Translations under genes and position numbers: made by a program
The notes under the pieces: generated by a model
The model's input: only the letters and a program-made list of their open reading frames with translations
Databases searched by the model: none
Told to the model about the DNA's origin: nothing
In this document: in pieces, positions 1 to 63,575 of the stretch
Numbering within the stretch: position 1 is the first letter of the stretch
Layout: each line of letters starts with the position of its first letter
Assembly: GCA_902787305.1 (NCBI GenBank)
Contig: CADAFS010000005.1
Coordinates: forward strand, 1 to 63,575
Direction of reading: 5' to 3'
Source of the DNA: an uncultured Pseudomonadota bacterium
GTDB taxonomy: Bacteria; Pseudomonadota; Alphaproteobacteria; Rs-D84
DNA: 63,575 nucleotides

Positions 1-37
1 GCAAACTGCTGGTACATCTAAATAGCCTGCTGGCACG

Positions 38-97
38 TGAATGTGTTTTGCGAAAATAAGTGTTTTTTATACTTGACTTTGTACACATTTACTAACA
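38..97 (+). repeat. about 60-bp repeat, copy 1 (partner 13745..13806, inverted)
   Basis: gaatgtgttttgcgaaaataagtgttttttatacttgactttgtacacatttactaacac matches the reverse complement of 13745-13806 at about 90% by eye. Confidence 0.8.
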
Positions 98-110
98 CTT
101 TCACTTACAC
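91..110 (-). repeat. TAGTG-type array (G-strand on minus)
   Basis: Plus strand reads actaacactttcacttacac. Upstream of the + CDS at 197. Confidence 0.7.
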
Positions 111-196
111 CAATTAAAGACAAAACACAACCGCTTGACAAAACACGAATTTTTGGTTAAAATATATAACATAAACATAACCAAAAGGGTCCAAAC

Positions 197-907
197 ATGA
201 AAAAAACAGACAAAACCTTATTCCTTGCGGCGTTAATGGCAATTGCCACCGCATGCAAAAAGGAACCAATTCCCGATGTCGCCACATCCAAACAAACACC
301 ATCAATGGCACCAAATGACACAATTCCACACGTCCCCATGGACCCGGGCGAACCGGCCACAATGTTGACGGCGGACCAAAAGGCGACCATTACATGGAAT
401 TGGTATAATTGGATTATGTACAATGATTTTATAAATTCGGACACAATTGAATACTATGCCAATCGCCATAATATTGATCGGATTACATTGATGCCGGATA
501 CGAATTCTTTTCAATCAAACGTCATAACTTGCACCTACTATACACCCTATGATTTTCATCGCGCACGTGATACAATTGGCAAATACTGGGACATATTGGA
601 ACAATACGGCAAAACAGTAAATGCGGGTAACGCAATAATATATGTGAACAAATACACTGGTGCGCATTTACCACATAACGGTTATGAACCATATGGCATG
701 TCATTGGAAGACAGCGTTTGGTACACCAGCAAGGGTTATCGTGTTATGCGGGGTGATTTTAATTATAAATCTGGAGATACAAATACACAGCATAAATACA
801 AATCACAACTGGACAGCGTTCGTCCCGCCCTTTACAAAAAACAGATGCAGCAATTTGATACCGCAAAATATAATCGGCGCCATCAAAACTTGTATAAGGG
901 CAGATAG
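197..907 (+). CDS. hypothetical lipoprotein
   Basis: N-terminal signal peptide with lipobox-like LMAIATAC. GC hairpin downstream at 941-958. No family recognised. Confidence 0.55.
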   Translation: MKKTDKTLFLAALMAIATACKKEPIPDVATSKQTPSMAPNDTIPHVPMDPGEPATMLTADQKATITWNWYNWIMYNDFINSDTIEYYANRHNIDRITLMPDTNSFQSNVITCTYYTPYDFHRARDTIGKYWDILEQYGKTVNAGNAIIYVNKYTGAHLPHNGYEPYGMSLEDSVWYTSKGYRVMRGDFNYKSGDTNTQHKYKSQLDSVRPALYKKQMQQFDTAKYNRRHQNLYKGR

Positions 908-960
908 GTTTCACGCCCAAAGTTTAATATTCAAACAAACGCGGGGCTTTTGCCCCGCGT

Positions 961-1020
961 ACTAACACTAACCCCTGCCTCGCTGTAGCGATAGCGAAAG
1001 CGGGACTAACACTAACCACC
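961..1020 (-). repeat. array - GC hairpin - array module (G-strand on minus)
   Basis: actaacactaac + ccctgcctcgctgtagcgatagcgaaagcggg + actaacactaaccacc. Upstream of acpS. Confidence 0.7.
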
Positions 1021-1105
1021 CAAAAAAAATTTCATTTTCTGCTTGCACGAATCGGAAAAAAGTTTCTATATTCCGATATCAAATTTACAAAAGGGAGGAA
1101 ACCTT

Positions 1106-1483
1106 ATGATTGTTGGCATCGGCATTGATTTGGTCGAATCGGGACGTTTTCTTGATTGGTCCGCGTTCAAAAAACAACGCATTTTTACAAAAAAAGAACT
1201 TGAATACGCGGATGCCGACAACGCAAACGCGGAAAAACATCTTGCAAATTTCTGGGCCGCGCGTGAGGCATGCCTTAAGGCCCTTGGGACCGGGTTCGGC
1301 GATGATATTGCATTTTCCGACATATCGGTCGTGCATGACGACAACGGCCATCCAGAAATTATGATTGCCGGCGGCGCACGCAACGCACTAAAAGAACTTG
1401 CCGGAATGACGGCGGCGGTTCACCTTTCTATATCGGACCAGGATAATTTTTCCGTCGCAATGGTCGTGATTGAAAAGCAATAA
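1106..1483 (+). CDS. acpS: holo-[acyl-carrier-protein] synthase
   Basis: Begins MIVGIGIDLVE, typical of AcpS, and has the FAAREACLKALGTG-like motif. AGGGAGG RBS lies 7 nt upstream of the ATG at 1106. The ORF-track start at 1043 is probably too early. Confidence 0.85.
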   Translation: MIVGIGIDLVESGRFLDWSAFKKQRIFTKKELEYADADNANAEKHLANFWAAREACLKALGTGFGDDIAFSDISVVHDDNGHPEIMIAGGARNALKELAGMTAAVHLSISDQDNFSVAMVVIEKQ

Positions 1484-1554
1484 AGATTTCATATATGTCA
1501 AAGCAAAAAAATATCGCACAAAAATGTGCGATATTTTTATTATCAAACATTTAT

Positions 1555-4143
1555 TTAATCCGCGCGATACGTGACCGTTTCCGTCACACTATATTGCCCG
1601 CCGTCATGCACACTAAAATCGCGCCGCGTTTCATCCGCCGGTTCGGGCGCCGAAACATAATTATAATTTTCCGTCACATATTGCGGTTGCGGAGCAGGAA
1701 CATATTCCGGCGCAGGGGCATATTGTGGTGCGTCATAAACATAAGATTCCGTCACATATTCGACATTTGCCGGATTATTATATTCCACAACCGTTTCGAC
1801 ATCTTCACCAACCACCGGCATTGGTACCGAAACAACATTTTCTTCGATAATAACATCCGGCGCGGTGACGGTCGTGACCATCGCAACCGGTTCTTCGGTC
1901 ACAATTTCCACAACGGGTTCTGTCACCTCTACCAATACTGGTTTATCATCACGTGAAACGCCATACGGTTCTTTACGTGCCAAAACATCTTCTTCGGATT
2001 CTATCACACGCGCGTCGGGTTCCGGCCCGCGCAAAATATCATCGTTAGGATAACGCACCTCTATTGGTTTATCCACTGGCGCCGGCGCAACAATCGGGGC
2101 GGGTTCCGGTTCAGTCCACACAGGCGTATCCGGTTCATAAACATCGACCGGTGTCGGCAACACAACAGGCACATCGGGTTCAACATATTCATCAATCGGC
2201 GTATCCGGTTCGGTGTATTCCGTCCGTTCTCCAAGTCCAAGGAACGGAACCGTTCCACCGTTCTTTTTCTGGTACAACCAAAGAGTGAAAATCGAAAGCG
2301 CAATCAACAAAATCAATAGTATATAATACCCAACCCCCGAACGTTTTGTTCCAACCGGTCGCGGCTTTTCATTATTTTGAATTGGTGACATTGGTCTTTC
2401 TTCTGGCATTTTTGGAACCTCCACTGGTGAAAAAGGACGCTGTGGCGCACTGATACCCTGGTTATCATATTGCGCGGTGCTTGCCTGACCCGTTGTGTCA
2501 ACATCGCCCGGCACAGATTCGTCCACATTTTTTATTGTATCAATCACGGGTTCGGGGGCCACATCATGTTCATCCGATTTATCTTGGCTCCCCGGTTCAC
2601 CCCATGATTCATCAAACTTTTTTTCCGTAAATTCCGGCGCATTATCAGAATACGCACCAAAATTCATATGTCCGAAATTATCTTCAAATTCAGATTCCGC
2701 CGCCGTATCTTGCGCCGCCGTATCTTGGGTCACCTGTTTCACAGAATAATCATTTTCGTATTCATCATCGCGCGATTCTTGCAATTTCGGTTCATCTTCT
2801 TCAACGACTTCTTCACGTTTTTCGACGAATTCTTCATCGTCATCTTTTTCACCATCATCTTCCGCACGTGATTTTATTTCCGATTTATATTCATCATACG
2901 CATCGCCACGCTTTTCATCGGATTTTTCACGTTCTTCGTCCGGTTCTTTTTCATCGTCCCCGTAATCGTCCGCATCGTTATCATCCGTGTGTTCTTTATT
3001 ATCAATTTCTTTCTTTTTATTATCCGAATAATCGTCATCATCATAGTCATCAATATCCGTCCGCGGCAACGCATCATTATCAGAATCATCATCGGTATCA
3101 TCATCGCCCGCGCCCGGAAACCCAAAGGCGGCATCATTTTTATCACCATCATCATGCACCGTTTCCGGCTTTGGTTCATCATCCATCGCAGAATAGGGCG
3201 ACAATGGCCGTTTTAATTCGGGTTGATACGACGGTTTGATATCCCCAAAATCCACCGGTTTAAACGCAATTTTATCATCCAAAATTTCCGGATCTTTATT
3301 CAAAAGCGGTTTTACTTCATCGGATTTATCACTTGGCATATCTATATCCTGGGGTTCTTCGGTTTCAATATCTTCATCCGTCACGGGCATTTTTGCAACA
3401 TCAGATTTCTTCGCCCTTGCGTCCACAACCCGGTGCGGACCATCCGTATCCAAATCAACCATTGGCCGCCGCAACGCCAACAAAGCCAACACCGCATTTG
3501 CGTCATCGGTCGCAACCTCTATACGCCGCCGTGCATTTTCAATCCGTTTTTCGGCCCGTAATAGTTTTTCATCGGTTGATTCAATTTGGGCCTCTACACG
3601 TAAAATTCTCGATGCCGATTGCTTGGTCGGTTCGCGCCCAACATAAGATTTTTGCCGACTAAGCCTATCGCGCAAAACGTTCATACGGTTATGCAGGCAT
3701 TTTATCGTATATTCGGCCTTGTCCGCGGTAATTTGCGCCTGGGCAATTTCATCTTGGGCATTGGCAAGGCGTACCGTCGCCGCACGCCGCACCGCCGCAT
3801 CACGAAAATCAACCAAATCAACCAATGCCGCATTCAAATCCCCATGATTTTCATAGGCATCTATTAAATCTTCGTAAACATCGATTCCACTATATTCTAT
3901 ATCAAGTTTTTGATATTTATTGTCGCGCTTTGGCCGTATCAATTCCAAATCGATATTATAAACATTCTGCAACAAATCGTCCCAGCGCCGCGTTCCATCC
4001 GACCGCACAACCAACAAAACATTAGGTTTATATTCATCAATCGTTTCATCGACAACGAATACCAGTTTATTATCGGAATTATACCACGCATGCAAAACAT
4101 TCCCGGCAATGTCATATTCGACAAGATGCAAATTTTGAAACAT
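1555..4143 (-). CDS. large acidic bitopic membrane protein, unknown function
   Basis: 862 aa. N-terminal globular and coiled-coil part, then a roughly 300-aa Asp/Glu-rich low-complexity region, one TM helix (GYYILLILLIALSIFTLWLY) and a Pro/Val/Glu-rich C-terminus. AGGAGAG RBS favours the ATG at 4143 over 4161. Confidence 0.65.
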   Translation of the reverse strand: MFQNLHLVEYDIAGNVLHAWYNSDNKLVFVVDETIDEYKPNVLLVVRSDGTRRWDDLLQNVYNIDLELIRPKRDNKYQKLDIEYSGIDVYEDLIDAYENHGDLNAALVDLVDFRDAAVRRAATVRLANAQDEIAQAQITADKAEYTIKCLHNRMNVLRDRLSRQKSYVGREPTKQSASRILRVEAQIESTDEKLLRAEKRIENARRRIEVATDDANAVLALLALRRPMVDLDTDGPHRVVDARAKKSDVAKMPVTDEDIETEEPQDIDMPSDKSDEVKPLLNKDPEILDDKIAFKPVDFGDIKPSYQPELKRPLSPYSAMDDEPKPETVHDDGDKNDAAFGFPGAGDDDTDDDSDNDALPRTDIDDYDDDDYSDNKKKEIDNKEHTDDNDADDYGDDEKEPDEEREKSDEKRGDAYDEYKSEIKSRAEDDGEKDDDEEFVEKREEVVEEDEPKLQESRDDEYENDYSVKQVTQDTAAQDTAAESEFEDNFGHMNFGAYSDNAPEFTEKKFDESWGEPGSQDKSDEHDVAPEPVIDTIKNVDESVPGDVDTTGQASTAQYDNQGISAPQRPFSPVEVPKMPEERPMSPIQNNEKPRPVGTKRSGVGYYILLILLIALSIFTLWLYQKKNGGTVPFLGLGERTEYTEPDTPIDEYVEPDVPVVLPTPVDVYEPDTPVWTEPEPAPIVAPAPVDKPIEVRYPNDDILRGPEPDARVIESEEDVLARKEPYGVSRDDKPVLVEVTEPVVEIVTEEPVAMVTTVTAPDVIIEENVVSVPMPVVGEDVETVVEYNNPANVEYVTESYVYDAPQYAPAPEYVPAPQPQYVTENYNYVSAPEPADETRRDFSVHDGGQYSVTETVTYRAD

Positions 4144-4179
4144 TGTTTTCTCTCCTGGCATTTTCGAATCCCCCCGGGG

Positions 4180-4740
4180 TTATTTCTTTTTTGGCGGTGT
4201 AAACTGATATGCCTGTTTACAGTGTTCATAGCAATATGGTTTTCCAACGAACACAGGTTGACCACAGAAATGGAAATTTTCCGAATCCGGGTCGCCAATC
4301 GGCCACCGACACTGATTCGGTTTAAGGTTCGCCATTTCCAACGCATGTTGCACCATACGTTGATGCACCGAAATTCCTTTACCCGCAATTGCATGTCCCA
4401 CGGTCTTTTTAGGCACGGGCTTTGCGATTGTTTTTTCTTTCGGTGCGGGCTTTGCCTTTACGGTCTTAGACGCCGCAACATTTGCTTTTTTTACGGGGCT
4501 TATCGGTGCCTTTTTATCCACCTTTTTTGGCGCAACCCTTTTCGTTTCCGTCTTTTTTACCGACTTGGTCGTTTTGGCATCCGAATCATTTGCCCCCGTG
4601 TTCCACCCCATACGGTGCAATTTTCCAACAACGGCATTTTTCGAAAGACCCAATTTTTTACCAATTTCCGCAGTGGACAAACCCTTGCCCACCAAGGCCT
4701 TTAACTTTTTAAGTATATTATTATCCCACGCTTTACTCAT
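4180..4740 (-). CDS. gcrA: cell cycle regulator GcrA
   Basis: N-terminal W..L..L...G.SA.EI...LG.S.NAV.GK.HR.G HTH and C-terminal CRWPIGDP...FHFCG...PYC..H signature of GcrA. Confidence 0.85.
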   Translation of the reverse strand: MSKAWDNNILKKLKALVGKGLSTAEIGKKLGLSKNAVVGKLHRMGWNTGANDSDAKTTKSVKKTETKRVAPKKVDKKAPISPVKKANVAASKTVKAKPAPKEKTIAKPVPKKTVGHAIAGKGISVHQRMVQHALEMANLKPNQCRWPIGDPDSENFHFCGQPVFVGKPYCYEHCKQAYQFTPPKKK

Positions 4741-4816
4741 TTTATCCTAACCCAAGTTAAACATTTATGATACAATATACTAACACAAAACCGATTCGAA
4801 ACGCAAGGGGGAAATA

Positions 4817-5296
4817 ATGTTTTTATATATATTTTGGTCTTTTTTTGCTGTTTTAATTCTTATGGCGCTTGGGCTTACCTATAAAATCGCGCAAACCGAT
4901 ATGCGCCGGCGGATTATCCCGGACGGATACCTGTTTCCATTGCTAATAATCGGGGTAATTGTCACGACATTTTATCCGTGGCCGGTTCAAATCGAATCGG
5001 GCGCGGTCGGAATGGCATTTGGGTATATGCTTGCGGCCGTGGTCGGACTTATTTTCGACAAAATTTTGACCCACAAAGACCCGAACGCCGAAAGTCCAAT
5101 CGGCATGGGCGACATAAAATTAATTAGTGTCGGCGGCCTTTGGTGCGGACCAACGGGTTTGGCGATTGCGTTGGTGCTGGCCTGTGCATTTGGGGCAACA
5201 TGGGCGTATCGCAAGAAACAGAAATTTATACCATTCGCACCTTTTTTTGTAATCGGTGGATTTTTATCTTTGATTACAATCACGTTTTTGATATAA
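4817..5296 (+). CDS. A24-family prepilin peptidase (CpaA/TadV-like)
   Basis: 159 aa polytopic protein with both catalytic Asp contexts (DMRRRIIPD and GMGDIKL). Good RBS (AAGGGGGA). Confidence 0.6.
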   Translation: MFLYIFWSFFAVLILMALGLTYKIAQTDMRRRIIPDGYLFPLLIIGVIVTTFYPWPVQIESGAVGMAFGYMLAAVVGLIFDKILTHKDPNAESPIGMGDIKLISVGGLWCGPTGLAIALVLACAFGATWAYRKKQKFIPFAPFFVIGGFLSLITITFLI

Positions 5297-5321
5297 TATA
5301 TGACATAGGTCGAACGAGAGA

Positions 5322-6614
5322 ATGAAAAAAACCAATTGTTTGTTTACACTGTGGGTCGCGGCGTTATGCGCCGGCACGCACGCGTACGCGGTTGGCACGG
5401 CACCGGCGATACTGTCAAACTATGGCGAAATTCAATCGGTAAAGAATTACTCGTCCAATCCATTTTGGAATAAAAACAGCCCATATAACCAAAACTTTCC
5501 AAAGCCAATTTATGCCACCGGTGCGGATTTGAATACCGGTGATTGTAATCGCGTGGTGGAAAATTTGGTCACATCATATTGCGCCGAACATAATTATTGT
5601 CGGAACTTACGTATATCGGATGTTCGCCCAACAATAATGGTGCAACTGTCGCAATTACCGGGACATAATTTTGCAACATCTTGCGGTGGATATATCGATT
5701 CCGCGTTCGACAAATTTCAAAAAGAATACGGCAACGTGTCCACGGTGAATTTGCCAAAACCGGCATCGCAACCAATAAACATTGAAATTGCAAATCCGTT
5801 TGCACCGAAACAAACGGCGGCGCAAAAGGCAATTGCCGACCGCACCGCGGAACTTGAAAAATTACAGTCACTAACAACGCCAACCGCCGGTGTGCACGCG
5901 GAATATTTTCCAAAAACAACCGCGGATTTATCGTTTACGGACCGGCTTGCCAACACCGCCGCCGGATACGAACCGTATAAAGATTTGGAATCATACAAAA
6001 AACCAGATTTCCTTGGCGAAGATGAAGAATTCTTTAACCGGTTGCGGGCACAAAATTTTGAAAAGTTCTGTGAACGCCGCCCGGACGATGCGGAATGTAA
6101 AAAGTTGCGTGAACATGCCATCGCCTATGTTCTTTTTGGTGGCACCGGGTGCCAATCCACAAAATACGAAACAGGGCGGGGTGCAACCATATCATGCGTC
6201 CCAACGCGCCAAAACAGCACATTCCTTGGATGGTGCACGGATTATTCGACAGCAACAACATATGACGGCGCGGCATGTCCAATGCAGCATACAATTGCCA
6301 AAACCGATACGGACGATAAAACATACTATGCCAAATGGAAATGTAATAAGTCCGAATATGAACAAACCCAAACCGCCTGTATCGACCCGAACGCCGGTGG
6401 TGGTGGAAACATCACAACATGTCCGGACCCATACATGAATCCAACAAATTGTAAATGCGAAGATCCATACGAAGAAACCGCGCCAGGTTCAAACATATGT
6501 AAATGCAAAAACGGAAAAGACCCCGCGAGTGGTTGCGCCGACACCCCACCATCGGGTGGAGGAACGTACATTGACAATGACGGTAATCCTGTATACATAG
6601 GCCCAACAATATAA
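5322..6614 (+). CDS. secreted Cys-rich protein with one Listeria-Bacteroides-type repeat
   Basis: Signal peptide MKKTNCLFTLWVAALCAGTHAYA. The segment VLFGG.G....Y..G......P.R....FLGW.TD....YAKW resembles the Flg_new/InlB B-repeat. C-terminus is Cys/Pro-rich. Confidence 0.6.
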   Translation: MKKTNCLFTLWVAALCAGTHAYAVGTAPAILSNYGEIQSVKNYSSNPFWNKNSPYNQNFPKPIYATGADLNTGDCNRVVENLVTSYCAEHNYCRNLRISDVRPTIMVQLSQLPGHNFATSCGGYIDSAFDKFQKEYGNVSTVNLPKPASQPINIEIANPFAPKQTAAQKAIADRTAELEKLQSLTTPTAGVHAEYFPKTTADLSFTDRLANTAAGYEPYKDLESYKKPDFLGEDEEFFNRLRAQNFEKFCERRPDDAECKKLREHAIAYVLFGGTGCQSTKYETGRGATISCVPTRQNSTFLGWCTDYSTATTYDGAACPMQHTIAKTDTDDKTYYAKWKCNKSEYEQTQTACIDPNAGGGGNITTCPDPYMNPTNCKCEDPYEETAPGSNICKCKNGKDPASGCADTPPSGGGTYIDNDGNPVYIGPTI

Positions 6615-6636
6615 CAATTCAAAAGGAATAGATAGG

Positions 6637-7467
6637 ATGAATCACTGCATAATATTTTTGATGACATCGCTACTGATTATATCAACCACCTATGCGGCAG
6701 ACCCATTTAATCGCCCAAGCTGCTTATATAACCTAGACGTCGCCGCCATAAAATCCGCCACTGGTATAACGGACACTGACACAAAAGAACAGGTGTTTAA
6801 CAAAATCTCTAAAAAAAAGGATTCCTTTCTTGATGCTGTCGTAAAAACTATTAAAGAAAAATGCCTTTTTGAAACTGCTAATATCAAATCGTTTAATGAT
6901 TTCATGGATGATAGTGAAACCATTCCAATCAAATTAAAAATAAATAACGCACTGTTTGTAGACATTCCTATAACACGATCAACATTTTCTCAGCACTTGG
7001 CACTTCAAACGCATGTTGTAGTTTTAACAAATCCTTCTCGTTTTATACCAGGTACTGTCGTAACTGTTTCTGACCTGCAAAGTGATGTCCCTAATCATTG
7101 TGCTGGCCGTTATTATGAAAAACAGTACTTTGCAAATAATACTCCTTGTTCGGATACACCTTTATCAGATGCGGCAAAGAATAGTTTTATCAATAAATAC
7201 AAGTACAATTTTGCTCTAGCAAAAAACAGTAAACTGTTGACAGGAGAATTATATCAACGCACTGAATATTGCTTAGGGAAACGAATACAGTTCACTCCTG
7301 TTGTCGACACCAATTATTATCGTCAGCGAGAAAACGTGAGAAAGTTTTCCGAACAGTTAAAAAACACAGCCTGTACAGGTGAAAATATCACGGTATATGT
7401 AATGTACGAATCTAGCCCTAAAGACAACAACTATATCGTTCTAGATGGCCCATACATTATCCCATGA
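6637..7467 (+). CDS. secreted hypothetical protein
   Basis: Signal peptide ending TTYAA. AT-richer by eye than its neighbours. Its TGA stop overlaps the next start (ATGA). Confidence 0.55.
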   Translation: MNHCIIFLMTSLLIISTTYAADPFNRPSCLYNLDVAAIKSATGITDTDTKEQVFNKISKKKDSFLDAVVKTIKEKCLFETANIKSFNDFMDDSETIPIKLKINNALFVDIPITRSTFSQHLALQTHVVVLTNPSRFIPGTVVTVSDLQSDVPNHCAGRYYEKQYFANNTPCSDTPLSDAAKNSFINKYKYNFALAKNSKLLTGELYQRTEYCLGKRIQFTPVVDTNYYRQRENVRKFSEQLKNTACTGENITVYVMYESSPKDNNYIVLDGPYIIP

Positions 7468-9650
7468 AAAAACTAATTCCGTTTCTGCTTCTCCTCCCCC
7501 TCTCCGCTTTTGCGGCGGGCGGCGGGGTTACACAGACCGCCGAATTGCTGAACGCGAATGCGCCGGCAAATACGACATGTGTGCGTAATGCCTTTGTGAA
7601 CGCGCTTTATGAAAATGCGGATAAAATTGATGAAGACGCACCGGAATCCGCGGTTAAACAATGGATATATGACACAATTCAATCCGCCGAAACATTGGGC
7701 GATGTTTTAACTTGCCCCGAAATTATGGATGCGGACGAAAACGAAACTATTAGATTTTTACCAATACAATACACATTTCCAAACGGTCGTGAAATTATTG
7801 TAAATTATGAAACGCAAGCACGTGTTTTGGAACAGCGTTTCATGCTTGCCACCAAAACGGAATTACCAACCACCGACCCAAATCCCGCGATTTCCGAATT
7901 TGATGAAACCGCAACATGGACGAACACCGAACCCGCATGGTATGGAATTATGGTTGTGCAATCGGGCGCATTACGCGACATGGTCGGCCCCGATAAAAAC
8001 AATACCGTTTCAATGAAATATATCATTGATAATATCGGCAATTTGTACCCGCGCGACACGGACGGCGTGTGTTCCACGCGTTCGGGCATGACCGCAAAAC
8101 TGCGCAATTCCATGATTCATAAGGTTATGCACGAACACACCGCAAAACATGACGACGATAACAATAATTACTATATCGCCGGCGATATAAATTTGCGTTG
8201 GATATCATTTGCGGAAATCGCACTTGATATTGCACTTACGGTCGTCAGTTTCGGTGGTTTCGCCGCCGCCGAAGGCGCCATTAAAACGGCACGCGCGACA
8301 AAGATTATCGGCAAAATTGGCAAGAATATGAAAACACTTACCAAAATCGAAAACGTTCAAAAATATATTCGTGAATCACTGAAAATTGCGCGTCTAACCA
8401 AAGAAATCGACAACATGAACGATATGACAAAAACAATCAAAACCATCGACAAACTTGAAAAGGCACTTGCCAAATTACCAAAGGATTCTGCAAAATATGA
8501 AAAAATCGCAAAACAATTAGAGGCCGCCAGAAAACTAAAGGCCGATAATATGTGGAAATTTGGACAAACAGGCTCAACCACCGTAAAAACCATGACACGT
8601 TCCCAAGCAAAAAACTTAACCGATATTGAAAATAGAATAAACAAAATTGAATCAATCGATGCAAGCCGCAGAACCGCAAAAGATGCAGATACACTAAAGA
8701 AACTGCGACAAGAACGAAACACTATTTTGAATAAAGTTGGAACCAAAGATCCTTCGGAAATCGCTCGTTTAAAACAAAGCGCACTTAACGGTTCAATCGG
8801 AACAAATTTCACAGACATCGACATAACCAAATTTGATGATTTAACAAAAGCAAAACTTGAAGAAATCGAAAAAACAAAAAAAACAATGTCGGACATGGCG
8901 CGCACGGATAAAAATGTTGCGGAATATGTAAAGCAATTTGATGAACTTAAAAAAGTGACAAAATATGTGCGTGAACTTAAAACCTATAAAAAGGCCCGCA
9001 CCGGAAATATGGTAAGCCGTGCATGGCAAGGATTAAAAAATACAGGCAAAAGTATAAAGACCGCAAACACCGGTGGCAAAATGCTTGATAATGCCGCCAA
9101 GGTTGCGGACAAAGGCGCCAAGACCGCCGCAAAAATCGAAAAAGAATTGGGCGGTGCCGCCCGCCAAGGCGCAAAATCGGGCAGGGCGCGCGACTGGCTG
9201 TTTCATTCAACAATGCGCAATGCCGGTCGCGTCGCCAAAATCGGCGAAGAACTTGCCGCGTTGCATTTCGTGCTGGGGATTCTTGGCGATTTCTATGATT
9301 GGACCAACACTGAAAATGATGAATTCACAAACGGAATAAATATGAAGCCGCTGTTGCTGCTGTCCGCCGACGATATCGAAGGCCAAGATAATATCGTGAA
9401 CTATGGCATGTGGCTAATGTGGTCGGGCGATTCGGCGATTCCCGAAGATGATGATGCCGCGTATTTGCAAGCGATGGATTTTGCACAAAAGTTTTACCAA
9501 GACCTGGTCGAAACCCAGGAATCTGAAAACCGTCATGCATGCGATGTTGATATCTATGTCGTTCGCCCGATTATCCGCAACCCCGGTGGCGAAAGTCAAT
9601 CGCTTTATTGGCTGTTCATGAACGATATTCCATGGTCCACCGCCCGATAA
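7464..9650 (+). CDS. large hypothetical envelope protein (signal peptide, two hydrophobic helices, Lys-rich coiled coil)
   Basis: Signal peptide LLLLPLSAFAAG. TM-like segments WISFAEIALDIALTVVSFGGFAAAEGAI and LAALHFVLGILGDFY flank about 330 aa of K/E-rich heptad-like sequence. Translationally coupled to the upstream ORF. Confidence 0.6.
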   Translation: MKKLIPFLLLLPLSAFAAGGGVTQTAELLNANAPANTTCVRNAFVNALYENADKIDEDAPESAVKQWIYDTIQSAETLGDVLTCPEIMDADENETIRFLPIQYTFPNGREIIVNYETQARVLEQRFMLATKTELPTTDPNPAISEFDETATWTNTEPAWYGIMVVQSGALRDMVGPDKNNTVSMKYIIDNIGNLYPRDTDGVCSTRSGMTAKLRNSMIHKVMHEHTAKHDDDNNNYYIAGDINLRWISFAEIALDIALTVVSFGGFAAAEGAIKTARATKIIGKIGKNMKTLTKIENVQKYIRESLKIARLTKEIDNMNDMTKTIKTIDKLEKALAKLPKDSAKYEKIAKQLEAARKLKADNMWKFGQTGSTTVKTMTRSQAKNLTDIENRINKIESIDASRRTAKDADTLKKLRQERNTILNKVGTKDPSEIARLKQSALNGSIGTNFTDIDITKFDDLTKAKLEEIEKTKKTMSDMARTDKNVAEYVKQFDELKKVTKYVRELKTYKKARTGNMVSRAWQGLKNTGKSIKTANTGGKMLDNAAKVADKGAKTAAKIEKELGGAARQGAKSGRARDWLFHSTMRNAGRVAKIGEELAALHFVLGILGDFYDWTNTENDEFTNGINMKPLLLLSADDIEGQDNIVNYGMWLMWSGDSAIPEDDDAAYLQAMDFAQKFYQDLVETQESENRHACDVDIYVVRPIIRNPGGESQSLYWLFMNDIPWSTAR

Positions 9651-9715
9651 AAAACCTGTTGTCTTTTTTTTAGAATTTATTTAACATTAAACACGAAGGC
9701 CAAAGGAGGAACCAA

Positions 9716-10033
9716 ATGAAAAAACTTTTCATTAGTTTTGTTGTTATACTGTCAACCGCGATTTCCGCCCACGCGTATCAGGTTTTATCTTCACGCGAAT
9801 TGGGCAAGGGCGACGCACGAAACCAAAACGTTGTTGTCAAATGCACAACCGAAATGGGCAAATTATCAAATCAAACATGCTCGCTGCGCCGGTATGTAAA
9901 ATGCAGTGGCACCGGCATCAAGAAAAAATGCAGTGGATGGCAGGGTTGGCGTGATTTACGCAACCCGGAAAAGCAATTTTCCGATTGGCAAACCGCCGCG
10001 AACGAATGCTGTCGAACAATGGGATTACGATAG
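9716..10033 (+). CDS. small secreted Cys-rich protein
   Basis: AAAGGAGG RBS, signal peptide ending SAHA, 7 Cys in about 85 mature residues. Confidence 0.5.
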   Translation: MKKLFISFVVILSTAISAHAYQVLSSRELGKGDARNQNVVVKCTTEMGKLSNQTCSLRRYVKCSGTGIKKKCSGWQGWRDLRNPEKQFSDWQTAANECCRTMGLR

Positions 10034-10060
10034 AAAACAAAACGCCGGTTCATCCGGCGT

Positions 10061-10660
10061 TCAAAATATATCTGTATTTCGCAGATAATAGTAAAGCGTC
10101 GCCCGATTGACACGCAATTTTTTTGCAATTTGGGCTTTACTAAGTCCCATATCAATAAAAGTTATTATTTTTTCTTTGTTTCTGTCAAGTTTCAGATGTT
10201 TTGCTTGTATTCCAACCGGCCGCCCAAGTTTTTTACCCTTGGCCTTTAATCGCGCAAGGCTTTCGCGCACGCGTTCTTTTAATAATGACCGCGACAGTTC
10301 CGCCGACAACCCAAACGCAAACGCCAAAACCTTGGATTGTATATCCGCACCCAAACGAAAATTTTCTTTCAGTGTCCAAACCTGGCAATTTCGTTCAAGA
10401 CACATTTGTAAAATCCCCATAACCTCTAACAACGACCGCCCAAGACGCGAAATTTCTGTGGTGATTAAAATATCACCGTCTTTTAATTCTGTCAGCAACG
10501 CTCCCAATTTACGATCTTGCAATCTTTTCCCACTTGAAATTGTTTCTTCGACCCAAGAATCAATAACGATATTATTTCGTTTTGCAAAATTTTCGATGAC
10601 ATAGTGTTGATTTTCCCTGGTTTGATGGCTGGTTGAAACACGACAATACCCATAAATCAT
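10061..10660 (-). CDS. small serine recombinase (resolvase/invertase family, Hin/Gin-like)
   Basis: Begins MIYGYCRVSTSHQ (catalytic Ser context YxRVST.Q). Also has GD.L......RLGRS and a C-terminal HTH (LSKAQIAKKLRVNRATLYYYL). AAGGGAG RBS precedes the ATG at 10660. Confidence 0.85.
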   Translation of the reverse strand: MIYGYCRVSTSHQTRENQHYVIENFAKRNNIVIDSWVEETISSGKRLQDRKLGALLTELKDGDILITTEISRLGRSLLEVMGILQMCLERNCQVWTLKENFRLGADIQSKVLAFAFGLSAELSRSLLKERVRESLARLKAKGKKLGRPVGIQAKHLKLDRNKEKIITFIDMGLSKAQIAKKLRVNRATLYYYLRNTDIF

Positions 10661-10762
10661 GATAACTCCCTTTGGTGCTTTTGTTATAAAAAAAGGCACC
10701 TGAAAAAAATTTCAGCGCCCATGTTTCGCGGTTGAATATAGTAGATTTTTCCCTAATTTCAA

Positions 10763-10795
10763 GTGTTGAAAAAAACCTAGGTTTTTAGTCAACAC
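10763..10795. promoter_or_regulatory. hix-like palindromic recombination site (left)
   Basis: GTGTTGAAAAAAACCTAGGTTTTTAGTCAACAC is an imperfect palindrome. Its AAACC-TA-GGTTT core resembles the crossover sites of Hin/Gin-type invertases, as I recall them. Confidence 0.6.
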
Positions 10796-10871
10796 TTTTT
10801 TTCAAAAAATCAAAATTTTTATTTTGTGTAAAATCAATAACTTACAAATTTCCAAATTTTGGCCGAACAAG

Positions 10872-10900
10872 GTGTCAAAAAACCTAGGTTTTTTTAACAT
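10872..10900. promoter_or_regulatory. hix-like palindromic recombination site (right)
   Basis: GTGTCAAAAAACCTAGGTTTTTTTAACAT has the same core. The CCTAGG centres (10776-10781 and 10883-10888) are 107 bp apart. I saw CCTAGG nowhere else in the window. Confidence 0.6.
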
Positions 10901-10961
10901 AACATCGTGCCTTAAAAGGAATGGCCTTTTAAGAGTTTAACGTTAAACCAAGGAGAAAAAA

Positions 10962-12737
10962 ATGTTAAGACAATCAAAAACAACAATCAAAGAATTGTCT
11001 GCGCAATACCGCAGTGTATTGAAACGGGCATTCTTGGCGGGTGTTATTGCACTAACGACATCGGTCGCCACCGCAAATACAGATGTAACATTTGCGGGTG
11101 ATTATACAGATAATAGCGGAACAACACAAAATGTTGCAAACGGCGCACCGGGTGCCCAAAACTTTACATACGACGGGACAAATGCAAATGGAACCGCAAA
11201 TGAAGGTATAAGTTCAAACACCACGACCGGTGTTAGCCAGGCTAACTTTGCATATACCTTGGCCGATGGAACAACAGAAACACTTGAATCAGGCAATACA
11301 TATACCGCCGGTGATTATACCGCAAGTACAGTTGCAGGAACGACCGGATACGAAAATGTATCTGTTGCCGATGGATACGGCCTTAGTGCCGGGACGACGG
11401 TGGTTGATTCCGCATATAGTTATGAAAATCCGCAATACGATGAAAATATAGAAGGCAGTCAACAATATATAACATTGGACAGTAATGCCGGCGCACGCGC
11501 ATTGACCGCAGATTATGCAACAGATCCAGCATATACCAGTGGTTCAACAACCATTACCAATGCAACAACCGCCGAAGATTTAATCGGTCTGTATTCATAT
11601 CAAGCCGGGGAAGGGCACAGATATGTTCTGTCCGCAGACGGCACGGGTGTAAGAGATCTTGATAATGATGGTCAAGGTGTTGACCTTGATAACCCAGCCA
11701 TAGATCCGGATTTAAAAACGGCATTACAGGGAATGCTTGATGCGTATGCAAATGACAGTGGTGCAAACCTGACCGCGGCCACCAACGCATTAAATGGTAT
11801 GCAGGACGCGGAAAACGCAAACTATGCTGCAGCATTGGGTGCATATAATGCAGATACCGCAGCCCAAGAAACATTGGCAACAAATTTTGCCACATATACC
11901 ACGGCAACCAACGCATACGAAACAGCAACCAACGCGGATAGTAATTATCAACAAGCGTTGGACAACTTTAATGCAAACACTGCAATGTTCGATGCGGCAT
12001 CCGATGTTTATAACGCACCAATCGAATCAACAATCGATGATCGCGCACAAACGGTCGCCGAAGCCGTTGTTGCCGACGAAGCATCCGCACGTGAATCGGC
12101 AGATGCCGATTTGCAAGACGCGATCGATAACGAAGCATCCACACGTGCCGACGAAGATGCGGCCATCCGTTCTGAATTCGCAGATGCCGATGATGCGGTT
12201 CGCGGTGAATTCGCGGCGGCCGATGCCGATTTGCAAGACGCGATCGATAACGAAGCATCCGCGCGCGCCGACGAAGACACGGCTATCCGTTCTGAATTTG
12301 CAGATGCCGATGATGCGGTTCGCAGTGAATTCGCGGCGGCGGATGCCGATTTGCGAGACGCGATCGATAACGAAGTTGCACGTGCAACCGCCCAAGAACA
12401 GGCAATTCGTAACGACTTTGCGGCGGGCGACGCGGCAACATTGGCACGGGCAAACGCCTATACCGACCAAAGGGTAGATACGCTTGAAAAGAACGTGTCC
12501 GGGGGTGTTGCGGCGGCAACCGCATTGTCATCGGTTGCGGTGTCCAACGTAAAACGTGGCGAAGTTTCTGTCGGTGCCGGATACGGTTATTACAATGACC
12601 AATCCGCCGTTGCGTTTGGTGCCGCGATGGGGCTTACCGATCGTTGGTCTGTTAACGCGGGTGCCGGTTTGGCAACGGGTGACAAAACCCAGATGTCTTT
12701 CCGTGCCGGAACAAATTACAAGTTTAAATTGTTCTAA
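10962..12737 (+). CDS. trimeric autotransporter adhesin (YadA-like C-terminal anchor)
   Basis: Extended autotransporter-type signal peptide (MLRQSKTTIKELSAQYRSVLKRAFLAGVIALTTSVATA). Thr/Gly/Asn-rich passenger with 40-aa tandem repeats. C-terminus VAAATALSS...VSVGAGYGYY..QSAVAFGA....RWSVNAGAG........FRAGTNYKF matches a YadA-type anchor. Confidence 0.8.
   Translation: MLRQSKTTIKELSAQYRSVLKRAFLAGVIALTTSVATANTDVTFAGDYTDNSGTTQNVANGAPGAQNFTYDGTNANGTANEGISSNTTTGVSQANFAYTLADGTTETLESGNTYTAGDYTASTVAGTTGYENVSVADGYGLSAGTTVVDSAYSYENPQYDENIEGSQQYITLDSNAGARALTADYATDPAYTSGSTTITNATTAEDLIGLYSYQAGEGHRYVLSADGTGVRDLDNDGQGVDLDNPAIDPDLKTALQGMLDAYANDSGANLTAATNALNGMQDAENANYAAALGAYNADTAAQETLATNFATYTTATNAYETATNADSNYQQALDNFNANTAMFDAASDVYNAPIESTIDDRAQTVAEAVVADEASARESADADLQDAIDNEASTRADEDAAIRSEFADADDAVRGEFAAADADLQDAIDNEASARADEDTAIRSEFADADDAVRSEFAAADADLRDAIDNEVARATAQEQAIRNDFAAGDAATLARANAYTDQRVDTLEKNVSGGVAAATALSSVAVSNVKRGEVSVGAGYGYYNDQSAVAFGAAMGLTDRWSVNAGAGLATGDKTQMSFRAGTNYKFKLF
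12099..12378 (+). repeat. 120-bp tandem repeat (about 2.3 copies) inside the adhesin gene
   Basis: gatgccgatttgcaagacgcgatcgataacgaagcatcc recurs at 12102, 12222 and 12342 with an exact 120-bp period. Each unit encodes ADADLQDAIDNEAS.RADED.AIRSEFADADDAVR.EFAA. Confidence 0.9.
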
Positions 12738-12760
12738 TAAAAATCGGTCAAAGCAAACCC

Positions 12761-12791
12761 AAAATCCCCGCAACAACGCGGGGATTTTTAT
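12761..12791 (+). terminator. rho-independent terminator after the adhesin gene
   Basis: atccccgc-aacaac-gcggggat hairpin followed by a T-run. Confidence 0.75.
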
Positions 12792-12979
12792 ATAATTTGT
12801 TATCTAAGATTTTTGCCCGTCTCCATTTGCATTACAAACCTGGCCGCGGCACTGTCCGCCTACGCTGGTGCTTAATTTTGGTTAATGAATTATGCGTCTT
12901 TGATGAATTATTTTCGATATACGTGCGCGCTACGGCGAGACACTCAAATTTCTTAATTCGCAAAACGAATAACGAAATT

Positions 12980-13056
12980 TGGTGGATGAGACTGGACTCG
13001 AACCAGCGACCCCCACGATGTGAACGTGATGCTCTAACCAACTGAGCTACTCATCC
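12980..13056 (-). tRNA. tRNA-Val (anticodon CAC)
   Basis: Hand-folded cloverleaf: acceptor GGATGAG/CTCATCC, anticodon loop TTCACAT, T-loop GGTTCGAGTCC, encoded CCA. Confidence 0.9.
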
Positions 13057-13130
13057 AAAACTTTTTTCAGTTCCCCTCCTGTGGAGGGGTGGCGCCGAAC
13101 AGCGACGGGGTGGTCTTGTTGCCCGTCTTC
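13057..13130. repeat. tRNA-spacer repeat with CCCCTCC-TGT-GGAGGGG hairpin (copy 1)
   Basis: cttttt(t)(c)agttcccctcctgtggaggggtggc...ggtggtcttg/cctgcccgtct recurs at 13452-13520. Confidence 0.8.
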
Positions 13131-13234
13131 GTTTGCGCTGCAAACTCCGCCGTGGCATCCGTCTCCACTTCGTTACGCCGAGACTTCGCTGAATTTTTTT
13201 AATCGTGCGCACCGCGCGCGATAACAAAAATTCG

Positions 13235-13321
13235 TGGTGGGGATAGTGGGACTTGAACCCACACGGTCGCAATGACCAAAGGATTTTAAGTCCTCAGCGT
13301 CTACCATTCCGCCATATCCCC
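13235..13321 (-). tRNA. tRNA-Leu (anticodon TAA)
   Basis: Acceptor GGGGATA/TATCCCC, anticodon loop CTTAAAA, long variable arm, T-loop GGTTCAAGTCC, encoded CCA. Confidence 0.9.
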
Positions 13322-13375
13322 GGACCCTTTATTTTAATCATGCGGCGTTTTGCGCCGCGCGATAATAAAAATTTG

Positions 13376-13451
13376 TGGTGGAGCTGATGGGACTCAAACC
13401 CACGACCTCTACGATGCGAACGTAGCGCTCTATCAACTGAGCTACAACCCC
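13376..13451 (-). tRNA. tRNA-Ala (anticodon CGC)
   Basis: Acceptor GGGGTTG/CAGCTCC with the G3:U70 Ala identity pair, anticodon loop TTCGCAT, encoded CCA. Confidence 0.9.
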
Positions 13452-13520
13452 AAAACTTTTTAGTTCCCCTCCTGTGGAGGGGTGGCCGAAGGCCAGGGTG
13501 GTCTTCCTGCCCGTCTACGT
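13452..13520. repeat. tRNA-spacer repeat with CCCCTCC-TGT-GGAGGGG hairpin (copy 2)
   Basis: Same sequence family as 13057-13130. In addition, the about 40-bp tRNA 3' flank cactcaaatttcttaattc.caaa.cgaataacgaaattt occurs at both 12941-12979 and 13546-13585. Confidence 0.8.
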
Positions 13521-13585
13521 GCGCGTTGCGCACTCCGCCGCGGCACTCAAATTTCTTAATTCACAAAGCGAATAACGAAATTTGG

Positions 13586-13670
13586 TGGTGGGCATAAGAA
13601 GACTCGAACTTCCAAGGGTCGCCCCACTAGTACCTGAAACTAGCGCGTCTACCAGTTCCGCCATATGCCC
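13586..13670 (-). tRNA. tRNA-Leu (anticodon CAG)
   Basis: Acceptor GGGCATA/TATGCCC, anticodon loop TTCAGGT, long variable arm, encoded CCA. Confidence 0.9.
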
Positions 13671-13725
13671 AATGCGCCCCCATGATACACCACTTTTACG
13701 CACATTGCAACAAGAAAATGAAAAA

Positions 13726-13755
13726 GTGTTAGTGCAAGTGAGTAGTGGTTAGTAA
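13726..13755 (+). repeat. TAGTG-type array
   Basis: gtgttagtgcaagtgagtagtggttagtaa. Upstream of the minus-strand tRNA cluster. Confidence 0.75.
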
Positions 13756-13806
13756 ATGTGCATAAAGTCAAGTATAAAAAATACTTATTTTTGTAAAACA
13801 CATTTA
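13745..13806 (-). repeat. about 60-bp repeat, copy 2, flanked by a 19-bp inverted repeat
   Basis: gtagtggttagtaaatgtg (13743-13761) and cacatttactaaccactac (13799-13817) are perfect complements around the core. Confidence 0.8.
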
Positions 13807-13813
13807 CTAACCA

Positions 13814-14572
13814 CTACATCACCGTTCCCTGGGCTGGGTAAAAAGTAAGCTGAATTTCACGCCACATTTTGTATTCTTCGCGCGGCAACATGTCCAGGGG
13901 TTGACACGCGTTTATTGCATTACGTATTGTATCCAACACATACGCAAACGCCGGGTCGCGTTCCGCCGCCGATGCCCCTTCGAACCACACATTTGCAACC
14001 GTCCCGTTTGTCCGCATCGTTAAATGTGCCACCGCACGAATCCCCGAAATATCGGGCCGCGACGTATCAATCACCCAACAGCGCGTCATTTTATACCGCA
14101 ACGCGTCAATAATCGAAATGGCAAGCCCCGTATGCAGCGATGTCGTATTCCGATTCACACGAATAACCGTCTTTTTCACGGTCGCCGGTTTATCGTCGGG
14201 CTTTTCATCTTTTGGTTTATTTTCCCGTTTCTCTTCGGGTTTTTCTTCGGGAATCACGGTCGGTGTTTCGATTTTTTGTTCGGTTTTCAGCGCGGCATCT
14301 TGTTCCGGTGTTGGCTTTATTTCCGGCTCTTTTACCGGTTCTTTTTCTTCATTTTTGTCCGGCACCGTTGTATTATATAAAACAGATTCTTCGCCGGTAA
14401 TTTTCACCTGGGACAAATCAATCATCATAATCTGAACCCGGTCGGGCGCAACAAAACGTTCGCGTTCGCCAATCACCACACCCGCAATAAAAACCAACAC
14501 GCACACCGCCCCCAAATGCCCCAAAACCGAAAGGCCGATATTTTCAGATGTAAAATGATTGAACCGCACCAT
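13814..14572 (-). CDS. tolA: TolA-like protein
   Basis: N-terminal TM, Pro/Glu/Lys-rich linker (EKEPVKEPEIKPTPE...KPEEKRENKPKDEKPDDKP) and a C-terminal globular domain. Sits directly downstream of tolQ-tolR. Confidence 0.7.
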   Translation of the reverse strand: MVRFNHFTSENIGLSVLGHLGAVCVLVFIAGVVIGERERFVAPDRVQIMMIDLSQVKITGEESVLYNTTVPDKNEEKEPVKEPEIKPTPEQDAALKTEQKIETPTVIPEEKPEEKRENKPKDEKPDDKPATVKKTVIRVNRNTTSLHTGLAISIIDALRYKMTRCWVIDTSRPDISGIRAVAHLTMRTNGTVANVWFEGASAAERDPAFAYVLDTIRNAINACQPLDMLPREEYKMWREIQLTFYPAQGTVM

Positions 14573-14575
14573 ATT

Positions 14576-14977
14576 TTAATTTTCCAATTTTGTCCTAAGG
14601 CCAATTTTTTGGAACCCCGCGGTCTTTAATTTTCCCATAACATTCATAACCGCGCCATAGTCCGCATGCCTATCGCCATTTATCACGATGGTCAGGTTTG
14701 GATTTTCCCCACGCATCGCAACCGCACGCGTCACAACTTCGTCCGCCGGCAATTCCACCGTTCCCAAATAATATCGCCCGGCCGAATCGACACTAACCTG
14801 CATCGCGTGGTCGGTACCGGTTAAAACCGTCGTTCCGGCGTTTGGCAAATCCAAATCAATTCCGTTTGTCATCATCGGCGTCGTCACCATAAACACGGCA
14901 AGTAACACCGTCATAACGTCAATCATCGGCGTCAATGTTATTGTTGCATCCGAAATCCACCGTCTTTTACGCACCAT
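14576..14977 (-). CDS. tolR: TolR/ExbD-family protein
   Basis: ITLTPMIDVMTVLLAVFMV TM with the conserved Asp. The ATG at 14977 (MVRKRRW) is preferred over the longer track ORF. Overlaps the tolQ stop by 11 nt. Confidence 0.8.
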   Translation of the reverse strand: MVRKRRWISDATITLTPMIDVMTVLLAVFMVTTPMMTNGIDLDLPNAGTTVLTGTDHAMQVSVDSAGRYYLGTVELPADEVVTRAVAMRGENPNLTIVINGDRHADYGAVMNVMGKLKTAGFQKIGLRTKLEN

Positions 14978-15419
14978 GTTTGTTTTCCCCCAAAGAATCA
15001 TATAAATCATCGGCACGTTTGGAAAAAATCTGGTGTGCGATTGCCGCCGGTATCGCCACAATCAACCCCAACGCCGTCGTTCCAAGTGCGATTGCAAGTC
15101 CCGGTGCAATAACACCAATACTTACCGATTGATTTGCACCAATTGATGAAAACGAATCCATAACACCCCAAACAGTTCCAAAAAGACCGATAAACGGCGA
15201 AATATACGCAACCATCGCCAAAAACCAGAGGTTTTTATCAAACGGCCGAATCGCCACATCTGGATTTCCCGTTGGCCTTTGCCGCCGCGCGTGCCGGAAA
15301 AGTCGGATTTTTTCCACAATCACCGCCCAAGACAAAACACTAAACACAACCAACACAACCGACGCAATCGCCGTCACAACATCGGTCGTAAACAGTTTCC
15401 ATAACGAAAATGTATTCAT
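14967..15419 (-). CDS. tolQ: TolQ/ExbB/MotA-family proton channel (compact, 150 aa)
   Basis: GLFGTVWGVM and GLAIALGTTALGLIVAIPA motifs. Shorter than the roughly 230 aa I expect for TolQ. Confidence 0.75.
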   Translation of the reverse strand: MNTFSLWKLFTTDVVTAIASVVLVVFSVLSWAVIVEKIRLFRHARRQRPTGNPDVAIRPFDKNLWFLAMVAYISPFIGLFGTVWGVMDSFSSIGANQSVSIGVIAPGLAIALGTTALGLIVAIPAAIAHQIFSKRADDLYDSLGENKHGA

Positions 15420-15434
15420 ATTACTTCCTTTTTA

Positions 15435-15815
15435 TTACTTTTTTAACGCATTTGCCAATACATCTGGCAAACAGGCCGGACGACCATTCGCATCCAAATA
15501 CGCCGCCGTCCCGATAAGTATAGCACAAATTTCATCATTTTTCACGAATTTTTGTTCGACCGAAATCGATGCCGCGCCAACCTTTAACACACGCGTTTCA
15601 ACCACGAATTCTTCACACAAAAACAGCGGCCGCAAATACCGAATTTGCAAATCACGAATAACCAATCCGACATCCGCCGGATTGGGCCGCGCTTTGCGGC
15701 CCAGCCAATTCATACGCGCGCGTTCCGCGACTTCAATATATCGCCCATGATACATAATGCCGCCCGCATCAGTATCTGCATACGCCACCGAAAAATTAAA
15801 TTTATGCACGTCCAT
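15435..15815 (-). CDS. ybgC: tol-pal-associated acyl-CoA thioesterase (4HBT family)
   Basis: V.Y.DTD.GG.MYHGRY hot-dog thioesterase motif. Position upstream of tolQ. Confidence 0.75.
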   Translation of the reverse strand: MDVHKFNFSVAYADTDAGGIMYHGRYIEVAERARMNWLGRKARPNPADVGLVIRDLQIRYLRPLFLCEEFVVETRVLKVGAASISVEQKFVKNDEICAILIGTAAYLDANGRPACLPDVLANALKK

Positions 15816-16810
15816 TACTTTTCCAACCCCATATGTTTATAGCCCGCGTCCGTCACAATTCGTCCGCGCGGTGTCCGCTGAATCAAACCCAACTGCATCA
15901 GATACGGTTCAATCACATCTTCAATTGTGTCCGCCGGTTCCGAAAGCGCCGCCGCCAAATTATCAATTCCAACCGGCCCACCCGCATAATGCATTATAAT
16001 CGCATTGATATATTCACGGTCAACCTGGTCCAGGCCATCAGAATCTATATGTAATTGTTCCAATGTTGTCCGCACCACGTTTTCCGTAATTATACTGTTT
16101 CCCGTTGCCGCGGCAAAATCACGCGCACGCTTTAACAAACGGTTCGCAATACGCGGCGTTCCGCGCGAACTCTTGGCCAATAACAGTGCCCCACCTTCAT
16201 CAATTTCGGTCCCCAATATCCCAGAACTGCGCCGAATAATTTTTGCCAAATCGGCGGGTGAATAAAAACTTAGCCGTAAATCAATCCCAAACCGGTCGCG
16301 CAACGGGTTAGACAAAAGTCCCGTCCGCGTCGTTGCCCCAACCAATGTAAACGGGGGCAGGTCGATACGCACACTTTTCGCCGACGGCCCTTCGCCAAGC
16401 ATGATATCCAACTTGAAATCTTCCATCGCGGAATACAAAACTTCCTCTATCGCCGTGGGCAAGCGGTGAATTTCATCGATAAACAGAACATCCATCGGTT
16501 CCAGTGCGGTAAGTATCGCCGCCAAATCCCCCTGCTTGGTCAGCATCGGCGCCGATGTCGCACGAAAATTCGCACCCAATTCATTTGCGACAATGTGGGC
16601 AAGGGTGGTCTTCCCAAGTCCCGGTGGCCCATAAAGCAAAACATGGTCCATCGGTTCGCCGCGCGCCCGAGCCCCGGATATAAAAACCGACAAATTTTGT
16701 TTTAACGATTCATGCCCAATAAAATCAGACAATGTCTTTGGCCGAATCGACCCGGCAATTTCATCCGGCACATTTGGATTCATAAAACGGTCATTTATCG
16801 CACTTTCCAT
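15815..16810 (-). CDS. ruvB: Holliday junction branch migration helicase RuvB
   Basis: LRPKTL.DFIGHE, Walker [23 protein letters not shown] and a typical RuvB C-terminus. Confidence 0.95.
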
Positions 16811-16822
16811 CGCATCCGCCCA

Positions 16823-17482
16823 TTATAACAATTTAGTGTCCGCATTTTCACGTCCAACATACGCTTTTAGGTCATTATACATCTGGCGCAAATCGGCGGG
16901 CGCGGCATAGTTTTGATTTGCATTTTTAATACGAATTGTTTCCAAACTTATCTGGGCCTGCTTTTTTAATACCTGGGTCAAGTGTTCGGAAAAATGTTTT
17001 GCTTCATCCGATTCTTCGGCACCCTGAAGCAACAGGCCGCGATTCGGCCGTGGCGACAAAAACGCAAAGTCAGACATCGCCGTATCGGGCGACACCAATA
17101 CAAACCCCGAAATTTCAGGCCGCCGCATCAGCATTTGCAAAACATACCACGCACCCAATTGATGCCCGGCAATCCAAATCTTGTCACTATCTTCGTTATG
17201 ATTTTGAATCCAATCAATAACCGTCGCAATATCCAGCATATTATCCGCCGTTGTCCCAAGTGCACCTTCGGAATCACCAACGCCACGATAGTCAAACCGC
17301 ACAACCGAAAACCCGATATCCATAAACGCCCGAAACATCGCATAAGAAATCCGGTCATTCATATGACACTTTTGCCGCGGATTGCCCGACAACACAACGG
17401 CAAGTGGCGCATCATCATCGGCCGCCTTGTGATAAACCGCGTGCAATTTTCCCATTTCCCCAGATATTATAATATCAACCAT
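16823..17482 (-). CDS. alpha/beta hydrolase
   Basis: 220 aa from the ATG at 17482 (AAGGTGG RBS). Nucleophile-elbow-like IAGHQLGAW. The longer track ORF lacks an RBS. Confidence 0.7.
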   Translation of the reverse strand: MVDIIISGEMGKLHAVYHKAADDDAPLAVVLSGNPRQKCHMNDRISYAMFRAFMDIGFSVVRFDYRGVGDSEGALGTTADNMLDIATVIDWIQNHNEDSDKIWIAGHQLGAWYVLQMLMRRPEISGFVLVSPDTAMSDFAFLSPRPNRGLLLQGAEESDEAKHFSEHLTQVLKKQAQISLETIRIKNANQNYAAPADLRQMYNDLKAYVGRENADTKLL

Positions 17483-17606
17483 AATCCACCTTCTTTTATT
17501 TATTACGCCACATTTATAGAACAAACGATTATGAATTTTCAATAAAAATTTTTGCTTTGACACAAATATAAATAATGTTTTAGAATACACACAAAGGAAG
17601 GTCAAA

Positions 17607-18518
17607 ATGAATACATCAAAGTTCAATCTGGTGGCGGTTTTTGGTATGCTTGCGGCATCTGCGGCATTTGGCACCACGGAATACATTCAGGAAAATTTTC
17701 AAACGGTCTATACCGAAACGCCGGTTCAATCATATTATGCATATCCCGACGATCCGAATTTTATCCCTGAATTTGAATTCATGGACGAAGATTATGGTTT
17801 CGATTATGACGAAAACATCTTTGCCGCGCGCGAGTTAGAAGAGGCCGCCAACCCCGGCGTTATGTTTGCGACCCGTCCAATGGTTATATGCCGTAATTTT
17901 GGTTGCACACGCCTTAATGATAAAATCACCCGCACATTTTTGTTTAATAGTTTGGTAAACATGTTCATGATGAACGCCCATTCACGCGTATATATATGCG
18001 AGGCCGACCCATTTTCCCGTGATTGTTTGCAATCGGGACTTTCTTTCCCCGTCCGGGCCGGGATTGCAAACGCACTTGTTAAAATTCCAAAGGCCACCAT
18101 ATCCCAGGTAAATGTTTCAACCGGTCTTTCGCGTGGCACAATCAATATGACCTATGAATTATTGGTAAATGGGGTAAGTCGTGTGTGCGAACCAACCATT
18201 GTTGACCTGGTTATTCCAAACAATTCATCGGCAATACTGTCAAACCGTGAATTCACATGCAATTTAACCAGTGATGGGTTTAGCAATGTATCATTACTAA
18301 TAAACCTTGACTATATCGATTTGGATTATGGCATATTGGGTGGCTATTATTCTTTGGGTACCCAGGGCCGAATTTCTGGTGGTGCGACCGGATACGCATT
18401 GTTCAAGACCGAATTCACAACTGGCGGCATGCAATTCCGCGCCATGTATGACGAAAATAATAACTTTATCCAAACGATTCAGCCGGGCGAATACGCGGTC
18501 GAACCATTACGGAAATAG
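17607..18518 (+). CDS. secreted hypothetical protein
   Basis: AAAGGAAGG RBS and signal peptide LVAVFGMLAASAAFG. No family recognised. Confidence 0.55.
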   Translation: MNTSKFNLVAVFGMLAASAAFGTTEYIQENFQTVYTETPVQSYYAYPDDPNFIPEFEFMDEDYGFDYDENIFAARELEEAANPGVMFATRPMVICRNFGCTRLNDKITRTFLFNSLVNMFMMNAHSRVYICEADPFSRDCLQSGLSFPVRAGIANALVKIPKATISQVNVSTGLSRGTINMTYELLVNGVSRVCEPTIVDLVIPNNSSAILSNREFTCNLTSDGFSNVSLLINLDYIDLDYGILGGYYSLGTQGRISGGATGYALFKTEFTTGGMQFRAMYDENNNFIQTIQPGEYAVEPLRK

Positions 18519-18587
18519 TTAAAATACTTGAAACCCACGACCAAAACCGCTATGATAAAAGAAAGAAAACATCATGGCGGTTTTTTG

Positions 18588-19229
18588 ATGAATAAAACAT
18601 TATTGATTATTGATGACGACGACACATTGCGCCAAACATTGGCGCGGGGGTTGCGTTCCGCCAATTTTTATGTTTTAACCGCCCCAAATGCCGAAATAGC
18701 GAAACAAATCTTGGAACGAATATCCGTTGATGCAATCGTTCTTGACCGCATGATGCCGGATATGGACGGTTTGACGTTCCTTAAAAAACTGCGTACGGGG
18801 GGAAACAATACCCCGACAATAATGCTGACCGCGATGGGTGGGGCGGAAAATGCGATTGACGGTCTGCGGGGTGGGGCGAACGATTATCTGGATAAACCAT
18901 TTCAATTACAGGAACTAATTCTGCGCATTGAAAACATGACGCGTTTTACACCCGAACCCGAACCAACCCGGGTTGACGGCATATTGTTCACCGACAACGA
19001 ATTTTTCGTGGCGGACAAATCCGGCACGCCGCGCATATTACAATTATCGGCCGAAGAAAAAAAATTACTGCGCGGACTAACGACACCAATCGGCAATATC
19101 GTGCCGGCATCACCCATGGTCGCAAAACGCTTGCGCGAAAAAATAAATAATGTATCATTGGACATGGACATCATAACCATACGGGGTCGTGGTTATAAAC
19201 TGGTCTGTCCAACCAAAAACAAAGGATAG
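18588..19229 (+). CDS. OmpR-family response regulator
   Basis: Receiver domain (LLIIDDDD, DAIVLDRMMPDMDG, TAMG) plus a winged-helix end (IRGRGYKL). Start is uncertain: 18552 is an alternative. Confidence 0.85.
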   Translation: MNKTLLIIDDDDTLRQTLARGLRSANFYVLTAPNAEIAKQILERISVDAIVLDRMMPDMDGLTFLKKLRTGGNNTPTIMLTAMGGAENAIDGLRGGANDYLDKPFQLQELILRIENMTRFTPEPEPTRVDGILFTDNEFFVADKSGTPRILQLSAEEKKLLRGLTTPIGNIVPASPMVAKRLREKINNVSLDMDIITIRGRGYKLVCPTKNKG

Positions 19230-19232
19230 AAA

Positions 19233-20516
19233 ATGCGACTAATTCCACGTGGTTTTTTCTGGCGAACAATTTTGTTGATATTGGTTCCGTTGATTTTGGC
19301 ACTGACCATCGTTGCCAATGTGTTTTTCGGCAATCATTGGGCGCGCGTTCATGCAACACTTGCGCGAACACTTTCGGTTGAAATCGCAACAATTATGAAT
19401 TTCATAGATTCAGGCGACACACAAACGGCGGAAAAATTGGCGCACGACATCGGAATAAACACAACCGTTGCACCCGAAATCCACCGCCACGCAAAAAATG
19501 ATAATAATTCGCGCGCGGCGGGATTACTTGCCCAAGAACTTGCCAAACGCATAAATCGCAACAGTGAAATCTATGTTGATCGCGGCCACCGCCTTATTAC
19601 AATTGATGTCCCAACGGCGAACGGCGAAATTGCGACATTCGGGACAAGTTTATATCGCATTTATTCCACCAGTACAGAGGTTTTTATAATTTGGCTAATT
19701 GGTGCGATTTTGATTGTGTCCGCATTGGCCACGCCGTTTATAATTTTGCATAACCGCAGTATTCGTCGCATTGCGCACGCGGCAAATCGTTTCGGGCGTG
19801 GCCTTGATGTGCCGGGTTTTCAACCAACCGGATCCAAGGAAATACGTGATGCCGCCGCGGCCATGATAACCATGAAAGAACGCCTTGATAGATATAACCG
19901 CACCCGCACCGACATGTTGAACGCGGTAAGCCACGATTTGAAATCACCCCTGGCGCGGATGCGTTTGGCGATAGAAACGGATTCCGGCGACAAATCCGCG
20001 CTGCTTGCGGATATTGACCGTATGACATCAATGATAAATGGTTATTTGTCCTTTGCGCGTGGCGAAATGCCCGAAATTGAACAATCGACCGAATTACCGC
20101 CAATGCTTTTGCGGATTGCGCGTGACGCGGCCCCGGATAAAGAAATCATAACTAAATTCCCCGAAAACCCGGTTCAATTCTATGCGCGCCCGATGGCACT
20201 TGCGCGGGCGTTTGCGAATATAATTGAAAACGCGGCACGATACGCCAATACGAAAATAAAAATAACCGAAATCGATGGTGCGGACGAAACAACGGTTATA
20301 ATCGAAGACGACGGCCCCGGCATCCCAGACGACAAAAAGGCCGATGCAATGCGCCCATTTGTCCGCTTGGACGATGCACGTGGCGCAAATACCGGTGGCA
20401 CGGGACTGGGGCTGTCCATCGCACAGACGGCAATTGAAAATCACGGCGGTCGCATATTCTTGGAAGATGGCGACCTGGGCGGGCTGCGTGTGCGTGTGGT
20501 TTTACCAATTCAATAA
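19233..20516 (+). CDS. sensor histidine kinase (EnvZ-like)
   Basis: Two N-terminal TMs, H-box AVSHDLKSPLARM, N-box NIIENAARY, G-boxes DDGPGIP and GGTGLGLSIA. Confidence 0.85.
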   Translation: MRLIPRGFFWRTILLILVPLILALTIVANVFFGNHWARVHATLARTLSVEIATIMNFIDSGDTQTAEKLAHDIGINTTVAPEIHRHAKNDNNSRAAGLLAQELAKRINRNSEIYVDRGHRLITIDVPTANGEIATFGTSLYRIYSTSTEVFIIWLIGAILIVSALATPFIILHNRSIRRIAHAANRFGRGLDVPGFQPTGSKEIRDAAAAMITMKERLDRYNRTRTDMLNAVSHDLKSPLARMRLAIETDSGDKSALLADIDRMTSMINGYLSFARGEMPEIEQSTELPPMLLRIARDAAPDKEIITKFPENPVQFYARPMALARAFANIIENAARYANTKIKITEIDGADETTVIIEDDGPGIPDDKKADAMRPFVRLDDARGANTGGTGLGLSIAQTAIENHGGRIFLEDGDLGGLRVRVVLPIQ

Positions 20517-20528
20517 AAAGGGCAAAAT

Positions 20529-22241
20529 ATGAATCTGTATAAATATGTATCTGATAAACTAAATGAAAAATTGGGTTTTGCGGCAAAACTGGAAATTCCG
20601 CGCAACCGTGACTTTGGCGATTTTTCAACGAACGCCGCAATGGTTATGGCACGGGTCGCGGGCAAGAATCCACGTGAAATCGCAACCGAACTTTTGCCTA
20701 AAATCAAAGAATTGGATTTTGTGTCCGATGCTTCAATCGCGGGGCCGGGGTTTATCAACCTGAAAATCAAGGACGATTTTTTATGGAACGCGGCGCAAAC
20801 CGCGGCCGAAATCACGCGCACCACAAAGCCAATGACAATCGATATGGACTATGGTGCATATAATGTGGCAAAATCATTACATATCGGACACCTGCGCACA
20901 TCAATTGTGGGTGATACATTGTACCGGCTTGGGCGCGCAATCGGGCACAAGATGATTTCGTATAATCACATGGGCGATTGGGGCCGTTCGATGGGAATGG
21001 TTATCGCATGGATTGAAAAACTACACCCGGATTGGCCATTTTTTCAAGAAAACTTTGACCCAACCGCGGATTATTCGGGATACGCCATGCCGGTCGTAGA
21101 GTTAGACACATATTACCCATCGGCCGCGGCACTTGCCAAGACGGATGAAAAATTCATGGAACGCGCACAAATCATAACCGCCGAATTGCAAAATGGACAC
21201 CCCGGATATAATGCACTTTATAATGTATTTATCCCGGTATCATTGCAATCGATGGATGAAATTATCAAGAAACTAAACATGTTACCGTTTGATAATAACC
21301 TTGGTGAACGCAACGCCGCAAAATATGCGGACCCGGTCGAAAAGATATTGCGCGACAAAAAATTATTACAACAAAGCGACGGTGCGGAAATTGTTGTCGT
21401 TCGGCGTGATACCGATAACAAACCAATGCCACCGGTTATGTTCCGCAATTCCCGCGGCGCAACAACATACGATGCAACGGATATTATGGCGCTTTATTAT
21501 CGTAAAATTACGGACACACCGAACCATATAATTTATCTGACCGATAGCCGCCAAAGTCTGCACTTTGAACAATTGTTCCGCGTTGCCGAATTAACGGATA
21601 TGTTCCCGGCCGATTCATTGGAACACATTGGATACGGCACAATAAACGGCACGGACGGCAAACCGTTTAAGACGCGTGACGGCAACGCCGCGGGGCTAAA
21701 CGACATTATCGACATGGTGCAAACGGCGGTTCGCGACCGCGTCGCCGAATCGGGCAAGAAATTGGACGACGCAACAATCGACGAAATCGCGCTTGCGGCA
21801 TTAAAGTTCAACGATTTGTCGCACGATTTGCGTTCGGATTATATTTTCGAACCATCACAAATCACATCGTTCGAAGGTCGCACGGGGCCATATATACTCT
21901 ATACCGCGGTGCGATTAAATTCGGTCCTGCGCCGCGCCGAAAAATTTGACACACCAAAAACCGCGAACCTTGGGCCGGACGAAAGAAACCTGGTTATGGA
22001 ATTATTGGACTTTGACCGCACGGTGCAATCGGCATTTGATTCACGCGCAACGGATTTGGTCGCGAACTATGCATACGATGTATGCCAATTGGTGAACACA
22101 TTCTATCACAATTGCCCGATATTGCGCGACGATGTTGATGCGGAAACGCGCAATATGCGACTTTCACTGATTAAAATCGCGGTTGATGTTTTGTCGCGTG
22201 CATTGGATTTAATGGGCCTAAAAATCCCGGTGGAAATGTAG
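20529..22241 (+). CDS. argS: arginine--tRNA ligase
   Basis: Class I HIGH-type motif (SLHIGHLRTSIVGD) and overall ArgRS-like sequence with an anticodon-binding C-terminus ending in M. Confidence 0.95.
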   Translation: MNLYKYVSDKLNEKLGFAAKLEIPRNRDFGDFSTNAAMVMARVAGKNPREIATELLPKIKELDFVSDASIAGPGFINLKIKDDFLWNAAQTAAEITRTTKPMTIDMDYGAYNVAKSLHIGHLRTSIVGDTLYRLGRAIGHKMISYNHMGDWGRSMGMVIAWIEKLHPDWPFFQENFDPTADYSGYAMPVVELDTYYPSAAALAKTDEKFMERAQIITAELQNGHPGYNALYNVFIPVSLQSMDEIIKKLNMLPFDNNLGERNAAKYADPVEKILRDKKLLQQSDGAEIVVVRRDTDNKPMPPVMFRNSRGATTYDATDIMALYYRKITDTPNHIIYLTDSRQSLHFEQLFRVAELTDMFPADSLEHIGYGTINGTDGKPFKTRDGNAAGLNDIIDMVQTAVRDRVAESGKKLDDATIDEIALAALKFNDLSHDLRSDYIFEPSQITSFEGRTGPYILYTAVRLNSVLRRAEKFDTPKTANLGPDERNLVMELLDFDRTVQSAFDSRATDLVANYAYDVCQLVNTFYHNCPILRDDVDAETRNMRLSLIKIAVDVLSRALDLMGLKIPVEM

Positions 22242-22245
22242 GGAA

Positions 22246-22298
22246 GTGTTAGTCCGTCACGACCGCGGCGCGGTCATGCCGCGACGGGTGGTTAGTAA
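22246..22298 (+). repeat. array - GC hairpin - array module after argS
   Basis: gtgttagt + ccgtcacgaccgcggcgcggtcatgccgcgacgg + gtggttagtaa. Starts 5 nt after the argS TAG. Confidence 0.8.
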
Positions 22299-22306
22299 AA
22301 TAATAC

Positions 22307-22380
22307 CTCATACTGGCGAAAGCCGGTATCTCGTCGTCACAGTTGAAACCACGAGATACCGCGTTACCGCGGTATGACGG
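22307..22380. repeat. MITE-like double-hairpin element
   Basis: catactggc-gaaa-gccggtatctcg ... cgagataccgcg-tta-ccgcggtatg. The two hairpin halves are mutually inverted. Same architecture as 24602-24679. Confidence 0.7.
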
Positions 22381-22419
22381 TGCATTTTTGTGGGGCCCGG
22401 TACCGCGGGGTGTGGTTCC

Positions 22420-22448
22420 CACTAACCACTAGCCACTTACACTAACAC
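22420..22448 (-). repeat. TAGTG-type array (G-strand on minus)
   Basis: Plus strand reads cactaaccactagccacttacactaacac. Immediately upstream of the promoter of the 22516 CDS. Confidence 0.8.
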
Positions 22449-22463
22449 TTTCTAATTTTCCCC

Positions 22464-22492
22464 TTGTTCGAAAATTCAAAATTTGATAGAAT
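22464..22492 (+). promoter_or_regulatory. sigma70-like promoter for the 22516 CDS
   Basis: TTGTTC-17 bp-TAGAAT, 24 nt upstream of the ATG and immediately after a CACTAAC-type array. Confidence 0.5.
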
Positions 22493-22515
22493 AGGGCAAA
22501 AGGGACCACAGAGAG

Positions 22516-24474
22516 ATGAAAAAAATTCTATTTTTCTTAATTCTTTTCCATGCAAGCGCAGGCACCGGTCACGCACTTACCTGTGTTCCAAAAACGGGTA
22601 ACACCCCTAGTGACAACAGATACTTGAAATACTGGGGTGGTGTGCTTGAAACATACCTGCAATGCGGTGGTTCTGGCGGCGGTTTTCACATATGCAAAAA
22701 TGGCGTTGTTGTTGAAGGATGGGACGGAAATTTGCATAAATGCACACAACAAGGTTGGAAAACTGTTAATGATATACAAAACTGCGATGGTGTGTTAGAA
22801 AAAATAGAACAAGACTATGGTGGTTTATCAAATCTTAGTACATTGTTCGCAAACAAATCTCACAACTCGCAATGGTTGTATTACTATAATACAGATGAAG
22901 CAAACGGTTATACTGCAATTAAAAATTATTGCAAATATGATTATAATGAATTTGAAAAACAACTTGCCAAATGCACCGGCGATTTTTTGCATTGGAATGA
23001 TGACGATACGGTCACATTGTGCGATGCCTCCGCGGCATCTTCATCCACAGAATCCGCACCACAACAATCCACAAAACTAGCGCGAACATCCAAAGAAATC
23101 AATTGTAAAAATACGGGTGGCGATAGGTACGATGCAAAAAATGATTTATGTGTATGTAACGCGGAAGAAAAACACCTAACCCAAACCACCGAACAAGGTT
23201 ACAGTATCTGTCGTTGTATGGATGGATACAAACGCAACAATGAAAACAATAGCGCAACCGGCGAATGTGTCTATGCGCCGGAAATAAAAACCCAAATTAA
23301 ACGGGACGACATGGCTATGCAGCGCGATGCCGAAGACGCATATCGCAATGAATACGATAATGCACAAAGCCTTGCGAATAAAGGTACAACCGCACTTTCC
23401 ACACTTGCGACGGGCGAGGGCGCAATGATGGCCGCGCGCGCGATTGCCGAAAAAATCGCCGATGATGATGCCGAAGAAAAAATGTCCGAATATATTACGA
23501 CAATGAAATGCGAATATGGTGGTGGGCAATCGGTGAACCTTGGGGACACGGAAACATTGCCGGGCGGAAATGAACTGACCAACTATTACGCCGAATACAA
23601 ACAATTGGCGGATAAATTAAAGGCAACCAAGGCCGCACTAAACCTGCGCCCCGGAATTGAAGCAGAGGTTTTATACGACCGCGCCGAAACAGGTCTTTAT
23701 CAATACGCCAACGCCGAACGGCAAAGCGGCGGATTTACATCACTTTCGCGCGCGTTAATGAACCCCGAAGGTGCGGACGCCGAACAATGGAACGCACAAC
23801 GCGCCGAAACAAACCGTGATTTATTGATCGGGGGCACACTTGCCACCGTCGGGCTTGCCGGATCATATATCGCCAACCGCGCAATCAACAAAGACCATGT
23901 AAAAAAGTATAAAGAATTGGAAGAGAAGTTTAATAAAATTGAACAAGAACTTTTAAACAAATATCCGGAAGCATTCGTTCCAGAAGAAATACCTGTTAAA
24001 CCATCAATAGAAGAACCGATTATAGATACTATTGATGAAATAGACCCGATAATTGAACAAACACAACCGGCCCCTCAACTTGATTTTAAACCTTTCTCTG
24101 ACAAGTATCTGTTTGCCTCTGGCTCATATAAACTAAAAAGCAACGTTGCCGCATTAGATGACTATATACAAGGATTAATTACCACTCTTAATAAACCCGA
24201 ATATGCAGATTTTAAGATATGTATTAAAATAGATGGTCATACCGATAGAGTTCCACCCGCGCCCGGCTTTATGTCCAACCAGGAATTGTCACAAAAACGC
24301 GCAGACAGTGTGAAAGATTATATGGAACCCAAATTGAATTCGATTACTAATCATATTTCAAACATGGTTGCAACTGGATATGGGGACAAAAAGTGTACAG
24401 AAGATAAATACGAAAAAATAGACGATGACAATTGTCGTAGGATAGATATAACAATAGAAGCATGCGGTAACTAA
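22516..24474 (+). CDS. envelope protein with C-terminal OmpA/MotB-like peptidoglycan-binding domain
   Basis: Signal peptide, Cys-rich N-terminal part, TM (LLIGGTLATVGLAGSYIA). C-terminus has IDGHTDRV....SNQELSQKRADSVKDYM...GYGD. Confidence 0.7.
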   Translation: MKKILFFLILFHASAGTGHALTCVPKTGNTPSDNRYLKYWGGVLETYLQCGGSGGGFHICKNGVVVEGWDGNLHKCTQQGWKTVNDIQNCDGVLEKIEQDYGGLSNLSTLFANKSHNSQWLYYYNTDEANGYTAIKNYCKYDYNEFEKQLAKCTGDFLHWNDDDTVTLCDASAASSSTESAPQQSTKLARTSKEINCKNTGGDRYDAKNDLCVCNAEEKHLTQTTEQGYSICRCMDGYKRNNENNSATGECVYAPEIKTQIKRDDMAMQRDAEDAYRNEYDNAQSLANKGTTALSTLATGEGAMMAARAIAEKIADDDAEEKMSEYITTMKCEYGGGQSVNLGDTETLPGGNELTNYYAEYKQLADKLKATKAALNLRPGIEAEVLYDRAETGLYQYANAERQSGGFTSLSRALMNPEGADAEQWNAQRAETNRDLLIGGTLATVGLAGSYIANRAINKDHVKKYKELEEKFNKIEQELLNKYPEAFVPEEIPVKPSIEEPIIDTIDEIDPIIEQTQPAPQLDFKPFSDKYLFASGSYKLKSNVAALDDYIQGLITTLNKPEYADFKICIKIDGHTDRVPPAPGFMSNQELSQKRADSVKDYMEPKLNSITNHISNMVATGYGDKKCTEDKYEKIDDDNCRRIDITIEACGN

Positions 24475-24484
24475 CTGCCTGTTT

Positions 24485-24566
24485 CGGGGCGACAGGAATG
24501 TAATTCCCACTTCACTTCGTTCGCGGGCCCCTTTCACTGCGCGCACCGTGTGCGCTTGTTCCGAAC
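24485..24566. repeat. conserved about 80-bp element end beginning with a tRNA-Pro(GGG) 3' fragment
   Basis: cggggcgacaggaat equals tRNA nt 24691-24705. The remainder matches 51616-51683. Confidence 0.75.
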
Positions 24567-24601
24567 ATTATTGTTTCCAGTTCATCCCCACTACAATCTT
24601 C

Positions 24602-24679
24602 CTGTCATCCCGCTGGAAAGCGGGATCTTGTCGTTCACGTCGAAGTTCAACAAGATACCGCCTTGCGGCGGTATGACAA
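24602..24679. repeat. MITE-like double-hairpin element
   Basis: ctgtcatcccgc-tggaaa-gcgggatcttg ... caagataccgcc-ttgc-ggcggtatgacaa. Confidence 0.75.
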
Positions 24680-24686
24680 TTTTTAA

Positions 24687-24763
24687 TGGTCGGGGCGACA
24701 GGAATCGAACCTGCGACCCCTTGCACCCCATGCAAGTACTCTACCAGGCTGAGCTACGCCCCG
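24687..24763 (-). tRNA. tRNA-Pro (anticodon GGG)
   Basis: Acceptor CGGGGCG/CGCCCCG, anticodon loop ATGGGGT, T-loop GGTTCGATTCC, encoded CCA. Confidence 0.9.
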
Positions 24764-24796
24764 ACGATATGATATATTAAAGCAATACACTTTCAA

Positions 24797-25036
24797 TTAC
24801 AAATATTTTTTTTGAAAATCTCTGCCAGCGTGCGTCTTTAAATATTTTTCAAAGTTTTCCGCTTTTTCTTGCGTGTCAAATGCAAAATACGACACAATTC
24901 GCCATGGTTTATATTTATTCGTGTGTCGGCATGTGCCATTGTTATGTTCACGAAATCGCAACTTTAGATTATTCGTATAACCAACATAAAAATGTTCTGG
25001 CGAATTTACACTTTGTAAAATGTATACATAAAACAT
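24797..25036 (-). CDS. GIY-YIG nuclease-family protein (79 aa)
   Basis: MFYVYILQS....FYVGYTNNL..R..EHN.G matches the GIY-YIG / UPF0213-type domain. The 5' extension in the track ORF runs over the tRNA fragment and is not credible. Confidence 0.75.
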   Translation of the reverse strand: MFYVYILQSVNSPEHFYVGYTNNLKLRFREHNNGTCRHTNKYKPWRIVSYFAFDTQEKAENFEKYLKTHAGRDFQKKYL

Positions 25037-25141
25037 TACTTGTCCGTCTCCGCTAACGCTACGCCGAGACGCTCCGTTTCGTCCGCGCCCTTCGGCAAAA
25101 ACCTCGGTCGCGGCGGTTGCCACGGCAACCGACGGAACGGG

Positions 25142-25199
25142 CGAACCTGCGACCCCTTGCACCCCATGCAAGTACTCTACCAGGCTGAGCTACGCCCCG
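25142..25199 (-). pseudogene. 5' partial copy of tRNA-Pro(GGG), nt 1-58
   Basis: Appears identical by eye to 24706-24763 (plus 4 nt of 5' flank) and diverges inside the T-loop. Has no T-arm 3' half or acceptor 3' strand. Confidence 0.85.
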
Positions 25200-25298
25200 A
25201 CGACAGACAGCATGATAATATAAACTTTCACAATTTGCAAACAGATAAATAAAACCGTTATACACTAAATTTGATGATGGAAAAAATTTCCAGAGAAC

Positions 25299-25455
25299 CG
25301 TCACACCGCTGAAGAGCGGTGCCCAGGCCGAACGGAGTGAGGACTTGCCCCGCAGGGATTCTGAAACAAGTTTAGAATGACAATTTATTTGTGATGTTCG
25401 CGACGCAAGTTTTTGCGTTCGCAAAAACTGGATCCCGCGCTTCCGCGGGATGACA
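25299..25455. repeat. longer member of the same hairpin-ended element family
   Basis: Ends are cgtcacaccgc-tgaaga-gcggtg and ggatcccgcg-cttc-cgcgggatgaca. An internal gttcgcgacgcaagtttttgcgttcgc hairpin is also present. Confidence 0.6.
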
Positions 25456-25476
25456 ACATTGTGAAACATGCGCGCA

Positions 25477-25501
25477 TAAAAAAAACCGCCGAAGCGGTTT
25501 T
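25477..25501 (-). terminator. rho-independent terminator of the His-rich protein gene
   Basis: Minus-sense aaccgc-ttcg-gcggtt followed by T8. Confidence 0.75.
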
Positions 25502-25503
25502 CT

Positions 25504-25794
25504 TTATATCAATGCCGACAGCAATATCGCCGTTGCAATTATCCAATCGCCTGTATGCGCACCATGGTGATGATGGTGGTGATGATTATGGTGATGCGAC
25601 ACATGAACCGGCGCCGGCGGCGGGTTATGATGCGTCACGTGGTGTCCACCGTGCCGCGGCGCGCCATGCGTATGTGTCACGAACGGACGTGGCGCATGAT
25701 GACCACCGCCATGATTCGGTGCCGCATTAGCCGACCCGACGCACAACGCCGCCACAACCGCCACAGATGTAAGGAATAGATTTGTTTTTTTCAT
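25504..25794 (-). CDS. small secreted His-rich protein
   Basis: AAAGGAGA RBS and signal peptide ending SANA. About 40% His in the mature part, including HHHNHHHHHHH. Hydrophobic C-terminal tail DWIIATAILLSALI. Confidence 0.6.
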   Translation of the reverse strand: MKKTNLFLTSVAVVAALCVGSANAAPNHGGGHHAPRPFVTHTHGAPRHGGHHVTHHNPPPAPVHVSHHHNHHHHHHHGAHTGDWIIATAILLSALI

Positions 25795-25922
25795 GTTTAT
25801 CTCCTTTGGTTCAAATTCATTATATAATATAATGATTATAAAAAGCAACAATTATTTTTATGAAATATAACAAAAAACAAACTCCCTATTGCGGCCTACG
25901 CCGCGATGACAAGAAAAGGGCA

Positions 25923-25948
25923 CACTAACACTAACCACTAACACTTAC
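25923..25948 (-). repeat. TAGTG-type array (G-strand on minus)
   Basis: Plus strand reads cactaacactaaccactaacacttac. Abuts the -35 of the 25990 CDS promoter. Confidence 0.8.
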
Positions 25949-25950
25949 TC

Positions 25951-25979
25951 TTGACCCATTTTTGGATTTTTGATAAAAT
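25951..25979 (+). promoter_or_regulatory. sigma70-like promoter for the 25990 CDS
   Basis: TTGACC-17 bp-TAAAAT directly after a CACTAAC-type array. Confidence 0.55.
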
Positions 25980-25989
25980 TGTCGCAGAG

Positions 25990-28719
25990 ATGAATAAAAT
26001 TCTAATTTTATGCGCAATTATTGGGCCGATTGCTGGCACACCCGCATATTCTGCGGTGCGTGACGCTTCGTCAATTGCACGCACAACCGGCACAGCCACC
26101 GCACGTACTACCGCCACACCACGCGCAACCGCACCACAAAATTCCGTACCAAACGCACGCGCCACACGCAATACCGCCGTCCGCGCCGGCACACTTAGGT
26201 TGGATTCCGCACCACGCACAGCCACAAATACACGCACCCGCGTCATTAGCACCGAAACCCCGGCAAATCCGCGGCGCACGGTACAAATAGGTCGTGCCAC
26301 AATCGCCGGCACCCCAAGTGCCGATATTATGGAAACCCGCACCGGCGCAGAATATGCGCGTTGCAAAACAGCATACTTTCAATGCATGGACCAATTTTGC
26401 CAATTAAAAAATGATGACTATCGCCGCTGTTCGTGCAGTTCGCGAATTTACGATTTAATGTCCACGCGCCAAAACATAATTGATACAAATAACAAAATCA
26501 CAGAATTCACCGAAAATCTTGATGCGGTCGGCCTTAGCGCGGCCCAGGCGACGGCGATGCACACCGCGTCCGACGGCGAAAACGCGCTTGCCGCGGACAC
26601 ATCCGCATCTAAGGCATTACTTACCGCAATCATGAATTCTATCCGTGGTGGTGACACAACTGTCGGCGGCGCAATGTCCGATTTAAACAGCATAAATTTA
26701 TCGTTCGACACGGTGAATATGTTCGGCCTTACCGACACAGCCGCGGTTATCGCATCATATAACGGCACGGAACTTTACAACGCGGTGTATCCGTCATGTC
26801 GCAATATCGTTGCCGCCGATTGCAACAATGCATCACTGCAACGCGCGGTGACGGCATACCTTATGGCCATTGAACAAGATTGCAACACGGTGCAAACCGC
26901 ACTTGAATCAAAACAAAAAGATTTACGCGCCGCCGTGCGCGAAAGCGGGGCGATGTTGGACCTTGCACGCATTGAAAACCGCAACAAGCACAATTCGGAT
27001 AATATGGCAACCTGTATCGGGAATGTAGAGGCCGCCGTCCTTAGCGAGGAAGTTTGCGGTGCAAATTACCATAAATGTCTTGATAACGGCGAATTCATAG
27101 ATGTGACGACCGGCGCGCCAATTGCCGGCGTGGCACGATTCTATGAATTGCAAGACATATTAAAATTCAACCCGAACAAAGACAACATCGATCAAAAATT
27201 GGCCCAGAATCCTGACAATCGTAATTTTGTTAAAAATTTTGAAAGCAAAACAAAAAAATTCGCGGAACCCGCACTTGATAAATGCACTGAAATCGCGGAT
27301 ACGGTTTGGGCGGAATACCTGGACAAGGCACTGCTTGATATATACTATGCCCAAAAGTCCAAGGTTCAAACGATTAAAACCGGGTGTCTTGATTTTATTT
27401 CAAGTTGTTATGATGACCGCGAAACGGCAATAACCGCGGCGATGGCGGAACTTATCGACGGGACAACCGAAATATCACTTTTGCCGGACAAAATCGTCCT
27501 TACCCGCGAAATGTGTAATAACTATATTGAATCTTGCAACAATATGTTTGATAACACCAATATAATTGCGGAATATATTGACCACCAAACCGATACCGAT
27601 ACAACCGCGGCATGTCGCGCCGTGGTGCAACAATGCTTTGACAGTTTCGGCGGTGCAAATTATGAAAACTTTTATTATCCCAGCAGTGGTCTGTTTCAAC
27701 CAGGCGTGGTTGATGATTTAGTATCAAACCACAATACCCCGGAAACGGAAAAACGCATATCGGCACTTGATTGGTTCACGCTTTATGAATATGACGTAAC
27801 CGGCGAACGAAAACCGGGCTATGTTTCCAAATGCGCACAACGCGTTGCCGAAATCCCAAGCTGCGCAGACAAGGTTGAATTAGTATTCGGTGGTCTGGAT
27901 GCCATAATTGCCGATAGATCACTTGACACATATGGTCAATATGTATATGGCGACCCGATAAATCATCATGATGCATACGGATATGGTTGGGCAAAATTGG
28001 ATGATGGGATGACAACAATTCCATGGAATGCCCCAAATTATAAATTCAAAAATCGCCGCTTACGCCCGACCGGTGTTGCGACCGAGGTTTATAACCAGAT
28101 TATCGACAACCTGATTACCCAATGCATGAACGTCGAAGGCAAATTCATCGAAGCACAATTTGTGGATCATAGAAGGTATGGCACAGATACACAGCACGAG
28201 TTATGCAAAATTAAAACTCCAAATACATTAAGTCCTGACTATTGTCATGTAGACAATAACACCGACCCCAACATCGGAAAATTATGCAGATGTTATGGTT
28301 TAATTGGAAGTTTTGGTACTATTCCCGGCATGTCACAGCCGTCTCCGGTTGATTTTGAATATGTTTGTCCAAAAGATTACAATTTAACCACGGATACCGA
28401 TGCATGGGGTGTGTGTTCTTGTTGGGAAAACGGCGGCCGCCGAAGCCAAAAGGGACACAGCACCAAATGTATGGCTATTTTACCGGTATCTTCTGATCTT
28501 GCCTTCACAGATTGTACAGAAAGCATGACAATCAACTTGTTAGATTCGGGGGAGATTAACTATTATTCGCAATGGTGTAATGCACCCGTAGATCCAATAA
28601 CCAATAAGGTAATACCGATATTAAAACCGTACATTTATACAGGAACAGAAATTGACTGTAGAACATTAATGGAATCCGGTGACATAATCGTTCCCGACGG
28701 CATTACACGATATAACTAA
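25990..28719 (+). CDS. large secreted Cys-rich protein (paralogue family with 59897..60835)
   Basis: Signal peptide MNKILILCAIIGPIAGTPAYSA, an Arg/Thr/Ala-rich stretch, then C...Y..CMD.FC......Y.RC.CS.R and many paired Cys over about 750 aa. Confidence 0.65.
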   Translation: MNKILILCAIIGPIAGTPAYSAVRDASSIARTTGTATARTTATPRATAPQNSVPNARATRNTAVRAGTLRLDSAPRTATNTRTRVISTETPANPRRTVQIGRATIAGTPSADIMETRTGAEYARCKTAYFQCMDQFCQLKNDDYRRCSCSSRIYDLMSTRQNIIDTNNKITEFTENLDAVGLSAAQATAMHTASDGENALAADTSASKALLTAIMNSIRGGDTTVGGAMSDLNSINLSFDTVNMFGLTDTAAVIASYNGTELYNAVYPSCRNIVAADCNNASLQRAVTAYLMAIEQDCNTVQTALESKQKDLRAAVRESGAMLDLARIENRNKHNSDNMATCIGNVEAAVLSEEVCGANYHKCLDNGEFIDVTTGAPIAGVARFYELQDILKFNPNKDNIDQKLAQNPDNRNFVKNFESKTKKFAEPALDKCTEIADTVWAEYLDKALLDIYYAQKSKVQTIKTGCLDFISSCYDDRETAITAAMAELIDGTTEISLLPDKIVLTREMCNNYIESCNNMFDNTNIIAEYIDHQTDTDTTAACRAVVQQCFDSFGGANYENFYYPSSGLFQPGVVDDLVSNHNTPETEKRISALDWFTLYEYDVTGERKPGYVSKCAQRVAEIPSCADKVELVFGGLDAIIADRSLDTYGQYVYGDPINHHDAYGYGWAKLDDGMTTIPWNAPNYKFKNRRLRPTGVATEVYNQIIDNLITQCMNVEGKFIEAQFVDHRRYGTDTQHELCKIKTPNTLSPDYCHVDNNTDPNIGKLCRCYGLIGSFGTIPGMSQPSPVDFEYVCPKDYNLTTDTDAWGVCSCWENGGRRSQKGHSTKCMAILPVSSDLAFTDCTESMTINLLDSGEINYYSQWCNAPVDPITNKVIPILKPYIYTGTEIDCRTLMESGDIIVPDGITRYN

Positions 28720-28745
28720 AAACCGGCGCGATGCGCCGGTTTTCA
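28719..28745. terminator. bidirectional hairpin between convergent genes
   Basis: aaaaaccggcgc-gat-gcgccggtttt. Confidence 0.7.
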
Positions 28746-28767
28746 CTAATCACTAGCCACTTACACT
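28745..28767 (-). repeat. TAGTG-type array overlapping the lpxB stop codon
   Basis: Minus-sense gtgtaagtggcTAGtgattagtg. The last lpxB codons (E S V S G stop) are encoded by the array. Confidence 0.8.
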
Positions 28768-29871
28768 TTCCGCTATTATTTTACTTGCCGCGCCTTCGGG
28801 ACGAACCCACATATTATCCGCCGCATGCAATTCAGAAATAATCTTTTCACGTGCGCCCGGGACGGTCATTTTATCGAACGCATGCACGATATTTTTTGCC
28901 GTTGCTTTTTCGCCCAAAAATTCCGGATACACCGTGCGATTTAACAAGATATTTACCAGCGACGCCCATCGCACACGTATCAGCAAATGTCCAATCCATG
29001 TTGTGATCCTGTTCATTTTATAAACCACAATCGCCGGCACATGCAACATCGCCATTTCCACGGACACCGTTCCACTTGCCACCACGGCGACATATGTCCA
29101 CCGATAAAGGTCATATCGCGCCGCCGCCGGTATGATTTCAGGCTGAACATTCCAATTTGCCACCACCGATTTCACATATTCCGCGGTTGTTTCGACAACC
29201 GGAATCGCAAATTTATATCCGTTCGCATTTGGGATTTTTTCGATAAATTCACGAAATACCGGCAATAAACGTTTGACTTCGCCCATGCGACTTCCAGGAA
29301 CCAGGGTTATAATTTTTTCATCCGCCACACGTGGTTTATCGGCCCCAACCAACCCTTCGGCAATTGGATGCCCAACCGCAATCGTATCCAAACCATATTT
29401 GGTGAAATAGGGCACTTCGAAATCAAAAAACGCATACAGTTTATCAAACGTCCGCGCATATTTTTTCGCACGCCCCGGACGCCAGGCCCAAACCTGGGGC
29501 GCGACAACATGATGAAACCGCAGGCCATTTGCAATCATTTCGCGTGCACGCGCACTTTTGCGCAATTTTTTTATCACCGAACGCGCAAAGCCCGGCGAAT
29601 CAATTGTTAAAACCGTGTCCGGTGCATATTTAATAATCGCATCGACGGTCTGATTTATACGCCGCGACAGTGTGCGCGCGTGCGCCAAAACCTCTATAAC
29701 CCCCATAACCGACAAATCCGACATTGGAAAGATGGATTTTAATCCACACGCCGTCATTTCCGCGCCACCAATACCGGCAAATTCCGCGTTCCGCATTTGT
29801 CGCATTATGCGCGCCCCCAATGCATCACCCGACACTTCGCCCGCAATGATAAAGATTTTTTTATTCGGCAT
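28753..29871 (-). CDS. lpxB: lipid-A-disaccharide synthase
   Basis: KIFIIAGEVSGDALGA N-terminus typical of LpxB. The ATG at 29871 is preferred over the TTG at 29886. Confidence 0.85.
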   Translation of the reverse strand: MPNKKIFIIAGEVSGDALGARIMRQMRNAEFAGIGGAEMTACGLKSIFPMSDLSVMGVIEVLAHARTLSRRINQTVDAIIKYAPDTVLTIDSPGFARSVIKKLRKSARAREMIANGLRFHHVVAPQVWAWRPGRAKKYARTFDKLYAFFDFEVPYFTKYGLDTIAVGHPIAEGLVGADKPRVADEKIITLVPGSRMGEVKRLLPVFREFIEKIPNANGYKFAIPVVETTAEYVKSVVANWNVQPEIIPAAARYDLYRWTYVAVVASGTVSVEMAMLHVPAIVVYKMNRITTWIGHLLIRVRWASLVNILLNRTVYPEFLGEKATAKNIVHAFDKMTVPGAREKIISELHAADNMWVRPEGAASKIIAESVSG

Positions 29872-30661
29872 TTCCGGTCGTTCCAATTCCGCGTTTTGAA
29901 CGGTTTTCTATGAAATCAATCGCATCCATCGCGTATTTGTTGTTTTTAACCTCGCGCCGGACGCGGGCCAAGCGTTCCGCAACCGTGCCACCCGTTTCAC
30001 GAAACACCGCCGAATAAACGGAATGAATTGCGTGCATATCTTCGTTCGTGAACCCATGCCGCATCAGTCCCACACGATTTATCGTTCGATATGTTGCACG
30101 TGGCCCATCGTATATTGCATAGGGCAAAATATCATTTGGCACGCCCGACATTCCACCAATAAACGCGTTGCGCCCGATGCGCGCAAATTGCAAAACCATA
30201 ACGCCACCGGACAAAATTGCGAAATCTTCGATTTCAACATGACCGGCAACCTGGACCAGGTTAGACATAACCACACTGTTTCCCACCTTGCAATCATGAC
30301 CAACATGTGCATTTACCATAATTTGACAATCGTCACCAATAACCGTTCCATCCGACGCCGGCGTTCCCGAATGAATTGTCACATATTCACGAATTTTACA
30401 ACGCTTTCCAATACGCAAGCCCGTCATCGCGGATTCATCTTGCCATTTTAAATCCTGGCTCATGACGCCCAAAACCGCAAAAGGATAAATAATTGAATCA
30501 TCGCCAATACTGGTTTTCCCGCCCAAAACCACATGCGACACCAATTCAACCCGATCGCCCAGCACGACGTCGGGACCGACAATGCAAAACGGCCCAATTT
30601 TACAGTCCGCGCCAATCTTTGCGCCCGGCTGTATAACCGCACTTGGATGTATTTCTGTCAT
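29861..30661 (-). CDS. lpxA: acyl-ACP--UDP-N-acetylglucosamine O-acyltransferase
   Basis: IHPSAVI.PGAKIG....IGPFC.VG hexapeptide repeats and an LpxA C-terminal helical domain. ATG at 30661. Confidence 0.9.
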   Translation of the reverse strand: MTEIHPSAVIQPGAKIGADCKIGPFCIVGPDVVLGDRVELVSHVVLGGKTSIGDDSIIYPFAVLGVMSQDLKWQDESAMTGLRIGKRCKIREYVTIHSGTPASDGTVIGDDCQIMVNAHVGHDCKVGNSVVMSNLVQVAGHVEIEDFAILSGGVMVLQFARIGRNAFIGGMSGVPNDILPYAIYDGPRATYRTINRVGLMRHGFTNEDMHAIHSVYSAVFRETGGTVAERLARVRREVKNNKYAMDAIDFIENRSKRGIGTTGNAE

Positions 30662-30732
30662 ATAATCACCCCATATTTTATATGGATAATACCGCACACA
30701 CAGAAATTTTGTTATTCAGTAAATATAACGAA

Positions 30733-31788
30733 TTATAACAAGAATCGCGCATCGGGCCGAACATCTTCGGAATTCAAAACCGCAATCCAAAACAACCCAA
30801 GCGCACTTATCGTCGGCACATCAATCAAAATTCCAAACATTATGACCGCAAGTCCCATCATTTTGCCACGCACACTGTCCGCGACAGATTCACGATGCCA
30901 AACCGACATTGCGAACAAAACAAACGCCATAAAGGTTGTTGCAATAAAAATCGGTACCGCTTCGGTAAGTAAAAATAACACCAAACACAGCGCGGTTCCA
31001 AATCGAACAAGCCATTTAAGTTTAACAAACGCACTTTTATGAATCCGCCCGCGCGCCGGCACAATATCCGTTGCGACCGCCGCGGCAATCAATATCCCCG
31101 TCATCATAATCCCGATTAAATGTATCGGGGTCAGGTTCCCAAGTTGCCCAAACCTAAAAAATTCCGGTTGCATCAACAGTGCGATTGTTGCCACAAACAT
31201 CAATGCCGACATGCACAAAACCCCACGCAATCGCCACGCACGCGTGCGCCCAATCAAAAGCCCGGTGCAAACGGCACCAACCTGTAAAATCGGCCCCCAC
31301 CAATTTAGTGTATCACTAAATCCCACCGGCACCATCAAAAGCAAGAATAGGGCGACATTTACCCACCACCGGCGACGCACACTTGCGCGCGCACTTCCAT
31401 ACCATATTGGCAACGGCACCGCACGCGTTTTCGTTCCAATAAAGACGCACGAAACAAACAAAATTCCCGCCGTCACCCACGGCAAAAGCGACACCCCGTC
31501 ACGCAAAACATCATAATTTCCGCCCATAAAAACAATCCAAAGCGCGACCATAATAATGCACCAAAACGCAATCCGTTCCGGATTTATGAAATCCGCAAGC
31601 CCAAGTTTTTTTCCATAAAAACGCCCAAACAAATATACGCCTATGAACAACGGCACGCACAACACCGCATTCCAAAAGAACGCCGGTGCAACAATTGCAG
31701 CGTTATTAAAAGCACTTATTGCGCTATTCACAACCATATTATCTTGAAACATAAACTTGCCTTTTGATTTGAAAAGATTATTATACAT
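30733..31788 (-). CDS. polytopic membrane protein, unknown function
   Basis: About 9-10 hydrophobic helices. Start is uncertain (31788, 31752 or 31737): the first ATG is only 2 nt from the divergent 31791 start. Confidence 0.55.
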   Translation of the reverse strand: MYNNLFKSKGKFMFQDNMVVNSAISAFNNAAIVAPAFFWNAVLCVPLFIGVYLFGRFYGKKLGLADFINPERIAFWCIIMVALWIVFMGGNYDVLRDGVSLLPWVTAGILFVSCVFIGTKTRAVPLPIWYGSARASVRRRWWVNVALFLLLMVPVGFSDTLNWWGPILQVGAVCTGLLIGRTRAWRLRGVLCMSALMFVATIALLMQPEFFRFGQLGNLTPIHLIGIMMTGILIAAAVATDIVPARGRIHKSAFVKLKWLVRFGTALCLVLFLLTEAVPIFIATTFMAFVLFAMSVWHRESVADSVRGKMMGLAVIMFGILIDVPTISALGLFWIAVLNSEDVRPDARFLL

Positions 31789-31790
31789 GT

Positions 31791-32465
31791 ATGACTAAAA
31801 AACAAGGTTTTTTTACCATAATGGGTGGCCGGGTCAAAATGCAATTTGGCCCGTATAACCCAACATCTGATGCGGTATGGCTTGCCGCATTTGTGGACGG
31901 GAAACCCAAAACGGTTTTGGATGTTGGCACGGGAACGGGCGCGGTTGCACTTTGCCTTATGGCGCGAATTCCCGGAATTGACATGACCGCAATTGATGTG
32001 TCCGATGAAATGTTGACGGCGGCACGGCAAAATTTCGAATTAAATAACAAAAGCGCCACATTTATAAATGCGGACATATTGTCTTGGCGCACAAATAAAA
32101 CCTTTGATTTGGTTATAACAAACCCGCCATATTTCAAGGGAATGCCCGCGGCGCACAATGCACACCATAACGCCGATTTAACCCTTTGGACGCGCCGGTG
32201 CATTGCACGCACCCGTCCAAACGGCACATTTGCGACAATCGTCGATGCCGCCGAATGCGCCACCGTTATTGCCGAAATGACCCGGCACTGTGGTGATATA
32301 AAGATTTTACCATTATTTAGCAATAAAAACACCGCCGAACGCGTTTTGCTGTCCGCCCGGGTTGGGCGCGCATCGCACACAACGATTTTTTCACCCCTTT
32401 CCATGAACTGCGACACCATTTTGCGTGACGGCCACCCCGTCAAAGACATTATATCCGGGGCCTAA
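31791..32465 (+). CDS. SAM-dependent N6-adenine methyltransferase (TrmN6/YfiC-like)
   Basis: SAM motif VLDVGTGTGAVAL and catalytic NPPY (VITNPPYF). Confidence 0.75.
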   Translation: MTKKQGFFTIMGGRVKMQFGPYNPTSDAVWLAAFVDGKPKTVLDVGTGTGAVALCLMARIPGIDMTAIDVSDEMLTAARQNFELNNKSATFINADILSWRTNKTFDLVITNPPYFKGMPAAHNAHHNADLTLWTRRCIARTRPNGTFATIVDAAECATVIAEMTRHCGDIKILPLFSNKNTAERVLLSARVGRASHTTIFSPLSMNCDTILRDGHPVKDIISGA

Positions 32466-32475
32466 ATGTGATTTC

Positions 32476-32504
32476 TTGACTATTGCAGATTATTGCTCTA
32501 TGAT
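32476..32504 (+). promoter_or_regulatory. sigma70-like promoter for the M23 peptidase-bactofilin-rpiB unit
   Basis: TTGACT-17 bp-TATGAT. It overlaps the TTG start of the track ORF, which argues for the ATG at 32514. Confidence 0.5.
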
Positions 32505-32513
32505 TTAATAGTT

Positions 32514-33791
32514 ATGATAAATTTTATAACACGATATTTTACATCACTTTGGGCGTTCATAACCGCACCTTTCCGGGCAATATGGCGCATAATCACGCGA
32601 ATTTTTCCACCGCGCGAATTTACCGTTATGGACACGCCACGCGGGAATGTTTACACTTTTCAACAGAGCAGTTTTTGGCGTTTCACTAAATTTTGCGGCA
32701 AAATAGGCCTGTTTGTATGGGCCACATGGTCAACCTATGTATTTTTATATCATCGCCCAATGCTGCAAATGCGGACGGTTCAGTTGGAAAATATGAAGCA
32801 AAAATACGCGCATCACATGATTGACCTTGGGAAATACCTTGAAAAATACAATGAACTTACAAAAAACGTTAATGTTATCGATGACAAATTGCTTAAAGAT
32901 ACCCAACTAACCACCGAAGAAAAAGAGGCGCTTATCAACGAACGCCTTAAAACATGGGGGGAATTAGATTTCCTTAAAACGCGTGTGACCGAAATGTTCA
33001 CCGATGAAGAATACGCCCCCGAATATACCAAGGTTTCGGATTTGGCGGTCGAATATGAATTGACCTTGGCGGAAAACATTGAAATTAAAAAGCGCGACAT
33101 TGAATTACTTGAAACCGTGGCCAAGGTTATTGATGCCGATAATAAAATCATTGATGCGGTTTCCAAACTTGCCGGTGACAAGGTTGCAGAATTACGCGAT
33201 GAATTGCACCACATAAACGGAACACTTGCGACATTGGGCCTGTCGGAGGCAACGCTTGTTAAAAATGCGAATCGGTTTTCCAATCAATTTGTTGGTGCGG
33301 TATTCAATCCGCTTGAAATCGACAAAGAATTGGACGAAAAATATCAAAAATTGGCGGATAACATAACACTTTGGAACGGCCTTAGCAAATTAAAGAAAAC
33401 ATTACCACTTGGCGCACCGATTAAGGATGTCCGCGTCACATCAAAGTATGGCCGGCGCAAGGATCCATTTACCGGCGAACAAAAACAACACAAAGGTATC
33501 GATTTCGCCGGAAAAATTGGCACCGAACTTATGGCGGTGGCGCCGGGCCGCGTAATATCGGCGGGCGAACGCGTTGGATACGGCACAACGGTTGAAATCG
33601 ACCACGGACTTGGGTTCACAACATTGTACGCACACCTGTCAAAAATTGCGGTATCGCGCGGCGATTGGGTGCGACCGGGAACAATTGTTGGACTTGGGGG
33701 CTCTTCGGGGCGGTCAACAGGTCCACACTTGCACTATGAAATACGGTACAAGGGAAATCCATTTGACCCCGAAAAATTTGTAAAGGAATAA
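32514..33791 (+). CDS. membrane-anchored coiled-coil M23 (LytM) peptidase
   Basis: HKGIDFAG..G....A...G.V...........G..V.IDHG.G..T.Y.HLS and GSSGRSTGPHLHYE motifs. N-terminal TM helices and a coiled-coil middle. Confidence 0.85.
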   Translation: MINFITRYFTSLWAFITAPFRAIWRIITRIFPPREFTVMDTPRGNVYTFQQSSFWRFTKFCGKIGLFVWATWSTYVFLYHRPMLQMRTVQLENMKQKYAHHMIDLGKYLEKYNELTKNVNVIDDKLLKDTQLTTEEKEALINERLKTWGELDFLKTRVTEMFTDEEYAPEYTKVSDLAVEYELTLAENIEIKKRDIELLETVAKVIDADNKIIDAVSKLAGDKVAELRDELHHINGTLATLGLSEATLVKNANRFSNQFVGAVFNPLEIDKELDEKYQKLADNITLWNGLSKLKKTLPLGAPIKDVRVTSKYGRRKDPFTGEQKQHKGIDFAGKIGTELMAVAPGRVISAGERVGYGTTVEIDHGLGFTTLYAHLSKIAVSRGDWVRPGTIVGLGGSSGRSTGPHLHYEIRYKGNPFDPEKFVKE

Positions 33792-33793
33792 AA

Positions 33794-34138
33794 ATGTTGG
33801 CATTTACAAACGCAGATGAAAAAACTTCACCGACCATAATTGGCGCGGGATGCAAACTGACCGGCAATATCATAACCGACCACAGCGTCCAAATCCACGG
33901 CCATATTGTTGGCGATGTCACGGCGGACACAATTGTTATCGGTCGTGGCGGCGTGGTCGAAGGAAAAATTCAGGCAACAAACCTGTTTTTGCACGGGACA
34001 CTAAACGGTCCGGCGACGGTTGATATTGCAAATGTGTTCAGTCATGCACAAATGATTGGCACATTGACATACCGAACATTGAACATAACCGCCAATACGG
34101 GACTTGAATGCAAATTGGCAAAGCGCAAGGATAAATAA
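33794..34138 (+). CDS. bactofilin
   Basis: Beta-helical repeat pattern IG.G..L.G.I......V.I.G.I.GD......V.I...G.V.G.I typical of DUF583/CcmA. Confidence 0.8.
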   Translation: MLAFTNADEKTSPTIIGAGCKLTGNIITDHSVQIHGHIVGDVTADTIVIGRGGVVEGKIQATNLFLHGTLNGPATVDIANVFSHAQMIGTLTYRTLNITANTGLECKLAKRKDK

Positions 34139-34140
34139 AG

Positions 34141-34587
34141 ATGAATAAAAATATCGACAAGGTATTTATTGCCGCCGACCACCGCGGGGTAGGGTTAAAA
34201 CTCTATTTAATCGAAATGCTAAGTGCATTGGGGTACAACATGGTGAACCTTGGCACGGACGATTTAGATACACCGGTGGATTTTCCGGATGTTGCAAAAA
34301 CACTTGCCGATGCAATGTTGGATACGCCTAATGCGCGCGGGATTTTGGTATGTGGCACGGGTGCGGGTGTTCAAATTGCGGCGAATCGCTATCGTCATAT
34401 CCGTGCATCGCGTTGCGATAGGCCGGACCAGGCACGCGACGATAGGTTCCACGATGATATAAATGTTTTGGCACTTGGCGCGGACGATATTGATATTGAA
34501 ATGGCGTTCCTTTGTGCAAGGGCATTCCTTGAAAGCCCATTCGACGATTGCGAAAAACGCCGCCGGCGAATTGAAAAGATTTCGTAG
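34141..34587 (+). CDS. rpiB: ribose-5-phosphate isomerase B
   Basis: IAADHRG..LK, GILVCGTGAGV.IAANR, and NVLALGA motifs of RpiB/LacAB. Confidence 0.85.
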   Translation: MNKNIDKVFIAADHRGVGLKLYLIEMLSALGYNMVNLGTDDLDTPVDFPDVAKTLADAMLDTPNARGILVCGTGAGVQIAANRYRHIRASRCDRPDQARDDRFHDDINVLALGADDIDIEMAFLCARAFLESPFDDCEKRRRRIEKIS

Positions 34588-34647
34588 TGTAAGTGTTAGT
34601 CCGTCACGACCGCGGCGCGGCGTGCCGCGACGGGTGATAAGTGTAAG
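34585..34647 (+). repeat. array - GC hairpin - array module overlapping the rpiB stop
   Basis: TAGtgtaagtgttagt + ccgtcacgaccgcggcgcggcgtgccgcgacgg + gtgataagtgtaag. The hairpin is near-identical to 22254-22287. Confidence 0.85.
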
Positions 34648-34678
34648 AAAACACCGCCCATCCGGGCGGTGTTATTTG
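34648..34678 (+). terminator. rho-independent terminator after rpiB
   Basis: acaccgccc-atcc-gggcggtgt followed by tatttgg. Confidence 0.7.
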
Positions 34679-34706
34679 GATTTGCTTTATGTTATGATAA
34701 AACGAA

Positions 34707-35489
34707 CTATTTACTAGTATTCATATACATTTTACAACGCTGCGCCAATGCATAAGGAATGGTTTTTTCGTCAAAACTTTCCCAAATTCTTACGGCATCT
34801 TCATGATGTGATAACAAATGCCCCATCATGACATTTTCTGCGAATGCAAAAGCGGTCTTATTGTTTTTGATATTAATTTGACCATTCATCAACATATCAA
34901 AATATGTACGATCCTTAGCAGACATACTGTTAATAACATCAGGAACCAATCTCACCAAACGTTTAACTTGGTATGTATTCAGATTATATTTCTCGCCCGA
35001 TTCTTTCAACCCAGACATCATATCCACGGCCTGAATTGTTTTTTTGGCTTTACGATATTTTTCATTGTTTCCTTGCCATTCTGCCATAGCAACAATTATT
35101 GTGATAATCAAAGCCGCTATCTGTCGATACCAAGTAGTCGTCGGCTTGAACTTGCCGTCAACAAATGGATTTACAACGGACTTGCTCCATTCCTCTCCAT
35201 ATGTCTCCTTGCCCTGAAATGCGTCAATAAACCCATTTACCATAATACCAAGAGAGAACCACACGCAAAAACCCATAGGAATCCACCCCAAAGCACTCCA
35301 CATCGCTTTACGACGTTTTTTGAAATACGAATCCAAATCCACGCCTTGTTCTTTCAATAATTCCTTACGTTCTGAATCTTTTGTTTGTACTTCATTTGCT
35401 TCGACTAATTTTTTTTGTTTTTCTGCTTCTGCAGCTCTTTTAGCCTCCAACTCTTTGTCAGATACACCAAAAAAATTTCTTTTGCCCAT
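34707..35489 (-). CDS. hypothetical membrane protein (AT-rich orphan)
   Basis: Lys/Glu-rich N-terminus and two hydrophobic helices. No family recognised. Confidence 0.5.
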   Translation of the reverse strand: MGKRNFFGVSDKELEAKRAAEAEKQKKLVEANEVQTKDSERKELLKEQGVDLDSYFKKRRKAMWSALGWIPMGFCVWFSLGIMVNGFIDAFQGKETYGEEWSKSVVNPFVDGKFKPTTTWYRQIAALIITIIVAMAEWQGNNEKYRKAKKTIQAVDMMSGLKESGEKYNLNTYQVKRLVRLVPDVINSMSAKDRTYFDMLMNGQINIKNNKTAFAFAENVMMGHLLSHHEDAVRIWESFDEKTIPYALAQRCKMYMNTSK

Positions 35490-35560
35490 TTTCTACTCCT
35501 TTTTATCTAATGGTTATACATAATATAACACTAAACAACACATTGTCAAGTGATTTTATC

Positions 35561-35592
35561 AAAAAACTAGAAACCGCCAATTCTGGCGGTTT
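35561..35592 (-). terminator. rho-independent terminator after leuS
   Basis: Minus-sense aaaccgcc-agaatt-ggcggttt followed by ctagtttttt. Confidence 0.7.
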
Positions 35593-35621
35593 CACTAGCC
35601 ACTAACACTAACCACTTACAC
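35593..35621 (-). repeat. TAGTG-type array overlapping the leuS stop codon
   Basis: Minus-sense gtgTAAgtggttagtgttagtggctagtg. Confidence 0.85.
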
Positions 35622-38024
35622 TTTTCTCACCACAAAATTCACCAATTTTCTTGGCACGACAATGGTTTTGATTATTTCCGCACCATTCAGTTTTGTGGCA
35701 ACCGTATCACGCGCAATTTGTGCCAGATCCCCATCGGTCGCGTTCAAATCGGCAACAAATTCACCAACACGTTTGCCATTTATTGTTATTGCAAAGACGG
35801 CGGTTGTCTGAACCAATTTTGACGCATCAAATGTCGGCCACGGTTCAAAGACCAGCATATCGGTGTGCCCCAATTTTTCCCACATTTCTTCGGTCAAATG
35901 TGGCGCAAACGGATTTAACACCTGAATCAACACTTCATACGCCCGCCGTGGCATTTTCCCGCCCGAAAACGCGTTCAAAAATTCCATCATCGCCGAAATC
36001 GCGGTATTAAATTTCATTCCGTCCAACCGTTCGGTCACATCGGCCACCAGGCGATTTATCAGAATTTCTTGTTCCGCCGTTGGCGCATCGTCGGTTAGAT
36101 TATCACTTGCCGCCTCTACCCGGCGCAGGAAACGTTCAACCCCACGCAATGTATCTTCGGACCAATTCATATTATTCTGTTCCCATGGCGCAAGGTAAAG
36201 TATGGCCAGCCGGCACGCATCCGCGCCCACACGCGCCACCACATCGGACGACGGCACGACATTACCACGCGACTTTGACATTTTTTGCCCATCAGCCCCC
36301 ATAATAAGTCCGTTGCTGGTGCGCTTTTTATATGGCTCCACCCCCGGGACATAGCCCAAATCCGCCAACGCCTTGTACCAAAACCGTGAATAGAGCAAGT
36401 GGCGCGTTGTATGTTCCATTCCACCGTTATAATGATCAACCGGCATCCATTTGTCTAACTGCGCGCGCGAACAAAACTCTTTATCATTCCGCGGGTCAAG
36501 GTAACGCATAAAATACCACGATGACCCCGCCCATTGTGGCATAGTGTCCGTTTCACGACGCGCCGGGCCGCCACAGGCGGGGCAGGTTGTCTTTATCCAA
36601 TCCGTCGCCCGCGCAAGTGGACTTTCGCCGGTATCGGTTGGCTTGTAATCTTCCATATACGGTTGCAACAACGGCAATTCGGATTCAGGTACCGGTTGCC
36701 ACCCGCATTTTTCACAATACACCATCGGAATCGGTTCGCCCCAATACATTTGCCGCGAAAAGCCCCAATCTTTCAGTTTATATTTCTTGGTCCCGCGCGC
36801 AAAACCATGTTCGGTACCATACTTGATAGCGGCGGCAATCGCGGTATCTTTATCCATACCATCAAGGAAAGACGAATTTATATGTGTGCCGTCACCTTCC
36901 CATACTTTATCGGGTTCGCCACCCGAAAGAACCGGAATAATTTCCAACCCGAATTTCTTGGCAAAATCCCAGTCACGCGAATCATGTGCAGGCACCGCCA
37001 TAATCGCACCGAAACCATAGTCCGCCAAAACATAATCTGATATAAAGATTGGAATTTCACGACCATTAAACGGATTTGTTGCCATCACACCATCTAACTT
37101 TACGCCCGTCTTGTCTTTCGTAACATCTGTCCGTTCAATTTCAGATTTTGCCTTTGCCGCGGCGATATAGTCACGTACCGCCCCGGCATTTTTTATTTTG
37201 CCTTCATCCAACCATTTCTTTACCAATTTATGTTCCGGCGCAATAACACAGAACGTCACACCAAATATGGTATCCACGCGCGTGGTATAGACCGTCATAA
37301 TATCGTCACCGACCCGAAAATCCACATCTGCGCCATACGAACGCCCAATCCAATTGATTTGCATGGTTTTAACCTTTTCAGGGTAATCAACCAAAGCCAA
37401 ATCGTCGATTAAACGGTCCGCGTATTTTGTTATCGCCAAATTCCATTGCAATTTCATTTTCTTTTCAACCGGCCCATGACAACGTTCACAAGCCCCATCT
37501 TCCAATTCTTCGTTGGTAAGGTTCGTCTTGCAATTCGGGCACCAATTCATCGGCAATTCAGATTTATATGCCAAACCCGCACGCCAGAATTGAATAAACA
37601 TCCATTGTGTCCATTTGATATATTCCGCATCCGATGTCGCAATTTTTGATTCCGGGTCAAACGAAAGCCCCATAATGGAAATATCTTTTTCAAAGATTTC
37701 AATCAGTTCGGCCACCGAATCCCGTGGATGCTTTCCAATTTTGGTTGCGTATTTTTCAGACGAAATCCCCATAGAATCGTACCCAATCGGGAACAATACA
37801 TCAAATCCACGCATACGTTTATACCGCGCCATAACATCCATCCCCGTGTACGGCAACATATGCCCCACATGCAATCCCGAACCCGACGGAAAGGGAAATT
37901 CAATCAAATTATAGTATTTCGGCTTTGAACCGTCGTTTTTCGGCACAAACGCGCGCGCATCGCGCCATCGCGCCTGCCATTTTTCTTCGCGTTCAATCAC
38001 TTTCTTTATATCATCAGATGCCAT
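35616..38024 (-). CDS. leuS: leucine--tRNA ligase
   Basis: HVGH (GLHVGHMLPYT) and KMSKS (QKMSKSRGN) motifs, CP1 editing domain, 802 aa. Confidence 0.95.
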   Translation of the reverse strand: MASDDIKKVIEREEKWQARWRDARAFVPKNDGSKPKYYNLIEFPFPSGSGLHVGHMLPYTGMDVMARYKRMRGFDVLFPIGYDSMGISSEKYATKIGKHPRDSVAELIEIFEKDISIMGLSFDPESKIATSDAEYIKWTQWMFIQFWRAGLAYKSELPMNWCPNCKTNLTNEELEDGACERCHGPVEKKMKLQWNLAITKYADRLIDDLALVDYPEKVKTMQINWIGRSYGADVDFRVGDDIMTVYTTRVDTIFGVTFCVIAPEHKLVKKWLDEGKIKNAGAVRDYIAAAKAKSEIERTDVTKDKTGVKLDGVMATNPFNGREIPIFISDYVLADYGFGAIMAVPAHDSRDWDFAKKFGLEIIPVLSGGEPDKVWEGDGTHINSSFLDGMDKDTAIAAAIKYGTEHGFARGTKKYKLKDWGFSRQMYWGEPIPMVYCEKCGWQPVPESELPLLQPYMEDYKPTDTGESPLARATDWIKTTCPACGGPARRETDTMPQWAGSSWYFMRYLDPRNDKEFCSRAQLDKWMPVDHYNGGMEHTTRHLLYSRFWYKALADLGYVPGVEPYKKRTSNGLIMGADGQKMSKSRGNVVPSSDVVARVGADACRLAILYLAPWEQNNMNWSEDTLRGVERFLRRVEAASDNLTDDAPTAEQEILINRLVADVTERLDGMKFNTAISAMMEFLNAFSGGKMPRRAYEVLIQVLNPFAPHLTEEMWEKLGHTDMLVFEPWPTFDASKLVQTTAVFAITINGKRVGEFVADLNATDGDLAQIARDTVATKLNGAEIIKTIVVPRKLVNFVVRKV

Positions 38025-38178
38025 ATCGCGCCCCTTTGGAATAAATCGACAACGCCAAGATTACCAAACTTATCCCCGATTATCAAGTTTTTTATGTTTT
38101 CCCCATAAAAAGCACACAAACAACCACTTGCGTTTTTCTTACGAAACGGATATTATTCCTAAACAACGGAACCAAGAT

Positions 38179-38724
38179 ATGAAAAAACACCTGTTTGCAT
38201 CTGCACTTTTTATGATAATTACACATGCGGCAACCGCATCCACAATCGGCGACATTGGTGATTTTATTTCGTTCAAGGTTTTGCCCGTCTATTCATTTGG
38301 TGCAACGGTCTATAATTCTGATTGGGAAACATGGTACGATTATGATTGGCGTGGCCTGCGTGATTTAGTTGCGGCAAATTTGGTTAAAACCGCGGTCACC
38401 GATGGGTTAAAAGATCGCGTTCACGAAATGCGCCCGAATAAAATGGGCCTTGATAGCTTTCCATCTGGACATACCGCGAACGCATTTACAAATGCGGCAT
38501 TCGTACACCGTCGTTATGGCATCAATCAGGCAATTATACCTTACGCCTTGGCGGGATTTGTTGGTTTTTCACGTGTAGAATCACGTTGGCACTATACACA
38601 CGATGTTTTGGCGGGCGCGGCAATCGGTTTTCTATCGGGTTGGTTTTTCGCCGATAAAAAGGTTCAGGTTGGGGTTTCCGCGGACACCAATGGCGCATCG
38701 GTTCAAATTCACACAACATTTTAA
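38179..38724 (+). CDS. PAP2-family phosphatase (possible lipid phosphatase)
   Basis: Signal peptide. PAP2 tripartite motif: K...HEMRP, PSGH, SRVESRWHYTHD. Confidence 0.8.
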   Translation: MKKHLFASALFMIITHAATASTIGDIGDFISFKVLPVYSFGATVYNSDWETWYDYDWRGLRDLVAANLVKTAVTDGLKDRVHEMRPNKMGLDSFPSGHTANAFTNAAFVHRRYGINQAIIPYALAGFVGFSRVESRWHYTHDVLAGAAIGFLSGWFFADKKVQVGVSADTNGASVQIHTTF

Positions 38725-38765
38725 GAAATACTATTTGCGGTATAATAATACCATAACGATTTTTC

Positions 38766-38794
38766 TTGACTTTTCTGCGCGCTTGGGTAATAAT
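38766..38794 (+). promoter_or_regulatory. sigma70-like promoter of rplM-rpsI
   Basis: TTGACT-16/17 bp-TAATAAT. Confidence 0.55.
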
Positions 38795-38833
38795 GTGCCA
38801 CGAACTTTTAATAAAACAAAGGGTAAAACAAAA

Positions 38834-39307
38834 ATGGTGGCGACAAAATCGTTAAAAAAGTGCGAATTAGATGCAAAATGGTATCTGATTGACGCAACCG
38901 ATTGCACGCTGGGGCGTTTGGCGGCATATACCGCGAACATCTTGCGGGGCAAGAATAAACCAACATGGACACCGAACATGGATTGCGGCGATCATGTTAT
39001 CATTATCAATGCCGACCGGGTTGCACTTTCGGGGACCAAGGCCGACAAGACAAAATTCTATTGGCACACAACATATCCCGGCGGAATCAAAGAACGCACA
39101 TTGGGTCAAATGCGCGCTGAAAAACCGACATTATTGGTTAAAAATGCCGTTAAACGCATGATGGGTCGTCGCACTGCGGTTGCGTTGGCGGATAAACGCC
39201 TAACTAAACTGCATGTGTATGCGGGGGCGGAACATAAACATGCCGCACAAAATCCGGTTGTGATTGACTTTGCGGGATTGAATCGTAAAAACAAAAGGGG
39301 CGAATAA
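38834..39307 (+). CDS. rplM: 50S ribosomal protein L13
   Basis: WYLIDA....GRLA...A..LRGK.KP..TP..D.GD.VI..NA motif. ATG at 38834. Confidence 0.95.
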
Positions 39308-39849
39308 TGGCAACAGAGACAAAAAAGACAACCGCCAAGGCGACAACTGTAAAGAAAGCAGCCCCGGCAAAGAAAACGGCAACACCAAAGGCCACGACCA
39401 AGGCAACGGTTAAAACCGCCGCGGCGAAAAAATCCGCCACAACGGTTGCAACACCAAAATTAAACAACGCAATCTATGCCACGGGCAAGCGCAAGGATTC
39501 TGTGGCACGCGTATATATGTTGCCGGGCAAGGGCAACATCGTTATCAACGAACGCCCAATGGCCGAATATTTTCGCCGTCCGGTGCTGCAAATGATTTTG
39601 AATCAACCATTTGCGGTCACCAAACGCGAAGGTGCATACGACGTATTCGTCATGGTTATGGGCGGTGGTTTATCGGGCCAGGCGGGGGCGGTAAAACACG
39701 GAATTTCCAAGGCATTGGAAAAATCCGAACCGGATTTGCGCGCGGCGTTAAAGGCCGCCGGGTTCCTTACCCGCGATAGCCGTGTTGTCGAACGTAAACA
39801 CTATGGATATCACAAGGCACGTCGTTCAACACAGTTCAGCAAACGTTAA
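39307..39849 (+). CDS. rpsI: 30S ribosomal protein S9 with about 50-aa Lys/Ala/Thr-rich N-terminal extension
   Basis: The core GKRK.SVARV....G.G.I.IN and the C-terminal ...KARR..QFSKR are typical S9. Start overlaps the rplM stop (ATAATG). Confidence 0.9.
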
Positions 39850-39854
39850 TACAT

Positions 39855-39884
39855 GTGTTAGTGACGGGTGTAAGTGGATAGTAA
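39855..39884 (+). repeat. TAGTG-type array after rpsI
   Basis: gtgttagtgacgggtgtaagtggatagtaa, 6 nt after the TAA and before the terminator. Confidence 0.8.
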
Positions 39885-39911
39885 AACCGTCGGGAAACCG
39901 ACGGTTTTTTG
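39883..39911 (+). terminator. rho-independent terminator after rpsI
   Basis: aaaccgtcgg-gaa-accgacggttt followed by a T-run. Confidence 0.8.
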
Positions 39912-39919
39912 TCCACCAC

Positions 39920-39948
39920 TTGACAACAGGTTTGTTTGGTATTATAAT
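39920..39948 (+). promoter_or_regulatory. sigma70-like promoter for the 39974 CDS
   Basis: TTGACA-17 bp-TATAAT. The whole block ccacttgaca...gtttgt.tggtattata resembles the promoter at 59329. Confidence 0.6.
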
Positions 39949-39973
39949 AACACATATAAACACGGAGTTAAAT

Positions 39974-40456
39974 ATGAAAAACGACAGATTAGGCAGAGCT
40001 TTAAAAATTGGTACGTTATTAGCCATTGGTTTGGCATTACGCGCGAACGCAAAGGCCCAAGGTATTCCATTAGAAACATATTATGAAACAAACGAACCTT
40101 GTAAATTTATCAATAATAAATCACGGGTTGTTATAAATCATCGCGATACTTTACAGGTATACAGCATTGACACTATATACAGATTGGGCCAAGAAATGAT
40201 TGTTTGTGATTTGGGCCCAGGTAAAGATAAATTGATTTTTGATCCATATTATTATTTGAATAATCCTTGGTTACCACCCATTCAAAAAGGCGACACAGTA
40301 GCGTACCAGATGGTAGAACGCGATATAGATTTGGCGTATCTATTCCATTATTATGAAAACATGGGTGACGAGAAACGTCGTGATTCGGTGGAAACAGTCA
40401 TGTTAGAAAATCGTCAGGCACTTGCAAGGCGTGCGGTGATGAACTTTCAGAAATAA
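39974..40456 (+). CDS. secreted hypothetical protein (AT-rich orphan)
   Basis: Signal peptide LLAIGLALRANAKA. No family recognised. Confidence 0.5.
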   Translation: MKNDRLGRALKIGTLLAIGLALRANAKAQGIPLETYYETNEPCKFINNKSRVVINHRDTLQVYSIDTIYRLGQEMIVCDLGPGKDKLIFDPYYYLNNPWLPPIQKGDTVAYQMVERDIDLAYLFHYYENMGDEKRRDSVETVMLENRQALARRAVMNFQK

Positions 40457-40479
40457 TACTAAAAAAACAGAATTTACCA

Positions 40480-40506
40480 AAAACCGCCTTCGGGCGGTTT
40501 TTATTT
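40480..40506 (+). terminator. rho-independent terminator
   Basis: aaaccgcc-ttcg-ggcggttt followed by ttatttc. Confidence 0.75.
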
Positions 40507-40537
40507 CAAGAACGAATTCCATTTTTTCTAAAAAAAG

Positions 40538-40566
40538 TTGAATTTTCGAAAAAATGCGTGTATACT
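40538..40566 (+). promoter_or_regulatory. sigma70-like promoter of tig
   Basis: TTGAAT-17 bp-TATACT. Confidence 0.55.
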
Positions 40567-40598
40567 GGCGCGGAACATTTCACCCAAAGGAAAATATT

Positions 40599-41909
40599 AT
40601 GATAAAAAAAGATAAAATCAAAGATTTACATTATTCTGTGACCGGTGTCATTACCGCCGATGAATTGCAATCCGCCGCCGACAAAATTCTTGAAAAATAC
40701 GGTGCGGATGCCAAAATGCCGGGTTTTCGCAAGGGGCATGTGCCGCTTACCGTTTTGCGTCAAAAATATAACGCGTCCGCAATGGCCGATGCGATTGATA
40801 AGTTAATGAACGCGGATTTGGAAAAATACGCCACCGATAAAAAAATCCGCCTTGCCGGCGCGCCGCGTGCGGACGTGTCCAAATGGGAAATAGGGCGGGA
40901 TGCGGAATACACACTGGAATTTGATATTTTGCCGACATTACCGGCGATTGATTTGGAAAAAATCACCGTCACGAAAAAAGTGACAAAATTACCAGAATCC
41001 GAAGTTGAAACCGCAATCGAAAACCTGCGCCGGGCGCGCAGTGTCGCGGAAAAACAACCCGAAAATTACAAGGCGCAAAATGGCGACACCGCGGTTATTG
41101 ACTTTACCGGTTTTATGGATGACAAAGAATTCGAAGGTGGCGCGGCAAAGATGCATCACCTTGTCTTGGGTTCGGGGTCGTTTATCCCCGGTTTCGAAGA
41201 TCAAATTATCGGCCACAAATCGGGCGATGAATTTGATGTAAATGTAAAATTCCCAGCCGATTACCATGCGGACAATTTGGCGGGCAAACCCGCGCGTTTT
41301 GCAATAAAATTGCACGAGGTTCGAAAAAACATCTTGCCGGAATTAAATGACGATTTCGCACGTGAAATCGGCCAAGAATCGGTTGAAAAATTGCGTGAAC
41401 ATATCCGCAACATTTTGAACGAACAATATGAAAACGCCGCACAATCTGAAATGCGCAACGAATTGTTGGACACATTATCGGACAAAGTGAAACTTGATTT
41501 GCCGGAAACATTGGTGGACCAAGAATTACAAATGGCGAAAAACGAACACGAACATAAACATTCGCACTGTGACGGCGATTGCGATGGAAAATGCAAATTT
41601 GACGAGAAAAAAGAACGCAAGGAAGCCGAACGCCGTGTCAAACTGGGGCTGATATTGGCAGAGTGGGGCACACAAAACAAAGTCGAAGTTTCGCGTGACG
41701 ATTTGCAACAGGCAATTTGGGCAGAGGCATCACGTTACCCAGACCCCAAGCAAGTATTTGAATTTTATAATAAAAATCCAAACGCGCTTACCATGTTGCG
41801 TGGCATGATTTTCGAAAGAAAGGCGTTGGACGAAATGCTAACGCATGTGAAACAAAAAGAAAAATCGGTCAAACCCGAAGAATTGTTTCAGCAAGCATCA
41901 GTAAAATAA
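40599..41909 (+). CDS. tig: trigger factor
   Basis: N-terminal PGFRKGHVP ribosome-binding signature, FKBP-like middle (GFIPGFEDQ). The C-terminal domain carries a His/Cys/Asp-rich insert. Confidence 0.85.
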   Translation: MIKKDKIKDLHYSVTGVITADELQSAADKILEKYGADAKMPGFRKGHVPLTVLRQKYNASAMADAIDKLMNADLEKYATDKKIRLAGAPRADVSKWEIGRDAEYTLEFDILPTLPAIDLEKITVTKKVTKLPESEVETAIENLRRARSVAEKQPENYKAQNGDTAVIDFTGFMDDKEFEGGAAKMHHLVLGSGSFIPGFEDQIIGHKSGDEFDVNVKFPADYHADNLAGKPARFAIKLHEVRKNILPELNDDFAREIGQESVEKLREHIRNILNEQYENAAQSEMRNELLDTLSDKVKLDLPETLVDQELQMAKNEHEHKHSHCDGDCDGKCKFDEKKERKEAERRVKLGLILAEWGTQNKVEVSRDDLQQAIWAEASRYPDPKQVFEFYNKNPNALTMLRGMIFERKALDEMLTHVKQKEKSVKPEELFQQASVK

Positions 41910-41920
41910 AAGGAAATTAA

Positions 41921-42541
41921 ATGCTTTCACTGCGCTATCGATTGCTTCGTTTATTTTACGCAGCACTAGACAAATACAATCAACGTCGTGAAGCCAAGGC
42001 CGCCGCAGAACGTGCAAGGAACGAAGCGGAACGTGCCGAAAACGAAAAACGCGCCATCGCACGCCGCGAATATAAGGAACGTGAAGAAACACAAAATTTT
42101 TTGTTCTTGGCACTGTTGCAAACAATGTGCAAGGTATGCGAACAATTAAAACCGTTGCCGTGGGTTCATAAATATGGCGGTTGGAATCCAGGTTGGACCG
42201 TACGAGCGTTATATGAACGTGATAATCCCGTCCCAGAACAAACACTATATGAAATACACCGTCAAATCACCCCCCAGTATTACAACATAGAAGTACGTTC
42301 ACAAGACGGGAACACACTTTATGATTCATTGAATCTATTCGTTTCAGAAAAATATGTACCTTACGTTAACGCCGTGTTTGACCTGACCGCGCGTCGTAAC
42401 ATCTCATCATCCGAAAGGGCACAAAATCTGGAAGAATTAAAAAACATTGAAATAAAAAAATCAAGATATTGGGACAGCTATCCCGAAGCCCAGGCAATTA
42501 AATATCTTGAAGGTTTATTGTCCCAAAACCAATCAAAGTAA
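41921..42541 (+). CDS. hypothetical protein
   Basis: AAAGGAAA RBS and an Arg/Glu/Ala-rich helical N-terminus. No family recognised. Confidence 0.5.
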   Translation: MLSLRYRLLRLFYAALDKYNQRREAKAAAERARNEAERAENEKRAIARREYKEREETQNFLFLALLQTMCKVCEQLKPLPWVHKYGGWNPGWTVRALYERDNPVPEQTLYEIHRQITPQYYNIEVRSQDGNTLYDSLNLFVSEKYVPYVNAVFDLTARRNISSSERAQNLEELKNIEIKKSRYWDSYPEAQAIKYLEGLLSQNQSK

Positions 42542-42567
42542 AAACATCGCCAGAAATGGCGATTTTT

Positions 42568-43599
42568 TTATGGACAATCATCCAAAGAACCTATATAAAA
42601 AGTTCCCGTATCATCCGTATATGTCGTATGTCCATCATATTGACATTCTCCTACGTTTGTTGCACCATCGCTTTCCGTTGCAAAACCGGTTGGACATTGT
42701 TTACGACACGCACCCTGTGCCACGTTTCCCGTTGGCAAATCAAATTTTATCAAACATCCATCGGAATAATAGGGCGTCTGAACCTGAATACCACAGGTTA
42801 TAACACCCCAATTTCCACTACTGTTTGGGCGTGCATAAATATCCCCAGATGACGCATCCGTAATAGTTGGCAAATAGCCCGCAGGACACTTTTCACAATA
42901 TAAACGATCCACCATATATAAAATTGAATCATCCACCGATTGTACATTTTGATTTGGATACAACCCAACATGGGTTCCAAACTGTGTACACCGGAAATAA
43001 TCATTTAAATTGTTACTAACACTGGGAACATCACAGCTGCACCCCGAAACATCCCATTTGCCACTATTCCAAACCGCACTACCGCTTTGTGTTAAACAGG
43101 TAACCTGTCCAAAATTATATACTAAACTTGAAAAATCCCTGCACGCCCGCGTGTTTGAATAACAAGTATCGTTTTCAATGTGACAATTACCTGAAACCAA
43201 ATCCTGCGTTTCACCGGTTTCGATATTACATGCCTTTACTTTGGTACAGCCAGTTATTCCACCACAATTCTGCTGTTCATCCTTGCACAAAAAACCATAC
43301 CCCAATCCAGGGCAACCATCGGTATACCCCGCACAAAAACTCACTGACGCCGCATAACATCCACTGTCGCCGTATTGATTTGGGCAATAGGTAACCAGCC
43401 CCGTTCCATCACTGGTCTGTCCCGGCGGACACTGTGCACACCCGCAATCATTACATTCACTACCATACTGCAGGTCCAGATTACAAATCATATATTCCCC
43501 AGGATTACAAGTGTCTGCAAAAAGCATGCCACCCACACCCATAAACGGGAATCCGAAACATAATAAATATCGAAACAACCAAGATTTTAACAACCCCAC
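42568..43599 (-). CDS. secreted Cys-rich repeat protein (furin/VSP-like CxxC..CP.G modules)
   Basis: Signal peptide. About 40 Cys, with recurring C..C..CP.G... and C..QCPTGF patterns. Confidence 0.6.
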   Translation of the reverse strand: MGLLKSWLFRYLLCFGFPFMGVGGMLFADTCNPGEYMICNLDLQYGSECNDCGCAQCPPGQTSDGTGLVTYCPNQYGDSGCYAASVSFCAGYTDGCPGLGYGFLCKDEQQNCGGITGCTKVKACNIETGETQDLVSGNCHIENDTCYSNTRACRDFSSLVYNFGQVTCLTQSGSAVWNSGKWDVSGCSCDVPSVSNNLNDYFRCTQFGTHVGLYPNQNVQSVDDSILYMVDRLYCEKCPAGYLPTITDASSGDIYARPNSSGNWGVITCGIQVQTPYYSDGCLIKFDLPTGNVAQGACRKQCPTGFATESDGATNVGECQYDGHTTYTDDTGTFYIGSLDDCP

Positions 43600-43788
43600 T
43601 CCAACACCTTATAACACACTTGAAATTATACCACCGCCAATGCCACCCACGCAAGCGCAAAAAATGCAACAAAACAAAGATTTTGTCAACAAATTAATAT
43701 TTTATCGGTTTTTTAGCAACAAAATCGCCGCAAACCCGCAGAAACCCGCCATTTTTGCATTTTTTTTGAACAGAATAGGGCGGATTTC

Positions 43789-43820
43789 GGTGTAAGTAGA
43801 TAGTGTTAGTTGGTAGTGAC
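43789..43820 (+). repeat. TAGTG-type array upstream of the minus-strand 42568..43599 gene
   Basis: ggtgtaagtagatagtgttagttggtagtgac. Confidence 0.75.
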
Positions 43821-43860
43821 GCACAGTTTTGTATGCACCAGCATATTATTATTGAATCAT

Positions 43861-44150
43861 ATTATGTATAGTTTTATGAGTCCAAAGCGAATAAAACAAT
43901 CTCCATAACACACAGACATATTCGTAGCAACACACGAATTATTATATTATGTTTATAGGTTTATATCATACACCAGCATATAAAACGGATTTCTGCACCA
44001 CAAACTTATAAAACATTTTCCACCCACATTACGTATAGTTTTATCATGCGTCAGCATATAAAACAATTTTCACGACACACAAAAACATTTCCAGAGCCAT
44101 ATTTATGCATAGTTTTATCCATGCATCAGCATATAAAACTATACATAATA
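43861..44150. repeat. four degenerate 74-87-bp tandem units in an AT-rich non-coding region
   Basis: TATAG(T/G)TTTAT at 43867, 43954, 44034 and 44108. Each is followed within about 10-20 bp by (CAGCAT)ATAAAAC, forming GTTTTAT/ATAAAAC inverted repeats. Confidence 0.7.
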
Positions 44151-44283
44151 TATATTATGCGCCTTTTATATATCCACAAAAACACTGTCCCCCGCCATAT
44201 TTTTCATGATTTACAAAAACGCAAATTATTCCGTACAAACATTATATTATTTCCGTACACGAATACGCTTTCTCAACTTCTCG

Positions 44284-44310
44284 CTAACACTAACCACTAA
44301 CACTAATCAC
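44284..44310 (-). repeat. TAGTG-type array after prfA
   Basis: Minus-sense gtgattagtgttagtggttagtgttag, 4 nt after the TAA. Confidence 0.8.
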
Positions 44311-44313
44311 TCT

Positions 44314-45378
44314 TTATTCCATCGCCGCCAAACGTTCCAATTGGTCCGCCGCAATAAGTGCATCAATCATTTCATCTAAACCTTCACCACCCGCCAAAAT
44401 ATCATCCAATTTATAAAGCGTTAGTTTAATACGATGGTCCGTCACACGCTGTTCCGGGAAATTATAGGTGCGAATTTTCTCGCTGCGGTCGCCAGAACCA
44501 ACCATACTGCGCCGCGAACTAGTGCGCGCCGCATCTTGTTCTGCCCTTTGTTTTTCGTAAAGTTTTGACCGCAAAACCGCCATGGCGGTCGCCTTGTTTT
44601 GTATCTGACTGCGTTCATTTTGACATGTCACAACAATTCCAGTCGGAAAATGAGTGATACGCACCGCGCTGTCGGTCTTGTTCACGTGTTGCCCACCCGC
44701 GCCCGAAGCACGAAAAACATCGATACGGATATCTTTTTCTTCGATTGCGACATCGATATCCGCCGCTTCTGGCATAACAGCGACCGAAACCGCACTGGTA
44801 TGGATACGACCGCCCGCCTCTGTTTCCGGGACGCGTTGCACCCGATGAATACCGGATTCAAATTTCATACGCGCATACACGCCGTCGCCATCGATTTTGA
44901 ATATAATTTCCTTGTACCCGTGCAGCGATGTCGCGTTTTCTTCGATAATTTCAATTTTCCACCCGTGCCGCAACGCATAGGATTTATATTGATTAAACAA
45001 ATCGCCAGCAAACAGCGCGGATTCTTCGCCCCCCACCCCCGCGCGAATTTCCATAATTGCACTATTGTCGTCCGCATCGTCCCGCGGAAGCAAGGCAATC
45101 TGTAGCCGTTTTTCTATATCAGGCAAGGTGTGTTTAAGGTTTTCCAATTGTTCAACCGCAATGTCACGCAACTCTGCATCATGCTGCATTTCGGTCGCAT
45201 CGGCTATGCCCTGCTTTGTCGCAAAATACTCATCCACCAGTGGCAAAATTTCCGCCACATGCGAATACTCCTTGGATAATTTCGTCAGTTCTGCACCCGA
45301 AACATCACCCGAATTCATTTGCGATTGAATATCGGCGGCGCGTTTTTTTATGTCTAATAACTTCTGGTCTATTATCAT
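44314..45378 (-). CDS. prfA: peptide chain release factor 1
   Basis: GGQ motif ([15 protein letters not shown]) and the RF1-type PxT tripeptide (VPETE). Confidence 0.95.
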
Positions 45379-46676
45379 TTTTTTGCGCCCCCGGCCACCA
45401 ATTTAATCGCGTCCGCGACCGACAGGGTTTTCTGTTCACCCGTTGCCATATCTTTTACAGACACTTGCTTATTTTTAACTTCATCTTCGCCAATTATCAT
45501 ACTGTATTTAGCCATAATTTTATCAGCGTATTCGATTTGATTTTTGAACTTTTTATCCGTATCCAAATACGCGACCGACGATATTTTCGCATCCCGCAGG
45601 GCACTTTCGACCGTCAAAGCATATTGCAAGTTATCATCACCCATAACAAGAATCGCAACATCAATTGGACGCTGCCACCGCGACAAATCAATCTTGCCCA
45701 TTTCCATAAGCGCGACCAATAGACGCGACACACCAATGGACGCCCCAACCCCAACAATCTTGGTTTTGGAAAATTTAGACACCAAATCTTCATACCGACC
45801 ACCCCCACCGACCGCCGGCAACTCAGGATAATCGACCGAGAAAAATTCAAACACAATTCCGGTATAATACGCATGCCCACGCATAATCGAAACATCAATT
45901 TCGGCGTTTTTAACACCCATAACATCCAACAATTTCATAAAATTATCCATTTCGTTTATCGCGGCATCAAGGTTATCAGTTTTGTTTAAGAATGAACGAT
46001 AACCATTGGTAAATACAGAATTTATTTCATTTGCCCTATCCGCACCAACGGTGTCACGCAGGCCTTCGGCAAAGTCCGAAATCTTGTCTTTTTTATCAAC
46101 CAGGACGAAAACCGCGCGCGATTGTTCCGCGGTCAGGTTTAGGTATTCAAACATCGCATTCCAAAACCGGCGATTGCCCACCTTTACCTTTACCGACCCG
46201 ACAATATCGGAAATAGATTCATACATCCGCGCAAGCGTCGCAACAATTTCCGCATCATAATTTGTTGACAAACCCTGAATTCCCAAAACATCGATATCCA
46301 TTTGCCAAAATTCACGATAACGCCCACGCTGTGGCCTTTCACCACGATAGTTTCGCGCGAATTGATACACACGGAACGGAAAAGCCAAATCATTTATATG
46401 CCCCGCAACAAAACGCGAAAGCCCGACCGTTCCGTCATACCGCAACCCCATTTTGGTGTCGCCCTTTTGGAACAAAAATATCTGTGTTTCAATTTCGTCC
46501 CAGTTATCTTTGTCGGTCAACACTTCGGCCCGTTCAATTGCCGGCAAATCAAGCCGCGAATACCCCGCATATTTCAAAACTTCCTGCATCCGGCGGGCGC
46601 ATTCGTCAAAACAACGCTGTTGCGCCGGTAATAATTCTATAAATCCCGATAAAGGTTTTGTTGGTTTCAAATCCAT
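45375..46676 (-). CDS. hisS: histidine--tRNA ligase
   Basis: Class II motifs ([39 protein letters not shown]). Its TGA stop overlaps the prfA ATG (ATGA) and is followed at once by TAA. Confidence 0.9.
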
Positions 46677-46832
46677 CTTATTTCCCCTATTCTATTATTT
46701 TACATGGTTGACCGGGCATTTGCCCATTGATTTTTCTAAAAAAACATGGCTAATAACACACACCCGAACGGGCGTGATGGTGCGCAAAAAAGAACACTTT
46801 CTGTATCATCATGCAACGATTATACATAAACC

Positions 46833-47462
46833 CTATGGATTTTTCAATATATTTTTCCGCCCTGCCCGGATTTGGTGGTGCAAATTTAGTAATTTAAGGA
46901 ACATATAAACATCTATGGCCGCATAAACGAACAAATATATCGCCAAACATACCACCATTATGGCCCCGGCGATTTCTGGAAACACCAATAATCCCCCTGA
47001 TAAAACCAGCATTATAATTGATGCAATCAAATCAACACGATAGTATCCAAACCCTATGCGCAACATATTTATCGCAAAAAACAGCATTCGCAACGCATTC
47101 AGCAAGAACAACACCGCAAACACATATATCAGCCCCACCGCCGCATCATGCGGATAGACACAAAACACCACACCCAAAATCAATGTCACCAGCCCAAAAA
47201 ACACATCATACGCGCCGATACTAACCCCAAGGTTCGAAACAAAAACCATACTAACGCGATACAACCCAAACACAACCAGCACCGCGCCAATTATAAACGT
47301 TAGCATCCCCAAAAACTCAATCGGACGCACCAACATTAAAATGCCGACAATTGTGAACAAAATCGCCTCGCCTACCAGCAATGGTGCGGTATTACGATAA
47401 ATCCGCTTAATAACTTCACCAATTTTTTCACGCCGTGTTCCCGGGATAAATCCAATTTGCAT
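46833..47462 (-). CDS. DUF308/HdeD-like membrane protein
   Basis: Six hydrophobic helices with a repeated small-residue pattern. Assignment is tentative. Confidence 0.5.
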   Translation of the reverse strand: MQIGFIPGTRREKIGEVIKRIYRNTAPLLVGEAILFTIVGILMLVRPIEFLGMLTFIIGAVLVVFGLYRVSMVFVSNLGVSIGAYDVFFGLVTLILGVVFCVYPHDAAVGLIYVFAVLFLLNALRMLFFAINMLRIGFGYYRVDLIASIIMLVLSGGLLVFPEIAGAIMVVCLAIYLFVYAAIDVYMFLKLLNLHHQIRAGRKNILKNP

Positions 47463-47579
47463 AATTCACCTCGCCCTTTCGCGAATGTATTCTATCATAT
47501 TTCCCCACCCCAATGCAACCCGAATAAATACATAAAAACTTTGTTGCAAGGGGGCGCACGCCATATTATATTAAAAGGC

Positions 47580-48260
47580 ATGAAATATACAGATGCACAT
47601 TGTCATATTTTTTCTGCGCCCGCCGGCAATATCACCGGCCAGGTTTGTAATGCAACAACCGCGGCCGATTGGGGAAAACTTGTCCAAAATGCGGACGACC
47701 GCACACATGTCTGCATCGGTATTCACCCATGGTATATTGATTCCGTAACCCCCGATTGGGCGGATTGCATGCGCGAAATCCTGTTGTCAAATCCACAAAT
47801 TATGGTTGGCGAAATTGGAATTGATAAATATCACCCAGACATTGACCGGCAAATCGAATTTTTTGCCCAACAAATTGAAATCGCAATTGAAATGAACCGC
47901 CCCACGCACTTGCACTGTGTCGGCGCATGGGACAAAGTGCTACATATATTAAAGGGCCACGGCCCCCGCATTCCGATTATCGCACACGCGTTTGGCGGAA
48001 ACACGGCAATTATGACCGCACTTGCGGAATATAACACATATTTTTCATACGGGATGCGTGGCGACCACATTGCCGATACGGCAAAAATCGCCCCAGTGGA
48101 TAAAATCTTGGTCGAAAGTGATTCCGACACATCAACCGCGCAGGCCGAAATTTTGGCGACCGCCACGCGCGAAATTGCAAAACTGCGCGGATGCGATGTG
48201 CGCGAATTAAACGAACAAATCAACAAAAATTTCACGGGGGTTATAAACTATGCCGGATAG
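47580..48260 (+). CDS. TatD-family metal-dependent hydrolase
   Basis: DAHCH start motif, GEIGID, and later His and Asp ligands. ATG at 47580. Confidence 0.8.
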   Translation: MKYTDAHCHIFSAPAGNITGQVCNATTAADWGKLVQNADDRTHVCIGIHPWYIDSVTPDWADCMREILLSNPQIMVGEIGIDKYHPDIDRQIEFFAQQIEIAIEMNRPTHLHCVGAWDKVLHILKGHGPRIPIIAHAFGGNTAIMTALAEYNTYFSYGMRGDHIADTAKIAPVDKILVESDSDTSTAQAEILATATREIAKLRGCDVRELNEQINKNFTGVINYAG

Positions 48261-48936
48261 ATTACACAGATGCCGTCTGTTAGTCGGCGAAGAAAATTTA
48301 GCAAAATTGCAACACGCAACCGTCATGGTCGTCGGGTGCGGCGCGGTCGGTTCTTTTGCCATCGAAGCATTGGCCCGTTCGGGTATCGGGCACATAATTT
48401 TGGTCGATTTCGACGAAATCGAAGAATCAAATATCAACCGGCAACTGTTTGCCACACAAAACACATTAGGACACAAGAAAACAACGGCGGCCCGCGAACG
48501 AATTGCCGCTATTTCACCGGACATTCTGGTCACCGAATTGGACATTTTTTTCGACACCGGCACCCTGCCCCCCATGCGTCCCGACTTTGTCATCGACGCC
48601 ATCGACACAATCGCGTCCAAAATTGCACTTTACGAATGGTGCGAACAAAATGGTATCCCCTTTATATCATCAATGGGCGCGGCACGCAAAACCGACCCGG
48701 CCCAGGTTAAAATAGCCAAACTTTCAAAAACGATCGCCTGCCCGCTGGCACGACAAATCCGAAAGTTAGTCCGCGAACGGGGCCTGGGCGATTTTCCGGT
48801 TGTGTTTTCCACCGAACCACCCGCACCACAAAAAACACCCGACAAAAATATGGGATCAATCATAACCGTCACCGGAACATTCGGCCTGGCCGCCGCAAAT
48901 CACACAATAAAATATATAGTAAATTCAAATGATTAA
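48250..48936 (+). CDS. tcdA: tRNA threonylcarbamoyladenosine dehydratase (ThiF/MoeB fold)
   Basis: V.VVGCGAVGS.A.EALARSG.G...LVDFD.....N.NRQ motif. Overlaps the tatD end by 11 nt. Confidence 0.75.
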   Translation: MPDRLHRCRLLVGEENLAKLQHATVMVVGCGAVGSFAIEALARSGIGHIILVDFDEIEESNINRQLFATQNTLGHKKTTAARERIAAISPDILVTELDIFFDTGTLPPMRPDFVIDAIDTIASKIALYEWCEQNGIPFISSMGAARKTDPAQVKIAKLSKTIACPLARQIRKLVRERGLGDFPVVFSTEPPAPQKTPDKNMGSIITVTGTFGLAAANHTIKYIVNSND

Positions 48937-49092
48937 AGCAAAGAATTAAAACAATTTATTGTACAAAATCTTCTGAAAATTCCGCCCCAGTTTTGAAACG
49001 ACGTTTTTGAAAACATTCCTTTTGCAAAAAATACGCGTTTCATCAATAGTTGTCACAACAGGCATACTTAACCAATACGTGGAAGAACGCAT

Positions 49093-49614
49093 ATGAAAAA
49101 AATTTTGATATATTCGTTATTATTAACTGGTTGCAATAATTATCAACCCAGTGCACATTCAGATATTTATTTAACCACTATGTCTGGCACAGGCCAAAAA
49201 ATAGGCGAAATTTCTTTTACGGACACCCCAAATGGAATGTTAGTAAACGTCAACTTGCATAATCTGCCATCGGGCGAGCATGGTTTTCATATTCACGAAA
49301 ACCCCAATTGCGCCCCAGATATCGATGCCAACGGGAATTTGCAACCCGCCCTCAGTGCCGGTGGTCACTATGACCCCGAAAAAACCGGCCATCATATGGG
49401 TCCCAACCAAGCCGATGGGCACAAAGGCGACCTGCCGGTTCTGACCGTGCCCATGGATGGCACCGTTAACGTGTCTTTTAGTGTCCCAAATTTAAAAGTC
49501 CAAGAGATTAAAAACCGCTCAATTATGATTCATGCGGGCGGTGATAATTACAGTGATACGCCCGCGACACTGGGCGGCGGTGGCGCACGCATTGCATGTG
49601 GTGTAATTAATTAA
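49093..49614 (+). CDS. sodC: Cu/Zn superoxide dismutase (lipoprotein form)
   Basis: Lipobox LLLTGC. GFHIHE, GGHYDP, GDLP and IHAGGDNYSD.P..LGGGGARIACGVI motifs. Confidence 0.9.
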   Translation: MKKILIYSLLLTGCNNYQPSAHSDIYLTTMSGTGQKIGEISFTDTPNGMLVNVNLHNLPSGEHGFHIHENPNCAPDIDANGNLQPALSAGGHYDPEKTGHHMGPNQADGHKGDLPVLTVPMDGTVNVSFSVPNLKVQEIKNRSIMIHAGGDNYSDTPATLGGGGARIACGVIN

Positions 49615-49684
49615 ATTAAACTTGGATATCGCCACGGCATTCCCAAGGCACAAATTAAAATCGGCCACACGCCGATTTAAATTT

Positions 49685-49803
49685 CTGGTCGTGCTTAATA
49701 ACCAATTTGCGAACTATTAATTATGCTGATTTAATTAACATTGGTCTGGAAATTGATAACTCGAAAGACAAACTGGGATTGGTGAATTTGCGTTGAACAA
49801 ATG
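49685..49803. repeat. about 119-bp direct repeat, copy 1 (partner 51957..52074)
   Basis: ctggtcgtgctta..aac..tttgcgaac.att.att.t...atttaat.a....gaaat.ga.aac.c.aaagacaaactg.g.t.ggt.aa.ttgcgtt.aac.aatg aligns by eye at roughly 70% identity. Confidence 0.75.
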
Positions 49804-49946
49804 TGTTTTATCGCAAACGGGTAATTTAATAAAAAAATGGGGTGTCTGAAAATTTACACATCGTCCCATTATATATAATATTATAATACCAAAATACCAC
49901 AGTGTAAACGGGTAATTACAACCGTTATTGAAAGCAAATACTACAA

Positions 49947-50468
49947 TTAATCATCATCTATCCAGTATCTGGAAGCTTGTTTGTCTGGCACACTTGTACT
50001 ATTATCTATCATTGTATCTAAAACATCCATGGCAGCAACAATATCAATATTGTTTTTATGCAACAGACTAATAAAAGATTCTTTAAGTTTTCTATCGGAT
50101 TTTTTATCCACAATAACATCCCTTATGTAAGTCAGATTATCAGCATTAACTGGTTTCTTTGCATTCTTTAACACAGATGTGAAATAATCTTGGAGTATTT
50201 TAACCCGATTTTGTCCTTCTTTTTTTCTATTTTTATATCCAGTGCAAATTTCTGGTTTCCACATATATAATAAGGCAGATAAAATGAGTGGTAAACCCAT
50301 TACAACAAAATACCGATATGTTTCCTCACAAAAATCACGACTAAAAAGATACCTACATGCTCCATTATAACCATTATCTGTCAAAACAAAGAAAAATGCT
50401 ATTTCATATATTACAAAAAAAGTTATTACTACTTTTTCCAGCTTTGTGAGCATATGTTTTTGTAACAT
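49947..50468 (-). CDS. hypothetical membrane protein (AT-rich islet, gene 3 of 3)
   Basis: Two N-terminal TM helices plus a Lys-rich soluble tail ending in WIDDD. No family recognised. Confidence 0.5.
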   Translation of the reverse strand: MLQKHMLTKLEKVVITFFVIYEIAFFFVLTDNGYNGACRYLFSRDFCEETYRYFVVMGLPLILSALLYMWKPEICTGYKNRKKEGQNRVKILQDYFTSVLKNAKKPVNADNLTYIRDVIVDKKSDRKLKESFISLLHKNNIDIVAAMDVLDTMIDNSTSVPDKQASRYWIDDD

Positions 50469-50482
50469 GATAATTCTCCTTT

Positions 50483-50827
50483 TTAATATCCATTAGCCGT
50501 AAATATTGGCATGATTATAATTCCCAAAACAAATCTGACGAACAAAACCAGTAGTGATACAAGTATCGTTTTGCCTATCAGTCCCTTTTTCTTGGTTAAA
50601 TCACTAGTATGAACAATTATAAACTTAGATATTACAAATTGAATAACAACAGAAATCCCTGCATTATAAGTATTCCCGTTCAGAACTTCTACTAGCATAT
50701 GAAAGATAGCAAAACAAACCAAAGTCCAATTTACAATAGTTCTATTGTGTTTTTCCAATGCTTCTTTGAAATTAACATCTGTTTTTTTACTGTCAACCGA
50801 TTTTATAGAATATTGCTCTACCGCCAT
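50483..50827 (-). CDS. hypothetical 3-TM membrane protein (AT-rich islet, gene 2 of 3)
   Basis: 114 aa with three hydrophobic helices. 14-nt gap to the downstream ORF. Confidence 0.5.
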   Translation of the reverse strand: MAVEQYSIKSVDSKKTDVNFKEALEKHNRTIVNWTLVCFAIFHMLVEVLNGNTYNAGISVVIQFVISKFIIVHTSDLTKKKGLIGKTILVSLLVLFVRFVLGIIIMPIFTANGY

Positions 50828-50914
50828 TATCTGCCCCTTAATCTTTCATTAAATCTTCATTGCCACTCACTTTTGCAAGAGCACAAAACATTACTATACG
50901 TAATTTTCTATTTT

Positions 50915-51382
50915 TCATTTTATAACTCCATACTTATTTATGAAGTAATCACGACCCTTAGATTCATATTCACCACTACATAAAGTTATACTGATGCCTA
51001 ACATTGGTTCTTTCGGCGCATTTTTTAGATTATTTATATTCTCTTCTGTAAACTTTTGTCCAGACCGAGCCAAACTTAAAATACTTTTTACAAAATCTAT
51101 CCGGTTTGTTTCTGCTGCACATTTACATATGTATCCAGATGCTATTATTTCATCCAAAGTATGTGTGGTTCCTGGTTTTATCAGATAATTTTGACACATT
51201 TCTTCAACCATTTTATCTTCTCCAAAAACATCATCATATATAGCATTGATTGCAACAATTGCAGTATTCATTCGTTTCTGTTTAGGCAATTTATACCCAA
51301 AATACCAACCAGAAACAGCTAACAACATAATTACACAAATTGTTATAAATCCAAAAACCAAAGATTGTTTATTTAATTTCAT
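50915..51382 (-). CDS. hypothetical N-anchored protein (AT-rich islet, gene 1 of 3)
   Basis: AAGGAGAA RBS, one N-terminal TM and a soluble domain of about 120 aa. Confidence 0.5.
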   Translation of the reverse strand: MKLNKQSLVFGFITICVIMLLAVSGWYFGYKLPKQKRMNTAIVAINAIYDDVFGEDKMVEEMCQNYLIKPGTTHTLDEIIASGYICKCAAETNRIDFVKSILSLARSGQKFTEENINNLKNAPKEPMLGISITLCSGEYESKGRDYFINKYGVIK

Positions 51383-51603
51383 ATGATTCTCCTTGTTTGA
51401 AACAGAAATATAATCCCCTTACTTTCATAATGCGCCCCATTTATTAAAAAATCAAACCCCCAAAGAGACGACCCTAATGTGATTATAAAATATCAAATGC
51501 AAAATGTAAATCCCCAATTATGAAAAAAATCATTAAATTCTTCGTTTCGGACATATTCCAGAACCATACAGAAACCATTAAATTTTGACATTAAAAAATG
51601 TTA

Positions 51604-51683
51604 GGCGAAAGGATTATAATTCCTACTCGCGATGTTTCGTGGACCCCTTTCACTGCGCGCCCCCTGGTGCGCTTGTTCCGAAC
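51604..51683. repeat. conserved about 80-bp element end beginning with a tRNA-Pro(TGG) 3' fragment (partner 24485..24566)
   Basis: ggcgaaaggatt (= tRNA-Pro TGG 3' part), then ataattcc.act....ttcg.gg.cccctt.cactgcgcgc.c...gtgcgcttgttccgaac. The partner begins with cggggcgacaggaat (= tRNA-Pro GGG 3' part). Confidence 0.75.
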
Positions 51684-51765
51684 CTGGCAACTGCGTTGCG
51701 ATGTATCGAACCTTGGGAACCACAAGGCACAAATTAAAATCGGCCGCACGCCGATTTGAATTTCG

Positions 51766-51779
51766 TGGTCGGGGCGACA
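51766..51779 (-). repeat. 14-nt fragment identical to the 3' end of tRNA-Pro(GGG)
   Basis: tggtcggggcgaca equals 24687-24700. Candidate att-type remnant. Confidence 0.6.
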
Positions 51780-51911
51780 ATGAGTAGGCAAGCCGTGCAT
51801 CCAAATATGGATGCCGGCGAACCGTCACGAATGCCACGCAGGCACCTGTGCCGAGGGAAAGATTCGAACATTGACAAATTTTTTGTCGTTTGAATCCACA
51901 GTTCCACCATA

Positions 51912-51956
51912 GTTTAACAAAAAATACCACCATTTCGGTGGTATTTTTTGTTAAAC
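51912..51956. terminator. perfect 20-bp-stem palindrome / bidirectional terminator
   Basis: gtttaacaaaaaataccacc-atttc-ggtggtattttttgttaaac. Confidence 0.7.
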
Positions 51957-52074
51957 CTGGTCGTGCTTAGTGAACAGTTTGCGAACCATTGATTATTCTT
52001 ATTTAATCAATATCAAACAAGAAATCGACAACGCAAAAGACAAACTGTGTTCGGTAAACTTGCGTTAACTAATG
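51957..52074. repeat. about 119-bp direct repeat, copy 2
   Basis: See 49685..49803. Its end overlaps the last codons of the 52065 CDS. Confidence 0.75.
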
Positions 52075-52751
52075 TAATCTGCCATCATCTTTTCAACTGT
52101 ACCGGGCAAATCCGATTTTATTGTTTCTGGTGTAATGTATGCATTAGCAAAAGAATCTGCAAACATTGAACGAACAGGGGCTTTGATAAATTCATAACAA
52201 ATCAATTCCACTATTCTCTCTTTCAAATCCTGTGGAACTTTATATTTTTGAATAATTGGTTTTTCTATCAGCATATGTACAAATTCATGAAAAAGCGTGT
52301 TTAATACAACATTTTTATCATCTGGATAACGTGACATCCTAAAATCTATGATAGCATGTTGTTCATCTTTACGGTTGTAACTTGCACCACGTCCAAAAGT
52401 ACATAAAATATCAAGTTTTTCTGGCATGGTTGCATTCCAAGACGGTAATAATGGCACCAGAAACTTGTTTATTGCATCTTCTAATTTTGGTTTTATATAT
52501 GATTCAAATATATCATCGAACCTATTTAAACATGAAACATTACGATTATAAATACCCACAAATTTATCGTGACAAAGTTTAATTTCTTGTTCAGATAAAT
52601 TTGGTGTATTAAACGATTCAAACATTGGTTTTGGAATAAAAGGCCAACAGGAATAACCACACTTTTTTAAATCTCTATGATACATAACATAACAGTTGCT
52701 TATGCATTGCCATGCTTCATCAAGAGTCATTGGTCGCATTGTTATTTCCAT
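52065..52751 (-). CDS. hypothetical protein with HExxH metallopeptidase-like motif
   Basis: LFHEFVHMLIE is the only recognisable motif. AT-rich. Confidence 0.5.
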   Translation of the reverse strand: MEITMRPMTLDEAWQCISNCYVMYHRDLKKCGYSCWPFIPKPMFESFNTPNLSEQEIKLCHDKFVGIYNRNVSCLNRFDDIFESYIKPKLEDAINKFLVPLLPSWNATMPEKLDILCTFGRGASYNRKDEQHAIIDFRMSRYPDDKNVVLNTLFHEFVHMLIEKPIIQKYKVPQDLKERIVELICYEFIKAPVRSMFADSFANAYITPETIKSDLPGTVEKMMADYIS

Positions 52752-52897
52752 AAATAATCCTTTTTCAATATGTTTGATTATACCACAAAATGTTATATAT
52801 AATATATAAATAAATTTTAAAAACCGTTCAGTACAGATGGTTTTTTGTTATGTTGCTTTAATTTTGAGATACAACCGCCATTTAGCAGATTTTTTAC

Positions 52898-53269
52898 CTA
52901 ACGAGATGTGCGTTTTTCTGTTTGTTTTTTCGCAAGTGCTTGTGTCGCAAGTTGAATAAATTTTAACAATTCTTCTTCGCTCATGCCGTCCAATTTGTCC
53001 TTGATTGTTTTGTCTTTCGACTGTTTTTTAGAATATTCGATTTCTTTAGCTTCTGAGCGTGCTAAAACTATTTCCTTTTCTTTTTTTGCTTCCCGTTCAA
53101 AAGACTCCCAACCCCACTTGGAATCGCATACACAATCGCAATCTATATCGCAACTATAATCATTGCAACTTCCGTAACAATTATCACTACTGGTGTTGTC
53201 AGTATGTACATTTATATTACTAAAACCGTATGCGACCATTTTGTCAAAATCATAAGATTTTCCTGGCAT
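52898..53269 (-). CDS. hypothetical small protein with Cys/Asp-rich N-terminus and Lys/Glu-rich helical C-terminus
   Basis: CYGSCNDYSCDIDCDCVCD followed by charged helical sequence. AGGTG RBS-like sequence upstream. Confidence 0.45.
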   Translation of the reverse strand: MPGKSYDFDKMVAYGFSNINVHTDNTSSDNCYGSCNDYSCDIDCDCVCDSKWGWESFEREAKKEKEIVLARSEAKEIEYSKKQSKDKTIKDKLDGMSEEELLKFIQLATQALAKKQTEKRTSR

Positions 53270-53526
53270 CTTACACCTCTTTCGTTTGTGTTAACACAAA
53301 ATAACACAAAAAATAACACCTGTCAAGTTTTTTGTTACTCATGTTAATGCGAGGCGATGTAGCAATTTTTTTTAAACTCATGAAAAAGGTTAGTTTTCCT
53401 AACATTTTTCTTAAAAAGTTCGAGAACAAGATAAAAATAGCCATTTTGAAAAACACAACTCTCGAACTCGGTGTAAGTATTAGAAAACAAAACAGAAACC
53501 GCTCTTGATGAGCGGTTTGGAATCTG

Positions 53527-53603
53527 TGGTCGGGGCGAAAGGATTCGAACCTTCGACACCTTGCTCCCAAAGCAAGTACTCTACCAGACTGAGCTACGCC
53601 CCG
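53527..53603 (-). tRNA. tRNA-Pro (anticodon TGG)
   Basis: Acceptor CGGGGCG/CGCCCCG, anticodon loop TTTGGGA, T-loop GGTTCGAATCC, encoded CCA. Confidence 0.9.
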
Positions 53604-53709
53604 ATGTGCCACAAATTATATATTATTTTTTACTTAACGCAAGTGTTATTTATACCAGTCGTTGACAAATAAATCTTTTTTGTAATAATAACAAAAAAAA
53701 GGAATTCAT

Positions 53710-54120
53710 ATGTCCGAAAATAAAACCCCACGTGTTGGAATTGGTTGTTGGATTTTTAATCCGGCGGGGCAAGTGTTGCTTGGGCGGCGACTTTCAACGC
53801 ATGGTTTTGGCACATGGGCGCCACCGGGCGGTAAACTTGAATTTAACGAAGAACCCGCAGATTGTGCTGCACGTGAACTGCGCGAAGAAACCGGAATAAT
53901 TATCCCCGAAAAAAAATTCCACCTTGTTGGCATCACCAGTGATATTTACCCAGATTCACACTATATCACCCTGCACTATCGCGCGGATGGTATTACGGGT
54001 GAACCAAAACTTATGGAACAGGAAAAATGCGCCGAATGGCGGTGGTTTTCACTTGATAATTTACCAGGTCCGTTGTTTCTTTCGGCACAAAATTTACTGA
54101 AAACACACACCCGAATATAA
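53710..54120 (+). CDS. NUDIX hydrolase
   Basis: Nudix box GGKLEFNEEPADCAARELREETGI. Confidence 0.85.
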   Translation: MSENKTPRVGIGCWIFNPAGQVLLGRRLSTHGFGTWAPPGGKLEFNEEPADCAARELREETGIIIPEKKFHLVGITSDIYPDSHYITLHYRADGITGEPKLMEQEKCAEWRWFSLDNLPGPLFLSAQNLLKTHTRI

Positions 54121-54183
54121 TCCTTTTGATTTTCGGTGTTGGCGCACTATATAATTCACATGGAAACAAGAAAAGGAGAAACC

Positions 54184-54660
54184 ATGAAAAAAACACTTGT
54201 TGCGTATTTTAGTGCAACCGAAACAACGCGTGGACTGGCCGAAGATTTGGCGGCGGCGATTGGTGCCGATTTGTTTGAAATTGTGCCGGCGGAAAAATAC
54301 ACAACCGATGACCTTGATTGGACAAATAAACTAAGCCGCACAACGACGGAAATGAACAACCGCGCGTGTCGCCCAAAAATTGCAAAGAAAACCCCAGACC
54401 TTTCAAAATATGAAACGATTTTTGTCGGTTTTCCGATATGGTGGTATCGCGAACCGTCAATCATCGACACATTTATGGAATCTTATGATTTTGCGAACAA
54501 AACAATTGTTCCATTCGCCACATCCGGGGGCAGTCCGATTGGTGATGCCGGCAAAAATATGCAGAAACTTGCGCCCGACGCACGCGTTGAACGCGGCGCC
54601 CGCCTGGACACCGGCCTTTCGCCGGATGCCCTGCGCGAATGGGCAAAAAAGTGGATGTGA
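54184..54660 (+). CDS. flavodoxin
   Basis: AAAGGAGAA RBS, KTLVAYFSATETT FMN-phosphate loop, WW.Y.EP motif, about 158 aa. Confidence 0.75.
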   Translation: MKKTLVAYFSATETTRGLAEDLAAAIGADLFEIVPAEKYTTDDLDWTNKLSRTTTEMNNRACRPKIAKKTPDLSKYETIFVGFPIWWYREPSIIDTFMESYDFANKTIVPFATSGGSPIGDAGKNMQKLAPDARVERGARLDTGLSPDALREWAKKWM

Positions 54661-54692
54661 GTTAGTGGTTAGTGTAAGTGTTAGTGCTAGTG
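54661..54692 (+). repeat. TAGTG-type array directly after the flavodoxin TGA
   Basis: gttagtggttagtgtaagtgttagtgctagtg, five units with TAG/TAA in all three frames. Confidence 0.85.
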
Positions 54693-54717
54693 AAACGGCG
54701 CAAACGCGCCGTTTTGT
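54693..54717. terminator. bidirectional terminator between flavodoxin and the efflux operon
   Basis: aaacggcgc-aaac-gcgccgtttt. Confidence 0.75.
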
Positions 54718-54725
54718 ATAAAAAA

Positions 54726-54745
54726 CTATCCACTAACCACTACTC
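54726..54745 (-). repeat. TAGTG-type array overlapping the MacB-permease stop
   Basis: Minus-sense gagTAGtggttagtggatag. Confidence 0.8.
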
Positions 54746-55957
54746 GTATCTCAAACTATCAATCGGATTTAGTTTTGCGGCCTTTATTGCGGGCATCACC
54801 CCGGATACCAGTCCGACAAAAATCGCAACCGAAATTGAAACAATAACCGGCCAAATGCTAAACGGCACATTATAGCCCAACACAAACCGCCCAACCCCCT
54901 GCGACAAACCGACGCCAAGTATCAAACCAAACATTGAACCAATAAACGAAATCATTATTGATTCGGACAAAAATTGCGTGATAATCGTGCTTTCTTGGGC
55001 ACCAATTGCCTTGCGAATCCCGATTTCGCGTGTGCGTTCCGCGACGGACACCAACATCATGTTCATAATTCCAATCGACCCAACCAAAAGTGACACCGCC
55101 GCAATCGCAACCAGCAATAATGTCAAATAACTGCTGACCGTGTTCATCGTTTCCATAACCTGTTTCATGTCGGTTATTTGAAAGTCATCCGGGGCATTAT
55201 CCTTTAATTTATGCCGTTCGCGCAAAAGTGCCGTTATTTGGTCCGTGGCGATATTATTATCAGAATCTTGGTAAAGTTTTAACGAAATCATCTGGACGGC
55301 GTTCGGAAACCGCGACCCCGCAAGCCGTTTTTTAAGTGTGGTAATCGGAATTATTACCATATCATCTTGGGACCCCATGCCCGCCGCCCCCTTGGCCTTG
55401 GTGACACCAATAACGGTCATTGGGGTATTACGCACACGAATAATTTCACCCACTGGATTTTTTGGCATACCCAATTCTTCGGCCGTTTCCGGTCCAATCA
55501 CCGCATATGTTGCGGCCGTTTTGACCGCATTCATTTCAAAGAACGCGCCGTATTCCATTTCTATGTTTTGCACGGTCGCATAACCCGGATACACACCGAC
55601 CATAGACGTGGACCAATTCTTATTTCCATATACAACCTGGGCACTGCTGTTTTCAACCGGACTTACCGCCGCAACATCGGGCAGGCGCGCAATAAAATCG
55701 ACATCGTCCAATGTAAGTGTCATACGATTACCACTGCGCACACCCGCGCTTTGCGCCGCCCCCGCGCGAATCATAATTGTGTTTGTCCCAAGTGATGAAA
55801 ATTGGTCGGTAATTGATTGCTGAACTGTTTCACCGACCGCAACCATAACCACCACCGCCATAATTCCGATAACTATCCCCAGCACCGTCAAAAAAGACCG
55901 CATTTTGTTCCCCGAAATCGACAACCAAGATTCATGTGCAATATCATAGAATGTCAT
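54740..55957 (-). CDS. MacB-type ABC transporter permease (FtsX-like)
   Basis: N-terminal TM, large periplasmic domain, three C-terminal TMs with the RTREIGIRKA.GA motif. Confidence 0.85.
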   Translation of the reverse strand: MTFYDIAHESWLSISGNKMRSFLTVLGIVIGIMAVVVMVAVGETVQQSITDQFSSLGTNTIMIRAGAAQSAGVRSGNRMTLTLDDVDFIARLPDVAAVSPVENSSAQVVYGNKNWSTSMVGVYPGYATVQNIEMEYGAFFEMNAVKTAATYAVIGPETAEELGMPKNPVGEIIRVRNTPMTVIGVTKAKGAAGMGSQDDMVIIPITTLKKRLAGSRFPNAVQMISLKLYQDSDNNIATDQITALLRERHKLKDNAPDDFQITDMKQVMETMNTVSSYLTLLLVAIAAVSLLVGSIGIMNMMLVSVAERTREIGIRKAIGAQESTIITQFLSESIMISFIGSMFGLILGVGLSQGVGRFVLGYNVPFSIWPVIVSISVAIFVGLVSGVMPAIKAAKLNPIDSLRYE

Positions 55958-56700
55958 TTTTTACGCGCCTTTTGTTCGGATTTAAGCAACACCGATTCAT
56001 TTTTCGGAATCGGCCCATCGTACGTTATATGCCCGTCATAGATATGAATCACACTACTTGCATAACTTGCAATTTCAAATTCGTGCGTAATCATGACAAT
56101 GGTTATTCCCAAATCATTATTTAATTTTTTGAAAAAACGCAAAATTTCATTTCCCATTTTGGAATCAAGTGCGCCCGTCGGTTCATCCGCGAGTATAATT
56201 TTGGGGTCGCCCGCCAATGCACGCGCAATCGCGACGCGCTGTTTCATACCGCCCGAAAGTTGCGTTGGCAAATATGTTTCAAAATTTACCAAATCAACAA
56301 GTTTTAACATTTCACGCGCGCGACTAATTCTTTCATGCATCGGCAACCCACGATACATCAGTGGCAACATTACATTGTCCAAGATGTTTCGCTTTGGCAA
56401 CAAATTAAAATTTTGAAAAACAAAGCCGATATATTCATTACGCACCTTGGCCAATTCATCGGGATAAAGTGTCGTTATATCTTTGCCATAAAGTTCATAT
56501 ACACCCGAAGACGGCGTGTCCAATGCGCCGATTATATTCATGCATGTTGACTTTCCACTGCCCGACGGTCCCATAATTGCAACAAATTCGCCCGGCATAA
56601 TGTCAAAGGTATTATCAAACAAGACCTGTTGTTCGCCCCCGATTTCAAGCGGAAAACTTTTACAGATTTTTTTCAGTGAAATAACCGGTGTTTTTTTCAT
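55954..56700 (-). CDS. ABC transporter ATP-binding protein (MacB/LolD-type)
   Basis: Walker A GPSGSGKST, signature LSGGMKQRVAIARA, Walker B ILADEPTGALD. Its stop overlaps the permease start (ATGA). Confidence 0.9.
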   Translation of the reverse strand: MKKTPVISLKKICKSFPLEIGGEQQVLFDNTFDIMPGEFVAIMGPSGSGKSTCMNIIGALDTPSSGVYELYGKDITTLYPDELAKVRNEYIGFVFQNFNLLPKRNILDNVMLPLMYRGLPMHERISRAREMLKLVDLVNFETYLPTQLSGGMKQRVAIARALAGDPKIILADEPTGALDSKMGNEILRFFKKLNNDLGITIVMITHEFEIASYASSVIHIYDGHITYDGPIPKNESVLLKSEQKARKK

Positions 56701-56709
56701 ACGCGTCCC

Positions 56710-57906
56710 TTACATTGGTCGTCCACCGCCCGGCGCACCACCCATCATGCCACCACGATTATTACCGGTCCGACTGGTACTTGATTTTTTCTGCTGTCCC
56801 ATGTATCCGATTATAACTTTGTCGCCCTCTTCTATTTCATCAGATATAATTTGTGTTTCGGTTGCGGTCACCAAACCCTTAGCATACGGGACCAAGACAA
56901 CATTTGACCCACGTTTAATCGCCAAATGATTCGCCGGCGTAACATTTTCATCCGTGACTTCCACAATACCATCGAAACTGCGCAACAAAAGTGCGGAATT
57001 TTGCACTTTCCACGTATCACGCGCCGCATTCACAATAATCGTCACAAACGCCGTCATTCCGGGCATAAGACGCAAATCAGAATTATCAACATCAATAACA
57101 ACCGTATAAACCACAACATTTGATGTCGTTGTTGGCGAAAGTCGAACCTGGCGTACGAAACCGTTAAATGTTTGTCCCGAATACGCATCAACCGTAAAGT
57201 TCACATTTTGTCCCTGTTTGATAACACCAATGTCGGCTTCGGATACCGATGTTTCAATTTGCATTTTTGTTAAATCTTCGGCAATTTCGAATAAATCTGG
57301 CGTTTGGAAAGATGCCGCAACCGTTTGCCCTTTATCCACCTTGCGCGAAATAACCGTACCGTCAACCGGCGACACAATCGTTGCATACGAAAGGTTCGTC
57401 ACCGCCCTATCATATTGGGATTGCATACGCTTGACCGATTGTAATGCTTGTTCATATGTGGATTGCGATTGTTCCATTTCCGCACGCGCAATATACCCGG
57501 AATCATACAGTGATTTATTGCGATTATAATTGCTTTCCGCCAAATTCAATTGCGATTTTGCAGATTCCAGTGATGCTTCGGCTTCGTCCACCGATGCCTT
57601 TAACACCGACGGTTCAATTTCCAAAAGTTTATCCCCTTGTTTTACCACGGAATTATAGTCAACAAAAATTTCCGAAATTGTCCCCGAAACTTGCGACCCC
57701 ACATTGACCGTATTTACCGGTTGAATTTCGCCAGTTGCCGTCACGGTTTGCGACAAATTACCACGCATAATATCCATTGTCACAAAATCTTTCTTGGCAA
57801 CCTTGGCCGCCGTTCCAAAAAACGCATAAAGCATAACAAGCGTCACCGCACCCGCAATACACCACCATTTGTGCCGCCGCACCCAATTTCTTCTATTTTT
57901 ATTCAT
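56710..57906 (-). CDS. periplasmic adaptor (HlyD/MacA membrane-fusion family)
   Basis: N-terminal TM, lipoyl-hairpin-lipoyl architecture, barrel domains, Gly-rich C-terminus. Confidence 0.85.
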   Translation of the reverse strand: MNKNRRNWVRRHKWWCIAGAVTLVMLYAFFGTAAKVAKKDFVTMDIMRGNLSQTVTATGEIQPVNTVNVGSQVSGTISEIFVDYNSVVKQGDKLLEIEPSVLKASVDEAEASLESAKSQLNLAESNYNRNKSLYDSGYIARAEMEQSQSTYEQALQSVKRMQSQYDRAVTNLSYATIVSPVDGTVISRKVDKGQTVAASFQTPDLFEIAEDLTKMQIETSVSEADIGVIKQGQNVNFTVDAYSGQTFNGFVRQVRLSPTTTSNVVVYTVVIDVDNSDLRLMPGMTAFVTIIVNAARDTWKVQNSALLLRSFDGIVEVTDENVTPANHLAIKRGSNVVLVPYAKGLVTATETQIISDEIEEGDKVIIGYMGQQKKSSTSRTGNNRGGMMGGAPGGGRPM

Positions 57907-59242
57907 CTTTGTTTCCTTCTAGTTCAGATTTCAAATCGCCGATGGCCAACGCCACCGCCGCCCGTTTAATAAACAAATCATATTTTGCCGCGTTGTTTTG
58001 CCTTTGCGCCGACACCAGTTCTGATTGCGCCGTTTGCCAATCAAGCATCGTTGCGCGTCCAACCTTGTACATACCACTTGTCACCTTTTCTGATTCAGTC
58101 GCGGACTTTAACAACGCTTTGGTTTGTTCCAAAACCGTTTGCGCGGTTTTATAGTTATTGTATGCGGTAAAAACATCCAATTCCGCGGCATTCGCCGTTT
58201 GTTGCTCATTATACTTGGCGCGGTCATAATCTGCCTCGGCCGCGCGCAGGCCATACATATTCGCAAACCCTGCAAAAATCGGCATTGATGCGCGAATACC
58301 AATCGAACCATTTATTTTATTTGAATTCGGACTAAACACATCACCCAAACTATCATCACCCCAAGACACGGAACCCGATGCCGAAATCGATGGCAAATTC
58401 CGCAAAAACGCCGAATTCCGTTTATGCCACGCGGCATCCTTATTCGCCGATGCCTTTAACAAATCGGGGCGTTTTTCACGCGCGACTTTTAACAGTTCAT
58501 CGATACTTTCATTTTCCGCCTCTGTCCCAAAACTTGATGACATATCCGCAATTGTTATATCGCCGTCCGCTGGAAACGAAAGTTTGGTAAGCAACGTTCC
58601 CTTGGTAATTTCACGATTATTCTTTGAACGTTCCAATGACAATTTTGCACTGGCAAGTGTGGTTTCCGCCTTTAACACATCCGCACGCGCAACAGCGCCG
58701 GCCTTGAACTTTTTATTCGCCGTGTCATACGCGGTCTGTGCCACCGTCAGGGCGGACCGCGCCGATTCCACGTCCGCGTCCGCATTTAATAATTCATAGT
58801 AAGAACCAACCAAACCATAAACAAAATTTTGCACGGTCGAACTAAAATCGAATCCGGCGGCGCGATACGTGGCAATCATTTGATTCATATCCGCCGTCCT
58901 TTTTCCAAAATCAAATATCAAATAAGACGCGGAAATCGACGCACCATAACCCCAATCGTAATTCGGATGTAATGTATCGGAACTTTGTGCAAAATTCTTA
59001 CTTGCATTAACGCCGGCACTAACACTTGGCAAATAATTGGCATACCCGGCATTTTTATTAAAATGACTTGCCCGCAACGATGCATACGCCGCCGCCGTTT
59101 GCGGATTCCGACAAAGCCCAAGTTTTATAACATCTTGCAATGATTGAACACCGTCCGACACATCGCGACGCGTGGCACAATCATCATCCGCCATCGCCAG
59201 CACCGGCAAAATCAGCATAATTGCGAAAAAAATCCCCTTCAT
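57899..59242 (-). CDS. TolC-family outer-membrane efflux protein
   Basis: Signal peptide and two-fold repeat of Ala/Leu-rich helical segments typical of OEP. AGGAGAG RBS. Confidence 0.8.
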   Translation of the reverse strand: MKGIFFAIMLILPVLAMADDDCATRRDVSDGVQSLQDVIKLGLCRNPQTAAAYASLRASHFNKNAGYANYLPSVSAGVNASKNFAQSSDTLHPNYDWGYGASISASYLIFDFGKRTADMNQMIATYRAAGFDFSSTVQNFVYGLVGSYYELLNADADVESARSALTVAQTAYDTANKKFKAGAVARADVLKAETTLASAKLSLERSKNNREITKGTLLTKLSFPADGDITIADMSSSFGTEAENESIDELLKVAREKRPDLLKASANKDAAWHKRNSAFLRNLPSISASGSVSWGDDSLGDVFSPNSNKINGSIGIRASMPIFAGFANMYGLRAAEADYDRAKYNEQQTANAAELDVFTAYNNYKTAQTVLEQTKALLKSATESEKVTSGMYKVGRATMLDWQTAQSELVSAQRQNNAAKYDLFIKRAAVALAIGDLKSELEGNKDE

Positions 59243-59328
59243 TCAAATCTCTCCTGATGATACATTATACCGAAAAAAATCCTAAAAATCATTATTTTTA
59301 TAAAGATTTAAAATTTTTTTATAACCAC

Positions 59329-59357
59329 TTGACAATTCGTTTGTTTTGTATTATATT
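59329..59357 (+). promoter_or_regulatory. sigma70-like promoter for the 59391 CDS
   Basis: TTGACA-17 bp-TATATT. Confidence 0.55.
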
Positions 59358-59390
59358 ATAAACAACCTAATAACAAAAGGAGCAAAAAAA

Positions 59391-59825
59391 ATGGAAAAAG
59401 CTAAAACGCAATTCAACAACAGACAATTTTGGGCATTCTTAGGACGTTTTTGTGGATATCAAACAGCGTTTATCATGGTCATGTATGTGATGTGGATCTG
59501 TGGTCTCAAAGGTCAAACCACAGAAAAAGGCATAAATCTTTTTGAAACCGCCGTATCATTACCTGATCGCAATCGTGTTGAAAAGGCGGAGGCCGGGAAA
59601 GGCTCCCTGGCCCAGGCTTACTTGGCGCCATTACGGGAAACATATAATTTTGGTAACATACTTGATAACGATGCATACAAAGATGTTATCAATGAATTGG
59701 ATTATAGGGTGCCAAGGGCCTATGCGGGATTGATAATCAGCTTTTTTGCCGCCATGCATGCATGGAAAAAGACCAAGCAAGCATCCGCACAATTGAATAA
59801 AAACACAAAACAACAATCCAAATAA
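59391..59825 (+). CDS. hypothetical membrane protein
   Basis: AAAGGAG RBS and two hydrophobic segments. No family recognised. Confidence 0.45.
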   Translation: MEKAKTQFNNRQFWAFLGRFCGYQTAFIMVMYVMWICGLKGQTTEKGINLFETAVSLPDRNRVEKAEAGKGSLAQAYLAPLRETYNFGNILDNDAYKDVINELDYRVPRAYAGLIISFFAAMHAWKKTKQASAQLNKNTKQQSK

Positions 59826-59829
59826 TTCA

Positions 59830-59860
59830 AAAACCGAAACATTTGTTTCGGTTTTTTTTA
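59830..59860 (+). terminator. rho-independent terminator
   Basis: aaaccgaaac-attt-gtttcggttt followed by a T-run. Confidence 0.8.
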
Positions 59861-59896
59861 TTGCCTTGGTGCGGGTATTTTTATTAAACTAAAAAC

Positions 59897-60835
59897 ATGG
59901 AAAGGATTATATGGCTCTTTATCGCGCCCTGCTTTGCCCTATGTGCCACGGTTGCCACGGCCGCCGTGCGAAAGCCCGCAATGTATATTGACCCGAACGC
60001 ATACGCGTATATGTACCCGTATATGAATAATCAAATGCGTACCGATTTGAACCCGGGGACCAGTGTTCTAATGACAAACAACCCAATTGATGTCGTTGTT
60101 AAGACAAAACGCGCATCCGAACCACGTCGCGTTGTTCCACGCCCGGCGCCCGGTGCAACCACGGCCCGCGCCGCAACGGGCGTGAACGCGCCAACCCAAA
60201 ATTCAACCCGTCGTGTTGTCGCACGCGCTGCAACAAACCAAAACACCGCTCCTAAAAACACACGTCGTGTCACACCACGCGCCGCGCGGGAAAATGCACG
60301 CGTCACCGCCGACACAACCGAAACGGTGACCATCACATATGATGTTCCAACAACGCGTTGCCTTGCGGGTTATACTGAATGCATGGATAATTACTGTGCC
60401 CGCGAAAACACGGCATATAATCGTTGTTATTGCAGTGCACGCCTTACACAAATTGATTCTAAATACCAAGACGAAATCAACGACATGACATTGCAAATAA
60501 TTCGCCTGCGTGGCGGGGGCCAGTGGACAGACGCGGAAATGAACGAATACTGGATGGAACGCGTGGGCAGGTACGTCGGCGAAAATTCATGGATGCGACT
60601 TGAAAACGCAATCGACATTGATTGGCCAACGCCCGAAGAACGAATTCAGGGTCAAAATGTTTTCCTTACCGGCCACGAATACTGTGTCGCGCACCTGCGC
60701 AATTGTGCATCGATGGCATCAAACATGCGCGATGCATACCGTTCGCGTATATCACGCGACTGTGATGCATATGAACAAAATATGCAACGCATCCATGACG
60801 CCGCCGCCGCAATGATTGAATATTATAGTGAATAA
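59897..60835 (+). CDS. secreted protein, short paralogue of 25990..28719
   Basis: Signal peptide ending ATAA, an Arg/Ala/Thr-rich stretch (RRVVARAATNQNTAPKNTRRVTPRAA), then C..GY.ECMD.YC......Y.RC.CS.R. Confidence 0.6.
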   Translation: MERIIWLFIAPCFALCATVATAAVRKPAMYIDPNAYAYMYPYMNNQMRTDLNPGTSVLMTNNPIDVVVKTKRASEPRRVVPRPAPGATTARAATGVNAPTQNSTRRVVARAATNQNTAPKNTRRVTPRAARENARVTADTTETVTITYDVPTTRCLAGYTECMDNYCARENTAYNRCYCSARLTQIDSKYQDEINDMTLQIIRLRGGGQWTDAEMNEYWMERVGRYVGENSWMRLENAIDIDWPTPEERIQGQNVFLTGHEYCVAHLRNCASMASNMRDAYRSRISRDCDAYEQNMQRIHDAAAAMIEYYSE

Positions 60836-60838
60836 ACC

Positions 60839-61042
60839 TTATTTTCCCCGCATTGATTCACAAATCAAATTATGTCGGTATATATTTCGTGCCAAATCAT
60901 CACTTATCGTATCCCAATCGGCCGCGCGCCCATATATAAATTCGCACGGGCACACATCCGCCGCCGATTTATTCCGCAATGGTATATTTCCGTCGCAAGA
61001 TGTCACGAATATCGCGCACACCGGTATGAACAGTTTTTTCAT
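60839..61042 (-). CDS. small putative lipoprotein
   Basis: AAGGGGGG RBS and lipobox IFVTSC. 67 aa. Confidence 0.4.
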   Translation of the reverse strand: MKKLFIPVCAIFVTSCDGNIPLRNKSAADVCPCEFIYGRAADWDTISDDLARNIYRHNLICESMRGK

Positions 61043-61193
61043 TTGCCCCCCTTACCATATTTACATTGTTTATAATTTCACCCGTTTGTGCATTTGCACC
61101 ACGGACCGCGCATTTTTCACGCGCAATTCGCGCGCCAAAGAAATATGCGCCAAAAACCATCGCACAAACGGCGATTATTAAATACTTTTGCAT
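60969..61193 (-). CDS. small putative membrane protein (overlaps 60839..61042 by 74 nt)
   Basis: N-terminal hydrophobic helix and a weak RBS. May be spurious or frameshift-related. Confidence 0.3.
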   Translation of the reverse strand: MQKYLIIAVCAMVFGAYFFGARIAREKCAVRGANAQTGEIINNVNMVRGANEKTVHTGVRDIRDILRRKYTIAE

Positions 61194-61205
61194 TTTTGTT
61201 TTTCC

Positions 61206-61233
61206 CTAAAAAGAAACGCACCAAATGGTGCGC
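61206..61233 (-). terminator. rho-independent terminator after rho
   Basis: Minus-sense cgcacca-ttt-ggtgcg followed by tttcttttt. Confidence 0.7.
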
Positions 61234-61238
61234 ATCTA

Positions 61239-62507
61239 TTACTGATTCATGGAATTAAAGAAATCATCATTCGTCTTGGTAAGTCGTAATTTATCAAGCA
61301 AGAATTCCATCGCCTCCAGCGTTCCCATCGGATTGATAATTCGGCGCAACACATACATTTTTGATAGCAAATCCTTGCCCACCAGCAAATCTTCCTTGCG
61401 CGTGCCGGACTTGGTAATATCAATTGCTGGATAAACGCGTTTATCGGAAAGTTTCCGGTCAAGTATGATTTCACTATTACCCGTCCCTTTGAATTCTTCA
61501 AAAATAACTTCGTCCATCTTGGAACCCGTATCGACAAGTGCGGTTGCAATAATCGTCAAACTGCCCCCGCCTTCGATATTGCGCGCGGCACCAAAGAATC
61601 GCTTTGGCCGTTGCAGCGCATACGCATCAACACCACCGGTTAAAACCTTGCCACTGGACGGAACAAAGGTATTATACGCACGCCCCAAACGCGTGATGGA
61701 ATCGAGCAAAATCACAACATCTTGACCCGCTTCGACCAAACGTTTTGCCTTTTCGATAACCATTTCTGCAACCTGAATATGCCGTGTTGCCGGTTCATCG
61801 AATGTCGAAGATATAACTTCGCCCTTGACACTGCGTTGCATATCGGTCACTTCTTCGGGCCGTTCATCAATAAGCAACACAATCAATTTAACCTCTGGAT
61901 AATTGGTTGCGATGGAATGTGCGATATTTTGCAACATAACGGTTTTACCGGTGCGCGGTGGCGCCACAATAAGCGAACGTTGCCCACGCCCCGTCGGCGA
62001 TATAAGGTCAATAACACGCGCGGACAAATTGCGTCCCTTGTCCGTGTCACCTATAACCTCCATCTTTAATTGTTCATCGGGGTAAAGCGGGGTCATATCA
62101 TCAAAAGAAACGCGATGCCGCAATTTTTCCGGGTCATCACCATTTACGCGTTCAATTGTTTCCAACGCAAAATACCGTTCAGATTCATTTTGTGGCGCCT
62201 GAATTTGCCCTTCGACATAATCGCCGGTTTTCAATCCGTACTTTTTGATTAAATTCGGCGACACATACAAATCGTCCGGCCCGGCCAGGTAATTACTTTC
62301 CGGCGCGCGCAGGAAACCAAAACCATCCTGCAACCGTTCAAGAACGCCGTCACCAATAAGTGTTATTTTTTTATCCGCCGCAAATCCGCGCATAACCGCA
62401 AAACGCAATTGTTGCACATTTAATTGCGACGCTTCTTCGATGCCCATATCTTCCGCCATTTTCAACAACTGTTGTGGCGACTTGGCCTTTATTTCATTTA
62501 TATGCAT
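61239..62507 (-). CDS. rho: transcription termination factor Rho
   Basis: N-terminal MHINEIK...L..MA, an RNA-binding OB region (GFGFLR), Walker A (PPRTGKT), and Q/R loops. ATG at 62507. Confidence 0.95.
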
Positions 62508-62569
62508 TAAAAAGTCCTTTGTTTGGAAAATTTGTGACACAGAACGCGCCACAACCTACTTCGGCACCC

Positions 62570-62598
62570 ATTATTACACATTTTTATCAAAAAGTCAA
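62570..62598 (-). promoter_or_regulatory. sigma70-like promoter of rho
   Basis: Minus-sense TTGACT-16 bp-TAATAAT, about 60 nt upstream of the ATG. Confidence 0.5.
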
Positions 62599-62916
62599 GC
62601 ATTAACAGAAAAACATTGACAAAAATTTTAACAAGAACCGACGTGCCATATTTTTTACAAATCTTAGGAAAATTTTTAGGTTTCACAAGATAATAGAACC
62701 AGCACTAATCTGCGTCCTGTTTATGTAAAGATTTTTCATGATCAAATCATACAATTACTTGTATAATTTGCTATCTAATCTATGCATGACCCAGAAAAAA
62801 GCACTATCCGCCGACGTGACCGGGCAATTGGGCAATTTTGGGTTTAATATTGTTCCATTTAATGGTCGTGGCCAACGGTAATTTGGGCGCCACACAATAA
62901 ACGAACACTATTATTT

Positions 62917-62948
62917 AAAAAATCGGCATTATGCCGATTTTTTTTACC
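62917..62948. terminator. hairpin terminator in the rho / phage-like gene spacer
   Basis: aaaaaatcggcat-t-atgccgatttttttt. Confidence 0.7.
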
Positions 62949-63034
62949 CCCCTATTTATTATATTTTATGCACAATTAACGGATAAAAACCAATCGGCAT
63001 AATTACACAGCCCAAAAATCTTTACTTATTTCCA

Positions 63035-63575
63035 TCAATAGTATGGTTCGTATGCCGTGGCGGTTGAACCTTGTTCAAGTTGCCAATTAAACCGTGAGAA
63101 GGCATCTTGTATACTAACAGATGAAGTATCAAGCGGGTTGCTTCTTACTTGTAAATAATGACAATTGCTCGGCGTTGTGCCAGTTGTAGGTCGTGATGTT
63201 TCATACGGTGAAGCACCTAAGTAATTTTTAGCACTATCAAAAAAGTATATTGTATTATACTTTGAATATGTGCCATCTGTCTTATTCGTACCCGCAAAGG
63301 TGTAAGTCGTGTTTGGCAAACAAGGAATATAACCGTCATCAGAGGACATAAAATTTAAAGCGCTTTGCTCTTTATCCCCTGTGGTTCTATTCCTATAATA
63401 ACCAAACAACACTTTTGTTGGGTCAAACAAATTCCTACTTGGCTTGTGATACGCTGTTTGGTCGACGATAGTCCAAAGGGTGCAGGCTGGGCTGTTCGCG
63501 CATTCAAGTTTTGTTGTTGGGGTTGTTGGTAAATTCGTAAATGTCGCATTTAACGCCGACGCGGTAATAAGTTTA
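63035..63575 (-). CDS. phage tail-fibre-like protein, 5'-partial (continues beyond window)
   Basis: I translated the frame upstream of the TTG at 63430 and it stays open to position 63575. The C-terminal ...WQLEQGSTATAYEPYY resembles tail-fibre/receptor-binding protein ends. AT-rich. Confidence 0.5.
   Translation of the reverse strand, partial: KLITASALNATFTNLPTTPTTKLECANSPACTLWTIVDQTAYHKPSRNLFDPTKVLFGYYRNRTTGDKEQSALNFMSSDDGYIPCLPNTTYTFAGTNKTDGTYSKYNTIYFFDSAKNYLGASPYETSRPTTGTTPSNCHYLQVRSNPLDTSSVSIQDAFSRFNWQLEQGSTATAYEPYY

Follow-up and report, generated by a model that had tools for sequence, protein, structure and literature searches.

Oriented tandem repeats of 6-7 nt at gene edges in a gut alphaproteobacterium of the 'Ca. 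Enterousia' lineage and in phage contigs

Short arrays of stop-codon-rich units such as GTTAGTG lie at gene edges along the 63,575-nt stretch of DNA analysed here (the window), which comes from an uncultured gut alphaproteobacterium belonging to the 'Ca. Enterousia' lineage. The question raised by this locus is why the G/T-rich strand of such arrays reads away from the neighbouring gene, and whether the arrays act on the ends of transcripts or of proteins, are the remains of mobile elements, or are simply repeats that are tolerated in one orientation.

Units and locations of the arrays

By eye and by regular expression, about 16 arrays were located between positions 82 and 54745, each of about 3-6 units and 15-33 nt in length, and every one of them is intergenic or overlaps a gene end. 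The units are a mixture of 6 and 7 nt (GTTAGTG, TTAGTG, TAAGTG, GCTAGTG and ATTAGTG) with a 5-nt core, WAGTG, that is present in 4-6 copies per array and separated by variable spacers of 1-2 nt. A comparison with shuffled sequence, a kind of test proposed in advance by a first-pass annotation of this DNA, shows that the arrays are not random: AGTG at 6- or 7-nt spacing forms 14 runs of at least two units in the window, versus 1.1 expected from second-order Markov shuffles, and 8 runs of at least three units, versus 0.0. The description of the arrays as bracketing coding units was overstated, as just about 11 of 46 intergenic regions in the window hold one. Rfam, applied to the window at the gathering threshold, returned six tRNAs only and no match to an array. 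The arrays and adjoining features are listed here in window coordinates, with gene names checked with Pfam.

82..110, minus strand: array, about 25 nt upstream of the -35 box for CDS 197..907; adjoins a copy of the 52-nt palindrome at 40-90
135-163: promoter of CDS 197..907, TTGACA-17-TAAAAT
939..960, no strand: GC hairpin, terminator of CDS 197..907; its 3' foot adjoins the array at 961
961..1020, minus strand: array split into 961-972 and 1006-1020 by a 33-nt insert (973-1005); upstream of acpS (1043..1483)
13723..13755, plus strand: array, the left one of two inverted arms; upstream of the promoter that serves the tRNA cluster (-35 at 13710 on the minus strand)
13754..13805, no strand: AT-rich 52-nt palindrome between the two arms; the other copy is at 40-90
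13797..13817, minus strand: array, right arm; includes the TAG stop of CDS 13814..14572
22240..22297, plus strand: split array, from 1 nt past the argS TAG; a 34-nt GC-rich hairpin element (22254-22287) lies inside
22419..22451, minus strand: array of five units, facing the argS array 22240..22297 as its inward partner; lies before the promoter that serves the OmpA-domain gene 22516..24474
25921..25947, minus strand: array of four units, adjoining the -35 box of promoter 25951-25979 of gene 25990..28719
28724..28746, no strand: bidirectional terminator hairpin between the tolA-like gene and lpxB
28743..28769, minus strand: array of four units; includes the lpxB TAG and lies directly 5' of the terminator on lpxB mRNA
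34583..34647, plus strand: split array; includes the rpiB TAG, with the GC hairpin element of the argS array inside (34601-34633)
34650-34673: terminator after the rpiB array
35570..35593, minus strand: intrinsic terminator of leuS, ancestral, also present in relatives without arrays
35593..35624, minus strand: array of five units; includes the leuS TAA and is inserted between stop and terminator
39855..39885, plus strand: weak array of three units, 5 nt past the rpsI TAA
43790..43818, plus strand: degenerate array, left arm, flanking a 465-nt AT-rich segment (43819-44283)
44284..44313, minus strand: array of four units, right arm; abuts the prfA TAA stop
54662..54692, plus strand: array of five units, 1 nt past the flavodoxin TGA and directly 5' of terminator hairpin 54693-54716
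54731..54745, minus strand: array of two units; includes the TAG of the MacB/FtsX permease; partner of 54662-54692

Among 36 strict arrays, five hold three full units, 12 hold four and 19 hold five, with none exceeding five, and no unit order is common to any two. Identical adjacent units are about 7-fold depleted in the Enterousia set (2 of 86, versus 15.2 +/- 3.4 expected), a result that speaks for a maintained degenerate array rather than for a microsatellite in active slippage. The WAGTG core itself is retained in lineages whose LeuS proteins are about 70% identical, and its independent sites number in the hundreds. As had been observed at first reading, the complementary strand is C/A-rich and nearly G-free: C is almost absent from the G strand, and the complement contains about 0-2% G outside the two inserted hairpins.

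Placement at gene edges and in relatives

All 16 window arrays have their G/T-rich strand pointing away from the nearest gene (binomial p = 3e-5), which bears out the orientation claimed previously for 15 of 16. Nine arrays lie downstream of a gene, in sense (argS, rpsI, rpiB, flavodoxin, lpxB, leuS, prfA, the MacB/FtsX permease and CDS 13814..14572), and the seven upstream arrays are antisense, preceding the -35 box at 25-190 nt from the start codon. Outside the window, where gene calls are crude and based on the longest ORF, 24 arrays versus 3 at related loci and 141 versus 25 on phage contigs read away from the nearest gene.

In five or six cases the stop codon lies inside the array, namely for lpxB (TAG), rpiB (TAG), leuS (TAA), the MacB permease (TAG) and CDS 13814..14572 (TAG), and it abuts the array at argS, prfA and flavodoxin. 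The first-pass annotation had listed array-supplied stops for lpxB, rpiB, leuS and the MacB permease, which hold, and for tolA, which does not: the tolA-like gene (25951..28719) ends in a TAA (28717-28719) that is 24 nt before the array and separated from it by a terminator stem. Across the 36 arrays, 23-24 start between -36 and +14 nt from the stop of a long sense ORF. Nine arrays directly abut a terminator hairpin.

Within 'Ca. Enterousia' the arrays are confined to one sub-clade, and most relatives are without them. At leuS, rpiB, lpxB and prfA, the stop codon of array-less relatives is followed directly by the same intrinsic terminator, so that the arrays can be recognised as derived insertions at the stop codon. 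Of the six array-bearing genomes, 3-5 keep the array at a given orthologous site; the lpxB array, for example, is orthologous in L001, L002, L004 and L010. A comparison of orthologous arrays at these four genes shows the same WAGTG core in a scrambled succession of units, with insertions and deletions of units being the main difference. The leuS-rpiB junction is empty in L004 and contains differing genes between the arrays in other genomes. We are confident that the arrays were inserted at gene edges and that two kinds of site were used, either precisely on the stop codon before a pre-existing terminator or between an upstream hairpin and a promoter.

Neighbouring arrays on opposite strands face inward in every instance, at 6:0 in Enterousia-type DNA and 41:0 in the phage contigs (31 loci, de-duplicated). 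Because the G/T strand always runs from the gene edge out towards the neighbouring hairpin, a pair of arrays becomes the outer inverted-repeat arms around a terminator. The pair 13723..13755 and 13797..13817 is predicted to fold into a stem of 22 pairs interrupted by a single 1-nt bulge (-35.5 kcal/mol, z -9.2), and the pair 54662-54692 and 54731..54745 into an outer stem that encloses the terminator (-41 kcal/mol, z -7.5), while arrays with no partner are predicted to stay unpaired and single-stranded 5' of the hairpin. The arms enclose variable inserts, including the 52-nt palindrome (twice), GC hairpins, the 465-nt segment and accessory genes; just the palindrome and one GC hairpin occur twice among these inner elements, and several hairpin elements are located exactly after ...GTTAGT. 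In the phage contigs the arrays can form long perfect runs of up to 25 units, and the mRNA often carries the C strand shortly before a ribosome-binding site.

Comparison with known repeats

The first-pass annotation did not recognise the arrays as a described repeat family; the same placement rule has, however, been published for GGGAATC heptamers (Rehm et al. 2015, PMC4692102). These GGGAATC or GGGGA(C/T)T units of Xanthomonas and Nostoc are tandem and dispersed in intergenic DNA, and are found on the non-coding strand just upstream of an ORF or on the coding strand at or just after its stop, a repeat being nearest to its 5' neighbour irrespective of the orientation of that ORF (PMC4692102). 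Their modal length is about four units, their sites are common to related species with variation in length and sequence, inverted pairs of them can form stem-loops, and their G-tracts form G-quadruplexes in vitro (PMC4692102). The present arrays follow the same rule in the window, at the related loci and on the phage contigs, and are likewise mostly of 4-5 units, with orthologous arrays varying in units. In contrast, GTTAGTG and TAAGTG have no G-runs (the longest in any unit is GG), so that a G-quadruplex cannot form, the units alternate between 6 and 7 nt with neighbours rarely identical, and the association with intrinsic terminators and the inward-only pairing found here are not reported for GGGAATC repeats. 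The arrays are thus very probably lineage-specific short degenerate tandem repeats of the same kind as the published oriented intergenic heptamer repeats, among which the cyanobacterial STRRs and the TAACTGA repeats of Beggiatoaceae also count.

The cyanobacterial STRRs are 7-bp tandem intergenic units capable of forming hairpins, whose suggested roles are in translational coupling or in the stability of transcripts (PMC2670836). The arrays resemble STRRs in their tandem 6- or 7-nt intergenic units and in the predicted folding of paired arms (z -7.5 to -9.2), but STRRs are defined in heterocystous cyanobacteria, and the arrays of this gut alphaproteobacterium have another unit sequence. Known STRR units include CCCCAGT and others. 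The TAACTGA direct repeats of marine Beggiatoaceae, cyanobacteria and Bacteroidetes are intergenic, oriented and sporadic, with 2-6 copies, and end one to a few nt before start codons, where they replace the ribosome-binding site (PMC4679880, MacGregor 2015). TAAC is shared with the C strand here (CACTAAC = TAACCAC), which has the same strand sense upstream of genes; the C-strand unit is nevertheless CACTAAC, the upstream arrays lie before the promoter rather than at the start codon, and most arrays follow stop codons in the opposite orientation.

Further elements share single traits with the arrays. REP/BIME and MITEs (e.g., Correia elements) are short repeats outside genes, found at gene 3' ends and commonly as inverted pairs, that can serve as terminators or RNA stabilisers and have defined palindromic or terminal sequences, MITEs also having target duplications. 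The arrays differ from both in being direct repeats of scrambled order that are palindromic in pairs only, and a MITE with conserved terminal repeats was rejected since the 36 arrays share no unit order and the repeated inner elements are limited to the palindrome and one hairpin, each found twice. A REP/RAYT system combines a GC-rich palindrome that has a conserved 5' motif with a Y1-transposase (RAYT) gene, and of these traits the window shows GC hairpins placed after ...GTTAGT. Tandem intrinsic and Rho-dependent terminators (e.g., trp t/t') present a read-through transcript with a C-rich, G-poor tract that follows the intrinsic terminator. The complement of an array is similar in being C-rich, G-poor and predicted single-stranded if unpaired, but at 25-33 nt it is far shorter than the about 60-80 nt usual for rut sites. 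Known binding sites of the TRAP and HutP type lie in 5' leaders and consist of several (U/G)AG triplets with 2-4 nt spacers, as in the (U/G)AG sites of TRAP and the UAG-N4 sites of HutP; here UAG or AAG recurs every 6-7 nt in 4-6 copies, and the arrays are at the 3' end. An integron attC site, which has its inverse core RYYYAAC beside the gene and its core GTTRRRY at the other end, was rejected as well, the polarity being reversed, with GTTAGTG beside the gene and CACTAAC at the far end.

A possible boundary for read-in RNA and its alternatives

As a whole, the explanation that we prefer, with a rough probability of 0.35, is a lineage-specific oriented repeat family that also serves as an RNA boundary element. 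Its functional half is tentative: the arrays may act as boundary elements on RNA that reads in or reads through, a mechanism whose every RNA step we infer. The gene's own mRNA would bear the G/U-rich arm alone, single-stranded before the terminator, and a transcript reading through the terminator or entering from outside would gain the G-free, C/A-rich arm. This second arm could zip onto the G arm to give a 20-40-bp duplex or, alternatively, could offer a candidate entry site for Rho or another single-strand binder, and by either route transcription that reads in or runs antisense would be cut short. A candidate Rho-loading insulator for incoming transcripts is compatible with the array geometry and with a composition free of G. 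Against such a mechanism, the arrays are shorter than rut sites with hexamer units that have few YC dinucleotides, many arrays have no partner arm, the array of L051 is placed after the terminator rather than before it, and stem extension alone leaves the constant 5' position of the G arm unaccounted for. Moreover, Rho loading would be harmful on the phage contigs, given the C strand just upstream of the ribosome-binding site, and any function must be dispensable, because arrays are absent from most Enterousia relatives and from about three quarters of the window's intergenic regions.

The main rival, which we consider possible, is that these are non-adaptive repeats, with no effect of their own, whose heptamer units turn over by polymerase slippage or unequal exchange, with a polarity that would come from polar growth from a gene-edge anchor or from orientation-dependent tolerance, for instance if structure-prone GTG-rich RNA were not tolerated in sense upstream of starts. 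This explanation is favoured by the patchy distribution and mosaic presence or absence among close relatives, by orthologous arrays that differ mainly by whole units, by the many intergenic regions that have no array and by the perfect phage runs. It is also favoured by the literature, in that Rehm et al. found no regulatory role for GGGAATC repeats (PMC4692102) and heptamers are given as the commonest long SSR, with slippage proposed, in Mrazek 2007 as cited in PMC4679880. Free slippage, however, does not agree with the depletion of identical neighbours or with a length limited to 3-5 full units, and non-adaptive repeats would have to keep the same core at hundreds of sites in divergent lineages and to recur at many genes in the 0-5 nt gap at the stop codon. 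We also know of no concrete reason why the opposite orientation should be harmful after a stop codon.

It is rather unlikely that the arrays are a platform for a putative multimeric, sequence-specific RNA- or ssDNA-binding protein of the array-bearing lineages, which would work in the manner of TRAP or HutP and modulate termination, 3'-end stability or translation, as MacGregor proposed for the TAACTGA repeats (PMC4679880). The several copies of a conserved core at short spacing, the free order of units, the depletion of identical neighbours and the predicted single-strandedness of unpaired arrays directly 5' of terminators all suit such a factor, whose presence the patchy distribution would follow. 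One third of the arrays, though, lie in antisense ahead of promoters, a position for which a sense transcript is not evident, and the same polarity of the unrelated GGGAATC units would call for different proteins.

An origin of the arrays as terminal or subterminal inverted repeats of small non-autonomous transposons targeting the TA in stop codons, with single arrays as deletion remnants, is improbable. Part of the MITE role put forward in the first-pass annotation does stand, as pairs form inward-facing arms around variable inserts, several hairpins sit exactly after ...GTTAGT, the leuS-rpiB junction is empty in one genome and differently filled in others, and a possible 5-bp duplication (TCATA) is present in a single case, at the rpiB array of L010. 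The scrambled order of units, never shared by two arrays, nevertheless implies no master copy and no fixed terminus, and single arrays lie next to ancestral terminators whose orthologues occur in relatives lacking arrays. The arrays show no convincing target-site duplication, and a TA duplication carries no information where every unit contains TA. Within the part of the genome covered by the analysis no transposase was seen, the sole nearby recombinase being a serine invertase linked to an adhesin gene.

Least credible is an all-frame translational stop or ribosome-release pad for read-through or frameshifted ribosomes, as had been suggested at first reading and as the TAG or TAA in every common unit and the array stops used by several genes would favour: all three frames are covered in 17 of 36 strict arrays (22 with the trailing partial unit; 14 on the C strand) versus 16.6 for shuffled units, antisense arrays sit upstream of promoters where stop codons are of no use, a single TAA ends the same genes in relatives, and GGGAATC repeats have the same polarity without stop codons. 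The array stop codons are a by-product of unit sequence and insertion site, and they overlap gene ends because the arrays were inserted into the 0-5 nt that separate a stop codon from its terminator.

Reports of oriented heptamer repeats go back to 1990, when STRRs were described, with GGGAATC and TAACTGA following in 2015. The present arrays extend the placement rule to a unit that lacks G-quadruplex potential, so quadruplex formation is not the general reason for the polarity. Array-less relatives reveal the precise entry of arrays between the stop codon and an existing terminator, and the inward-only pairs, at 47:0 overall, form a sharp asymmetry. That the G/T strand is always the 5' arm, reading away from the gene and never outward, might conceivably be a unit-independent rule in bacteria and phages that points to a widespread insulation system, although we regard this as doubtful. 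Equally speculative is the form that a system shared by phages and hosts would take, whether Rho-entry or duplex pads for read-in RNA or a multimeric single-strand binder. If the arrays do act on read-in transcripts, they would be a simple and transferable insulator part; if they are non-adaptive, they would be a clean case of orientation-dependent tolerance or polar repeat growth.

An oriented repeat family at gene ends

The window, which has 44% G+C, contains a repeat family that is real, well defined and strongly oriented, consisting of short degenerate tandem arrays of 6/7-nt units with the core WAGTG. AGTG recurs at 6/7-nt spacing in 14 runs of two or more units, including 8 of three or more, versus 1.1 and 0.0 respectively in second-order Markov shuffles. 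Strict regular expressions and Tandem Repeats Finder recovered the same array places, and inspection of all intergenic regions yielded about 16 arrays between 82 and 54745, in agreement with the 16 reported in the first-pass annotation. The commonest units are TTAGTG, TAAGTG, GTTAGTG, ATTAGTG and GCTAGTG on the G/T-rich strand (the G strand), and the complement (the C strand) is nearly G-free, as had been stated. The gene names used in that annotation were backed by Pfam for acpS, argS, lpxB, rpiB, prfA, flavodoxin, the MacB/FtsX permease and L13. An Rfam scan of the window returned tRNAs and no other RNA family.

All 16 arrays have the G strand pointing, 5' to 3', away from the closest gene (15 of 16 had been counted at first); nine lie in sense after a stop codon and seven in antisense upstream of a gene or promoter. 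The proposal that arrays supply the stop codon itself held for lpxB, rpiB, leuS and the MacB permease, and failed for the tolA-like gene, whose TAA (28717-28719) lies ahead of the terminator and outside the array. The stop of CDS 13814..14572 also falls inside an array, and the stop codons of argS, prfA and flavodoxin abut one. Because only about 11 of the 46 intergenic regions in the window carry arrays, these do not bracket coding units in general, as had been suggested. Stop-codon reassignment as the origin of the TAG/TAA pads was rejected, since 7 of 56 genes end in TGA and the genetic code is therefore standard.

LeuS places the window in the 'Candidatus Enterousia' lineage of uncultured gut/rumen Alphaproteobacteria, with 97% identity to a goat-omasum MAG. 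For statistics we used 36 strict arrays from the window and from Enterousia-type loci, of which 23-24 begin between -36 and +14 nt (mostly -7 to +8) from the stop of a long sense ORF. Three units are present in 5 arrays, four in 12 and five in 19, with none above five; the arrays are maintained degenerate and are limited in length. Identical adjacent units are depleted (2 of 86 observed vs 15.2 +/- 3.4 expected), which argues against a freely slipping microsatellite. The idea that each array is a degenerate copy of one 30-nt element was rejected, as the 36 arrays have no position-specific consensus and a free unit order. ORF-end statistics made without gene calling were dropped for the high-GC phage contigs described below, because the array stops themselves skew the result; with the greedy longest-ORF calls used instead, which are still crude, the G strand points away from the nearest gene boundary in 24 vs 3 cases in Enterousia-type loci and in 141 vs 25 in phage contigs.

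Terminators, promoters and facing pairs

Arrays that come after a stop codon run straight into a GC hairpin with a T-run, and sigma-70-like promoters lie just past upstream arrays. Neighbouring close arrays in the window face each other, the DNA between them being a bidirectional terminator, an AT-rich palindrome of 52 nt, or a stretch of 120 or 465 nt.

Features associated with arrays in the window
35593->35570, GC hairpin with T-run adjoining the array at leuS
34650-34673, GC hairpin with T-run adjoining the array at rpiB (others at lpxB and flavodoxin)
25951-25979, sigma-70-like promoter just past an upstream array
135-163, sigma-70-like promoter just past an upstream array
13710->13682, sigma-70-like promoter just past an upstream array
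54662-54692 with 54731-54745, facing pair
13723-13755 with 13797-13817, facing pair
22240-22297 with 22419-22451, facing pair
43790-43818 with 44284-44313, facing pair

By folding prediction, array pairs are able to form long duplexes: the paired arms yield long outer stems around the terminator at -41 kcal/mol (z -7.5) and -35.5 kcal/mol (z -9.2), and arrays with no partner are predicted to be single-stranded ahead of the terminator hairpin. All opposite-strand neighbours in Enterousia-type DNA face inward (6 inward, 0 outward).

Several other elements accompany the arrays. A GC-rich hairpin element of 34 nt (CCGTCACGACCGCGGCGCGG..GCCGCGACGG) is present twice (22254-22287 and 34601-34633; 94% identity), each time within an array, right after GTTAGT. 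A related CCGTC...GACGG element occupies the same array position in L004, one of the compared loci from other genomes or contigs (L-numbers), and relatives have other hairpin elements there. The 52-nt palindrome (AAATGTG...CACATTT) also has two copies, 90% identical, at 40-90 and 13754-13805, each with a small hairpin and T-run inside and arrays on its flanks. The 465-nt AT-rich non-coding segment between inward-facing arrays (43819-44283) carries the motif TATCCACA along with 3-4 internal repeats (..TATAGTTTTAT..CAGCATATAAAAC..); its conservation in L001 and L010 is about 80%.

GC-rich mosaic repeats (CCGTCTTCG, CGCTACGCCGAGAC, CCCCTCCTGTGGAGGGGTGG) fill the tRNA-cluster spacers at 12850-13560 and 24480-25110 and are also present downstream of lpxB in L001, L010 and L093. 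ARAGORN called a second tRNA-Pro(GGG) of 84 nt with an odd anticodon position at 25118-25201, which Rfam did not report; the 9-nt repeat ACCCCATGC is common to this call and the genuine tRNA-Pro (24687-24763), so the former may be a degraded duplicate.

Origin and distribution

Among 80 related loci, arrays were found only in L001-L004, in L010 and in the distant lineages L022 and L051, and the array-less relatives have no arrays of other 6/7-nt units or cores either. At the 3' ends of leuS, rpiB, lpxB and prfA, the terminator directly follows the stop codon in array-less relatives, and in array-bearing genomes the array begins at that stop codon, e.g. TCATAA AAAAACCGCC -> TCATAGTGTAAGTG... 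The arrays are therefore derived, having been inserted at the stop codon where 0-5 nt had separated it from the terminator. Close relatives are a mosaic of presence and absence, the array being missing at rpiB (L003, L004), leuS (L004) and lpxB (L003); orthologous arrays have gained or lost whole units and retain the WAGTG core.

The arrays also mark the ends of conserved synteny blocks. At the leuS-rpiB junction L004 has one terminator only; in the window and in L001, L002 and L003, inward-facing arrays there enclose accessory genes that differ from genome to genome. Among the accessory genes between arrays, Pfam identified just a YadA-like adhesin and a serine invertase and no transposase, and a comparison of filled and empty sites for target-site duplications was uninformative because TA occurs in every unit. 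Terminal repeats of a MITE family, one of the roles proposed at first, are poorly supported.

An invertase-like serine recombinase adjoins a YadA-anchor adhesin gene at 10061-12737 in the window, and the same pair lies between leuS and rpiB in L003, where the recombinase homologue matches Pfam Resolvase. Their 262-nt spacer (10700-10961) carries two AAAAAACCTAGGTTTTT copies about 110 nt apart and may serve the adhesin as an invertible promoter switch. Within the adhesin gene, a 120-nt tandem repeat (12097-12410) is present in 2.3-2.6 copies with 86-93% identity.

A metagenome scan with AGTGTTAGTG..., a pattern biased to pure (TTAGTG)n, returned 120 loci, of which most are microsatellites in DNA that is unrelated and in part eukaryotic; the Enterousia type is limited to L083, L090, L093, L102, L165, L173 and L189. 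In the marine metagenome contigs L082, L087, L098, L155 and L185 (34-36% G+C), (CACTAA)5 stands 4-5 nt before the ATG of a gene that lacks a Shine-Dalgarno sequence and encodes a conserved protein of some 96-129 aa, an arrangement like that of the TAACTGA repeats that precede Beggiatoaceae start codons.

When viral contigs were scanned for a pattern that included heptamers, for which we roughly estimate fewer than one chance match, 80 loci with 213 distinct arrays were recovered, on contigs of 37-70% G+C. Opposite-strand neighbours at most 200 nt apart were inward in 41 cases and outward in 0. By DNA similarity, one of two phage contigs is a distant relative of Xylella/Xanthomonas siphophages, with an array hairpin in most larger intergenic regions, and the other has no match. 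The siphophage fragment L275 (IMGVR_UViG_3300020198_000066, 65% G+C) has 14 arrays in 12 kb, in most larger intergenic regions, 5 of 9 with a G-array-loop-C-array hairpin of the heptamers GGATAGT/GGCTAGT/GGTTAGT.

Possible function and relation to known repeats

The arrays have an intrinsic polarity and are inserted at stop codons or terminator feet. We tentatively propose, at a probability of about 0.3, that they are boundary elements acting on RNA that passes a terminator or enters a gene from outside, which would operate by forming duplexes or by letting Rho, or some other protein that binds single strands, load there. Counting against this are the shortness of the arrays for a rut site, the many arrays that have no partner, the lack of arrays in most relatives, and the phage mRNAs, in which the C strand often lies just ahead of ribosome-binding sites.

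About equal weight goes to the main rival, a non-adaptive repeat whose polarity would come from polar growth or orientation-dependent tolerance, although the scarcity of identical neighbours speaks against free slippage. Ranked below these is the possibility that the arrays serve as a platform for a multimeric protein that binds RNA or ssDNA. The all-frame stop pad proposed in the first-pass annotation is poorly supported, since 17 of 36 strict arrays cover three frames vs 16.6 for shuffled units.

The same annotation did not recognise a described repeat family, and a literature search on the unit strings and 'Enterousia' retrieved only primers and unrelated papers; the kind is nonetheless already known from oriented GGGAATC and TAACTGA repeats (PMC4692102, PMC4679880). 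In Xanthomonas and Nostoc, heptamer repeats of the GGGAATC and GGGGA(C/T)T types prefer four units, occupy the same sites across related species with varying length, and have been proposed to form G-quadruplexes (Rehm et al. 2015, PMC4692102). TAACTGA repeats come in 2-6 copies, have a strong orientation relative to start codons and a patchy distribution, and are suspected to bind a protein (MacGregor 2015, PMC4679880). Cyanobacterial STRRs are 7-bp repeats that form hairpins (PMC2670836). The window arrays obey the placement rule of the GGGAATC repeats (non-coding strand just upstream of an ORF, or coding strand at or after the stop) and share other features with them. Unlike those repeats, their units have no G-runs, and they therefore lack the quadruplex feature that defines the GGGAATC repeats; G-quadruplex formation was excluded on the same ground. 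Integron attC sites were rejected because the array polarity is the reverse.

The arrays thus belong to a known, unexplained kind of repeat and reveal no new type of system. New here are a non-quadruplex member of that kind, a comparison that makes the ancestral state clear, and an asymmetry of 47 inward pairs to none outward, which reaches many phages.

Follow-up and report, generated by a model that had tools for sequence, protein, structure and literature searches.

Wild populations of one bacterial species contain both orientations of a 105-nt segment that lies between a serine recombinase gene and an adhesin gene. The locus, from an uncultured rumen bacterium, is most likely a small-scale version of an on/off switch of known type. 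We consider it highly probable that it acts as a site-specific DNA inversion switch (inverton), in which a recombinase of the Mpi family would turn the segment around and thereby assemble a promoter for the adhesin gene. As expected of an invertible promoter, both orientations were seen, the putative promoter is assembled in the inverted form only, and its geometry is conserved. Below, the window means the whole stretch of 63.5 kb that was analysed.

Inversion between two palindromic sites

The 17-nt palindromic core AAAAAACCTAGGTTTTT was found in exactly two copies, at 10770-10786 and 10877-10893, which are 107 bp apart and both located between the recombinase gene and the YadA-anchor adhesin gene. 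Site 1, on the recombinase side (~10761-10797), is an imperfect palindrome, AAGTGTTGAAAAAAACC-TA-GGTTTTTAGTCAACACTT, with 15-nt arms that are 87% complementary. Site 2, on the adhesin side (~10870-10901), is likewise an imperfect palindrome around the core, AGGTGTCAAAAAACC-TA-GGTTTTTTTAACAT. A sequence-only reading of this DNA had described two such palindromes of about 30 bp with a common core at this spacing, which agrees with our results, and it had correctly stated that CCTAGG is absent elsewhere in the window: the hexamer is present at 10776 and 10883 only, whereas 11.6 occurrences would be expected from base composition. For the 14-nt core with up to two mismatches, 0.44 occurrences would be expected in the window by chance. 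No further compatible site was found in the 63.5-kb window, the nearest match (31798) having an AA core and two mismatches. The suggested likeness of the core to hix and gix was confirmed by comparison with the gix sequences of phage Mu, TTATCCAAAACC-TC-GGTTTACAGGAA and TTCCTGTAAACC-GA-GGTTTTGGATAA, which have AAACC-NN-GGTTT in common with the sites of the window.

Natural variants show that the interior between the TA cores is inverted. In a metagenome contig of the same species (L180), the recombinase-side flank was identical to the window at 994 of 1004 positions, while the interior (10780-10884, 105 nt, rich in A/T tracts) matched the reverse complement of the window at 105/105 positions and the direct sequence at 74/105. 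The breakpoints were in the CC-TA-GG cores, at the crossover dinucleotides 10778-10779 (site 1) and 10885-10886 (site 2), and the junctions were exactly as predicted: GTGTTGAAAAAAACCTAGGTTTTTAGTCAACAC and GGTGTCAAAAAACCTAGGTTTTTTTAACAT in the window orientation, which is putatively OFF, and GTGTTGAAAAAAACCTAGGTTTTTTGACACC and GTTGACTAAAAACCTAGGTTTTTTTAACAT in the opposite one, putatively ON. A single orientation only, which the sequence-only reading had named as grounds for giving up the idea of a switch, is therefore not what this species presents, as it carries the exact inversion.

Two related species likewise show the segment in both orientations. In one of them, where L104, L023 and L024 are opposed to L105, the flanks agreed at 693/700 positions (L104 versus L105) and, on the target side, at 300/304 (L023 versus L105), and the interior aligned as the reverse complement at 102/106 and 104/106 positions, respectively. 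In the other, L099 and L016 agreed at 689/700 flank positions, with the interior aligning at 102/105 as the reverse complement. All of this evidence for both orientations is drawn from consensus assemblies of different samples. A Logan contig (L174) stopped at precisely the point of divergence between the two orientations. For the window species, 9 of the 10 usable contigs had one and the same orientation (the window's own, L175, and eight other distinct contigs), and in the closest sister species, too, every contig was in a single orientation, so the switch may be strongly biased or rarely used. Two other Logan contigs, L002 and L184, both ended at window position 10808, within the segment; this position does not fit graph branching between the orientations as the cause.

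The central dinucleotides of the site pair were compared across ~20 species. They were TA/TA, AA/TT or TT/AA, never same-sense, and were inversion-compatible in every species. The AA/TT cores of relatives would allow inversion alone, but a TA core is palindromic, so that deletion is chemically possible besides inversion. Both outcomes had been foreseen for the TA cores from the sequence. Inversion was seen in L180, and no deleted form of the segment was seen among the contigs compared.

A recombinase related to Mpi

The recombinase gene (10061-10660, minus strand, ATG at 10660) encodes a protein of 199 aa that matched the resolvase domain PF00239 (E = 8e-29). The match of its C-terminus to HTH_7 was weak (E = 6e-4) and under the cut-off. 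The protein has a GRP arm and a C-terminal HTH, and its catalytic motifs, YCRVS(9)T and RLGR, proved intact when the translation was read. Together with the YadA_anchor match of its neighbor, the PF00239 match bears out the description of a 199-aa serine recombinase divergent from a YadA-type adhesin, and the gene does lie outside the short invertible interior, as had been noted.

Judged by model scores, the protein clearly groups with Mpi, the "master invertase" clade described in Bacteroides. Against the NCBIfam model of the Mpi family, NF009949, it scored 263.3 bits (E = 1.3e-78, model positions 1-196 of 203), slightly under the curated equivalog cut-off of 272 bits. Its close relatives scored 262-267 bits, Gin scored 58.8 bits, and a paralog from the same bacterial lineage (L088) reached 314.9 bits, above the cut-off. 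Identity to phage Mu Gin was 28% over 195 residues, and a PDB search returned Gin with an E value of 1.2e-8 and the Tn3 resolvase with 6e-10, the Tn3 and gamma-delta resolvases scoring no worse than Gin. On identity and model scores, we reject membership in the Hin/Gin subfamily. The term "Hin-like" in the sequence-only reading is thus right for the sites, which share the gix core, but wrong for the protein subfamily (263.3 bits for the Mpi family versus 58.8 for Gin).

A tblastn search of the 63.5-kb window with the recombinase recovered only its own gene and no second serine-recombinase gene, and no transposase gene was found in the window. Across species, the locus keeps a syntenic position on the chromosome, and the recombinase, the switch and the YadA-anchor gene are kept together. 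From this adjacency and co-conservation we infer that the adjoining recombinase is the enzyme responsible for the flip. Related genomes contain several paralogous recombinases each, every one with its own adjoining repeats.

A promoter-like site for the recombinase gene, TTGAAA-16-TATATT (10735-10762, minus strand), was called by the promoter scan in both orientations. It is outside the invertible segment, with its -35 abutting the outer end of site 1, and CACTTGAAA, which adjoins site 1, is conserved in relatives. Because this promoter abuts site 1, bound recombinase probably represses its own gene; it may occlude the hybrid promoter described below as well.

A probable promoter divided between segment and flank

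Each flip most likely moves one half of a promoter toward the adhesin gene or away from it. The mobile half would be the -35 hexamer TTGACT (10787-10792, minus strand), which is part of the inner half-site of site 1 and has an A-rich, UP-like tract behind it. The fixed half would be the -10 hexamer TAACAT (10895-10900, plus strand) in the outer half of site 2. In the window the mobile -35 faces the recombinase, where it is parked, and the promoter scan called TTGACT-17-TAACAT in L180 and not in the window. According to the sequence-only reading, inversion would put TTGACT in the place of GTGTCA, 17 bp from TAACAT, and the natural variant L180 has exactly this arrangement.

The same geometry was found in relatives. 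The -35 half-site was invariably of the type TTGAC[TA] or TTGATT in 25 loci, and the target side had TAnnnT at exactly 17 bp in most of them, with a distance of 18 bp in L015 and weaker versions in L028 and L031. TTGAC was present on one of the four half-sites only, and TAnnnT at 17 bp on the target-side outer half only. On the recombinase side, no species has the final T: the hexamers at 17 or 18 bp terminate in ..ACC or ..ACA. This makes a second promoter, facing the recombinase from the parked -35, unlikely. The -10 TAACAT is a modest one, with a 4/6 match. The OFF-state hexamer GTGTCA is also still at 4/6, so the OFF state may be leaky. The earlier proposal of a hybrid ON/OFF adhesin promoter formed by exchange of the -35 is thus upheld in its geometry, which is conserved in the 25 loci, and it is from this geometry and its conservation that we infer the effect on transcription.

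We propose that recombinase dimers bind the two ~30-bp palindromic sites, which share the core AAACC-TA-GGTTT, cut the central TA at 10778-10779 and 10885-10886, and rotate the 105-bp interior. The interior would bring only the upstream half of the promoter, namely the A-rich tract and the -35 TTGACT, the -10 being fixed outside. With the -35 in the inner half-site and the -10 beyond the crossover, the recombination site itself would form the 17-bp promoter spacer. In the window orientation, the -35 would point toward the recombinase side with no usable -10 beyond it (TCAACA), and on the adhesin side GTGTCA alone occupies the -35 position, and the adhesin would accordingly be OFF or low; the window thus probably represents the adhesin-OFF state. 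After inversion, TTGACT-17-TAACAT would be formed, and transcription would start near 10907 and reach the adhesin gene by way of a stem-loop at the 5' end (ON).

The 107-bp loop is very tight for serine-recombinase synapsis. Intrinsic or protein-induced bending, suggested by the A-tracts and by a central block that is conserved, might aid this step. The block, GTGTAAAATCAATA in the window (10826-10839) and GTAAAAACAAT in relatives, was conserved in an alignment of interiors from 26 loci and may bind an architectural protein or an activator. We do not propose an IHF site here; the window fits WATCAANNNNTTR by eye, but the relatives do not.

The adhesin gene (10962-12737, plus strand) encodes a trimeric-autotransporter-type protein of 591 aa with a YadA anchor (PF03895, E = 2e-10). 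YadA-anchor proteins are encoded at the same position in most relatives, and this gene is presumably the one controlled by the switch. Its leader contains the hairpin with a 9-bp stem that had been noticed earlier (10911-10933, plus strand, -11 kcal/mol, z = -1.7), which would be at the predicted 5' end of the adhesin mRNA and whose two arms change together in relatives. Next to it is an invariant palindrome, GTTTAACGTTAAAC (10935-10948), conserved in 12 related leaders and a possible operator, with the Shine-Dalgarno sequence AAGGAG (10950-10955) downstream. Rfam gave no match in the spacer or the leader.

Alternative explanations and known switches

The gix-type cores (AAACC-NN-GGTTT), the inverted sites and the adjoining recombinase gene would all suit a classical Hin/Gin/Cin/Pin invertase with an invertasome built on a Fis-bound enhancer, like that of the Salmonella H switch. 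We regard this as quite unlikely, since the protein is only 28% identical to Gin, is matched as well by the Tn3 and gamma-delta resolvases as by Gin in the PDB search, and fits the Mpi model with 263 bits versus 59 for Gin; moreover, with the gene outside, a 105-bp segment leaves no space for an internal enhancer. The parity of the resolvases with Gin, together with the recombinase promoter abutting site 1, could instead point to a resolvase with a res-like site, or to palindromes that are autoregulatory operators with no inversion. That reading is very improbable: the observed inverted variants refute it and, with the co-varying cores, which are asymmetric and in inverted orientation in relatives, rule out both a res site and a purely operator function. 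The chromosomal, syntenic position of the locus and the failure to find a transposase or second serine-recombinase gene in the window also argue against it, and two equivalent inverted sites differ from the three-subsite res or direct repeats of the Tn3/gamma-delta type.

Inversions that are real but rare and fixed in each strain, or flips with no effect on transcription in which TTGAC serves recombinase binding only, are unlikely in our judgement. Such views gain from the origin of all two-orientation evidence in consensus assemblies of different samples, from the dominance of a single orientation in the window species and its sister, and from the overlap of the hexamers with the half-sites, whose conservation could reflect binding alone. 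They are at odds with three independent within-species flips between ~99% identical recombinase-side flanks, with the target-side agreement of 300/304 in one flipped pair, with a contig (L174) that ends exactly at the branch point of the orientations, and with a dedicated recombinase conserved by the segment in every species. The presence of TTGAC in one of four half-sites and the one-sided TAnnnT are hard to attribute to binding alone. An assembly artefact, in which the palindromic 17-nt repeats made assemblers flip the short segment, deserves hardly any credence. Inverted repeats can mislead de Bruijn graph assemblers, and several contigs do break close to the sites. However, a 17-nt repeat is shorter than the usual k-mers and typical reads are expected to span it, several assemblies made independently contained the inverted forms, each time with the breakpoints at the core, and the co-variation of the cores across species is explained only by selection on recombination.

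The inversion switch with an Mpi-family recombinase, which we favor, can be compared with several known systems. Like Mpi of Bacteroides fragilis, it has a small serine recombinase encoded outside the segment, and the protein clade appears to be the same by NF009949 (263 bits; 315 for the lineage paralog). Mpi governs surface structures of a gut bacterium (capsular polysaccharide) by flipping short segments that carry promoters (PMC4747536, PMC10403206) and acts in trans on 13 regions (PMC4747536). By contrast, the present locus shows a single local site pair within 63.5 kb, belongs to an alphaproteobacterium and has a trimeric autotransporter adhesin as its target. Its sites are palindromes of the gix-like form AAACC-NN-GGTTT, and the Bacteroides invertible-promoter repeats have another consensus. 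Bacteroides segments carry the whole promoter, whereas here the -35 half alone would move.

With Hin/hix of Salmonella and Gin/gix of Mu, the locus shares a serine invertase with a C-terminal HTH, imperfect palindromes of ~26 bp with an A-tract and CC by a 2-bp crossover, inverted sites, and a recombinase gene adjoining the segment. It differs from them in the length of the segment (105 bp versus ~1-3 kb), in having the gene and any enhancer outside it, and in its palindromic core dinucleotide TA. A complete promoter lies within the Hin segment; that of Gin contains alternative gene ends. Escherichia coli fimS (FimB/FimE), the RecV switches of Clostridioides difficile and the invertons catalogued by PhaseFinder and DeepInverton resemble the locus in their short segment, flanking inverted repeats, position upstream of a surface or adhesin gene and ON/OFF phase variation. 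fimS and the RecV switches use tyrosine recombinases and have the whole promoter inside the segment; unlike in these, the crossover site here would be in the promoter spacer, with half-sites doubling as -35 and -10. A literature search for invertons with a split -35/-10 gave nothing relevant. Segments below 300 bases make up more than 75% of the catalogued invertons (PMC11602134).

The switch is of a known kind, and what appears new is this form of it, in reduced-genome gut Alphaproteobacteria. It is possible, if somewhat doubtful, that the locus represents a minimal inverton of a distinct design class, combining the site as spacer, orthogonal pairs and short-range synapsis. If so, the use of the site as spacer would physically couple recombinase occupancy and promoter activity. 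Sites 107 bp apart may synapse with no Fis/enhancer apparatus, perhaps via a conserved mid-segment bend, and an Mpi-clade enzyme on gix-like sites raises questions about short-loop synapsis and about directionality with a palindromic TA.

Mpi-like enzymes may have diversified, giving each genome several recombinase/site pairs, in gut Alphaproteobacteria with genomes of ~0.9 Mb (order Rs-D84, Ca. Enterousia), with cores that may include ACC-NN-GGT, ACT-NN-AGT and longer unrelated repeats. These many compact pairs (sites ~30 bp, cassettes ~105 bp) are apparently orthogonal and could become parts for genetic memory. The papers found on Rs-D84/Ca. Enterousia make no mention of recombinases, adhesins or phase variation. 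Our results offer sequence-level evidence that these genome-reduced gut and rumen bacteria phase-vary trimeric autotransporter adhesins, which points to a life attached to surfaces, with selection exerted by immunity, phages or partners. Inversion also explains the recurrent contig breaks beside these genes in metagenome assemblies.

Natural inversion of the segment between two palindromes

The gene for a 199-aa serine recombinase (10061-10660, minus strand, ATG at 10660) encoded a full-length PF00239 Resolvase catalytic domain (E 8e-29) with a weak HTH_7 match at the C-terminus, and was divergent from an adhesin gene ending in a YadA-type membrane anchor (10962-12737, plus strand; PF03895, E 2e-10). 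ORFs and domain matches thus agreed with the arrangement proposed in the sequence-only reading, which had also described two palindromes with a common core. The 301-bp spacer indeed contained exactly two copies of the 17-mer AAAAAACCTAGGTTTTT (10770-10786 and 10877-10893). The copies were spaced by 107 bp, and a longer, imperfect palindrome was centred on each. A count gave two copies of CCTAGG in the whole window, both inside the switch and, as had been stated, none elsewhere in the 63.5 kb, compared with 11.6 expected from base composition; general CTAG avoidance or a restriction system could account for this scarcity. For the 14-nt core with up to 2 mismatches, 0.44 occurrences were expected in the window.

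Contigs of the window species were gathered by searching for those encoding the neighbouring 105-aa protein. Eight further distinct contigs had the window orientation, and one, L180 (ENA ERZ28614314, scaffold_3422), was reversed. Its recombinase-side flank was identical to the window at 994/1004 positions, whereas the interior (window 10780-10884) matched at 105/105 positions as the reverse complement and at 74/105 directly. The L180 junctions, GTGTTGAAAAAAACC-TA-GGTTTTTTGACACC and GTTGACTAAAAACC-TA-GGTTTTTTTAACAT, matched the prediction for exchange at both TA dinucleotides. In a second species, contig L105 was opposite in orientation to L104, L023, and L024: L104 and L105 shared 693/700 positions in the recombinase-side flank and 102/106 in the interior as reverse complement, while L023 and L105 shared 300/304 in the target-side flank and 104/106 in the reverse-complemented interior. 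In a third species, L016 and L099 agreed at 689/700 flank positions and at 102/105 interior positions as reverse complement. Orientation also differed between species (L020 versus L026; L039 and L107 versus L106). One orientation dominated, in 9 of the 10 usable contigs of the window species, including the window's own, and in all contigs of the sister species.

The segment is thus a genuine DNA inversion switch that flips in nature, in line with the proposed inversion between the palindromes. Misassembly across the repeated sites might in principle produce such inverted forms, but it is a poor explanation because the repeat is only 17 nt long; moreover, the contigs with opposite orientations stemmed from different projects and assemblies. 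The Logan contig L174 (SRR32285421) ended exactly at window 10786, the last base common to both orientations, which is suggestive, though not proof, of the de Bruijn graph break expected from a mixed population. The Logan contigs L002 and L184, both from the window species and independent of each other, ended at the same base (window 10808), 29 nt inside the segment, a position that does not fit simple branching between the two orientations. In many cases, contig ends fell within the 100 nt preceding these recombinase genes (L040, L042, L069, L072, L080, L097, L098, L100, and L102).

Recombination sites and enzyme family

Where the recombinase shared 68% identity or more, in 20 GTDB loci and additional ones from metagenomes, its gene was preceded by two AACC-NN-GGTT sites separated by 106-130 bp. 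The paired central dinucleotides were TA/TA, AA/TT, or TT/AA, and the same asymmetric dinucleotide was never seen in the same sense at both sites across those loci. A serine invertase requires this pattern, because its 2-bp overhangs must pair after 180-degree rotation of the inverted sites. Mere protein binding would put no such constraint on the dinucleotides, and the sites behave as recombination sites rather than simple binding sites. In relatives with AA/TT cores, inversion alone is possible and deletion is excluded, while the palindromic TA core of the window in principle also permits deletion. Of the two outcomes that the sequence-only reading had allowed for this core, inversion alone was observed, and none of the contigs carried the deleted form. 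L030 has AAAC-T-AAGGTT as its proximal core, at about -158 relative to the recombinase start; this C-to-T substitution would spoil the site and may lock the switch. Upstream of the recombinases of L021 and L103 (73% identical), there were no recognisable sites.

The window sites have AAACC-NN-GGTTT in common with the gix sites of phage Mu (TTATCCAAAACC-TC-GGTTTACAGGAA and TTCCTGTAAACC-GA-GGTTTTGGATAA). The protein, however, was only 28% identical to Gin, and the Tn3 and gamma-delta resolvases scored as high as Gin in the PDB search, which argued against the Hin/Gin protein subfamily. It scored 263.3 bits (E 1.3e-78) against NCBIfam NF009949, the Mpi "master DNA invertase", just below the formal equivalog cut-off of 272; in the same calibration, Gin scored 58.8, close relatives of the window protein 262-267, and a same-lineage paralog 314.9. 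The earlier label "Hin-like" therefore holds for the DNA sites and fails for the protein. In Bacteroides fragilis, the serine recombinase Mpi acts on 13 invertible regions, seven of them capsular-polysaccharide promoters (PMC4747536, PMC10403206). The present system would work like an Mpi-type inverton but with Hin/Gin-like sites, and the switch appears to be operated by an Mpi-clade serine recombinase acting on gix-like sites.

A putative split promoter

Alignment of the four half-sites from 25 loci revealed that three were alike, roughly GGTAnAAAAACC, whereas one inner half-site was always GTTGAC(T/A)nnnAACC or GTTGATTnnnAACC, resembling a TTGAC-type -35 behind an A-rich tract. Joined to the target-side outer half, this -35 stood 17 bp from TAACAT, TACCAT, TATACT, TACAAT, or TACCGT in most loci; the spacing was 18 bp in L015, and L028 and L031 had the weaker -10 hexamers TACACA and TACAGA, respectively. 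The target-side hexamers are putative TAnnnT -10 motifs, and their recombinase-side counterparts (TCAACA, TATACC, TGCGAC, TAGACC, and others) lacked the final T. By this geometry, the crossover site would form the promoter spacer, with a fixed -10 and only the -35/UP half moving on flipping. On the adhesin strand of L180, the consensus promoter scan called TTGACT-17-TAACAT, exactly the replacement of GTGTCA by TTGACT that had been predicted for inversion, and called nothing on that strand at the same place in the window. Because its -35 position reads GTGTCA, the window is probably in the adhesin-OFF (or low) state, and the switch very probably controls the adhesin promoter.

The -10 at 10895-10900 would place the transcription start near 10907, and the adhesin mRNA would then carry a conserved stem-loop (10911-10933) at its 5' end. 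This 9-bp-stem hairpin, already noted in the adhesin leader, is present, and its predicted arms vary jointly in relatives (CTTAAAAGG/CCTTTTAAG, CTAAAAAG/CTTTTTAG, and CCAAAAGG/CCTTTT(C)GG). An invariant palindrome, GTTTAACGTTAAAC, lies 3' of it (both within window 10911-10948), replaced by GGTTAACC or TTTTTAATATTAAAAA in other leader classes; stem-loop and palindrome may be a second layer of control. The recombinase's own promoter-like site, TTGAAA-16-TATATT (10762-10735, minus strand), was called in both orientations and adjoins the recombinase-proximal site (10761-10797), so autoregulation through site occupancy is likely.

A split promoter whose spacer is the recombination site itself would be unusual, since a classical inverton encloses a complete promoter in the invertible segment. 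Unlike the window, distant paralogs of the same MAG lineage (53-61% identical) had the classical design. Each of ten such paralogs (L044, L053, L059, L068, L073, L079, L082, L084, L086, and L087) had inverted repeats of its own, 11-21 nt long and separated by 108-146 bp; in L044, L073, L079, and L086, these by eye enclosed a complete promoter-like TTGCAT-17-TATGAA that faced the recombinase as assembled. A subfamily of L039, L107, and L106 (70-71% identical) had AAACT-AA-AGTTT in place of AAACC-NN-GGTTT and kept a split promoter, TTGCTT-17-TACACT. A single genome could hold several recombinase/site pairs (three in JAFUSU01 and two in SUUZ01, for example), suggesting that such pairs have radiated in the lineage. 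Also unusual was the very short distance between the crossover points, 107 bp in the window and 106-111 bp in most species; the interior combined a central block that is conserved (window 10826-10839) with numerous A-tracts. Of main interest are the split promoter as a design, the problem of synapsis over so short a loop, and the biology of gut Alphaproteobacteria with reduced genomes.

Hosts and neighbouring genes

The switch was found in a little-known bacterial group, the order Rs-D84, whose genomes are mostly smaller than 1 Mb (PMC12306168). Relatives of the recombinase numbered thousands; the best 120, 69-98% identical, came from metagenomes, and the few with a source name were uncultured Alphaproteobacteria. 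The GTDB species representatives with the recombinase were rumen and gut MAGs, some named Candidatus Enterousia. In the sister species, the order of recombinase, spacer, and YadA-anchor gene was syntenic with the window. In most species the controlled gene encoded a YadA-anchor adhesin; in some, its product was instead an HTH protein or a different secreted protein.

In all related loci, the recombinase gene was convergent with a gene (9716-10033, plus strand) for a Cys-rich protein of 105 aa that has a signal peptide; an identical copy of this protein was indexed in 73 blocks of the sequence collection, and a family search gave no match. The adhesin gene was closely followed by a cluster of four tRNA genes (Val, Leu, Ala, and Leu; 12980-13670), and two tRNA-Pro(GGG) calls, the second of 84 nt, were 430 bp apart (24687-24763 and 25118-25201). 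The Rfam matches HPnc0260 and Plastid-ycf2 in the window were merely antisense of tRNAs. Among strains L175-L185, with 99% identical recombinase and switch, adhesin passenger domains differed, with called products of 406-714 aa, and the large upstream ORF (window 7464-9650) varied from 634 to 728 aa. The adhesin-side flank of L180 was identical to the window at just 454/640 positions, and L023 and L024 had the same switch with different adhesins behind it.
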